Shown here: positions 1 through 22,392 of the stretch, piece by piece | Numbering within the stretch: position 1 is the first letter of the stretch | How the letters are laid out: each line of letters opens with the position of its first letter | Made by a program: the position numbers and the translations under genes | Notes under the pieces: model-generated | Told to the model about the DNA's origin: nothing | Database searches by the model: none | What the model saw: only the letters and a program-made list of their open reading frames with translations | Source of the DNA: a virus | Taxonomy: Duplodnaviria > Heunggongvirae > Uroviricota > Caudoviricetes | Length of the DNA stretch: 22,392 nt | Strand: one strand, 5' to 3' | IMG/VR virus record: IMGVR_UViG_3300038829_000114

Positions 1-63
1 AGGATGCAAATCATAGTATTCTAAAGCTTTCTTAACAGCATCTCGCTCGGTCAGTAGTTTCAT
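1..63 (-). CDS. Partial hypothetical protein (N-terminus MKLLTERDAVKKALEYYDLHP, runs off window)
   Basis: ATG at 63 overlaps the TGA stop of ORF 60-482 (ATGA coupling); open to the window edge. Confidence 0.6.
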   Translation of the reverse strand, partial: MKLLTERDAVKKALEYYDLHP

Positions 64-482
64 AAAGACGCTAAATATGCCTCATTAACAAATGTTGTAG
101 TAGAAGTAGTGTGCCTTAAATGTGTTAAAACAAGTTTAGCAATGTCACTAATTTGGACTGCAGAAATTTGTTCATTAGTATACTGCTCATATCCAGCTAA
201 TGTAATTAAAAATTCAAGTGCAGGGTCGTAGACATTTATATAGGGTATGCCCATCCAGGGTTCTCCTATAGGATGCCCATCCATGCCCTCATTAACCGGA
301 TTAAACATCTCTAATATAGAATCTTTTCTAAATCCTTTGTGGTATCTGCCTTCTGTGTAGTATTCAACACGTAGTTTTTTATACAAAGACACCAAATGGT
401 CTCTATTATGGCTATACGCTACTGGCACAACAGACTCTGCGTTTGCCGTTATTGGGTTTAATTGTAGAATAAATGTTTGCAT
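60..482 (-). CDS. Hypothetical protein, 140 aa
   Basis: ORF track; 1-nt gap to upstream gene, consistent with an operon. Confidence 0.75.
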   Translation of the reverse strand: MQTFILQLNPITANAESVVPVAYSHNRDHLVSLYKKLRVEYYTEGRYHKGFRKDSILEMFNPVNEGMDGHPIGEPWMGIPYINVYDPALEFLITLAGYEQYTNEQISAVQISDIAKLVLTHLRHTTSTTTFVNEAYLASL

Positions 483-483
483 A

Positions 484-876
484 TTATATTTTTCTCATCC
501 TTCTTAAAACTGCACGGTGAGACCCGGAAGGACAGTAGTAAATCACCGATAATACTGCATATCCTTTATGTTTATCAGCCAAGCTATTCAACCACTCAGT
601 GAAGTCACCCTTGCCTTGGAATTCTGTTATAAACTTATCCTCGTTTGAATGAAACTCTCTATATCCGTTTAAAATCTTATGAGAACACTCAGCACAAAAC
701 TGTCCTGAGTTTATTATAACATCAGCAATACCATCCGTACTAAAGGCAATATGTCCACAAATAGGAGCCTGCCTTCGAGGACCTACTATAACCCCATCGT
801 CTGAATGTTGTATAGCAACATGCCAAATAGATGTTTGAGGATGTTGTACATAATGATATGTTTGGGTGAGGTCCAT
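484..876 (-). CDS. Hypothetical protein, 130 aa (Cys/His: CGH...CAEC)
   Basis: ORF track; AGGAAA ribosome-binding site (RBS) upstream; promoter TTGCGT(927-932)-17-TATATT(904-909) on minus strand. Confidence 0.75.
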   Translation of the reverse strand: MDLTQTYHYVQHPQTSIWHVAIQHSDDGVIVGPRRQAPICGHIAFSTDGIADVIINSGQFCAECSHKILNGYREFHSNEDKFITEFQGKGDFTEWLNSLADKHKGYAVLSVIYYCPSGSHRAVLRRMRKI

Positions 877-934
877 TATCAGTTTCCTAAAGCTGTAGCC
901 ATGAATATACCATTATTTTAGAGATTACGCAAAT

Positions 935-1264
935 CTAGTATATTTCACCCGTTGCCTCTAAAATTAATGTTGCGGCTTTCCTTGCAGAAACGTTATCTTT
1001 ACATATATACCGAAGTTTCTTAGGCGGGTCTACTCTCACATCCGTCCAATTATAAAAAATAACTGTTTTTTTGCTGTCTCTAAACCAAATATATCTTCCG
1101 TCCTCTAAACATATGTATGCCTTTCCTTCTCCATGTCCGCAACAACACGAACTCGTTTTTATCCCCGCTCCATTCAATCCATTTATGATAGAGACTAAAC
1201 AACTATCCACTTCCACATAACTCTCCCCACCACCTAACCACGGCGATATTGGAAGCAATACCAT
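935..1264 (-). CDS. Hypothetical protein with VDxC...LN..GIKT..CCCGHG motif (uncharacterised phage family, possible metal site)
   Basis: ORF track 935-1288; ATG 1264 after AAGG preferred because the upstream GTG overlaps the previous gene and the TAGAGAC box. Confidence 0.7.
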   Translation of the reverse strand: MVLLPISPWLGGGESYVEVDSCLVSIINGLNGAGIKTSSCCCGHGEGKAYICLEDGRYIWFRDSKKTVIFYNWTDVRVDPPKKLRYICKDNVSARKAATLILEATGEIY

Positions 1265-1280
1265 AACCTTATCGTCTCTA

Positions 1281-1586
1281 TTACACACACCCTATCTCTT
1301 CTAAATAAAACAACACCTTAGTAGCAATATCTTGGTAAGACTCAGCTTCTCCAATGTCGAATACTCTTCTTATACTTGGCTCATGCATGTCAGGACTAGC
1401 CTTAACTTGTAAAAAGTATTTTTCTTCCGTATTACGACTCAAAATCAGTGTTATGTACCCATTCCCCTTACAAAGATGTACCCAACTGTAAACCGAGTCT
1501 GGTTCCTTAGCCTCAACATACCAATCACTTCTAGCCTCTATATCTTTAGCAATTTTTATTAAGAAATCTAGTAAATGGCTGCTCAT
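1281..1586 (-). CDS. Hypothetical protein, left-block paralog family copy 1
   Basis: ORF track; N-terminal LDFLIKIAKDIEARSDWYV and C-terminal DIGEAES resemble 3167, 3526, 4929 and 5419 products. Confidence 0.8.
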   Translation of the reverse strand: MSSHLLDFLIKIAKDIEARSDWYVEAKEPDSVYSWVHLCKGNGYITLILSRNTEEKYFLQVKASPDMHEPSIRRVFDIGEAESYQDIATKVLFYLEEIGCV

Positions 1587-2530
1587 TAGTAGTCTCTATA
1601 GAAATTGATAGCAGGCAATCCTAACTCAATACGCTTATTCTCTACGGCCTGTGCAGCCAAGTAACTAGATTCAAATTCACCTAAAGACATTACCACACCT
1701 TTAAAAGTTAATCTGGCTCTATACTTACCACCCTTACCACGCTTAGAGACACCGTAAAACTTCTTATACTTCACACGGTTTGCATAATAATTGTTTTTTA
1801 AATCGGGGTCTCTATTTAATAACCGTCGCAAGACAACCTCAGAACATCCCGCTTTCTTAACTATATCTTTACAATCATAAGCGCCATTACGAATCTGCTC
1901 GACAACATTTTCCCGTATCTCTTTATATTTATCTATCCACCGTATAGGTTTATAATCCGAATCTATTAACTCAGGAAAATTAACTAAATCTTTCCCAATA
2001 TCTGGGTAGACCTCTTGTACTTTTATATCATAGGCTCGTGCCGCATCTTTTTCCTTATCAAAAACTCCTGCCGTTATCTGTTTTTGATATTTACCTTTTT
2101 TATTGCGAACGGTTATTGTTAGTTTAGCAACCCATTTTTTGGTTCTGCCATCTAGATATACGCCACGATATTTAGAGGTTTTTCCTTTTTTACTTCTATT
2201 AGCTAACTGGGTATCATTAGCATTCTCCTGTACAGTACCCTCAATCAAATGTGCTGGATTTACACACATACGATTATTACATTTGTGCCTAACCACCAAA
2301 TCCGGATTTAAACTCATTGTGCTTATTAAAACAGATACTCTATGGCTATAAAAGCGTATCCTCCCGCCAAATCGCTCTAAACTAATTAAGCCATAACCGA
2401 CAACAGCCTTACCACCTTGCCACTCCCAACAATCCTTAGTATCACCTTTATTAACATTTGACCAAAATTTTTTTATATCATGCTCAGTAAGATGATCGTA
2501 TTTTAATGCAACTGGTTTTTTTCTCGACAT
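1586..2530 (-). CDS. HNH homing endonuclease with two AP2 DNA-binding domains
   Basis: CWEWQG, YSHRVS and VVRHKCNNRMCVNPAHL (HNH_3 type); SKYRGV...KKWVAK...G.F..EKDAARAYD (AP2); C-terminal FYGV...KYRARL...LGEF...AAQA (second AP2). Confidence 0.9.
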   Translation of the reverse strand: MSRKKPVALKYDHLTEHDIKKFWSNVNKGDTKDCWEWQGGKAVVGYGLISLERFGGRIRFYSHRVSVLISTMSLNPDLVVRHKCNNRMCVNPAHLIEGTVQENANDTQLANRSKKGKTSKYRGVYLDGRTKKWVAKLTITVRNKKGKYQKQITAGVFDKEKDAARAYDIKVQEVYPDIGKDLVNFPELIDSDYKPIRWIDKYKEIRENVVEQIRNGAYDCKDIVKKAGCSEVVLRRLLNRDPDLKNNYYANRVKYKKFYGVSKRGKGGKYRARLTFKGVVMSLGEFESSYLAAQAVENKRIELGLPAINFYRDY

Positions 2531-2545
2531 TTTTAAACCTCTACG

Positions 2546-2794
2546 CTATTCTTTAACTTTCTTCAAATGAATCCTTATTCCCACCCAACACATGCAGTTG
2601 TGATGAACATCTGCCTCTAACTCAGATATAACATAATCAGAATCATCATCGGCATCGTCAACCACAAAACTAACTCTGGATGGGTACGTATGCGCTGCAG
2701 TTTTCTCTCCATCACAACCTATCTCCTTCTGCATATCGTTTAACATAGCTAAAAACTTAGTTACTGTTAGCTCTTTAGGTTTCTCTATGTTCAT
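2546..2794 (-). CDS. Hypothetical protein, 82 aa
   Basis: ORF track; ATGA overlap with upstream gene. Confidence 0.75.
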   Translation of the reverse strand: MNIEKPKELTVTKFLAMLNDMQKEIGCDGEKTAAHTYPSRVSFVVDDADDDSDYVISELEADVHHNCMCWVGIRIHLKKVKE

Positions 2795-3162
2795 GTAGCC
2801 TCCTCGCTATTTTCTAAATATATCACCAACCCATCATGCAATCCCACCAGCATTTTCTCAGCTACATCATGCGTCCTAGTATTATACTCCAAAAATTTTG
2901 CATCATCATAAACTGTGCAAAATACAGGACTGAGAATACCTGTTTGACAACTAAGTATAAGTCTAGAACCTGTCTCAAAAATCCAAAAGAAAAAAAATAG
3001 CTGCACACTACCATGCTCCCCAAGCATCCCCCAACGATGAACACGAGAAAAATTATCCCTCCGCCCCAAATCATCATAAACACACTCCCCAAACTGACCT
3101 ATTCTCTGTATATCCTCAGCTATATCATCCCCATATTGCTTTACTTGTACTAGAGATAACAT
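2791..3162 (-). CDS. Hypothetical protein, 123 aa
   Basis: ORF track; 4-nt gap to upstream stop. Confidence 0.7.
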   Translation of the reverse strand: MLSLVQVKQYGDDIAEDIQRIGQFGECVYDDLGRRDNFSRVHRWGMLGEHGSVQLFFFFWIFETGSRLILSCQTGILSPVFCTVYDDAKFLEYNTRTHDVAEKMLVGLHDGLVIYLENSEEAT

Positions 3163-3166
3163 CGTC

Positions 3167-3514
3167 TTACGCCGTATAAGGGGTTTTTAAATCTCTAAGT
3201 ATCCTCATAGCTGCACTAACCCCCTCTTGAATCGATGTACTCTCTCTTATATCCCAAAAATATTGCGTTATCCCAGACGAGTTACTAATGAATATATCAA
3301 AGTAATCTCTATCCGGAGATCCTAAAACAAACTCATGAGGTCTATAACACAAACCTAAACAAGTGTCACTATTCATTAAAAAAACACCTACCCTATACAG
3401 AACTTTGTGGGCTAAGTTCTTAAAAGCTGCCTCAGATATTACAAAATCCGTTTGAGCCTCTATCTCCTTAGCAACTGCAGTTATATACTCTAAAATAGCA
3501 TCGTTATTTAACAT
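3167..3514 (-). CDS. Hypothetical protein, left-block paralog family copy 2
   Basis: ORF track 3167-3529; ATG 3514 follows TAGAGAC+4 nt; ILEYITAVAKEIEAQTDFVI...DIRESTS. Confidence 0.8.
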   Translation of the reverse strand: MLNNDAILEYITAVAKEIEAQTDFVISEAAFKNLAHKVLYRVGVFLMNSDTCLGLCYRPHEFVLGSPDRDYFDIFISNSSGITQYFWDIRESTSIQEGVSAAMRILRDLKTPYTA

Positions 3515-3525
3515 AGTAGTCTCTA

Positions 3526-3825
3526 TCACAAACCAAACCGCCTCAAAGCATCTTCATAAGCTTTCCATATCTCAATATTAGCAGCAACCACCGTCGTTGA
3601 TTCATTAATACTCAATAAATAATTGTATTTTTTAAAATTATACCCAAACGTTGCGTTAAATAGATCGTCAGCATCATAATACATAACACGTAATCTAACA
3701 CCATCCCCCTCTACTAGATATACCGAAATATCATCCAATCCAACAATAACAAAACTACTCCTAGAGACTAAATCATCCCCAAGCCGCTTTAAAAACCTTT
3801 TAATGTCGTCTATGTTAGCTGCCAT
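3526..3825 (-). CDS. Hypothetical protein, left-block paralog family copy 3
   Basis: ORF track 3526-3852; ATG 3825 lies 9 nt after TGTTATAAT; IKRFLKRLGDDLVSRSSFVI...SINESTT. Confidence 0.8.
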   Translation of the reverse strand: MAANIDDIKRFLKRLGDDLVSRSSFVIVGLDDISVYLVEGDGVRLRVMYYDADDLFNATFGYNFKKYNYLLSINESTTVVAANIEIWKAYEDALRRFGL

Positions 3826-3869
3826 AGTGTCTCTATTATAACACTTCTTCACATGTCTATAGCTTGACG

Positions 3870-4349
3870 CTAACTTCCGTAAATTAATTCCCGAACTGGT
3901 ATGTGTTTAGGAAATTTAAGAGATTTATATAGCTCAGCAGATACCAAACATTCATGCGGTATATAAATGTTCTTGAAATCAGACTCCCCTTCCTGAGATA
4001 TTTCAGCAATTAAACGCCCAGGTGTACTACAATGGTCAAACCTGTTTTTCTTTAGTGTCTTCTTAAGCCATGGGTAGAGAAGCTCTAAAAATACAAAATC
4101 TTTCTCATTATCACATAGATTTGATCGGTCATCTTCAAACAGTAGCTCATTATCAACATAATTAACTATCTCCCCCTTTAAACGCCCCCATAAAACTAAC
4201 ACCTTCCCTAAAGGTACACTAGAAATATAAGCGTCCAAATCTAAGCTATCAATCTGAACGCGGTTTGCAAATGCTCTTAGATCTTTATCTAGTAATTTAA
4301 CACAAGCTCTCTTCATATATGCCTCTCTTTTTATCTGCTCTTTTAACAA
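3870..4349 (-). CDS. Hypothetical protein (start may be ATG 4316)
   Basis: ORF track; GAGG precedes ATG 4316. Confidence 0.75.
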   Translation of the reverse strand: MLKEQIKREAYMKRACVKLLDKDLRAFANRVQIDSLDLDAYISSVPLGKVLVLWGRLKGEIVNYVDNELLFEDDRSNLCDNEKDFVFLELLYPWLKKTLKKNRFDHCSTPGRLIAEISQEGESDFKNIYIPHECLVSAELYKSLKFPKHIPVRELIYGS

Positions 4350-4381
4350 AAACTACACGGGATATCTTTTAAAATAGAGAT

Positions 4382-4681
4382 TTAAAAGTCATCAAAAGGA
4401 GCAGAGTAGTCTATATCACAATCAATTTTCATAATCCTAAAAGTGTCCGCATCATAAGGAAGATCAACCGTAGTCTTAGCTTCCCACCACCCACCACGAT
4501 GTTTTTTCCATATTAATTCATGTTCCCCACCTATCTCCTCCCAACACATATATTTAGCGTCCCTAAGCTTTTTACTGTAACCTAAAATATCGTCTTCTGA
4601 GAATCCTTTAAAATAGAACTCATCTTCTAAACTTGCATTACCTGCAGAATCTATTAAAACAATTTCCCAATTAGTTGCCAT
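4382..4681 (-). CDS. Hypothetical acidic protein (start likely ATG 4681)
   Basis: ORF track 4382-4771; GGGGAG RBS precedes ATG 4681 (MATNWE). Confidence 0.7.
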   Translation of the reverse strand: MATNWEIVLIDSAGNASLEDEFYFKGFSEDDILGYSKKLRDAKYMCWEEIGGEHELIWKKHRGGWWEAKTTVDLPYDADTFRIMKIDCDIDYSAPFDDF

Positions 4682-4699
4682 ATAAGCTCCCCATTTGTA

Positions 4700-4891
4700 T
4701 GTTATTGCCTTAGTATAGGTCGCAGAAGACCAGACTTGATTCTGGTTAGCACTATGGGTTTCCGTGATCACCTACTCACCATAGCGATATGCTGCCCGCT
4801 AGCCGCATATCTATCTGCTTTTGTCATTTAGTTACAGTAAGCAAGCTGTAATCTAACCGTGTGTCCTTCCACACCGCCTCTGTTACGACCT
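4700..4891 (-). ncRNA. Candidate structured RNA or long 5' leader (four tandem hairpins)
   Basis: Promoter TTGCAT(4921-4926)-17-TATAAT(4898-4903); hairpins 4859-4874, 4828-4856, 4786-4811 and 4729-4746. Confidence 0.4.
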
Positions 4892-4928
4892 AAACCCATT
4901 ATACAACATTACACGAAATAATGCAAAA

Positions 4929-5261
4929 TCAAATTTTCAAGTGTGCCCCCGTAAGATACCCAAACACTCTCCCAAGATCCTTACATATTTTTTGTACAGA
5001 ATCTGATTCGGCAATCTCTACAGATGCCTTGTTACACTTATCACCTGTCTCTACACTCACCAATAATGTCGAGTGATCTCTCCCACCAATACATAACCCA
5101 GAAGCTTTTACAGTAATAAACAACCCACGTTTATTAGTTAAATAAAACTCAATAAATCCAAGACTGCCGTAAGTCACTAGATCGATATTTAAACAATGTT
5201 TCTCCACAAACAGATATACTACCTGCCCTGTGAACTCATTTAATTTCTCTATATCACCCAT
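4929..5261 (-). CDS. Hypothetical protein, left-block paralog family copy 4 (probably leaderless)
   Basis: ORF track; ATG exactly 7 nt after TGTTATAAT; C-terminal EIAESDS. Confidence 0.75.
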   Translation of the reverse strand: MGDIEKLNEFTGQVVYLFVEKHCLNIDLVTYGSLGFIEFYLTNKRGLFITVKASGLCIGGRDHSTLLVSVETGDKCNKASVEIAESDSVQKICKDLGRVFGYLTGAHLKI

Positions 5262-5262
5262 G

Positions 5263-5383
5263 GTCTCTATTATAACATTTTTCCAAAAATCTCAAAAATA
5301 TGCCCATGCCGGTATACCCCCTTTTTAAAACAGAACTCCAAAAATATTTAACCTTTAAAAAGAGGGTGGGGGTACCTAGAGAC
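5263..5383. repeat. ~120-bp degenerate direct repeat, copy A (copy B at 6027-6148)
   Basis: Shared GTCTCTATTATAACATTT..CAAAAA..CTCAAAAAT..GCCATGCCGGTATA...AAAATATTTAACCTTTAAAA(C)AGAGGGTGGGGG..TAGAGA. Confidence 0.85.
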
Positions 5384-5418
5384 TACTAATACCCCCTAGT
5401 AACAATAGGCGGCTTTAA

Positions 5419-5742
5419 TTAGTCCTCTAACAGTCCTAATAACTTTACCTTCTTGCAATATAAATCATAATAATCTAACACCATATTAGCGCCTTCCTCT
5501 GCTGTAGTCGTCTCTAGTACAGCCCAAGGATAGTACGTAGCCCCAGATAACGTTGTCTCCATTTCAATAGATAACTCCTTAATCTCATATAATAACCACA
5601 CAGTAATGTTACTAGCTTTTAATATGACATGTGCTATATCATCTTTACAAATACTCTCGCTAATCTCTAGATCACTCCTAGAAACTATTATATTAGCAAC
5701 TTTACATAAGTAATCATACACTATGGTAATATCTGGGTTCAT
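5419..5742 (-). CDS. Hypothetical protein, left-block paralog family copy 5
   Basis: ORF track; VYDYLCKVANIIVSRSDLEI...AVLETTT; ATG follows TAGAGAC+5 nt. Confidence 0.8.
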   Translation of the reverse strand: MNPDITIVYDYLCKVANIIVSRSDLEISESICKDDIAHVILKASNITVWLLYEIKELSIEMETTLSGATYYPWAVLETTTAEEGANMVLDYYDLYCKKVKLLGLLED

Positions 5743-5761
5743 TAAGTGTCTCTATACAATA

Positions 5762-5989
5762 TTAGGCCGCTTGCTTGGTACTTTGTCCATCATATTGTGC
5801 AAACCAATTAGCAATAGCCGCTTTAGTAGAGACCCCTGTGCCATGAAATGGATAACTATTGGCATGGCTGCTTCTTGCCTCTAACACACGTTTTGACAAC
5901 TTAGTAATTAAAAAATAGTAGTCCGCACCACTACGCTTCACCCTAATACACGTCTCAACCCGCTTTTCCACAATCTGAAAATCATACAT
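5762..5989 (-). CDS. Hypothetical protein, 75 aa
   Basis: ORF track; AGGAG RBS; extended -10 TGTTATAAT at about 6033-6041. Confidence 0.8.
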   Translation of the reverse strand: MYDFQIVEKRVETCIRVKRSGADYYFLITKLSKRVLEARSSHANSYPFHGTGVSTKAAIANWFAQYDGQSTKQAA

Positions 5990-6026
5990 AATATACTCCT
6001 ATATTGTGAATCATTATATAAACTTA

Positions 6027-6148
6027 GTCTCTATTATAACATTTCTCAAAAAACTCAAAAATTATGCCATGCCGGTATAGAGCGCTTTTGTTTCAACTAC
6101 CCTAAAATATTTAACCTTTAAAACAGAGGGTGGGGGGTCTATAGAGAT
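6027..6148. repeat. ~120-bp degenerate direct repeat, copy B
   Basis: Aligns by eye with 5263-5383. Confidence 0.85.
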
Positions 6149-6520
6149 GCCAAATGGTCTCTATTTATAATAACTATTGGAACAATGTTATTAACAACTA
6201 TTGGGATAACATAGTCTCTATTCTGGAATTTCGGAAAAATGCTGTCATGTCGATAAAAACCTTGGGTCTGGAAAAAATACCTGGGTATATTAAAAAAGCT
6301 AAGCTTTTTCGTATGCAGATTATTGCATATGAGGCTTATAGAGACTCTTTTAAGGCCATATTACCCTATGGAGGTACCCTGGTAGTGGGTATAGGTGTCA
6401 AACGCGGCTATAAGTCTTATATTAAGCTCACAGGGCCATACCCATTGCCCTACTGTACTAACGAATGGTCATACATCCATCCTTTGCTAAGATTGTTTCC
6501 ATACTCTAACAGTAGAATAC

Positions 6521-6549
6521 ATTATACCAGATTAGTTATAATGGTTCAA
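6521..6549 (-). promoter_or_regulatory. Sigma70-type promoter TTGAAC-17-TATAAT
   Basis: gttcaa 6544-6549 and attata 6521-6526 on plus strand; 17-nt spacer. Confidence 0.55.
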
Positions 6550-6572
6550 GTGGTTGTGGTATAGTATCTCTA

Positions 6573-6737
6573 TTAGATATGGTCTGCGCCTTTGGCCTGC
6601 TTCTTACCTACTTGCCGGGCATTTTTGCGGAGGCGCTTTTTAATAGCCTTAGCTTTCTTTGTTCCAGTGCCACCACAGCAAGGGCCGCTGCAATGGGCAT
6701 AGGTTTTTTTGTGGGTAGCTTTACCGTACAGCTTCAC
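6573..6737 (-). CDS. Small basic Cys-containing protein, 54 aa (MKLYGKATHKKTYAHCSGPCCGGTGTKKAKAIKKRLRK...); not in ORF track
   Basis: Hand translation; GTG overlaps TGA of upstream gene; stop TAA directly followed by TAGAGAT. Confidence 0.7.
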   Translation of the reverse strand: MKLYGKATHKKTYAHCSGPCCGGTGTKKAKAIKKRLRKNARQVGKKQAKGADHI

Positions 6738-6892
6738 AGTGTTTCTTCTAAGGCTTGTAGTTCAGCGAGTAGATCAAAGGGGTGGGTGTTCTTTGGTTCC
6801 ATTGCGTCGGCTAGAATCCAAGTAGCCAGTTTGTAGATAGCGACGATACCGAGAAGGGCGACTGCAACAACAATAGCGATTTTTTCAAGCAT
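6734..6892 (-). CDS. Small membrane-anchored protein, 52 aa (MLEKIAIVVAVALLGIVAIYKLATWILA...); not in ORF track
   Basis: Hand translation; AAGGAG RBS; promoter TTGCAT(6943-6948)-17-TAAACT(6920-6925); hydrophobic N-terminus. Confidence 0.8.
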   Translation of the reverse strand: MLEKIAIVVAVALLGIVAIYKLATWILADAMEPKNTHPFDLLAELQALEETL

Positions 6893-6968
6893 TGTTAGGC
6901 TCCTTTACGTTATGGTCTTAGTTTATCTTAATAGAGACGATAATGCAAGTGGTTATGGTATGGTGTCT

Positions 6969-7298
6969 CTATCCGAGGGTGTTAGCATTGCGTTTGTTTT
7001 CAATGCTCATAAGTAAGGCACCATTTTCGTTATGGCCCGAACCGCAATTGTATTGGTGGGAGTGGCAAATAACGTCCCAGGCTTTGCGCTGGCCGATGAC
7101 GTTCAAAGTATCCCAAATCGCGGGGTCGAATTTGAATACCAGGCCCATGACTACCTTTGGCTCACTGGTATCGACATTCTGACCAGGATCAGCCATAACC
7201 ATAGGCGCTAAGGGGCTTTGGTACTGGGTTTGGAAATTGTGATAGCCCAAGAGCGTACCAGTGTACATATAATTTTGGCCGAGGCAGATAACTTTCAT
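6969..7298 (-). CDS. Hypothetical protein, 109 aa
   Basis: ORF track; AAAGGG RBS; stop TAG is the start of a TAGAGAC arm. Confidence 0.8.
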   Translation of the reverse strand: MKVICLGQNYMYTGTLLGYHNFQTQYQSPLAPMVMADPGQNVDTSEPKVVMGLVFKFDPAIWDTLNVIGQRKAWDVICHSHQYNCGSGHNENGALLMSIENKRNANTLG

Positions 7299-7323
7299 GA
7301 CGTTTCCCTTTTCAAGTAAGAAT

Positions 7324-7352
7324 ATTATACCCTAGTTAAATCGCCCTGTCAA
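7324..7352 (-). promoter_or_regulatory. Consensus sigma70 promoter TTGACA-17-TATAAT
   Basis: tgtcaa 7347-7352; attata 7324-7329. Confidence 0.8.
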
Positions 7353-7754
7353 ATTCGAGCCGAACAGGTTTATTAGTTCGTGAGTCATTGCAACGGCTGT
7401 ATGATGGCCGCTTACGGATACCGTTTTGTCGTCATTGTGATACATAGAAGCAATCATGGCATGTCCATGTTGACCGCGAAAGGTTAGCGATATGTGCAGA
7501 TTGTTGCTGTATCGCGTCGGCTTAAACTTGTGAGTATAAACGATGTTGGTTTTTGAATAGTCTTGAATGTCATGGCCTAGAGACAAATCCATGTTAATTG
7601 CTTGTAATACGGCATGGTCGCTGCCCTCTTCGACAGACACAGTAACTTTGCCGTTCTCTAGTGTGTTATCGACTTCGTAATCAATGCCAACGGTTTCGAG
7701 TCTGGTTAAAACCGCTTGCAAATGCTTTGGACTAACGTGGTGGCCAAATTTCAT
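7332..7754 (-). CDS. Hypothetical protein, 140 aa
   Basis: ORF track; ATAACTTAAAGGGG leader/RBS; promoter TTGTCT-17-TAAACT. Confidence 0.8.
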   Translation of the reverse strand: MKFGHHVSPKHLQAVLTRLETVGIDYEVDNTLENGKVTVSVEEGSDHAVLQAINMDLSLGHDIQDYSKTNIVYTHKFKPTRYSNNLHISLTFRGQHGHAMIASMYHNDDKTVSVSGHHTAVAMTHELINLFGSNLTGRFN

Positions 7755-7831
7755 ATCTTAAACCCCTTTAAGTTATGAGTCCAGTTTACCAGTTAAGAGA
7801 CATAGAGACAACTGTGTGTGTTATGGTATCT

Positions 7832-8068
7832 CTATCCGAGGGCTTTACCAGACAGTGCAAAAATGTCTGTGTTATCATTAAACGGTTTCAATGAATACTT
7901 GTCTATGATCTTAAACGTATATTGAGGCTTGCCAGCAAACATAGAGACGATTTTTTGTTCGGCGCGGTGCAGGGTGTTTGCTTCAACGACAAAACCCCGT
8001 TCTGTGGCCATTTTTATTCCGTCCCCGTCTATGATAGCGTAGTGGACTTTAATCGTGTGTAAACCCAT
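7832..8068 (-). CDS. Hypothetical protein, 78 aa
   Basis: ORF track; 2-nt gap to upstream gene; stop within CCCTCGGA-TAGAGAT. Confidence 0.75.
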   Translation of the reverse strand: MGLHTIKVHYAIIDGDGIKMATERGFVVEANTLHRAEQKIVSMFAGKPQYTFKIIDKYSLKPFNDNTDIFALSGKALG

Positions 8069-8070
8069 TT

Positions 8071-8307
8071 TTAGCCCTTTGTGTAGTAGATGTAGTCAAG
8101 GCCAAGGTTATCGACAGCAAACCCCATATCAACAAGCCGTGAGCCTGTTTCTGTGTTGGGGCTTTTGTTGACTTTGAAAGCAACTGAGGCCATTTTGCCA
8201 TACATTCCCCGGCCTGAGTAGTCTCTGTATTCGCTGTAAATCGTGGAGTGTAATTCGTTTAGAACCTTGATTGCAGCGACTTTCATTTCGGTGTGTAGGT
8301 GGCTCAT
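8071..8307 (-). CDS. Hypothetical protein with YSGRGMYG motif (uncharacterised phage family)
   Basis: ORF track; AAAGGGG RBS; promoter TTGATT-17-TATAAT. Confidence 0.85.
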   Translation of the reverse strand: MSHLHTEMKVAAIKVLNELHSTIYSEYRDYSGRGMYGKMASVAFKVNKSPNTETGSRLVDMGFAVDNLGLDYIYYTKG

Positions 8308-8380
8308 GTGTTCCCCTTTACGTTATAGAGACATTATAGCTTAGTTAATAGAGACAATCAAGTGTGAGTTTAGAGTGTCT

Positions 8381-8524
8381 CTATTCGAGGTAGCGTTTCA
8401 TAGAGAATCGGCTAGGTTGCCACCAGTAACGCCAATAGCCACCCTTAAGATGAACCCAGCGGAATACCCATTGACCGATTTGCAATTCCCAGGCTGTTGG
8501 CCCTTTGCCGAATAAAAGAACCAT
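8381..8524 (-). CDS. Small Trp-rich protein, 47 aa
   Basis: In-frame ATG 8524 of track ORF 8381-8668, 1 nt after the upstream stop; stop TAG is in a TAGAGAC arm. Confidence 0.65.
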   Translation of the reverse strand: MVLLFGKGPTAWELQIGQWVFRWVHLKGGYWRYWWQPSRFSMKRYLE

Positions 8525-8525
8525 G

Positions 8526-8813
8526 TTAAAAATTCGGGTCTTGGTAGTAGTTTGCTTCACCGATATAGACAAAGCAGGAATCGGTGCGAAAGGCTTTGTG
8601 CTTTGCCGACAATCGGGCTGTAATGATCGGGCCGCTGGGGTCTTGCGCGAATGTATAAACCGCGTCACCAGATCGAAAATTGCCAGAAACGTGAACAGGC
8701 TTTAATTCGCGCAAGGTAAGGGTTTTTTTGCTGGCAGTCATTCCGATAACCTCATAGGGATAACGGTCTGAGCCGACTTGCTTGGTTGCGCGTGTTCCGA
8801 TTTGAATGTCCAT
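8526..8813 (-). CDS. Hypothetical protein with GSDRYPYEV motif (uncharacterised phage family)
   Basis: ORF track 8526-8843; ATG 8813 after GAGG; the upstream ATG lies inside the predicted -10. Confidence 0.85.
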   Translation of the reverse strand: MDIQIGTRATKQVGSDRYPYEVIGMTASKKTLTLRELKPVHVSGNFRSGDAVYTFAQDPSGPIITARLSAKHKAFRTDSCFVYIGEANYYQDPNF

Positions 8814-8898
8814 GATAACGCCTCGCTTTGTTATGACTGTCATAATAACTTAAGTTATAGAGACAATCAAATTTGGGTTTATGGTGTCTCTATAAGAG

Positions 8899-9186
8899 CT
8901 AGCTAAGAACGGTTGCGATTTGGTATGATTCGCCGTCGCTACTTACTTTAATAGCTACGCCGGAAAAAAAGCTGTCTGTGTGGATGCCATGATAACCCTT
9001 TGCGATAAGTTCAGGATGATTTGACCGTAGAAAATCGCTGATATGGTACCAATAACGGCGATAGTATATGAAACCGTCATGGCGTTCATCCTCGCTTAAG
9101 TGGTCGAATTGATCGGCCATAACGCTTTTCGGGACTTCATAGCCGTACTTAAAATGGCGCTGTTTGTTGTTTGTGATGATGTTCAT
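8899..9186 (-). CDS. Hypothetical protein (F.Y...Y...DF.R...DSFFSG motif)
   Basis: ORF track; AAAGGGG RBS; promoter TTGACA(9239-9244)-17-TATACT(9216-9221). Confidence 0.85.
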   Translation of the reverse strand: MNIITNNKQRHFKYGYEVPKSVMADQFDHLSEDERHDGFIYYRRYWYHISDFLRSNHPELIAKGYHGIHTDSFFSGVAIKVSSDGESYQIATVLS

Positions 9187-9294
9187 GGCCTTCCCCTTTG
9201 CGTTATGTTGGAATCAGTATAACTTAAGTTAAGAGGCTTGTCAAATGGGCTTGAGGGGTGGCGGTTTGACAATAAGTAATCACTATGCTACAAT

Positions 9295-9376
9295 ATCTTA
9301 TACCGTTGAGATAGTACGGGACGGGCGGGAAGGTCTAATCATATCAGGGCGTTATAGGACAGACTTCCACATGTAC
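9295..9376 (+). ncRNA. 82-bp inter-promoter element, copy 1 (candidate small RNA)
   Basis: ATCTTATACCGTTGAGATAG..GGACG..GGAAGGTCT-N24-AGACTTCCACATG between TTGACA-17-TACAAT (+) and TGTTATAAT (-). Confidence 0.6.
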
Positions 9377-9435
9377 ATTATAACATGAAAAAAATAGAGA
9401 CGCCACCACTGTTGGTATTGTCTCTATAAGAGGGG

Positions 9436-9576
9436 TTAGCGTTTGTTGTACGAAAATGACAACCAAACATGTCGGCGTTCGGTCTTGCACAGGCTTTGAT
9501 AGAGCTTGTGAGCTTTTTCAAAATGGGTATCTTCGTATTCCCCGACGACTTCGTTTTCAATCATTACATAAACCAT
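9436..9576 (-). CDS. Small protein, 46 aa (MVYVMIENEVVGEYEDTHFEKAHKLYQSLCKTERRHVWLSFSYNKR); not in ORF track
   Basis: Hand translation; AAGGAGG RBS; own module promoter at 9599-9628. Confidence 0.8.
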   Translation of the reverse strand: MVYVMIENEVVGEYEDTHFEKAHKLYQSLCKTERRHVWLSFSYNKR

Positions 9577-9656
9577 TGTTTCCTCCTTTAGTGTTAATAG
9601 TATAGCAGAACAGAGACACCCCCCGCAAGAGTGTTTTGGTGTTGTCTCTATAAGAG

Positions 9657-9887
9657 CTATTTAGGTGCTACAAATTCGATTGGCTCAGGATTCGATAGCG
9701 TAGCAGTCACTTTAACGATACGCCATGCACGTTCGGCGGCAATACGTTCAAATACTTGCCCGTTTGTCTGGTACCCTATGCGGGCCATACCGCCGCACAT
9801 TTTATTGACACATTCGATAGGCCGTTCGCTTAGCGTAAACATTTGGATACCTTCGGACGTTTCAACCGCGTATAAAATTGTTTTCAT
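9657..9887 (-). CDS. Hypothetical protein, 76 aa
   Basis: ORF track; AAAGGGG RBS; promoter TTGTGG-17-TAAACT. Confidence 0.8.
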   Translation of the reverse strand: MKTILYAVETSEGIQMFTLSERPIECVNKMCGGMARIGYQTNGQVFERIAAERAWRIVKVTATLSNPEPIEFVAPK

Positions 9888-9975
9888 AAGTCACCCCTTT
9901 AAGTTATGACGTTAGTTTAACAGAACAGAGACACCCCCACAAACTCAGTCATGGGAGTGTCTCTATTCGAGGGGT

Positions 9976-10440
9976 TTAAGCGGCTTGTGCGGCGGTCAGT
10001 GTTTCGGAGCCTGTAGCTTGTTCGATTGCCAATTCTTCGACAATGAGGCCGGTTGTAAGCACCTTGCCGGAACGCTTGGCTTTTGGCAGGTTTTGAAACA
10101 TGGCCGCTACTTGTTCCTCATACTTGTCCAGGTCGGCAAAATCCTTGAGCATCGTTTCACCTTGTTCGCCAAGAATGACAGCCAAGGCCATGGCGCGTTC
10201 GAGTAGCTTCAAGGCATGCGGAGCCGTGATACCAGAATAGCGGACAAACAACGCCAAAGCCGTTTTGATTGGCACATGGGCAGTCGGCGTATATTGTTCA
10301 TCGGCCTTGACTTCAAAATGGCCGGAAACGCGGACGGCAAGGTCTACCGTATGCTTGCCAACGGATTGCTGCTTACGCAATTCCTTTTGACGCGCATCTT
10401 TAACAATCTTGCTGAGCGCGAACTCTTGTACTGTGTTCAT
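9976..10440 (-). CDS. Hypothetical protein, 154 aa
   Basis: ORF track; AAGGGG RBS; promoter TTGACA(10514-10519)-17-TAGAAT(10491-10496). Confidence 0.85.
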   Translation of the reverse strand: MNTVQEFALSKIVKDARQKELRKQQSVGKHTVDLAVRVSGHFEVKADEQYTPTAHVPIKTALALFVRYSGITAPHALKLLERAMALAVILGEQGETMLKDFADLDKYEEQVAAMFQNLPKAKRSGKVLTTGLIVEELAIEQATGSETLTAAQAA

Positions 10441-10618
10441 TGTTTTACCCCTTTGGCCGTTTTTGGCCGGTTCGTTATCGTATGGAATCCATTCTATCGG
10501 ATTTGCAGGGATTTGTCAAACGAAACAAACATACCCCTTTAGGGGTATGTTAATAACTCGCATAGAGACACCATAAACTATTGTTGCAATGTCTCTAATT
10601 TGCTGGTAAACTGGTTTT

Positions 10619-10858
10619 ATGATTTTACGAAACCAACTTTGCCCGGATTGCGATTCAATGCTAAAAGTAGCAAACCATAACGCGGGACAAGTGTACGCGC
10701 ATTGTTCAAACAATTGCGGGTATTCTACTAAGCCGCGCAATACTCTTATTGACTTGAATGTACATGTTAATGACATTCGCGCCAAGCGTATCGGGCGGGC
10801 CGCTATGAAACTTGGTATTAAAACCGTGGCCGAACTCGAAACCTTGCTGAAAAAGTAG
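10619..10858 (+). CDS. Small zinc-ribbon protein (CPDC...CSNNC), probably leaderless
   Basis: ORF track; ATG is 6 nt after TTGCAA-17-TAAACT and has no RBS. Confidence 0.75.
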   Translation: MILRNQLCPDCDSMLKVANHNAGQVYAHCSNNCGYSTKPRNTLIDLNVHVNDIRAKRIGRAAMKLGIKTVAELETLLKK

Positions 10859-10889
10859 ATTTGACAGCTTGAAAATCCTATGATATAAT

Positions 10890-10970
10890 ATCTTATACGG
10901 TTGAGATAGAGCCGGACGAAAGAGGGGTCTGGTCTGATAGGGCATAGGATGGCTAGACTCCCACATGTAT
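10890..10970 (+). ncRNA. 81-bp inter-promoter element, copy 2
   Basis: Same scaffold as copy 1; flanked by TTGACA-17-TATAAT (10861-10889, +) and TTGACA-17-TAAAAT (10999-10971, -). Confidence 0.6.
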
Positions 10971-11098
10971 ATTTTACCATGTGATATGTTAGTTGTCAAA
11001 CTGGGATGATAATAGCTCTTATAGAGACTATGCTTGTTTGTGTTGCAGTGTCTCTATAACTATGTTAAACTGGTTTCATAACTTGAAGGGGAAAAACG

Positions 11099-11386
11099 AT
11101 GCAAACTTATCAAGCAAAATGGTATTCTGATCCTGGCCATGAGTGGTTACAGGTCGAAAAAAAGGATTGCGTAGCCCTTGGCATTACTGGCAAGGTAAGC
11201 GAGTGCAGCTATCACAAAGGCCAGCATGCCTACTTAGAGGGCGATTGTGATGCGCCTCTGTTTTATAATGCTGTGGAGGCTTTGGGCGGGGTTATCGACA
11301 TGGGCGTAGAAGTAAGCGCAAACGATGACAGTCCTGTGCGCGAAATGTCCCGGATTACCAGCCGCATGAACTGGAGCCAATCATGA
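11099..11386 (+). CDS. Hypothetical protein with SDPGH.WL...SY...YLEGDCDA motif (widespread uncharacterised phage/plasmid family)
   Basis: ORF track; AAGGGG RBS; promoter TTGCAG-17-TAAACT. Confidence 0.9.
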   Translation: MQTYQAKWYSDPGHEWLQVEKKDCVALGITGKVSECSYHKGQHAYLEGDCDAPLFYNAVEALGGVIDMGVEVSANDDSPVREMSRITSRMNWSQS

Positions 11387-11649
11387 TGAAACATGTACCA
11401 GACTCCATGACGTTCGTAACAGATGATTTTAAGGTTGTCAAGCGGGATGTTGCTAACATTGTTATTCACCCTGTCGGCCATAGCTGTCCCGCGATTCGCA
11501 AAGATTGGATGGCTGTCGAAATTACCAGCGTGACCGGCGAGAAATGGTATCGTGGGACGCAGAAGGCGTTTATTGATAGCCATTTGAAAGTCGCTATGGA
11601 AGTCCACCCTAACGATGAAATTTTAGCCAAGTGGCCGGATGCTAACTAG
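11383..11649 (+). CDS. Hypothetical protein, 88 aa
   Basis: ORF track; ATGA overlap. Confidence 0.75.
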   Translation: MMKHVPDSMTFVTDDFKVVKRDVANIVIHPVGHSCPAIRKDWMAVEITSVTGEKWYRGTQKAFIDSHLKVAMEVHPNDEILAKWPDAN

Positions 11650-11729
11650 ATCGAATAGAGACACCGACTAACTAGCGTTTGTGAGGGTAGTCTCTAACTG
11701 GTAAACTGATTGCAACATAAGGGGTTCAC

Positions 11730-12020
11730 ATGAAACGTATTGACATTCATGGTCGTCGCTGGTGGAACAAACGAACGGGAAGCACTTACCATAGCGTCAG
11801 TGTCGAAGTAGACGGCGTTGAAGTATTCAAAATTCCCTTTGCTTATGGGTACGATCAGCAATACTTGACCAATGCAATGAACGAACTCCAGCGCCGGGGG
11901 CTTGTGAGCCGTATACAGTATCAAGGGGGTTCATGGGAAGCGCCATGGGTTTATGCCAAGCGCGTCGGTGTCGAACTCAATTATGGCGCTATGGACGTAA
12001 ACCGTAAAAAAGACCTCTAA
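11730..12020 (+). CDS. Hypothetical protein (RRW...G.TYHS...PFAYGY.QQY motif)
   Basis: ORF track; AAGGGG RBS; stop TAA directly followed by TAGAGAC. Confidence 0.85.
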   Translation: MKRIDIHGRRWWNKRTGSTYHSVSVEVDGVEVFKIPFAYGYDQQYLTNAMNELQRRGLVSRIQYQGGSWEAPWVYAKRVGVELNYGAMDVNRKKDL

Positions 12021-12093
12021 TAGAGACACCGACTAAGGCTATTTGCTTAGAGTCTCTATAACTGATAAACTATTCTTACTTAAAGGGGTTCAC

Positions 12094-12288
12094 ATGAAAT
12101 CATACATTGTTGGCTTAGAGAACAACGAAAAATCGCAGGATGTTATCGAAGCTGATAACATGATGGACGCGGCGGATATGTGGCTAGAATCGCATCCTGA
12201 CGCCTCTGGCCGGGTTATCGTTGAGAATGAGACTGGCGACAAAGCAGGCTATAATGTTAGCACCGTGGCAACTGCTGAGTTAGTATGA
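12094..12288 (+). CDS. Small acidic protein, 64 aa
   Basis: In-frame ATG of track ORF 12043-12288, after AAAGGGG. Confidence 0.75.
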   Translation: MKSYIVGLENNEKSQDVIEADNMMDAADMWLESHPDASGRVIVENETGDKAGYNVSTVATAELV

Positions 12289-12503
12289 ACATCGAACAGG
12301 CCAGAAAACTAAAACGCGGCAATGTTGTTACTCTAGGCCCGTTTGCGGAGGGCCACGGCTTGACAAGACACCAAACAGTTACGGTAGCCAACAACGTCCA
12401 CCAAAGTGGGGCGACATACCAATTACCGAATGGAACGCTTTACATATGGGTTTCAGTTAGGGCCACGCATGAAATCGTCGTGGCCTCTCACCAACTGAGC
12501 TAG
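12285..12503 (+). CDS. Hypothetical protein, 72 aa
   Basis: ORF track; ATGA overlap. Confidence 0.7.
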   Translation: MNIEQARKLKRGNVVTLGPFAEGHGLTRHQTVTVANNVHQSGATYQLPNGTLYIWVSVRATHEIVVASHQLS

Positions 12504-12507
12504 TCTA

Positions 12508-12690
12508 ATGGTCAAAACAAAAGAACAGTGGGCCGCAATCAAAGCAAAATACCGTCCTTTAGTGATGGAAATTTGCCATGATGTTGCTACCCGTATCAAC
12601 AAAGATGCGCCACAAATCGAAGATGACGGGCCTTACAAGTGTCAAATGGCGCTAGAACTCGTTATCGAAGAATTACAAAACCGGGTCTAG
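12508..12690 (+). CDS. Hypothetical protein, 60 aa
   Basis: ORF track; followed by a module. Confidence 0.7.
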   Translation: MVKTKEQWAAIKAKYRPLVMEICHDVATRINKDAPQIEDDGPYKCQMALELVIEELQNRV

Positions 12691-12747
12691 CTCTAATAGA
12701 GACTTCAAAAGCTGTGACTTGCGGAGTCTCTATTAAAATGTTAAACT

Positions 12748-12836
12748 ATACATGCGGAAGTCTGTAGTGGAGTAGTCTCTAAAGGACGGACCACTCCCTT
12801 TGCTTCTCTGTTGCCGTTCGTTCATCGTATAAATAC
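12748..12836 (-). ncRNA. Diverged, inverted fifth copy of the inter-promoter element (89 bp)
   Basis: Minus strand starts GTATTTATACG and ends AGACTTCCGCATGTAT; internal stem GGAGTGGTC/GACTACTCC; flanked by TTGCGG-17-TAAACT (+) and TTGCGA-17-TATACT (-). Confidence 0.4.
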
Positions 12837-12979
12837 AGTATAACCTAAAATCAGCATGTTCGCAAATAGAGATGCTTAGTCCCTCTAAAAGAGCTATCAT
12901 AGTTTGTGCGGTTGTGATTGTCCTTTAACTTAGTTATAATGATGTCATAAGATAACAAACCAACGAAAGGGGTTTCACA

Positions 12980-13900
12980 ATGGCAAAAGAAAAAGGCAAG
13001 TCTGTTTACGAAATCGTTTCGGAACAGATTATCAACATGATTGAAACATCGGGCGAATTACCTTGGCAAAGGCCATGGGTTGCGGGGGAATCGACGCCAA
13101 AAAATTTGAAGTCGAAGAAAGAGTATAACGGCTTTAACGTGTTTTACCTGTCTTGGGTGGCACAAGCTAAAAATTGGGGGCCGTACTGGTTGACTTGGAA
13201 GCAATGCGAGGCTTTTGGCGGCAAGGTAAAGGACGGCGAATCGAAAAACTATACAATCGTGACATTTTGGAAGTTTTTTGACAATCGAACGTCTGAACAA
13301 GTTGAAGCAGGCGCGAACGGCAAAAGCATACCAATGTTGCGCTACTATAGGGTTTACAATGCCGATCAATGCGACGGACTGAAGCTGCCAGCAAAAGCGC
13401 CCATGCCTAACGTGGTATCGCCGGTCGAAGCTGCGGACGCAATCGTCAAGGGCTACATTTTGGGGCCGTCCATTGTCCACGGCAACGGCGGACGCGCAAG
13501 CTATTCGCCATTGCTTGACACTGTGAACATGCCAGCCGTTGAATCGTTTACGTCGGTGTCTGGTTACTACGGTGTTTTGTTTCACGAATTGGTACATTCA
13601 ACAGGCCATGAAAAGCGGTTAAAGCGTGACATTGCTAACACATATGGCACTGAACCGTATGGCCGCGAAGAATTGATCGCTGAACTAGGGGCCGCTATGC
13701 TATGTGCAAAGGCCGGAATTGCCCCAAATATCGACAATTCAGTTGGCTACCTGCAAAGCTGGCTCAAAGCAATCAAAAGCGACCCAAAGGCAATTGTGAC
13801 GGCGACAGGTAAGGCCGACAAAGCTGCCAAGTATATCGCGGGCGAAACAAAGGCCGAAAGCCTAGACAGCGACGAAAGCGAACAGGCCGAAGCTGCCTAA
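12980..13900 (+). CDS. ardC: ArdC-family anti-restriction / ssDNA-binding protein with zincin-like C-terminal domain
   Basis: LPWQRPW, YNGFN, WLTWKQ...GGKVK.GE, LRYYRVYNADQ (ArdC N-domain); YY..LFHELVHSTGH...YGREELIAELGAA (HExxH zincin-like fold). Confidence 0.9.
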   Translation: MAKEKGKSVYEIVSEQIINMIETSGELPWQRPWVAGESTPKNLKSKKEYNGFNVFYLSWVAQAKNWGPYWLTWKQCEAFGGKVKDGESKNYTIVTFWKFFDNRTSEQVEAGANGKSIPMLRYYRVYNADQCDGLKLPAKAPMPNVVSPVEAADAIVKGYILGPSIVHGNGGRASYSPLLDTVNMPAVESFTSVSGYYGVLFHELVHSTGHEKRLKRDIANTYGTEPYGREELIAELGAAMLCAKAGIAPNIDNSVGYLQSWLKAIKSDPKAIVTATGKADKAAKYIAGETKAESLDSDESEQAEAA

Positions 13901-13984
13901 CTCTAATAGAGACACCTTAGTCGGTAACTTGGCTAGGGTGTCTCTAGTTTGGTAGAATAGACTTATAACGTAAAGGGGTTTACG

Positions 13985-14287
13985 ATGAAAGTTATCCAAG
14001 ACATGACAGTGTTAAAAGCAATGCAGCGCCGGGGCTTGATTCGATTCCACGAGGATACGGGCAAGCTGGTTGGCCAATTGTTTAGCAATCGTAAGGCAAA
14101 AGCCTATTACATTGACGGCGGACCTCGGACGGTGTTTGACTATGATGATTCCCGCTACCAGATCAAATATTTTGATGGTTGCTTTTGTCCTTTTGTTGTC
14201 GAAATCGGGCCGCGTTTGATGACTGAAGAGGAAAAAATTGTTTGGGGAATACCTTTGGAAAGGGTGTGTTATGTCAATGTCAACTAA
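13985..14287 (+). CDS. Hypothetical protein (KYFDGCFCPFV motif)
   Basis: ORF track; ATAACGTAAAGGGG leader. Confidence 0.85.
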   Translation: MKVIQDMTVLKAMQRRGLIRFHEDTGKLVGQLFSNRKAKAYYIDGGPRTVFDYDDSRYQIKYFDGCFCPFVVEIGPRLMTEEEKIVWGIPLERVCYVNVN

Positions 14288-14603
14288 ATTTGAAGTAGAC
14301 ATGACGGTTGCTGTGTTTGACCGATCTGGAATACGGGCAAGGCGCGTCATTGTCTCTATCAGCCCGAAACGTGGTGATATTAAACTGAACGATGAATCAA
14401 AATATGATTCGCGGGGTTATTCTGGCTCAACATGGGAGCATTGGCACATTGAGCCTTGGACAGATACCCATGCGGTTGAACTAAAACGCCGTATCAATTT
14501 GCAAACGCTCAAGGGTATCCACTGGGAAACGCTGAGCGCCGATAAGATTCAAGCGGTTTTGGATGTGTTGAAAGCTGAGCCAGAACCTAAACCCATCGAA
14601 TAG
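14271..14603 (+). CDS. Hypothetical protein, ~110 aa
   Basis: In-frame ATG of track ORF 14238-14603 after GGAAAGGG; stop TAG is in a TAGAGAC arm. Confidence 0.75.
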   Translation: MSMSTKFEVDMTVAVFDRSGIRARRVIVSISPKRGDIKLNDESKYDSRGYSGSTWEHWHIEPWTDTHAVELKRRINLQTLKGIHWETLSADKIQAVLDVLKAEPEPKPIE

Positions 14604-14675
14604 AGACACTGTAGTAAGACACTGGCTAACATAGTCTCTATCTGATAAACTGTATTCAAGTAAAGGGGAATTGAT

Positions 14676-14969
14676 ATGGAAACATGCTATGATCGAAATT
14701 ATAAATGCTGTGAACAACTAACACCGCTAGAACATTTTCAGAAACACGGTTATTACTCTAGCAACGAAATAGGACCAAACATGTCAAAACCAAAATGTCA
14801 ACTGCTCGGCCAAGACTCCAACGTGTTTAACTTGGTTGGGATTGCTTCTCAAACCCTGAAACGTGCGGGACAGCCGGATAACGCTAAGGCAATGACTGAC
14901 CGCGTATTTGCTTCAGGTAGCTTTGATGAAGCATTAGGCATCATCATGGAATATGTGGACGTAGAATGA
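14676..14969 (+). CDS. Hypothetical protein; C-terminal KPKCQLLGQDSNVFNL...SGSFDEAL.II.EYV domain (widespread uncharacterised family); second start possible at 14781
   Basis: ORF track; AAAGGGG before 14676 and AGGA before 14781. Confidence 0.85.
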   Translation: METCYDRNYKCCEQLTPLEHFQKHGYYSSNEIGPNMSKPKCQLLGQDSNVFNLVGIASQTLKRAGQPDNAKAMTDRVFASGSFDEALGIIMEYVDVE

Positions 14970-15199
14970 AAACTTACGAACTACCTTATGGCCTTGTGAT
15001 CGAAACCCAAAACAACGGTGTCGGGACCGTCAAAGAATCTTGTAAGCAAGGCGGCGAAAACCCTGAGCTTAACGCGGCTTTAGACGGTGTTGAGGCAATT
15101 ATGTTAGCTTTGGCTTGTGCTGGGGTTGATATTGATAACGAGCCTGTTCATAATGCCTTTGTGACTGCTGTAGATGCCATTGAAAACAACTTAGGTTAA
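14966..15199 (+). CDS. Hypothetical protein, 77 aa
   Basis: ORF track; ATGA overlap. Confidence 0.8.
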   Translation: MKTYELPYGLVIETQNNGVGTVKESCKQGGENPELNAALDGVEAIMLALACAGVDIDNEPVHNAFVTAVDAIENNLG

Positions 15200-15204
15200 T
15201 AACA

Positions 15205-15282
15205 CTCTAGCGCCCCTTATCCGATTCCCACGCTAGAGACTACTTGGAAAGAATCGGATGGTGCCCGGTTGGGGATAGCCCC
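15205..15282 (+). other. Candidate H-type pseudoknot plus small hairpin in intergenic DNA
   Basis: CTCTAGCG 15205-15212 / CGCTAGAG 15231-15238; loop ATCCGATTC 15219-15227 / GAATCGGAT 15251-15259; GGGG-ATAG-CCCC 15271-15282. Confidence 0.5.
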
Positions 15283-15287
15283 TCTAA

Positions 15288-15332
15288 TAGAGACATTACC
15301 TTCCCCCTTTTTGGTAGTGTCTCTATTTTTTT
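15288..15332 (+). terminator. Module hairpin with T7 tract (intrinsic-terminator-like)
   Basis: 13-bp stem TAGAGACATTACC/GGTAGTGTCTCTA followed by TTTTTTT; equivalent on minus strand at 9388-9426. Confidence 0.6.
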
Positions 15333-15340
15333 GTTATAAT

Positions 15341-15422
15341 GTATTCATACGGTTGAGATAGAACCGGACGGAAAGGGGAGTCTGTTCTTATGCTATGAAT
15401 AGAGACTCTACTACCCCATTAT
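15341..15422 (+). ncRNA. 82-bp inter-promoter element, copy 3
   Basis: GTATTCATACGGTTGAGATAGAACCGGACG..GGGGAGTCT-N19-AGACTC; flanked by TGTTATAAT (+) and TTGACA-17-TATTAT (15451-15423, -). Confidence 0.55.
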
Positions 15423-15554
15423 ATAATACCATTTAGGTTCATGCTTGTCAAACGTGGAGTCAATCTATATCGGATAGAGATACTAACCCTAGTTATATAG
15501 CGGGGGTGTAGTCTCTATGATAGAATGGATTCATAACTTGAAAAGGGGAATCAC

Positions 15555-15932
15555 ATGTTCAAAGTATCAGTAAAGTCAAAGCGTCAAAGCCGTTTGTTGC
15601 CTGGGGGTGTCCCTCGCTGGATTCGTTGCTATGATAACGGGGGGACAGATGCAGGCGGCTCAATTGACCGTTACACCGTGATTTATACGGGCCGATGGAA
15701 AGGCCGGGAACGTGGCACTGATTACTATGTGGCTATGAATGCTGCACCGTTTCACCCGCAAGGTTTTGGGCAACACGGTGAAATAAGTTTTAGCCAGTTG
15801 GGGGACGGTCAGACTGCAATGGACCGGCCTAAGTATTCACACCTTGGTAAGAAAATTACATTTAAGTATTTGCCTACCGATTGTCAAAAGCTGGTTCTAA
15901 GCGATTACAAGGATATTTGGGGCCTCGAATAG
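15555..15932 (+). CDS. Hypothetical protein (YDNGG...DRYTV motif family)
   Basis: ORF track; AAGGGG RBS; stop TAG is in a TAGAGAT arm. Confidence 0.85.
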   Translation: MFKVSVKSKRQSRLLPGGVPRWIRCYDNGGTDAGGSIDRYTVIYTGRWKGRERGTDYYVAMNAAPFHPQGFGQHGEISFSQLGDGQTAMDRPKYSHLGKKITFKYLPTDCQKLVLSDYKDIWGLE

Positions 15933-16003
15933 AGATACCTTAGATATTGTGTTGAGTTGTAGTCTCTATTTTGGTAAACTGATTTTAAGTAAAGGGGAAT
16001 CAC

Positions 16004-16216
16004 ATGAGCGCACAAAAAATGTTTGGTTGCAGTACGGAAATGCTGGACCTTACAATATCGAACAATTTCCGGTCGCATGACGTTAAAATGCTTTTGACAG
16101 GCATTTTGAGCGAATCGCAAGAGGCTATGGCGCGGGGCAATCTGGAAACAGCGCGGCAACAGATCAACCAAGTCAAGTACCTTATCGACAAACTTGAAGT
16201 CAAGCGGGGGAACTAA
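16004..16216 (+). CDS. Hypothetical helical protein, 70 aa
   Basis: ORF track; AAAGGGG RBS; promoter TTGAGT-17-TAAACT. Confidence 0.8.
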   Translation: MSAQKMFGCSTEMLDLTISNNFRSHDVKMLLTGILSESQEAMARGNLETARQQINQVKYLIDKLEVKRGN

Positions 16217-16218
16217 TC

Positions 16219-16794
16219 ATGAGTGTTGGAAGTGCAATGCTTGAAGCTGAAAACCCCTACAAAAACCAAGTTATTCAGGCAACATGGGGCCACCTTGCGC
16301 CGACAAAGCATGTAACCTATCGTGGGTTTTTTACATTCGGCGTAGGTTGTTTTGAAAGCGGTTCCGTTCGCGTGTTGGCGTTTGAGTTTGGCGATTTGGA
16401 TAGCTCACCCTGGATGTACCAAAAGCTCCATGATTTTATCTTTCGCCACAAAGAAAGTTTTGGGGAACGTGGCTGCGTTTATCAATTCGTCGGGACTATC
16501 CGCAATTATTCGTTTTGTGGTAAGATCACAAAGGTTTTTGATGCAAACGTACCTGTCCAGCCGGTGCCTAAACCAAAGCCAAAAAAGCCGGTTGCTATCC
16601 CGCCACCGTCTGACAATATCGAATGGATTAAGGCCGTGGAAGCTGTCAAAGCGGGCGCTGGGTATATTCTCGAAACAACTACGATGTTTCACTATGTAAA
16701 CCCCAAAGGTAAACACGCGGTTTGTTACTGGGGTAGCTTAGACGCAAAAGAAGCTCAAACGACGTTGCGGACGTTAGCAACACAGGCTAACTAA
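16219..16794 (+). CDS. Two-domain hypothetical protein (TWGHLAP...DSSPWMY domain, Pro/Lys linker, C-terminal domain)
   Basis: ORF track; PVQPVPKPKPKKP linker; stop followed by TAGAGAC. Confidence 0.85.
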   Translation: MSVGSAMLEAENPYKNQVIQATWGHLAPTKHVTYRGFFTFGVGCFESGSVRVLAFEFGDLDSSPWMYQKLHDFIFRHKESFGERGCVYQFVGTIRNYSFCGKITKVFDANVPVQPVPKPKPKKPVAIPPPSDNIEWIKAVEAVKAGAGYILETTTMFHYVNPKGKHAVCYWGSLDAKEAQTTLRTLATQAN

Positions 16795-16873
16795 TAGAGA
16801 CACCATAGCTAAGACACTGGCTATTAGTTGGCGTCTAGGGTATAATAAACTCATAACGTAAAAGGGAATTAAC

Positions 16874-17221
16874 ATGAATGTTTTCGACAAACTTAATGCA
16901 GATGTTTACAAAAACACAGACCCGTATCCTGTCAAGCGAGAGGTAAAGCCAAAAGAGTTGCCGGGGTACAAGATTGACAAAGAAACACACCCCGATTTTA
17001 TGGCGGCAAAGGAAGAGTATCGGGAAGCTCAAAAAGTATGGCAGCGGCGCGAATATGAATTACAAGATCAGTTTAAGCGTGATTTGCTTGAGCATCTTGG
17101 TATTACAGGCCACCCCAAAGCCGATTTGCTTTATTCCTATGCATGGTCTCGTGGTCACTCCAGCGGCCTGCATGAAGTGGCTAACTGTGCGCTTGATCTT
17201 GTCGAACTGATTAAGGACTAA
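16874..17221 (+). CDS. Hypothetical protein (AW.RGHSSG..EV motif family)
   Basis: ORF track; AAAGGG RBS; promoter TGGCTA-17-TATAAT. Confidence 0.9.
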   Translation: MNVFDKLNADVYKNTDPYPVKREVKPKELPGYKIDKETHPDFMAAKEEYREAQKVWQRREYELQDQFKRDLLEHLGITGHPKADLLYSYAWSRGHSSGLHEVANCALDLVELIKD

Positions 17222-17400
17222 ACTATAAAAATACGCGCTGAATGACTATCAGCTAGTTGGTCTGAACCACCAATGAAGAAAGAGTATCGTTGCTCTAAAA
17301 AAGGTTTTCTAGGCTTGAATCGGCCCGTTATGGTAGCGACGTAACTAAGTAGCTGGAGGGGAAACCCTGAGAAGGCGGGCTTAGGCTACCACGATTTTTA
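17222..17400 (+). ncRNA. Candidate structured RNA in a 180-bp non-coding gap
   Basis: TGGTAGC 17331-17337 / GCTACCA 17385-17391; CTAAG/CTTAG; AGGG-GAAA-CCCT GNRA hairpin 17357-17368. Confidence 0.45.
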
Positions 17401-17485
17401 ACCCATCACATAGAGACACTATACATTAGTCAGTGGCTAAGGTGTCTCTATTCTGATAAACTGTTTTGAACGTAAAGGGGAATTT

Positions 17486-17716
17486 ATGAGCCATCCAGAC
17501 GACGAGCATTATGTTTACGGAACGGCTACAATCAAACGAAACTGGTTGATCCCTAACTCGTGGCACGTAGGCGGGCAAAAGGATAATCCATACCCGTACA
17601 TTTGTGAAACACTATCCGATGCGTCACGGATGGCACAAACCGTAGATCATTACAACAAGACAAACGAAATTAAAAAATTTGGTACCGACCTTAGCATTTT
17701 AACTCGAACGGTTTAA
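17486..17716 (+). CDS. Hypothetical protein, 76 aa
   Basis: ORF track; AAAGGGG RBS; promoter TGGCTA-17-TAAACT. Confidence 0.8.
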   Translation: MSHPDDEHYVYGTATIKRNWLIPNSWHVGGQKDNPYPYICETLSDASRMAQTVDHYNKTNEIKKFGTDLSILTRTV

Positions 17717-17800
17717 CAACTCTTTTAGAGACACTACCACATTAGACATTGACTGATGTGTCTAAGTAGGATAAACTGATTTTAAGTAAAGGGAAACAAA

Positions 17801-18004
17801 ATGCGAAAATCATACCGTGGTGAATACTGGGTTATTGTCAGTCACGATTCAGTAGGTGAAAAAATCTATTGGAGTAATCGTTGGGGCTGGACTGGTCTTG
17901 GTGAAGCCGATTGCTATAAAACGTACCAAAAACGTCTCTATGCGTTGCCTATGAATAGCGCACCCGTTAAGTGGGAAAACTTGCGGAGACAAAAGACATC
18001 TTGA
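17801..18004 (+). CDS. Hypothetical protein (YWSNRWGW motif), 67 aa
   Basis: ORF track; AAAGGG RBS; promoter TTGACT-17-TAAACT. Confidence 0.8.
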   Translation: MRKSYRGEYWVIVSHDSVGEKIYWSNRWGWTGLGEADCYKTYQKRLYALPMNSAPVKWENLRRQKTS

Positions 18005-18005
18005 T

Positions 18006-18034
18006 TTGACTTTAAGCTAAGTTAGTGGTAGAAT
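18006..18034 (+). promoter_or_regulatory. Sigma70 promoter TTGACT-17-TAGAAT (no TAGAGAC pair)
   Basis: Read directly from sequence. Confidence 0.7.
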
Positions 18035-18060
18035 ATATTTAAGTGAAAAGGAGTTACACA

Positions 18061-18393
18061 ATGGCCAATGAATCAATCCAATTTAATTTAGTCGAAGCAT
18101 TACGCCGGTTCGAGTGCTTTGGTGTTGCTGAAGGGCGTGTAACTTGGTGCATTGATGATTTGGTTAATCTCAAGTGGACTGTGCTTGCCTATGCTTCAGA
18201 GATGAGAAAGACAACCGCGCAAGGCTATATGGTTGTTGCCGGGCACTATGAAAAGCGTTGTCTTGGTTGGTATCAACTGACAGAGAAAGGCGCTAAGATC
18301 GTACTCAAGTGGCATGAAATGGGTGTTCACTGCTTTGATTACAATGTTGTTGGTACTCCCCCATTTTACAAAGATATTGAAAAACAACTCTAA
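18061..18393 (+). CDS. Hypothetical protein, possible winged-helix wing (WYQLTEKG)
   Basis: In-frame ATG of track ORF 18043-18393 after AAAGGAG; stop followed by TAGAGAC. Confidence 0.8.
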   Translation: MANESIQFNLVEALRRFECFGVAEGRVTWCIDDLVNLKWTVLAYASEMRKTTAQGYMVVAGHYEKRCLGWYQLTEKGAKIVLKWHEMGVHCFDYNVVGTPPFYKDIEKQL

Positions 18394-18471
18394 TAGAGAC
18401 ACCATAAACTAGCAATTGATTTAGTAGTCTCTATGGTGTAGAATAGATTCATAACGTGAAAGGAACACAAA

Positions 18472-18693
18472 ATGATTTTTCGTGATTATCTTGAAAAACT
18501 AAATGCCTTTGCGGAAAGTAACCCAAAGGTTCTCGATTTGCCTATTGTTGCTGAATTCCATTCGGATGAGGGTAATGCAGCTTATAAAGAGTTACAACAT
18601 GAACCCGTTGTTGCCGGATGGGATGGCCTAGACTGCTATACAATGCATGGCCAGGATGCTGATGCCCGCATGTGCGTTTTTATCAACCACTAA
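18472..18693 (+). CDS. Hypothetical protein, 73 aa
   Basis: ORF track; AAAGGA RBS; promoter TTGATT-17-TAGAAT. Confidence 0.8.
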   Translation: MIFRDYLEKLNAFAESNPKVLDLPIVAEFHSDEGNAAYKELQHEPVVAGWDGLDCYTMHGQDADARMCVFINH

Positions 18694-18703
18694 GGAACAA
18701 CAA

Positions 18704-18946
18704 ATGCTCAACGATTTTAACGACCCGTCAAGCGACTCTTGGATTTTCCGTAATTTCGGTAGAATCTCTACAGTCATGATTGTTATAGGTCTTTTAGCTG
18801 CTGTTATTCAAATTGGAGCAATTGTTTTCATTGCCGCTAAAACGGTTGACGCTGTTTCTGAAGAATGTACTGGTAAAGACGCGGCAAGTTGCGCGGGTGG
18901 GATTGCAGGAAAATTCAAAAAAGCATTTAACGAAGAGGCGAACTAA
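18704..18946 (+). CDS. Single-pass membrane protein, ~80 aa
   Basis: In-frame ATG of track ORF 18647-18946 after AAGGA; hydrophobic VMIVIGLLAAVIQIGAIVFIA. Confidence 0.8.
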   Translation: MLNDFNDPSSDSWIFRNFGRISTVMIVIGLLAAVIQIGAIVFIAAKTVDAVSEECTGKDAASCAGGIAGKFKKAFNEEAN

Positions 18947-18947
18947 C

Positions 18948-19121
18948 ATGGCTAAAACTTACAAAGATTTGCTCAAGTGGCTGGTTGCTATGCCGGATGC
19001 CCGACTTGAGGACACGGCTACAATCCAATTTGATGACGAATACTTTGCTGTAGACGATTTTGGAGTCTGTGATGACGGGGTGCTTGATGATGGCCATTTG
19101 TTTATGGTTGTCGGTGAATAG
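18948..19121 (+). CDS. Small acidic protein, 57 aa (MAKTYKDLL...DEYF...VLDDGH)
   Basis: In-frame ATG of track ORF 18813-19121 after GAGG. Confidence 0.8.
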   Translation: MAKTYKDLLKWLVAMPDARLEDTATIQFDDEYFAVDDFGVCDDGVLDDGHLFMVVGE

Positions 19122-19203
19122 CATCTAATAGAGACACCTTTAATCTCAGTTTGTGGAGTCTCTATAAATTTGTTAAACTGGTTTCAACGTAAAGGGGAAT
19201 TAC

Positions 19204-19395
19204 ATGAACAAATTAGCAGTTACACAGTTGCTCGAAGGTGTTGCCAACGAATTGCTTGGTATTGATGCCGACGATTTGACCACGGCTGAAAAAAACATTG
19301 TGCGGCGTCTCTATAACTTTCGGAAAGAAGAAAAGCTACCCGAACGTGAAGAACTTACGCGCCTTTATAACGAAGTCTCCAAGGGGCCACGATAA
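19204..19395 (+). CDS. Hypothetical protein, 63 aa
   Basis: ORF track; AAAGGGG RBS; promoter TTGTGG-17-TAAACT. Confidence 0.8.
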   Translation: MNKLAVTQLLEGVANELLGIDADDLTTAEKNIVRRLYNFRKEEKLPEREELTRLYNEVSKGPR

Positions 19396-19694
19396 TGCGC
19401 GGGCAAAAGTTTTTCAAAATATTTTTCGAGGAAAAGCAACTACCGGACGAACACTGGGAACTGGTTGCTGAAGATGGTACGCCTAACTATATCGGTACGG
19501 ATGTGGTTATCGAACACCTTACGATGGACGGGGCTGCTAATTACTTTGGTCCAGATGTTTACCGTAAGATTGAGGACACCATTCGGATGATTGACTTTAA
19601 GAATGGCAACGTAAACCATTATTTACACTTTTTGGCGTGTGGCTTGGCCGGGGCTAACCCTGAGCTACCTGAAAATAAATATCGCAAGGAATAG
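19395..19694 (+). CDS. Hypothetical protein (FFEEK...IDFKNGNV.HYL.FLA motif family)
   Basis: ORF track; TAATG overlap. Confidence 0.85.
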   Translation: MRGQKFFKIFFEEKQLPDEHWELVAEDGTPNYIGTDVVIEHLTMDGAANYFGPDVYRKIEDTIRMIDFKNGNVNHYLHFLACGLAGANPELPENKYRKE

Positions 19695-19806
19695 GCTTAT
19701 AAGCGTTCACAGCGGTATACCTCGGATAGAGATACCTTAACCCGTTACTTGTTTTCGTCCCTAAAAATAGGTATAATTAGGGACAAGATGAAAGGAGCAA
19801 AAAAAC

Positions 19807-19860
19807 ATGAGTCCATACACAATTTGGCCGGATGATTGGGATATTGGTGGGGAATCGTGA
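19807..19860 (+). CDS. 17-aa mini-ORF (MSPYTIWPDDWDIGGES) coupled to the next gene
   Basis: AAAGGAG RBS; TGA overlaps GTG at 19857. Confidence 0.4.
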   Translation: MSPYTIWPDDWDIGGES

Positions 19861-20156
19861 ACCAACTTACCTTAGACCAAAAGATCACGTTCAAAGGTGA
19901 GTTAGCCCGCTTTGGATATATTCATGATTTTCCCCGGTTGAACATGGAACACCTTGTTTTCCTTTGGTATCGGGTACGTGGTATCTCTATCACACAATTT
20001 CTCAAAGGCCGTAAATTCGTTTATCGGCCACGTTATGAGGAAATACTAGAGGCCCGTGCTAACAAACAAAAACGGGACTTAGGGGAGCGCTTAATCAAAG
20101 GGTTGTCGCAAGTGGGCCGGATTGGTTATAATTTCCACACAGCAACACACGTTTGA
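19857..20156 (+). CDS. Hypothetical basic protein, ~99 aa
   Basis: In-frame GTG of track ORF 19836-20156 after GGGGA. Confidence 0.7.
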   Translation: MNQLTLDQKITFKGELARFGYIHDFPRLNMEHLVFLWYRVRGISITQFLKGRKFVYRPRYEEILEARANKQKRDLGERLIKGLSQVGRIGYNFHTATHV

Positions 20157-20165
20157 AGGCACATC

Positions 20166-20336
20166 ATGAGTAGCTTAAAAGATCGCTGCAAGCACTGTAA
20201 AAGAGAACGTGGAAAGCATAAGGCTACCACGCATCATTGCCCTGTAGGAATGAAAACACGTATTGGATACCTTCAATTTCATCCTACACAGGTGTTTGAG
20301 TTAGGCAAAGAGTACAAAAACACTATTACTCTCTGA
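20166..20336 (+). CDS. Small Cys/His protein, 56 aa (CKHC...H...HCP); not in ORF track
   Basis: Hand translation MSSLKDRCKHCKRERGKHKATTHHCPVGMKTRIGYLQFHPTQVFELGKEYKNTITL; GAAGG RBS. Confidence 0.75.
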   Translation: MSSLKDRCKHCKRERGKHKATTHHCPVGMKTRIGYLQFHPTQVFELGKEYKNTITL

Positions 20337-20366
20337 TTTGACAATAGAGATAACCCCTGGTATAAT

Positions 20367-20448
20367 ATCTTATACGGTTGAGAAACTACCGGACGAGAGG
20401 GAAGGTCTGTTATTGGCTATAGTGGCGCGATTAGACTCCCACATGATC
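20367..20448 (+). ncRNA. 82-bp inter-promoter element, copy 4
   Basis: ATCTTATACGGTTGAGAAA..CCGGACG..GGGAAGGTCT-N24-AGACTCCCACATG; flanked by TTGACA-17-TATAAT (20338-20366, +) and TGATATACT (-). Confidence 0.6.
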
Positions 20449-20723
20449 AGTATATCACGTATCGCGCCATTTATCGCGCCACTTTGTCGTGATACCTCTA
20501 AAAGAGATAGTAAACCCAGGTGAGTCCATCAACCTTCCGCTTACTCACTAAGCACGAGCATGCTTTGTTGAAAGGTCGGGCTGGATTTACAAAACCATTA
20601 TGCCATAGAGACAACATTATTGCAAATAGGTTATAAAGTGTCTCTATCAGATATACTAAGGGAATTGGGTTGTGGTGTCTCTATGATGGTGTTATTATGA
20701 AGCGTAACGTAAAGGGGAATAAA

Positions 20724-20852
20724 ATGAAACCGACAGTAAAAGCGCGGAATTGGGGGAATGTAACCCTACAGTTTAAGTCTGGACGTGGTGTACACAAGGA
20801 CAAGTCTATGTACACGCGGAAAGTTAAACATAAGGGCAAAATTGACAAGTAG
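20724..20852 (+). CDS. Small basic protein, 42 aa (…HKDKSMYTRKVKHK…)
   Basis: In-frame ATG of track ORF 20670-20852 after TAACGTAAAGGGG. Confidence 0.8.
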   Translation: MKPTVKARNWGNVTLQFKSGRGVHKDKSMYTRKVKHKGKIDK

Positions 20853-20904
20853 TGTTGGTTCTGGTAAACTTATTACAACTGAAAACTTTTGAAATGGAGC
20901 TAAC

Positions 20905-21540
20905 ATGAAATTCAATATCAACAGCGGAAAAATTGTGGTGTCCGACCCGTGCTATGAAAATGGTGTAGAGTGTCGCCATCTTATCGAAAATGCTTTGGTT
21001 GGCGTGTGGGTTGCTGAAGTACGTCTCTCTGATGAAGGTTCATGGGGCCAACGTGTTTCCGAACTGGTTATCCGCCATGAAAGCTGTAAACTGACTGTTG
21101 AACCGTACAGTCTCGAATCGTCCGACATTGGTGTTGACTCTGGACAAGCTGGTTTCTTTGATGCCGATGCCTACCGTAAGGATGAACTCATTATCAAAAC
21201 GCCTGAATTTGATTTAGGCGATCATGGAAAAGGTGATGGGGATAAATGGTATAGTGCTTGCTGTGACCTTACCCTAAGCAATGAACGGGCCGGGGTGGTT
21301 GCTGAAACGGGTGTGGTCTCGTCCAGTGGCTTTGGCGATGGTTGTTATCAGTTGTTTGTTTCGACTAACACTGATGGTAAAGTGATTGCCGCAAAGATCG
21401 TTTTTATCGGGCCGGAAGAAGAAGAAGAAGAGGACGAATGCTGGGGCTGTAACAATCCCGAATCCGAATGTACCTGCTGCCAAGAATGTGGTAAGGGCGA
21501 TTGTGACGGGGAATGTCAAAACGAGCCGGAAGAGGACTAA
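20905..21540 (+). CDS. DUF4241-like protein with acidic, Cys-rich tail
   Basis: SGKIVVSDPCY, IGVDSGQAGFFD and SSGFGDGCY motifs; tail E7D-CWGC...CTCCQECGKGDCDGEC. Confidence 0.8.
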   Translation: MKFNINSGKIVVSDPCYENGVECRHLIENALVGVWVAEVRLSDEGSWGQRVSELVIRHESCKLTVEPYSLESSDIGVDSGQAGFFDADAYRKDELIIKTPEFDLGDHGKGDGDKWYSACCDLTLSNERAGVVAETGVVSSSGFGDGCYQLFVSTNTDGKVIAAKIVFIGPEEEEEEDECWGCNNPESECTCCQECGKGDCDGECQNEPEED

Positions 21541-21622
21541 ATCTTTTAGAGACACTATAGACAGTGACTTGAGGTGTCTCTAGTTGTTTGGTAAAATGGT
21601 TGATAAGTGAAAGGGAAACAAC

Positions 21623-21850
21623 GTGAAAGATTATCTCTATTATGTTATTGTTGCTTGTACAGGGACTCCAAAGCAGGTTTGGGCAGCTAGTCCGTTTCAA
21701 GCCGCGCTAAAAGCTCATTCGGAGTATGTCCACTCAGCATTAGTAAACGGCCATTTTTACGATTATGAATGTGCCATACAGGTTTCCGATGACTACGATG
21801 GTAAAGTAAATCTACAAGCGTTTCAATTCTCTTACCCTAAGAAGGTGTAA
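21623..21850 (+). CDS. Hypothetical protein, 75 aa
   Basis: ORF track; AAAGGGA RBS; promoter TTGAGG-17-TAAAAT. Confidence 0.75.
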   Translation: MKDYLYYVIVACTGTPKQVWAASPFQAALKAHSEYVHSALVNGHFYDYECAIQVSDDYDGKVNLQAFQFSYPKKV

Positions 21851-21851
21851 C

Positions 21852-22271
21852 ATGGACAAATGGCTTAAATTTTGGGAAGTTGTTGACGCAATCGACTGGC
21901 GTAGCCACCAAGACTACAACAAGGGTGGGGCCATTATGTTTAACAACCTAAAGCTATCTAAGGCTGAAGTTAGAACCTTGCGTGGTGTTAAGCAAGCCTA
22001 TTTCAAACCGTTGTGGGATAAGCTGCTGGTTATGTTCAATGCCGATCATGACAAAGACTATCATATGTCTGATGACTCTCTATCTGACCTTTGTGACGAG
22101 ATTATTGGCCGGGGGTGGTCTTACTATAAAACAGTTATGGAATGCCCGGAAATCGCTATTAAAATGGCACGGGCTAACGATTATGAAGAATCGTTTTCAT
22201 ACTGTTTTCAAGGTGCTTATGATGACTCGGATAGAGACACTGACTTAGCTGATTTGAATAGCGCCAACTAG
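21852..22271 (+). CDS. Hypothetical protein, DUF4240-like pattern
   Basis: FWEVVD...SDDSLSDL...IIGRG..YY..V...P resembles the DUF4240 pattern (by eye only). Confidence 0.6.
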   Translation: MDKWLKFWEVVDAIDWRSHQDYNKGGAIMFNNLKLSKAEVRTLRGVKQAYFKPLWDKLLVMFNADHDKDYHMSDDSLSDLCDEIIGRGWSYYKTVMECPEIAIKMARANDYEESFSYCFQGAYDDSDRDTDLADLNSAN

Positions 22272-22307
22272 TCTGGTAAAATAGTCTCTAAGGATAAAGG
22301 AACTTAT

Positions 22308-22392
22308 ATGGCGATGGACAACGAAAAAACAGAAACACACCCTTCTTATGGGTTGGTGCAATTCAGCCGGGTATCTGGTGGAAGCGGAACGA
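22308..22392 (+). CDS. Partial hypothetical protein (ETHPSYG..FSR.SG motif), runs off window
   Basis: ATG 22308 after AAAGGA; open to the edge. Confidence 0.7.
   Translation, partial: MAMDNEKTETHPSYGLVQFSRVSGGSGT

Follow-up and report, generated by a model that had tools for sequence, protein, structure and literature searches.

What signal is carried by the short inverted repeat that recurs at almost every gene junction of an uncultivated groundwater phage (Caudoviricetes; IMG/VR record IMGVR_UViG_3300038829_000114)? In the window, meaning the whole 22,392-nucleotide stretch analysed here, one 7-base word (TAGAGAC, or GTCTCTA on the other strand) lies in the promoters of nearly all small early genes. 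An earlier note on this DNA had offered three candidate functions for the repeat, namely an operator for a phage master regulator, an RNA hairpin cut or bound by a sequence-specific factor, and an attC-like site for gene capture. All of the evidence considered below consists of sequence statistics from one phage and 1.3 kb of one relative (L136).

Distribution of the heptamer

When both strands of the window were searched, 73 exact copies of the heptamer were found, against 2.16 ± 1.47 in dinucleotide shuffles. The effect is larger than the roughly 70 copies (about 3 expected) first reported, as 138 copies were counted in 42,153 nt once sequence fetched beyond the window was added. The density of about 3 per kb is even over these 42 kb, across two blocks differing in composition, and is kept up for 20 kb or more outside the window. 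The array had been placed at 6932-22290; the junction units do lie there, but the word itself is not confined to that span (about 20 copies at 1-6900, and more beyond the window). The left block of the window is AT-rich.

Intergenic copies make up 52 of the 73, although non-coding DNA is only about 20 % of the window, and the other 21 lie within ORFs. Copies in coding sequence numbered 16, compared with 2.3 ± 1.4 under synonymous-codon shuffling (maximum 7 in 1000), an enrichment of about 7-fold. Neither all copies (63 to 75) nor the lone sites (n = 73; 37 sense, 36 antisense) exhibit strand bias. Close pairs are nearly all convergent (65 sites convergent, 6 divergent and 14 direct), and both arms obey one asymmetric consensus, A-TAGAGAC-W-M-Y. 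Promoter cores hold lone copies in both orientations (TTGACA-TAGAGAC, TATAAT/TACAAT-GTCTCTA and TATAA-TAGAGAC), and the word also adjoins start codons (AAAGGA-GTCTCT-ATG).

Unit architecture and promoter geometry

Exact pairs of the form TAGAGAC-N15-35-GTCTCTA numbered 17, where 0.01 were expected. With one mismatch allowed, 24 junction units were found in 6932-22290, and 26-27 when degenerate or absent 3' arms were included (Table 1), so that the earlier count of about 26 pairs holds for 6.9-22.3 kb (about 24-26). The order of elements was also as first described: stop codon, CTC[TG]NA, TAGAGAC, loop, GTCTCTA, gap, -10 box, leader ending in AAAGGGG, and ATG. To this we add that the -35 hexamer sits within the loop, the inverted pair thus bracketing the -35 of a sigma70-type promoter. 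The arms are 18 to 29 nt apart, the gap from the 3' arm to the -10 is 1-14 nt (mostly 5-9), and the -10 is TGn-extended and followed by the conserved leader/RBS and ATG. Minus-strand genes are served by units up to 9965 and plus-strand genes by units from 10563, in agreement with the orientation flip noted at about 10.5 kb. Behind one unit, each gene or 2-3-gene group is supplied with a promoter, leader and RBS of its own, as expected of the self-contained expression cassettes proposed earlier.

Table 1 Heptamer-bearing units and lone heptamers of the left block
Position	Strand	Feature	Details	Gene served
1274..1280	-	Lone word, AT-rich left block	Between stop codon and next start codon	
3519..3525	-	Lone word	4 nt upstream of ATG of 3167-3514	
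3829..3835	-	Lone word fused to TATAAT (TATAA-TAGAGAC)	3 nt upstream of an ATG	
5263..5269	-	Lone word fused to TATAAT	1 nt upstream of an ATG; mRNA predicted leaderless	
5748..5754	-	Lone word	5 nt upstream of ATG of 5419-5742	
6027..6033	-	Lone word fused to TATAAT	Upstream of 5762-5989	
6521..6572	-	5'-arm-only unit	TAGAGAT at 6566-6572, -35 TTGAAC, 17-nt spacer, TATAAT; no 3' arm	
6932..6971	-	Inverted pair around -35 TTGCAT	-10 TAAACT 6 nt past 3' arm; arm's TAG is stop codon of 6969-7298	6734-6892
7803..7834	-	Unit, 5' arm TAGAGAT	-35 TTGTCT and TGGTAAACT	7332-7754
8326..8383	-	Unit with extra reverse copy	Pair 8349-8383, -35 TTGATT, TATAAT; extra copy 8326-8332 immediately past -10	8071-8307
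8858..8892	-	Inverted pair	-35 TTGATT, weak -10 TATTAT	8526-8813
9395..9426	-	Inverted pair	Followed by T-run and TGTTATAAT	
9611..9650	-	Unit, 3' arm GTCTCTG	-35 TTGCGG, TATACT	9436-9576
9926..9965	-	Unit, 3' arm GTCTCTG	Long stem, RNA -25.5 kcal/mol	9657-9887
10563..10597	+	First rightward unit	-35 TTGCAA, TGGTAAACT	10619-10858
11022..11056	+	Unit		11099-11649
11656..11696	+	Unit		11730-12020
12021..12058	+	Unit	Arm adjoins upstream gene's stop TAA	12094-12690
12697..12732	+	Unit with TGTTAAACT	Lone reverse copy after it at 12775-12781	
13907..13946	+	Unit downstream of ArdC gene	18-bp stem; kept in relative L136	13985-14603
14601..14640	+	Unit	TAG is stop codon of 14271-14603	14676-15199
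15288..15325	+	Unit, 13-bp stem	Then T-run and TGTTATAAT; at head of repeated non-coding element	
15475..15517	+	Unit, 5' arm TAGAGAT	TGATAGAAT	15555-15932
15930..15968	+	Unit, 5' arm TAGAGAT	TAG is stop codon of 15555-15932	16004-16794
16795..16846	+	In-register 5' arm, degenerate 3' arm	-35 TGGCTA, TATAAT	16874-17221
17411..17450	+	Unit		17486-17716
17726..17777	+	In-register 5' arm, 3' arm reduced to GTGTCTA	-35 TTGACT, TAAACT	17801-18004
18394..18433	+	Unit		18472-19121
19129..19164	+	Unit		19204-19694
19727..19777	+	In-register TAGAGAT 5' arm	-35 TTGTTT, TATAAT; degenerate arm GTCCCTA in spacer	
20606..20646	+	Inverted pair, weak promoter	Additional reverse copy 20677-20683	
21547..21582	+	Unit		21623-22271
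22232..22290	+	Wide pair	5' arm in register with TTGAAT/TAAAAT; 3' arm just past -10; start within ORF 21852-22271	

The two arms differ in how they are placed. In 26 promoters the 5' arm starts 44-47 nt upstream of the -10 (mean -45.3, SD 0.7), at about -57 to -51, and this register is constant despite diverged loop sequences. The 3' arm floats in the 17-bp spacer (-10 to -21, SD 2.8) and is sometimes missing; in four or five units the 5' arm is kept without an intact 3' arm. Common descent of the units could partly explain the constant register; several loops have ACCATAAAC in common.

Two promoter classes are observed, one arm-bearing with a non-consensus -35 and the other arm-less and including perfect TTGACA. 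Not one of the 26 promoters with arms has TTGACA (their -35 boxes match at 3.5 of 6 positions on average), whereas 9 of 23 arm-less intergenic candidates have it in perfect form (Fisher p = 4e-4).

A recognition word for a regulator and its alternatives

The explanation that we favour, tentatively and at somewhat less than an even chance, is that the heptamer may be a duplex-DNA recognition word for a putative regulator. It would be built into expression cassettes resembling the promoter-early and promoter-middle stem-loop (PeSL/PmSL) cassettes of T4-like phages (Arbiol et al. 2010, PMC2839356; Comeau et al. 2014, PMC4122927). Among the functions proposed earlier, the operator fits best because of the 5' arm register, the two promoter classes, the core copies in either orientation, the lone sites without strand bias and the excess within ORFs. 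The presence of the word in most small early-gene promoters and its scatter through the DNA suggest that one DNA-binding factor controls dozens of genes.

The array can be read as a compact expression header of about 85-90 nt, repeated about 26 times. It would begin at the stop-codon region with the box A-TAGAGAC-W-M-Y, about 15 variable nt and a weak -35 (TTGnnn), and continue with a 17-bp spacer usually holding GTCTCTA, an extended -10 (TGnTAAACT-like), the conserved leader with its AAAGGGG RBS, and ATG. One sequence-specific protein, phage-encoded or from the host, would bind the word as double-stranded DNA and would control the whole arm-bearing promoter class at once. It would act at the initiation of transcription, possibly activating from the upstream box and possibly occluding from copies in the spacer or around -10/+1. 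In a subset of units the inverted arrangement would also give upstream transcripts a hairpin that insulates the cassettes, and the shared header, as in PeSLs, would ease gain and loss of accessory genes. Against the regulator, 7 bp is a short core for a protein to recognise specifically, and an arm spacing that varies from 18 to 29 nt is ill-suited to a rigid dimer. Among 62 scanned ORFs, none matched helix-turn-helix or other DNA-binding Pfam families, apart from weak zinc-ribbon matches.

About 6-9 of the 26 units have long stems with G-U pairs workable only on the sense strand, which points to an RNA role too. The unit might act as an RNA hairpin once the upstream gene is transcribed in the sense direction, whether by attenuating or terminating transcription, by stabilising the 3' end, or by being processed or bound by an RNA factor that recognises its sequence; that it overlaps the next promoter would then be compaction only. 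The 5' arm adjoins or supplies the upstream stop codon, loop interiors out-fold shuffled interiors (mean z -1.45; 9 of 26 below -1.64), T-runs follow two or three units, and PeSL stem-loops have been shown to terminate transcription (PMC2839356). The single-arm variants TAGAGAT and GTCTCTG retain G-U pairing on the sense strand; however, this wobble argument is weak because TAGAGAT is the common variant everywhere. The sense strand is the more stable in 16 of 26 units, also a weak preference (mean -1.4 kcal/mol, p = 0.067). Only one of 11 terminator-like matches falls in a unit, and shuffled sequence would give more such matches (16 expected). Many units have nothing but a 7-8-bp stem closing a loop of 18-26 nt, and no covariation was observed past the heptamer (pairing at stem positions 8-10 was 45, against 47.0 for shuffled partners; p = 0.82). 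A hairpin also leaves unexplained why the 5' arm keeps one register to the promoter, why some units lack a 3' arm, why the lone sites show no strand bias and why the word is in excess within ORFs. Such a role is possible for only a subset of units, and as the general explanation we regard it as unlikely.

That the units serve mainly as linkers for gene shuffling, either by PeSL-like homologous exchange between headers or by attC-like capture at the heptamer with the promoter split across the crossover, appears quite improbable. The array genes are indeed mutually unrelated under one header, apart from a single weak paralogue pair, three have homologues in unrelated phages without the word, and PeSLs are known to mediate indels and mini-circles (PMC2839356, PMC4122927). 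The 1.3-kb relative (ArdC 72 % identical) retains the word together with the unit and a copy in the spacer, and is without window gene 13985-14287, directly behind the conserved unit. This single indel, however, has its breakpoint after the leader/RBS but ahead of the next start codon, outside the arms where the earlier note would have sought breakpoints, and does not lie between two units. The ORFs of the 42 kb included no integrase, recombinase or transposase families, most units are weak as single-stranded DNA hairpins (-1.9 to -5.8 kcal/mol), every cassette has its own promoter, and lone copies within ORFs would be hazardous as crossover sites; the attC-like capture site is poorly supported. 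A genome-wide word with a non-transcriptional role (docking of a DNA-organising or packaging protein, a mark of own DNA, or nicking or priming sites), its promoter copies being secondary, would fit the even density, the ORF-internal enrichment, the balanced strands and the copies adjoining start codons. We consider it similarly improbable, as RNA polymerase is linked to the word by its register to the -10, constant to within one nucleotide in 26 promoters, and by the division into two promoter classes, and the word is strongly concentrated in intergenic DNA.

Comparison with known systems

The earlier note recognised the motif from no described system; this holds for the word itself, but the layout has analogues in PeSL cassettes, stoperators and extended start-associated sequences. 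Integron attC sites also have inverted seven-nucleotide core sites with a variable centre after each array gene. Here an IntI-type recombinase was not found, pairing does not extend along most units, cassettes have their own promoters and lone cores are frequent.

Stoperators of Cluster A mycobacteriophages are reportedly sites for the L5 gp71 repressor, 13-14 bp long, with about 25-35 per genome in one direction relative to transcription. In both, a short asymmetric word recurs dozens of times between genes and inside promoters, by which one DNA-binding protein is supposed, or known, to silence many genes. The present word differs in its 7-nt core (about 11 with flanks), its at least 138 copies, the lack of an orientation rule and its convergent pairs phased to promoters, and neither a repressor nor an integrase was seen here.

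The extended start-associated sequences (ESAS) of Cluster K mycobacteriophages, which accompany the start-associated sequences and whose function is given as unknown in the available part of Pope et al. 2011 (PMC3203893), are similar in joining a conserved sequence, positioned where translation of some of the non-structural genes begins, to a preceding imperfect inverted repeat with a variable spacer, the left repeat being better conserved than the right. The arms of ESAS, however, are 17 bp long around a spacer of 4-13 bp and are unrelated in sequence to our word, and the same part of that source describes no promoter inside the repeat and no genome-wide repeat excess.

PeSL/PmSL cassettes share the repeated intergenic module of stem-loop, sigma70-type promoter, SD and start codon before small accessory ORFs, every gene being a self-contained unit, as well as the partly conserved stem motif, which the authors of those studies speculated to be the target of a protein (PMC2839356, PMC4122927), and gene gain and loss adjoining modules. 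In PeSLs, the stem-loop lies upstream of an AT-rich UP region and the -35 boxes are near-consensus, whereas here it encloses a weak -35, with the 3' arm in the promoter spacer. The arms here consist of an invariant heptamer, of which about 70 further copies stand alone, some of them within ORFs, and no T4-like marker genes were seen. The arrangement of the word is a new twist on the known phage promoter/stem-loop cassettes.

Genes and samples of the window

The window is phage-like and encodes about 56 ORFs, mostly small, of which few match a known family (among them the HNH-AP2 endonuclease and the ArdC-type anti-restriction protein in the table, and DUF4241 and DUF4240 proteins). DNA identical to the window was found in the assemblies of three runs of one groundwater study; it was not found in runs outside that study, and no RNA run was among the matching runs. 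A single phage population, together with 1.3 kb from one relative, makes up the evidence base, and gene starts and transcription starts are predictions throughout. Rfam and tRNA scans of the window returned nothing relevant. An assembly variant with apparently different gene content was rejected, as its DNA was 100 % identical and the discrepancy came from the gene callers.

The block at 1-6500 is AT-rich (37 % GC vs 44 %) with closely packed minus-strand genes. In the same samples its contig depth was about 1-5, compared with about 7, and only contigs of <2 kb assembled. It may be a variable or subpopulation-specific block.

Features located in the window and in the neighbouring DNA
Feature	Coordinates	Strand	Remarks
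HNH-AP2 endonuclease	1586-2530	minus	family match; homing-endonuclease-like; convergent heptamer pair inside (1744/1808); gene end runs through copy 1592
TGTTATAA-TAGAGAC, then ATG after 1-3 nt	3829-3850, 5263-5285		
Basic Cys/His-rich mini-protein	6573-6737	minus	54 aa
Candidate regulator	9976-10440		154 aa; TTGACA promoter
Zinc-ribbon protein	10619-10858		
ArdC-type anti-restriction protein	12980-13900		family match
GACACTGGCTA in unit loops	14618, 16813		
Basic Cys/His-rich mini-protein	20166-20336	plus	56 aa
ORF missing from gene calls	20724-20843		~39 codons; good AAAGGGG RBS; between 20606 unit and TTGACA promoter at 20842
Repeated non-coding element	9290-9375, 10890-10975, 15340-15425, 20366-20450; extension ~37110-37190		~80 nt; core CGGTTGAGATA..CCGGACG
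13-bp box TAGACACTGACTA	extension ~38141, 39822, 40029, 40263		38-40 kb
AAAGGA-GTCTCT-ATG	extension ~41323, ~41472		heptamer overlapping translation start

Abundance and contexts of the heptamer

TAGAGAC, counted together with its reverse complement GTCTCTA, is by far the commonest heptamer in the window, with 73 copies compared with 2.16 ± 1.47 in dinucleotide shuffles. Exact inverted pairs (TAGAGAC-N15-35-GTCTCTA) number 17, where 0.01 is expected. When one mismatch was allowed, 24 units at gene junctions were recognized between 6932 and 22290, and to these can be added several whose 3' arm is degenerate or absent. The earlier note had described this array from the sequence alone; its counts, its coordinates, its order of elements and the strand flip near 10.5 kb were all borne out. 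In the extension, which is about 20 kb of neighbouring DNA, the heptamer continues at ~3 per kb to at least 42 kb, giving a total of 138 copies. The consensus, A-TAGAGAC-W-M-Y, is asymmetric and is the same for both arms.

The contexts of the heptamer vary along the sequence. The left block (1-6500) holds ~20 copies, mostly 1-5 nt ahead of start codons or fused to a -10 box (TATAA-TAGAGAC). In the extension, lone forward copies (outside any pair) stand directly behind -35 boxes, reverse copies stand directly behind -10 boxes, and copies also lie across start codons, besides the stop-codon and promoter-core contexts. Coding sequences contain 16 copies, compared with 2.3 ± 1.4 after synonymous-codon shuffling (maximum 7 in 1000). 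The 73 lone sites are divided into 37 sense and 36 antisense, and among close pairs 65 sites are convergent, 14 direct and 6 divergent. An excess of this kind, free of strand bias and seen within ORFs as well as at promoter cores facing both ways, is in keeping with recognition of duplex DNA; an RNA signal, or a stoperator locked in orientation, would account for it less readily.

Every copy of the heptamer includes GTCTC, the sequence recognized by BsmAI-type type IIS enzymes. Their number, at least 138, would imply that the host has no BsmAI-type restriction or that the phage DNA is protected. Where TGTTATAA-TAGAGAC is followed closely by ATG, the predicted transcription start is on or beside the start codon, so that the mRNAs may be leaderless. 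The 13-bp box of the extension looks like an arm shortened by loss of GA and fused to a -35-like TGACTA.

Anatomy and geometry of the units

Read in the direction of the downstream gene, a unit opens with the stop codon of the upstream gene, which is either the arm's own TAG or lies 0-10 nt ahead of the arm. Then come CTC[TG]NA and TAGAGAC, the latter usually with AC[CT] behind it. After a variable stretch of about 15 nt there is a -35-like TTGnnn, a spacer of 17 bp (rarely 16 or 18) that contains GTCTCTA, and an extended -10 box (for example TGnTAAACT, TAGAAT or TATAAT). A leader of ~20 nt with ATAAC and AAAGGGG follows, and 5-7 nt more lead to the ATG. Thus, the two arms flank the -35 box, and the 3' one is part of the core promoter.

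When the 42 kb of window and extension were scanned with T[TG]Gnnn-N16-18-TAnnnT, a sigma70-type promoter was found in 26 units, 18 of them with the TG extension. In these 26 promoters the forward arm starts 44-47 nt ahead of the first base of the -10 box (mean -45.3, SD 0.7), which places it at about -57 to -51 relative to the predicted transcription start. The reverse arm starts at -10 to -21 (SD 2.8) and uses practically all positions that are clear of the -35 box and the TGn. Four or five units have the 5' arm in register and lack an intact 3' arm. The loops have drifted far apart in sequence whereas the spacing of the 5' arm has stayed constant, which argues that selection holds the upstream box at a set distance from RNA polymerase. 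Such a distance is a property of DNA.

Two promoter classes

A consensus -35 box is missing from all 26 arm-bearing promoters (mean match 3.5 of 6), while a perfect TTGACA with a 17-bp spacer was found in nine arm-less intergenic promoters (Fisher p = 4e-4; an independent scan concurs). Promoters of the TTGACA class serve the repeated non-coding element as well as a few protein genes, and two of them have a forward heptamer, or the variant TAGAGAT, directly behind the -35 box. The promoters of the repeated element are perfect (TTGACA-N17-TATAAT) and some are face to face; the element has no Rfam match. Consensus and box-dependent promoters may represent two temporal classes. If so, the split could help to date gene expression in unculturable phages.

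Proposed function and candidate regulators

In the best-supported reading of the sequence, the units are a family of PeSL-like expression headers in which the heptamer is the recognition word for a putative DNA-binding factor at transcription initiation. Of its copies, one would be kept in phase at about -57 to -51 and another would lie in the spacer, and the weak -35 boxes would make the promoters dependent on, or controllable by, this factor, whose binding and sign of regulation we infer. Lone copies elsewhere could be additional docking or blocking sites. Owing to the inverted layout, read-through transcripts would form a hairpin at the unit, and this probably insulates some of the cassettes. 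If a protein does bind the heptamer, a single factor could turn several dozen accessory genes of this large uncultivated phage on or off together, through a promoter class with a fixed upstream box and a spacer copy. The unit would then be a handle toward a new phage transcription factor, as well as a compact promoter/insulator part.

The 62 ORFs scanned gave no match to a repressor-like family. The candidate regulator of 154 aa, which lies behind a TTGACA promoter, gave no confident fold (pLDDT 41). The zinc-ribbon protein and the two basic Cys/His-rich mini-proteins are the sole hints of nucleic-acid binders among the array products, and none of the three matched a curated family above threshold.

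Relatives and possible gene turnover

Megablast of GenBank phages with the window gave no match, and searches of IMG/VR with two DNA patterns and two proteins gave chance matches only, none of them heptamer-rich. In JGI metagenomes a 22-base composite pattern matched 10 loci, all unrelated. The sole relative found was a Logan contig of 1343 bp encoding an ArdC protein 72 % identical to that of the window. The relative retains the unit behind ArdC: its arms and -10 box are identical to those of the window, its leader is similar, and its loop differs. In addition, the relative's ArdC promoter has a reverse heptamer in its spacer, where the window counterpart is degenerate. The next gene is a homologue of the window gene at 14271-14603 (53 % identity over 40 aa, E = 4e-11), and the window gene at 13985-14287 is therefore missing from the relative. 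This indel starts between the leader/RBS and the start codon and has no second unit flanking it; PeSL crossovers were similarly mapped between the -10 box and the SD (PMC2839356), and for PeSLs both indels and mini-circles are on record (PMC2839356, PMC4122927).

When the array genes were compared with one another they were unrelated. Three of them have homologues in phages that are unrelated and do not carry the heptamer, so the header is a property of the lineage and does not travel with the genes. A shared header probably eases gene turnover.

Alternative explanations

Loop interiors fold better than shuffled ones (mean z -1.45; 9 of 26 below -1.64), in 16 of 26 units the sense strand folds more stably than its complement (p = 0.067), and some units (13907, 9926, 15288 and 17411) have long G-U-rich stems. 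An RNA hairpin as the main function of the pairs is nevertheless unlikely. Pairing at stem positions 8-10 was 45, compared with 47.0 when the 3' partners were shuffled among units (p = 0.82), contiguous stem extension was not significant (p = 0.16), and an asymmetric consensus common to both arms also speaks against it. G-U pairing is preserved on the sense strand in single-arm variants, but this argument is weak because TAGAGAT, the sole variant enriched everywhere (27 copies), is enriched as a lone 5' box too. The terminator scan found 11 terminator-like sites against a shuffle expectation of 16.2, only one of the 11 inside a unit, and the units as a family do not show the GC-rich stem, short loop and U-tract of intrinsic (Rho-independent) terminators; T-runs stand behind two or three units. 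Folding energies as single-stranded DNA were only -1.9 to -5.8 kcal/mol in 11 of 13 units. Some of the units may plausibly act in RNA, but this would leave the unit family as a whole unexplained. Cruciform extrusion was rejected, since it would need longer arms and shorter loops, and so were N4-type hairpin promoters, as the unit loops are far too large.

The earlier note had also suggested an attC-like site for gene capture, to be checked by gene order. In the one relative available, a single indel lies beside a unit, with its breakpoint near the RBS and not in the arms. The ORFs of the 42 kb gave no match to a recombinase, integrase or transposase family, and recombination as the main role of the units seems quite improbable. 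Two joints and most loose ends in contigs were rejected as recombinants, since their 20-nt sides come from other unit copies in the genome; this check covered Logan contigs only, in which rare circles are not detectable. There is a slim chance that a phage gene-capture system, with its recombinase outside the 42 kb, uses the pairs for crossover. In this reading the promoter would be split across the site, with the -35 box moving with the upstream cassette and the -10 box and leader with the downstream one, and a working promoter would be restored whenever two cassettes were joined at the arms. The copies in coding sequences fit a non-transcriptional DNA word acting across the genome, but the fixed register at promoters speaks against this reading, which seems quite improbable. 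A MITE-like element was rejected because the loops are not conserved. Nextera/Tn5 mosaic-end contamination was rejected as well: that sequence differs from the heptamer by one base, and the heptamer is present in assembled promoters at ~7x depth and in an independent study.

Comparison with known systems

For the PeSL-like headers proposed here, PeSL/PmSL cassettes provide a layout with similar working (PMC2839356, PMC4122927). As in PeSLs, each unit has a sigma70-type promoter (-35, about 17 nt, -10), and the SD (here AAAGGGG) and start codon are at the 3' end of the module. However, the PeSL stem-loop, which was assayed for terminator read-through (PMC2839356), lies just upstream of the promoter and its AT-rich region, whereas here the -35 box is in the loop and the 3' arm in the spacer. 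The invariant heptamer throughout the 42 kb is a further difference from PeSL and PmSL. PeSLs reside in hyperplastic regions of a T4-like myovirus, and the region studied here is crowded with small genes that have no known relatives; no T4 core genes were found among the ORFs of the 42 kb. In layout the units resemble the ESAS of Cluster K mycobacteriophages, in which a conserved start-associated sequence goes with an inverted repeat whose spacer varies and whose left arm is the better preserved one, but the SAS and ESAS differ from the units in length, spacer and sequence (PMC3203893).

The units lack three of four features of integron attC sites. An IntI-type tyrosine recombinase was not found among the ORFs of the 42 kb. 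Single-stranded attC DNA is paired along most of its length, whereas many units consist of nothing but a 7-8-bp stem and a large loop, and attC cassettes are promoterless and served by a common promoter, whereas each cassette here has its own.

The stoperators of Cluster A mycobacteriophages are bound by the phage immunity repressor, and their orientation follows the direction of transcription. Like the units' heptamer, stoperators are short, asymmetric and present many times over at junctions and promoters, but the even division of lone heptamer sites between the strands shows no orientation rule. A literature search for the heptamer returned primers only, and no description of the promoter layout, with a box at about -57 to -51 and a spacer copy, was found in the searchable literature. 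The units extend the known phage repeat systems (PeSL, stoperator and SAS), as hairpin, promoter and recognition word are fused here.

Follow-up and report, generated by a model that had tools for sequence, protein, structure and literature searches.

A repeated non-coding cassette between facing promoters in the early region of an uncultured groundwater phage

What could be the function of an 81-82 bp non-coding sequence that recurs in the genome of an uncultured groundwater phage, each time between two promoter-like sites that face each other? An earlier note on this DNA (a stretch of 22,392 nucleotides, hereafter the window) described four copies and proposed that they either produce complementary sense and antisense RNAs of ~70 nt or act as a DNA device in which geometry matters, such as an RNA-primed replication origin. 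All four were recovered (Table 1), and a search with the core motif returned exactly four matches in the window, all on the plus strand (9300, 10895, 15347 and 20372), with no match in any of 100 shuffled sequences and none expected by chance. The four repeats genuinely belong to a conserved control unit of this phage that contains no gene.

Table 1. Positions of the repeated element, its predicted promoters and associated hairpins in the window.
Feature	Position	Strand	Details
Copy 1 P_L, left promoter	9266..9294	+	TTGACA, 17-nt spacer, TACAAT, with TG
Copy 1 interior	9295..9376	+	82 bp; covariance model 97.8 bits; order: 5' hairpin P2, purine tract, variable middle, pyrimidine tract, then CAT
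Copy 1 P_R, right promoter	9377..9405	-	TGtTATAAT extended -10, weak -35
Leftward promoter back-to-back with copy 1 P_L	9216..9244	-	TTGACA, 17, TATACT
Hairpin + T7 intrinsic terminator, leftward transcripts	9388..9426	-	Fused to copy 1 P_R spacer
Copy 2 P_L	10861..10889	+	12/12 consensus, with TG
Copy 2 interior	10890..10970	+	81 bp; covariance model 90.6 bits
Copy 2 P_R	10971..10999	-	TTGACA, 17, TAAAAT, with TG
Module hairpin and its promoter	12697..12747	+	-10 TAAACT 12742-12747; facing promoter of c6
c6, degenerate inverted copy	12748..12836	-	89-bp interior; covariance model 15 bits
c6 P_L-type promoter	12837..12865	-	TTGCGA, 17, TATACT; directed against ArdC gene
Hairpin + T7 intrinsic terminator, rightward transcripts	15288..15332	+	Fused to copy 3 P_L
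Copy 3 P_L	15311..15340	+	TTGGTA, 18, TATAAT, with TG
Copy 3 interior	15341..15422	+	82 bp; covariance model 87.3 bits
Copy 3 P_R	15423..15451	-	TTGACA, 17, TATTAT, with TG
Copy 4 P_L	20338..20366	+	12/12 consensus, with TG
Copy 4 interior	20367..20448	+	82 bp; covariance model 93.4 bits
Copy 4 P_R	20449..20477	-	TGaTATACT extended -10, weak -35

A covariance model was built from the four window copies and used to search for further family members, a check that had been suggested at the outset. The model recovered additional copies in related uncultured phages, and the family, as found in this phage and at least three relatives, now counts no fewer than 13 intact members plus one degenerate copy. 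Three of the extra copies lie downstream in the same genome, beyond the window (among them c7 and c8, at L069 5306-5391 and 9300-9385), and six come from other samples, where they lie on contigs of phages related to this one. Copies of this phage (c) and of its relatives (r) occupy matching genome positions as positional orthologues (c1/rD, c3/rF, c4/rE, c7/rA/rC and c8/rB), at which the adjacent proteins are merely 30-73% identical and many of the genes in between have been replaced. DNA-level matches between the related phages consist mainly of the elements and other intergenic cassettes, and the copies flank swapped genes, a feature of PeSL-type (promoter-early stem-loop) sequences. The density is at least eight copies in ~32 kb of early region.

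The copies outside the first list include, besides those beyond the window, a degenerate inverted one within it. This copy, c6, has lost the 5' hairpin P2 (described below) and keeps the purine tract, the GTC/TAGAGAC words and the facing promoter pair; it is in part conserved upstream of an ArdC homologue in the contig L194.

The promoters proposed for the left (P_L) and right (P_R) edges of each copy are borne out as predicted sigma-70-type sites, with a TGn extended -10 in all eight. Five of the best 8 matches (11 or 12 of 12) in a sigma-70 scan of 16.4 kb are element promoters (+9266, +10861, +20338, -10999 and -15451); three of the element promoters (P_L of copy 3, and P_R of copies 1 and 4) have a weak -35 box. 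A TGn extended -10 with a 17-18 nt spacer is found at 26 of 26 predicted promoters in the 13 intact copies (rB by eye), and both predicted promoters are kept in all 13, positional orthologues in related phages included. Facing promoter-like sites less than 100 bp apart and conserved in relatives, as in cis-antisense pairs, are present throughout (again with rB by eye). P_R of copy 1 has the same direction as the adjoining leftward genes, and the back-to-back leftward promoter at this copy is also found beside the orthologue in L196.

The distance between the two promoters is fixed. Re-measurement of the -10 to -10 gaps gave the values first reported for the window copies, and the claim that spacing is kept where the interior has diverged now holds across the 13 intact copies, with gaps of 80-82 bp in one subfamily (82, 81, 82, 82, 82, 82, 80 and 82 bp) and 85-87 bp in the other (86, 86, 86, 85 and 87 bp). 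When both strands of the whole window were searched for convergent TGnTAnnnT pairs with a 78-90 bp gap, only the four copies were found. Orthologue interiors are 45-74% identical compared with 73-93% over the first 30 nt, and the spacing is held even where interiors are only ~45-50% identical. The conserved part of the cassette is both promoters plus the first ~30-40 predicted transcribed bases, and the geometry appears to be under selection.

Two hairpins covary in the interior, and either strand could form them. P2, a 5' hairpin of 4 bp (range, 4-5 bp), is paired in 13 of 13 intact copies, with one compensatory GC-to-CG swap and two U-G pairs among its changes. In the second helix, P3, a purine tract resembling a Shine-Dalgarno sequence pairs with a pyrimidine tract, and this helix also covaries; its outer helix has both-sided changes in five of five pairs. 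Overall, 80% of cells are paired compared with 38-47% when partners are slid, and the covariation score of 0.326 (0.229 in shuffles) was reached by none of 500 shuffles, but these pair counts rest on a model-fitted alignment of related sequences, which favors structure. Pairing on the minus strand (76%) is about equal to that on the plus strand, so the acting strand is not singled out. Folding from the predicted start places P2 in the minimum-energy structure of eight of 10 copies; it begins at nucleotide 3 of the transcript, for which the start site is a prediction and not a mapped end. The energies of the folds are unremarkable (z-scores of +0.8 to -1.9), and RNAalifold, applied to a MAFFT alignment made without regard to structure, found no consensus fold. 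The phage has a Shine-Dalgarno consensus of its own, AAAGG(G/A)G, which lies upstream of 39 of 74 genes and is matched by the purine tract. This Shine-Dalgarno mimic is itself predicted to be paired in P3, a poor fit with ribosome binding. No conserved start codon or ORF was found in the copies, and reading their frames gave no ORF common to them, as the earlier note had maintained; the predicted leader would thus combine a 5' stem-loop with a Shine-Dalgarno sequence lacking an associated start codon, the architecture of stabilizer leaders.

Known identities were sought for the element. Rfam release 15 gave no match at the gathering threshold anywhere in the window, and at E<=10 only five scattered weak matches between 9000 and 21000, none on any copy; the element therefore matches no family at either level. 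ARAGORN found no tRNA or tmRNA genes. A transposon end, which had been named as a case that would overturn the proposal, was rejected, as was a MITE: there are no flanking direct repeats, no transposase is among the neighbors, no other transposon hallmark was found at the copies, and the sole terminal symmetry of the element is its two -35 boxes (TTTGACA). A type I toxin-antitoxin system was also rejected, since the mini-ORFs on either strand are not alike from copy to copy: they run from 2 to 86 codons and differ in frame and sequence.

The window contains 23 TAGAGAC...GTCTCTA hairpin stems (24 pattern matches, two of which are one nested stem), and only two, 9396-9425 and 15289-15324, have a 7-T run in terminator configuration. 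The first lies directly to the right of copy 1 and the second directly to the left of copy 3, in line with the original statement that these copies lie beside the only T7 module hairpins, and the terminator hairpin at copy 3 is conserved in the orthologue rF (contig L195). Copies 1 and 3 are therefore composites of a T7 hairpin and a promoter, as PeSLs are; the remaining copies are without terminators. No terminator or other defined 3' end was found within ~100 nt on either strand of the copies. The RNAs of ~70 nt first envisaged are not supported, because no terminator bounds such an RNA on either strand; discrete small RNAs would require processing or polymerase collision. Of the original reading, the predicted promoters and their spacing stand, and the ~70-nt bounds and the replication origin are not supported. 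As judged from sequence, a geometry-dependent device and a pair of complementary sense and antisense RNAs, alone or together, agree with the evidence. The sequencing runs that contain this sequence are all DNA runs.

Our preferred explanation, held tentatively, is that each copy is a gene-less cis sense/antisense control cassette for early transcription, which would combine promoter interference with antisense pairing to a stabilizer-like leader. P_L would act as a strong host-type promoter whose RNA starts with the 4-5 bp hairpin P2 ~2-3 nt from the predicted start, followed by an ORF-less Shine-Dalgarno mimic, the same architecture as known 5' mRNA stabilizers; in most copies the transcript would run ~205-216 nt further to the next gene. 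P_R, predicted to be equally strong, would be directed back through the same sequence from a fixed distance, which places the start sites ~70 or 74 bp apart. Two effects might follow: mutual interference between polymerases, via a dislodged bound polymerase or collision, and masking or removal of the stabilizing 5' end by the perfectly complementary antisense RNA, for example via RNase III. The balance of P_L and P_R would then set outgoing transcription in each direction and the lifetime of those RNAs. Copy 1 and its orthologue rD are oriented against the neighboring genes; stabilization cannot be the whole story, because their leader has no downstream gene to serve. The sequence conservation of the core also exceeds pairing needs and would fit a protein-binding site as well.

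A related possibility, which we consider rather doubtful, is that the cassette is a protein-free "transcription gate" of fixed geometry: with the start sites of two near-consensus promoters 70 or 74 bp apart, one firing would clear the other, the RNAs would neutralize each other's 5' ends, and the copies, at least eight in this phage, would split the early region into units with locally set direction and lifetime. If so, selection would act on the spacing itself, and this would be an undescribed way to organize the early programme of a lytic phage.

It is unlikely that the cassette is instead a DNA-level device, in which the conserved ~40 bp downstream of P_L binds a phage or host protein, or a pair of bound polymerases forms a two-way roadblock or insulator between early units and the RNAs are by-products. 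Such a device would account for a core kept in sequence and not by pairing alone (the P2 loop and purine tract are near-invariant within each subfamily), for a promoter spacing that is fixed while the interior diverges, for use of the element whichever way the genes run (c1/rD differ from the rest in this) and for the two copies that are fused to intrinsic terminators, the only two present, as a boundary between units would require; the interior words GTCT and TAGAGAC also form the arms of module hairpins found on either side of other promoters. However, the compensatory GC-to-CG swap in P2 and the P3 stems rebuilt from unrelated sequence (ATGCGA/TCGCAT in rD compared with GTCT/AGAC elsewhere) are typical of a folded single strand rather than a protein site, and the P2 loop of rF has changed while its stem is kept. 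The core has no evident repeated half-sites, and none of the copies is linked to a candidate binding protein.

Still less probable are trans-acting small RNAs, with an abundant early sense RNA (Shine-Dalgarno mimic, C-rich motifs) and/or antisense RNA (pyrimidine tract complementary to the Shine-Dalgarno consensus of the phage) acting on other messages or ribosomes. The many copies with near-consensus promoters, the leader without a gene at copy 1 and rD, and an antisense strand exactly complementary to ribosome-binding sites of the AAAGGGG type, which many phage genes use, would suit this explanation, and 5'-UTR-derived and antisense non-coding RNAs are frequent in lytic phages (PMC10914365). 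Against it, neither strand has a defined 3' end nearby, the variable middle lacks a conserved seed and a fixed promoter spacing would be superfluous.

We think it improbable that these are simply intergenic "regulatory cassettes" that survive as promoters and recombination points for gene shuffling, with no further role for the leader and facing promoter. The elements are among the main DNA-level matches between relatives with replaced genes, and copies 1 and 3 resemble PeSLs in being composites of a terminator and a promoter (PMC4122927, PMC2839356). This explanation nevertheless leaves the 30-40 conserved transcribed bases, the universal facing promoter, the fixed spacing and the covarying helices unaccounted for. 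Replication origins primed by RNA, as at the T4 and ColE1 origins, where promoter-derived RNA is used, or R-loop sites formed by a G-rich transcript just after a strong promoter deserve very little credence: the non-template strand is purine- and G-rich directly after P_L, but at least eight copies in ~32 kb, with no AT-rich unwinding element, iterons, composition dip or link to replication genes, argue against an origin, and GC skew shifts strongly at just one place in the window, near 6 kb, where no copy lies.

In large lytic phages the early region is crowded with small unknown genes, whose timing is poorly understood beyond a few model phages. Here, a well-conserved multicopy non-coding unit of ~140 bp would bring facing promoters, antisense pairing and a stabilizer-like leader together in one package. 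If the sense/antisense mechanism is correct, it would provide compact two-way gating of transcription without a phage-encoded protein, which would help to explain phage programmes and could serve as a part for synthetic biology. The cassette is also a defined RNA/DNA family to search for in metatranscriptomes of uncultured phages.

Among known systems, 5' mRNA stabilizers comprise 5'-terminal stem-loops and ORF-less Shine-Dalgarno elements, as in the aprE leader and cryIIIA STAB-SD (PMC3997798). The cassette resembles them in its hairpin close to the predicted 5' end, its ribosome-binding-site mimic without a conserved start codon and its predicted position upstream of long early transcripts; it differs in the predicted pairing of that mimic, in a conserved locus (c1/rD) with no downstream gene and in having a facing promoter, which known stabilizers lack. 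Antitermination sites (lambda nut, HK022 put) are similar in position only, as hairpins directly after early promoters. PeSLs of T4-type phages are small composite terminator/promoter sequences (PMC2839356, PMC4122927). Like the cassette, they are short conserved intergenic sequences that carry host-type early promoters, in some cases joined to a stem-loop terminator; they recur across a hyperplastic early region rich in small ORFan genes and are kept while genes are swapped. The abstracts of those reports do not mention a facing promoter as an obligatory part, a conserved core in the transcript, a constant spacing or hairpins that covary. The better PeSL counterpart in this phage is the set of TAGAGAC...GTCTCTA module hairpins, and the cassette is an extra unit. 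Facing promoters or cis-antisense RNAs are found in P22 Pant/sar RNA, IS10 pIN/pOUT and ColE1 RNA I/RNA II. Interference between face-to-face phage promoters is established, and coliphage 186 pR/pL and lambda PR/PRE likewise have convergent promoters less than ~100 bp apart with 5'-overlapping transcripts (PMC5001618). Known cis-antisense pairs also share complementary RNAs with stem-loops, and their mechanisms are promoter interference and antisense pairing. However, the known facing-promoter cases are single-copy, lie beside the regulator, replication or transposase gene under their control and usually set a strong promoter against a weak one, whereas the phage cassette is present at least eight times per genome, is not tied to any gene family, carries two near-consensus promoters and occurs in both orientations relative to the genes. 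Beyond the subfamily with 85-87 bp spacing, our analysis adds a second one (80-82 bp spacing), a conserved locus with reversed orientation, terminator fusions and a covariation test.

The core motif of the element, a gene-less repeat whose interior is enclosed by a plus-strand promoter (P_L) and a facing minus-strand promoter (P_R), occurs four times in the window, always on the plus strand, against an expectation of none by chance. These are the four copies reported in the earlier note, and its claim of facing promoters at each was also borne out: among the eight highest-ranking sigma-70-type matches over 16.4 kb, five belong to the copies. The -35 is weak in the left promoter of copy 3 and in the right promoters of copies 1 and 4; a TGn extended -10 is present in these three and in every other element promoter. 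The distance between -10 boxes (the gap) was confirmed as 82, 81, 82, and 82 bp, and when both strands of the window were searched with the extended -10 pattern alone, no convergent pair other than these four had a gap of 78-90 bp. Only two of 23 module hairpins (TAGAGAC...GTCTCTA stems at gene junctions) have seven consecutive Ts placed as in a terminator, as had been claimed for copies 1 and 3; one is fused to the copy 1 right promoter and the other to the copy 3 left promoter. No open reading frame is common to the copies, again in agreement with the earlier note. The copies matched no Rfam family at gathering or permissive thresholds, and ARAGORN detected no tRNA or tmRNA on them. The element is neither a transposon end nor a toxin-antitoxin locus.

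Positions of the element copies and of other features (window coordinates unless stated otherwise)
Feature	Position	Strand	Score, domains, or remark
Copy 1 (c1)	9295-9376	plus	
Copy 2 (c2)	10890-10970	plus	
Copy 3 (c3)	15341-15422	plus	
Copy 4 (c4)	20367-20448	plus	
Degenerate inverted copy (c6)	12748-12836	minus	
Covariance model match at c6	12744-12840	minus	15 bits
c5	~4.5 kb beyond window		43 bits
c7	~15 kb beyond window		35 bits
c8	~19 kb beyond window		20 bits
HNH endonuclease gene	1586-2530	minus	
Gene just upstream of copy 2	10619-10858		
ArdC-like antirestriction / zincin metallopeptidase gene	12980-13900		PF08401 and PF18818
Gene just upstream of copy 4	20166-20336		
Gene with revised start	20697-20852		annotated ATG 20697; probable ATG 20721
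TAGAGAC word in variable interior	15400-15406; L063:15012-15018; L069:9347-9353		also in L192, L195, L196
Segment beside rF with extra genes	L195:285-1392		compared with window 15452-15554
Module hairpins	6930-22290		nearly all gene junctions

A covariance model built from the four window copies gave one weak inverted match in the window. Read by eye, this is a degenerate copy (c6) with its own putative promoter, which faces the module promoter of the ArdC gene. Three further copies (c5, c7, and c8) were found by following the genome downstream via contigs of sister assemblies. Contigs of related phages, reached by homologues of neighboring proteins (GP88-like, 64-73% identity; a 125-aa protein, 63-66%), hold six more: rA and rB in L189, rC in L192, rE and rF in L195, and rD in L196. 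Gene comparison identified positional orthologues (c1/rD, c3/rF, c4/rE, c7/rA/rC, and c8/rB), between which many of the intervening genes are unrelated. The more distant GP88-carrying contigs L191 and L193 contain no copy. Pattern scans of IMG/VR returned either nothing or single chance matches in coding DNA, a protein-guided scan found nothing, and the first scan of JGI metagenomes gave no matches. A looser JGI pattern gave more than 100 matches, all in unrelated and mostly coding contexts lacking an upstream promoter, and the single match in prokaryote genomes, inside a high-GC Pseudonocardia gene, was attributed to chance. Among the sequencing runs listed, the sequence was present in source DNA runs only, and none was an RNA run.

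Orthologous copies are 73-93% identical over the first 30 nt, 45-74% over the interior, and 53-100% over the last 14 nt; interior identity is near random for the 82-bp subfamily. The gaps are 82, 81, 82, 82, 82, 82, 80, and 82 bp in this subfamily and 86, 86, 86, 85, and 87 bp in the second. An internal word, TAGAGACTC, is common to c3 and c5 about 10 nt apart in register, and both copies are 82 bp. We take the length of the interior to be under selection because the gap is held despite the diverged interior, with the caveat that alignments of saturated sequences cannot count indels reliably.

Eight intact copies in the phage and its relatives are co-oriented with the genes on either side. Copy 1 and its orthologue rD run opposite to a block of leftward genes, and in both a leftward promoter stands back-to-back with P_L. 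The promoter that is fused to a terminator and directed toward genes is P_R in copy 1 and P_L in copy 3 and rF. Use of the unit both ways round favors a role for the promoter pair and not for the leader alone. We lean towards the promoter pair as the essential part of the element because facing promoters appear to be kept even in c6, and the c6 region is partly conserved in a relative. There is no linked neighboring gene family, the proteins flanking the copies being unrelated. Immediately upstream of copies 2 and 4 lie genes for small proteins that are rich in Cys and resemble zinc ribbons; a link between such genes and the element was considered and found unsupported, as the upstream genes of other copies are unrelated.

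The best-supported reading, which we propose tentatively and which may well be wrong, is that the element is a cis-acting sense/antisense control cassette for early transcription. P_L would start transcripts with a stabilizer-type 5' end (compare PMC3997798), formed by a terminal hairpin and a Shine-Dalgarno sequence without an ORF. P_R, a fixed distance away, would interfere with P_L (mechanisms of promoter interference are treated in PMC5001618), and its RNA would be the complement of the 5' end of the P_L transcript. The P_L -10 box ends 7-8 nt ahead of the motif ACGG, and a 4-5 bp hairpin, CGGU...ACCG (P2), begins at nt 3 of the predicted transcript. A purine tract, a variable middle of ~25-35 nt, and a pyrimidine tract that can pair with the purine tract (helix P3) are followed by CAT (CAA in rD), and the P_R -10 box lies 3-7 nt beyond on the other strand. 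TGn and a 17-18 nt spacer are present in all 26 promoters of 13 intact copies (rB read by eye). For seven of nine copies co-oriented with genes, 203-216 nt separate the predicted start from the next start codon, with a standard hairpin-promoter module between. Coding readings were rejected for both strands: on the plus strand a start codon follows the Shine-Dalgarno mimic in some copies only, and on the minus strand the peptides read from a leaderless ATG lie in different frames and range from 2 to 86 codons.

Pairing was counted in a model-fitted alignment of 13 distinct copies, which are related sequences fitted to the same structure. P2 is paired in 13 of 13; in c1 a GC pair has become CG by a double change, two pairs are U-G, and the stem is kept in rF, where the loop has changed. 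The outer P3 helix has changes on both sides at all five pairs, and the rD stem is made of unrelated sequence, ATGCGA/TCGCAT in place of the GTCT/AGAC of the others. In this fitted alignment 80.3% of cells pair, compared with 38-47% for slid partners, and none of 500 shuffles reached the observed covariation score. RNAalifold returned no consensus structure for either strand from structure-blind MAFFT alignments of 10 copies, in which the P2 3' arm is displaced between subfamilies, and the fold energies of the copies are not unusual. Two hairpins are reasonably supported by these comparisons, and either the sense or the antisense RNA, or both, could form them, because pairing is about equal on the two strands (80% vs 76%); G-U against A-C counts gave no strand preference. 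A site for a protein, or an insulator, acting at the DNA level is an unlikely alternative. Words common to the interiors and the module hairpins hint that one factor may bind both or that the two share an origin. The module-arm word TAGAGAC occurs in many variable interiors (TAGAGAT in rD), GTCT comes after the purine tract, and the P2 loop of c7, GAGATAC, resembles the arm variant TAGAGATAC.

The purine tract agrees with the phage ribosome-binding consensus AAAGG(G/A)G, which precedes 39 of 74 genes. Trans-acting small RNAs, including antisense RNA complementary to the phage ribosome-binding sites, seem rather improbable to us.

The window lies within the early region of an uncultured phage sampled in a groundwater metagenome; its sister contigs belong to ENA project PRJEB10139, the longest with the same proteins being 107.5 kb. 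At the DNA level no cultured phage resembles it: neither the region nor single copies had a real BLAST match among ~50,000 phage records. Many of the genes are small ORFans. The nearest relatives of the ArdC-like protein gene are 72% identical and the next less than 50%, and its long leader passes antisense through c6. Positions 1-6000 are unlike the remainder, with a GC content of 37% vs ~44%, strong negative GC skew, leftward genes throughout, and a different junction motif, GTCTCTATTATAACA. ATG 20697 is followed by a leader of typical form and an AAAGGGG ribosome-binding site; the gene annotated from it probably starts at ATG 20721 and encodes a very basic protein of 43 aa.

The module hairpins (TAGAGAC-N(12-30)-GTCTCTA) are accompanied by a promoter-like site that overlaps the loop and 3' arm, often with TAAACT as -10, and appear to be the actual equivalents of PeSLs in this phage. 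In L195, three extra genes separate rF from the homologue of the 125-aa gene, a case of gene gain or loss directly beside the element. It is distinctly unlikely that the element serves only as a promoter and recombination cassette of the PeSL type. We give very little credence to a replication origin or R-loop site.

The literature searched contains no description of a repeated convergent-promoter cassette. Lytic phages make many 5'-UTR-derived and antisense RNAs (PMC10914365). The element has the geometry of face-to-face switches and antisense pairs that are known as single copies; unlike them, it is multi-copy and gene-less and has two strong predicted promoters. Like PeSLs, as summarized in PMC2839356 and PMC4122927, it is a regulatory cassette that is conserved among early genes that have been shuffled; to the features summarized there it adds a second promoter opposite the first, conservation of the transcribed core, a fixed spacing, and helices that covary. 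It is a real family of conserved non-coding elements, built from known parts.

Follow-up and report, generated by a model that had tools for sequence, protein, structure and literature searches.

A shared hairpin and predicted promoter unit resembling PeSL cassettes separates nearly all small early genes of an uncultivated groundwater phage

Results

Gene junctions of the early region share one control unit

The window analysed here, 22,392 nucleotides in length, comes from an uncultivated groundwater phage in which nearly all small early genes are separated by one shared control unit (Table 1). The genes flanking the units are ORFans, and most of those scanned have no Pfam family. [quoted passage not shown] In the direction of transcription, the upstream stop codon comes first, often as the TAG of the word TAGAGAC itself and in most units within the left arm or no more than 12 nt from it. 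Next is the left arm, (CTCnnA)TAGAGACAC, and after some 13 variable bases a -35 hexamer TTGnnn, set at 22-23 nt from the left arm's start, with 27 of the 30 units in the range 20-24 nt; an extended -10 (TGnTAAACT or TATAAT) follows, 3' of which come a leader, the Shine-Dalgarno AAAGGGG and the ATG. The right arm, GTCTCTA, slides within the promoter spacer, its distance to the -10 varying from 2 to 14 nt, and the -35 sits in the hairpin loop or 3' arm.

The arrangement TTGnnn-17/18-TAnnnT, with TG in most cases, is present in 27 of the 30 units, these promoters being predicted from consensus matches only. Across the window, 47 promoter-like sites were counted, the unit promoters among them, against 29.4 +/- 6.4 in shuffles. 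Unit orientation tracks gene direction on either side of a divergence near 10.5 kb. The paired words are inverted in 24 of 24 cases at a variable spacing (18-29 nt, up to 45), and most units have just 7-8 bp of stem closing a loop of some 20 nt, with no U-tract behind it. At least six T in the 9 nt after the stem, the canonical terminator shape, were seen in 4 of the 30 units; a generic terminator scan called none of the units and found 11 sites, fewer than the 16.2 in shuffles.

Table 1. Junction units of the window, with their structural peculiarities and counterparts in the relative (L064)
Position	Strand	Feature	Folding energy
6932..6971	-	Junction unit in which the arms pair and the interior does not	sense -6.9, antisense -9.9 kcal/mol
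7803..7834	-	Junction unit; TAGAGAT as left arm, giving G-U on sense	
8349..8383	-	Junction unit, arms 8 bp, -35 TTGATT abutting right arm	
8858..8892	-	Junction unit, arms 8 bp	
9395..9426	-	Junction unit then 7-T run, canonical terminator shape; ortholog L064:1688-1720	
9611..9650	-	Junction unit; GTCTCTG as right arm, giving U-G on sense	
9926..9965	-	17-bp hairpin, four G-U, right arm GTCTCTG, covaries with relative	
10563..10597	+	Junction unit where rightward genes start	
11022..11056	+	Junction unit; with 10563 flanks a cassette missing in relative	
11656..11696	+	Junction unit	
12021..12058	+	Junction unit; right half and promoter kept with relocated gene in relative, L064:2967-3002	
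12697..12732	+	10-bp stem; one compensatory and two G-U changes against L064:66-101	
13907..13946	+	18-bp hairpin, four G-U, TAAC loop, -35 TTGGCT in 3' arm	
14601..14640	+	Junction unit, inner motif AGACACTGGCT, 3' half of motif is the -35	
15288..15325	+	13-bp hairpin then 7-T run, canonical terminator shape	
15475..15517	+	Junction unit, left arm TAGAGAT	
15930..15968	+	Junction unit; its TAGAGAT left arm supplies the TAG stop of the upstream gene	
16795..16838	+	Unit, right arm degenerate, inner motif AGACACTGGCT	
17411..17450	+	10-bp outer stem, 5-nt bulge, 6-bp inner stem, AGU triloop	
17726..17764	+	Unit, degenerate right arm GTGTCTA, -35 TTGACT within inner motif	
18394..18433	+	Junction unit, arms only	
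19129..19164	+	Junction unit, arms only	
19727..19763	+	Decayed unit, TAGAGAT and GTCCCTA, promoter still present	0 kcal/mol
20606..20646	+	Junction unit; extra right arm 20677-20683 inside second promoter downstream	
21547..21582	+	10-bp stem, inner motif AGACAGTGACT, -35 TTGAGG	
22232..22290	+	Long unit whose left arm falls within a coding sequence; right arm immediately after -10	

Sequence probably constrains the arm word

TAGAGAC is found 73 times where 2.2 copies would be expected, an enrichment of about 30-fold, with at least 16 copies lying within genes; on the sense strand, 54 forward and 49 reverse copies form mostly inverted pairs. Single copies were found in forward orientation in promoter spacers just past the -35 (L061 23462, 25864, 28712 and 33307 in window-equivalent numbering), immediately 3' of the -10 (3829, 5263, 6027, 8326 and 22284) and adjoining the ATG at junctions without a promoter (1592 and 3519). 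The word is also used in a module of other base composition (37% GC); it is present in the one related phage that we compared and absent in more distant relatives.

Among about 35 copies, the arms show no Watson-Crick covariation, the word being exact in nearly all, and near-identical left arms form sub-families (TCGRATAGAGATACC). The arm variants reported by the initial annotation were found, namely TAGAGAT at 7803-7834 (minus strand), 15475, 15930 and 19727 and GTCTCTG at 9611 and 9926 (minus sense), as was the A-C mismatch caused by GTCCCTA at 19757. Altogether, eight arm variants yield G-U on the sense strand versus one A-C, and the mirror variants, which would be equivalent in duplex DNA, appear in no unit. 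Since covariation is absent from the word, which is moreover found in single copies at other promoters and junctions, we infer that its 7-9 nt are constrained by sequence and are read by sequence as well as by pairing. Single copies in spacers, after the -10 and beside starts are not explained by a pure structure model, and a word that works unpaired, in arms that never covary, implies that duplex or sequence-specific reading matters at least as much as folding.

Only a few interiors fold beyond chance

The three hairpins singled out initially refolded as claimed: 13907-13946, which pairs over 18 bp, four of the pairs being G-T, around a TAAC loop, 15288-15325, with 13 bp and one G-T and, on the minus strand, 9926-9965, with 17 bp and four G-U pairs, among them the two described before. 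Their RNA energies on the sense versus antisense strand are -26.3 vs -17.3, -18.3 vs -13.8 and -25.5 vs -17.6 kcal/mol, respectively, and the long hairpins reach sense z-scores of -6 to -7.5, weaker on the antisense. Sense-strand folding had been proposed as a general property of the spacers, to be judged by asymmetry across all copies, and as such it is not borne out by rank tests (p=0.10-0.14): with RNA parameters 15 of 26 units are more stable on the sense strand (mean difference in its favour 1.25 kcal/mol; Wilcoxon p=0.10), as are 17 of 30 when 11 kb downstream are included (antisense 13; p=0.14), and with DNA parameters the strands are even (12 vs 12; p=0.93). The mean asymmetry over the 30 units does exceed that of interior-shuffled controls (P=0.013), driven by five or six units, and any sense-strand lean appears with RNA and not with DNA parameters. 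At interior positions 8-14, there are 16 G-T and 15 A-C pairs, and pairing is not greater than with permuted partners (p=0.11); a strand-symmetric counting rule gives 18 G-T vs 8 A-C (p=0.076). Interiors pair beyond chance in only about six units, and most interiors fold no better than shuffles.

The recurrent inner tip is real as a sequence motif and, as a triloop, folds in just one of five cases tested. AGWCANTGRCT has six exact copies (14617, 16812, 17428, 17744, 21559 and 22235) and 16 matches with at most one mismatch against 4.1 expected, and 4 of the 6 exact copies supply the -35 hexamer with their 3' half. The tips have a folding energy of 0.0 kcal/mol in 4 of the 5 cases, with only 17428 forming a triloop (-1.5 kcal/mol).

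Hairpins and cassette boundaries in a related phage

Covariation was assessed against a single related phage of about 75% nucleotide identity. Between the 9926 unit and L064:1368-1407, all 17 pairs are retained across seven stem substitutions, which comprise two C-G to G-C flips and three one-sided changes, all from G-U to Watson-Crick; a simulation gives P of ~1e-4 to 4e-3. Relative to its counterpart, the 12697 unit has one A-U pair flipped to U-A and two G-U changes on one side only, and the 13907 unit is identical to that of L043 at 34 of 34 stem bases, the four G-T pairs included, next to an ArdC gene region that is about 75% identical. In total, the three orthologous hairpins show three fully compensatory pair changes, five one-sided ones and none that is disruptive, and all five one-sided changes are from G-U to Watson-Crick on the sense strand. 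This comparison with one relative supports a selected sense-strand structure in a minority of units. The selection on a single-stranded sense structure proposed in the initial annotation is supported for the three orthologous hairpins and not across all copies: selection for an RNA structure of the sense strand is clear in a few hairpins, and most are not so selected.

Between the phage and its relative, cassettes are gained, lost and moved exactly at the units. Homology blocks start or stop no more than 14 nt from a left arm, and 7 of the 13 genes of the relative have homologs in the window, in a different order.

Discussion

The design of these units resembles that of the promoter-early stem-loops (PeSLs) known from the T4-type phages RB49/phi1, PST and nt-1 (Arbiol et al. 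2010, PMC2839356; Comeau et al. 2014, PMC4122927), whose promoter and terminator activity and mini-circle formation were demonstrated by reporter assays and inverse PCR (PMC2839356). Shared traits are sigma70-type -35 and -10 elements with 17-bp spacing and a Shine-Dalgarno sequence (their activity here being predicted), a lineage-specific stem word, a stem that may overlap the -35, G-T pairs in stems and an association with ORFans (PMC2839356, PMC4122927), as well as insertions, deletions and replacements at the elements between close relatives, here one relative. The likeness is one of sequence architecture, and the window is without core genes. In contrast to PeSLs, a single fixed word of 7-9 nt forms the stem base here and recurs in single copies at other promoters and junctions, the left arm keeps a constant phase of 22-23 nt upstream of the -35, the loops are long (18-29 nt) and mostly unpaired, and homology beyond the word is short. 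With intrinsic (Rho-independent) terminators the units share a predicted RNA hairpin at the gene 3' end and, in 4 of 30, a T run; they differ in that most have no U-tract, the loop is large, and the stem base is fixed rather than any GC-rich stem.

We put at about even chances the view that the units are composite gene-junction cassettes of PeSL type, part terminator and part promoter. The predicted promoter would start transcription downstream of the right arm, and therefore hairpin RNA would arise only at the 3' ends of upstream-gene transcripts, where it would most likely attenuate or terminate read-through or protect the 3' end. Each ORFan would be an insulated cassette with its own promoter, and the G-U pairs and wobble-only arm variants would reflect the RNA role of the hairpin. 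The fixed word would be either recognised by a factor or kept uniform by cassette recombination. That the TAGAGAC/GUCUCUA stem is a sequence-specific recognition hairpin, in RNA or a transient single strand, read at every cassette boundary by a putative phage factor (which would be, for example, an antiterminator, a processing nuclease or a recombinase) seems unlikely to us.

Possible, though on balance improbable, is that the heptamer is chiefly a duplex-DNA operator word by which a phage or host regulator shuts off or roadblocks early transcription, the hairpin potential being a by-product of two inverted sites around the -35. Much about the word agrees with this: its exactness and lack of covariation, the 30-fold enrichment with at least 16 intragenic copies, the single copies just after the -35, after the -10 and at promoter-less junctions beside the ATG, the phase-locking of the left arm to the promoter, its occurrence in the 37% GC module and its retention in the relative and absence from more distant ones. 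An operator would account less well for paired copies that are always inverted at variable spacing, for the covarying interiors of orthologous hairpins or for the variable distance of 2-14 nt between right arm and -10; moreover, a duplex-reading protein should accept mirror variants equally, whereas wobble-compatible arm variants prevail by 8 to 1, and no DNA-binding or helix-turn-helix protein was found in the window. The operators and stoperators of Cluster A mycobacteriophages (L5 gp71, TipsytheTRex repressor; PMC9283540) are likewise short words of which one lineage carries dozens of copies, at promoters and in short gaps between genes; the stoperators are asymmetric 13-mers in one orientation relative to transcription and are bound by a known monomeric repressor of a temperate phage. 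Here, however, the word has 7-9 nt, is typically paired with an inverted copy, with covariation of RNA type between the two, and occurs in both orientations (54 forward vs 49 reverse). An origin of the arms in cassette duplication or recombination, with functionless hairpin potential and a few long stems due to chance or local palindromes, would suit the interiors that fold no better than shuffles, the non-significant rank tests of asymmetry and the sub-families of left arms, which suggest copying; we consider it unlikely given that stems are conserved in full or changed in a compensatory way where the background has diverged by about 25%, and given the z-scores of the long stems and the inverted arrangement of all 24 paired copies.

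Least probable, in our estimation highly so, is that the units are single-stranded DNA recombination sites of mobile cassettes, hairpin substrates of a recombinase or HUH enzyme by analogy with attC or REP/IS200-type elements. Inverted 7-bp core sites do bracket a variable interior right after stop codons, the breakpoints of cassette gain, loss and relocation lie at the left arm, and some units carry a strand-specific pairing signal. Yet no strand asymmetry appears with DNA parameters, G-T pairs stabilise DNA little, and the units are oriented with transcription to the left and right of the divergence. The analogies with integron attC sites and N4 virion-RNAP promoters raised by the initial annotation fail, as the defining features of those systems are lacking. 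Like attC, the units place inverted 7-bp boxes with a variable interior after each gene, with cassette mobility at the sites; however, the arms TAGAGAC...GTCTCTA do not match the core RYYYAAC...GTTRRRY, the interiors are far shorter and mostly unpaired, and there are neither L boxes nor an extrahelical-base pattern. Instead of promoter-less cassettes in one orientation beside an integrase, cassettes here lie on both strands, each with its own predicted promoter, and 20 window proteins compared with Pfam include no tyrosine recombinase or HUH protein. N4 promoters are stable DNA hairpins of 5-7 bp with a 3-nt loop, unlike the inner tips, most of which do not fold, and the units show no strand asymmetry with DNA parameters.

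Two constraints can be separated on one element, the arms being held by sequence and a subset of stems by sense-strand pairing. The case offers a system for testing whether junction words are read by a protein or merely kept uniform by recombination. For annotation, the units mark gene boundaries and supply about 30 predicted promoters in a region whose proteins almost all lack a family match. If the stem were indeed a recognition hairpin, insulation and cassette exchange in a lytic-type phage would use a code of word plus structure and not generic terminators. More broadly, a PeSL-like architecture in an uncultivated groundwater phage, joining a terminator-like hairpin to a predicted host-type promoter, marks the points at which ORFans are swapped.

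Results

The window is a small-gene block of an uncultivated groundwater phage, with genes running leftward below ~10.5 kb and rightward above. ENA project PRJEB10139 contains identical or near-identical contigs, and a near-identity search among GenBank phages gave no match to 13.4 kb. Matches to known families were confined to an ArdC-like antirestriction gene, an HNH-AP2 endonuclease, one DUF4241 protein and one weak DUF4240-like protein (below the Pfam cut-off), the remaining scanned window proteins having no Pfam family match. GC content is 37% in the leftmost 6 kb and ~44% in the remainder; this lower-GC module (1-6200, minus-strand genes) also displays a strong strand skew and carries the HNH-AP2 endonuclease gene at 1586-2530.

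The word TAGAGAC occurs 73 times on the two strands, against 2.2 expected, and over the range covered by the initial annotation it forms ~26 inverted pairs (TAGAGAC-N18-29-GTCTCTA) at gene junctions. When these units are aligned by transcription direction, their left side proves longer and better conserved than the right, reading (C/A)TCnnATAGAGACAC(C/T). Translation of the upstream gene often ends on the word's own TAG or at an in-frame stop a few codons ahead of it; among left arms from 6932 to 22290, the stop is the TAG of TAGAGAC or in frame with it (e.g. TAG CTC TAA TAG) in ~14 of the 18 units with an adjacent upstream gene, the chance expectation being one-third. In 27 of 30 units, a per-unit promoter search found a TTGnnn hexamer 20-24 nt from the base at which the left arm begins (22-23 nt in most), followed 17-18 bp further on by an extended -10 (TGnTAAACT, TATAAT or TAGAAT). 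The start of the right arm varies between 4 nt ahead of the -35's end and 8 nt beyond it, and a gap of 2-14 nt separates the arm from the -10. An independent consensus scan, which counted 47 promoter-like sites against 29.4 +/- 6.4 in shuffled sequences, included the unit promoters. Given the near-constant distance from left arm to hexamer, the variable position of the right arm and the agreement of the consensus scan, the left arm keeps a fixed phase with the promoter, the right arm shifts its position inside the spacer, and the -35 box is always enclosed by the hairpin. Rfam and tRNA scans explained nothing in the units.

The initial annotation described the module spacers as hairpins whose G-T wobbles work only on the sense strand. 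Refolding and sequence checks bore out its individual statements on named hairpins and arm variants, including the A-C mismatch at 19757, and strand-specific wobble stands for a few well-formed hairpins (Table) and for the placement of the arm variants, but not as a general property of the spacers. Across all copies, the sense-versus-antisense asymmetry was non-significant, both in the 26 window units (sense RNA more stable in 15, mean difference 1.25 kcal/mol; Wilcoxon p=0.10) and in an extended set with four units from the 11 kb downstream in the same phage (sense favoured in 17 versus antisense in 13; p=0.14). The mean asymmetry over these 30 units (-1.09) exceeded a composition-matched null (-0.34 +/- 0.32; P=0.013) but the rank test did not reach significance, and thus the signal resides in five or six units. 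Interiors surpassed interior-shuffled controls (z below -2) in only ~6 of 26 units, and with DNA energy parameters the strand asymmetry was absent (12 versus 12; p=0.93). In the ungapped register, arm positions 1-7 contain 6 G-T and 1 A-C, and positions 8-14 contain 16 G-T and 15 A-C, with pairing at the latter positions no better than after exchanging right arms between units (72 versus 64.9 +/- 5.3; p=0.11). Under a strand-symmetric counting rule, 18 G-T stood against 8 A-C (p=0.076).

Predicted folds of unit hairpins (energies in kcal/mol) and base-pair changes in their orthologues in the ~75%-identical relative
Unit	Strand	Fold	Sense energy	Antisense energy	Sense z	Orthologue	Pairs kept	Both-side changes	One-sided changes
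13907-13946	+	18 bp, four G-U, TAAC loop	-26.3	-17.3	-6.8	L043:1124-1162	all	0	0
9926-9965	minus	17 bp, four G-U	-25.5	-17.6	-6.3	L064:1368-1407	17/17	2 (C-G to G-C)	3 (all sense-strand G-U to Watson-Crick)
15288-15325	+	13 bp, one G-U	-18.3	-13.8	-7.5				
17411-17450	+	10-bp outer stem, 5-nt bulge, 6-bp inner stem, triloop	-16.3	-11.0	-4.0				
12697						L064:66-101	10/10	1 (A-U to U-A)	2 (both C-G to U-G)

The recurring inner triloop tip noted earlier survives as sequence, but hardly as structure. AGWCANTGRCT has six perfect matches, every one on the sense strand, and 16 matches with at most one mismatch against 4.1 expected; in isolation, however, four of five cases have a folding energy of 0.0 kcal/mol, and a triloop hairpin forms by itself only at 17428 (-1.5 kcal/mol). 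Four of the six copies have as their 3' half (CTGGCT, GTGGCT, TTGACT) a -35-like hexamer paired with a downstream -10. AGWCANTGRCT is a quasi-palindromic sequence motif overlapping the promoter rather than a structural tip.

The sole relative found, ~75% identical in nucleotide sequence and carrying the same word and the same units, consists of Logan contigs of SRR21686415 (L064 and L043, with a 28-nt overlap); L065, from a second run, is identical. Three distant relatives (L066, L067 and L068; 43-52% protein identity) lack the word and contributed no extra covariation. Homologues of the DUF4241 protein reached 51% at best, none of them from a close relative, IMG/VR scans returned only chance matches with the unit pattern and no relative with the ArdC-like protein, and the word was enriched in none of the 16 loci from a JGI metagenome pattern scan. 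Between the two phages, unit 9926 accumulated seven stem substitutions with no broken pair (probability of keeping all pairs under random substitution ~1e-4 to 4e-3), and the corresponding value for unit 12697 is ~3e-3. In unit 13907, 34 of 34 stem bases are identical, including the four G-T pairs, with differences restricted to the loop and leader. In both phages, TAGAGAT appears as a left arm only (six times) and GTCTCTG as a right arm only (twice), both giving a sense-strand G-U, and the mirror placements, equivalent in duplex DNA, occur in no unit; the 8-to-1 arm-variant count overstates the number of independent events, some copies probably being paralogs. Together, the compensatory changes, the stem conservation and the arm-variant placement lend support, for some units at least, to a hairpin formed by the sense-strand RNA.

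The two genomes also differ by whole cassettes. Their homology blocks begin or end within 14 nt of a left arm, and the window has extra cassettes bracketed by units, among them the 10563-11022 stretch, the 46-aa gene with its unit 9611, and gene 8899-9186 with unit 8858; gene 13985-14287 (100 aa), which follows the ArdC unit, is missing from the relative, where that unit and its promoter (L043:1116-1343) drive a homologue of the next gene (14238-14603). Gene 12085-12288 is relocated in the relative with the right half of its unit and the promoter retained, and 7 of the 13 genes of the relative have homologues in 33.8 kb of the window phage.

The word is also used without a partner. In downstream promoters, single forward copies occupy the part of the spacer next to the -35 (window-equivalent 23462, 25864, 28712 and 33307), and others lie directly past the -10, forward in the minus sense at 3829, 5263 and 6027, where in the low-GC module TAGAGAC stands directly 3' of TGTTATAAT, and reverse at 8326 and 22284. 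In unit 6521-6570 (minus sense), TTGAAC-17-TATAAT is preceded at the usual spacing by a left arm, and there is no right arm. At promoter-less junctions of the low-GC module without a Shine-Dalgarno sequence (1274, 1592, 3519 and 5748), the word precedes ATG by 1-9 nt, and translation from these ATGs may be leaderless or coupled. Inside genes lie at least 16 further copies, far above chance. They are mostly reverse on the sense strand (GTCTCTAT; 12 versus 4 forward), as at 7578, 7942, 14352, 17934 and 19307 and in the downstream contig L061, a bias dropped as non-significant given reading-frame limits.

A strong TTGACA-17-TATAAT promoter with a conserved ~90-nt non-coding stretch downstream (ATACGGTTGAGATAG..CCGGACG..GGTCTG..AGACTCCCACATG) has four window copies (9263-9390, 10858-11000, 15330-15450 and 20335-20470, plus strand), faces an opposing promoter and is kept in the relative (L064:1720-1840); an IMG/VR scan gave 0 matches to it, and Rfam and tRNA scans likewise gave none. 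The divergent control region between leftward and rightward genes holds a perfect 10-bp palindrome (AACATACCCC-TTTA-GGGGTATGTT, 10528-10551), kept in the relative at L064:795-818 with symmetric base changes (TATATACCCC..GGGGTATATA). An unrelated viral contig (IMGVR_UViG_3300045988_042524) has classic terminators at 661-692, 1016-1045 and 2011-2040 with stems starting TAGAGAC(A/G)C, each with a T-run behind it and a TATAAT promoter between that run and the next small gene.

Discussion

The arms never swap to another Watson-Crick pair (0 in ~35 copies) and the word recurs without a partner; the word is therefore constrained as sequence. The source of this constraint could be a factor reading the word, or recombination keeping the copies uniform. 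A dispersed word is likewise found in the stoperators of Cluster A mycobacteriophages, but these are asymmetric words of a single orientation, to which a known repressor binds (PMC9283540). The analogies with attC sites and N4 promoters fail on the sequence and structure features that define each of them. Control of the promoter by a cruciform or DNA hairpin is unlikely, as arms of only 7-8 bp flanking loops of 18-29 nt would make poor cruciforms and DNA parameters give no asymmetry.

The closest counterparts are the promoter-early stem-loops (PeSLs) of T4-type phages, whose stem words are lineage-specific (GN..CN; A3-4G3..C3T3-4; AGNA..TCNT; PMC2839356, PMC4122927). PeSLs and the units share the same parts, lineage-specific stem words, G-T pairs in the stem, stems overlapping the -35 and indels at the elements, whereas the units differ in their long loops, in the additional single use of the word and in the fixed phase between left arm and promoter. 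By this analogy, the units are best classed as PeSL-like, a real element of a known kind. Because each unit's own promoter would fire downstream of the right arm, only transcripts that come in from the upstream gene would carry the hairpin as RNA. A clear T-run with the look of a canonical terminator is present in 4 of 30 units, and those without one would be weak terminators. The simplest role for the hairpin would be attenuation, termination or protection at the 3' end, which would insulate each self-promoted ORFan.
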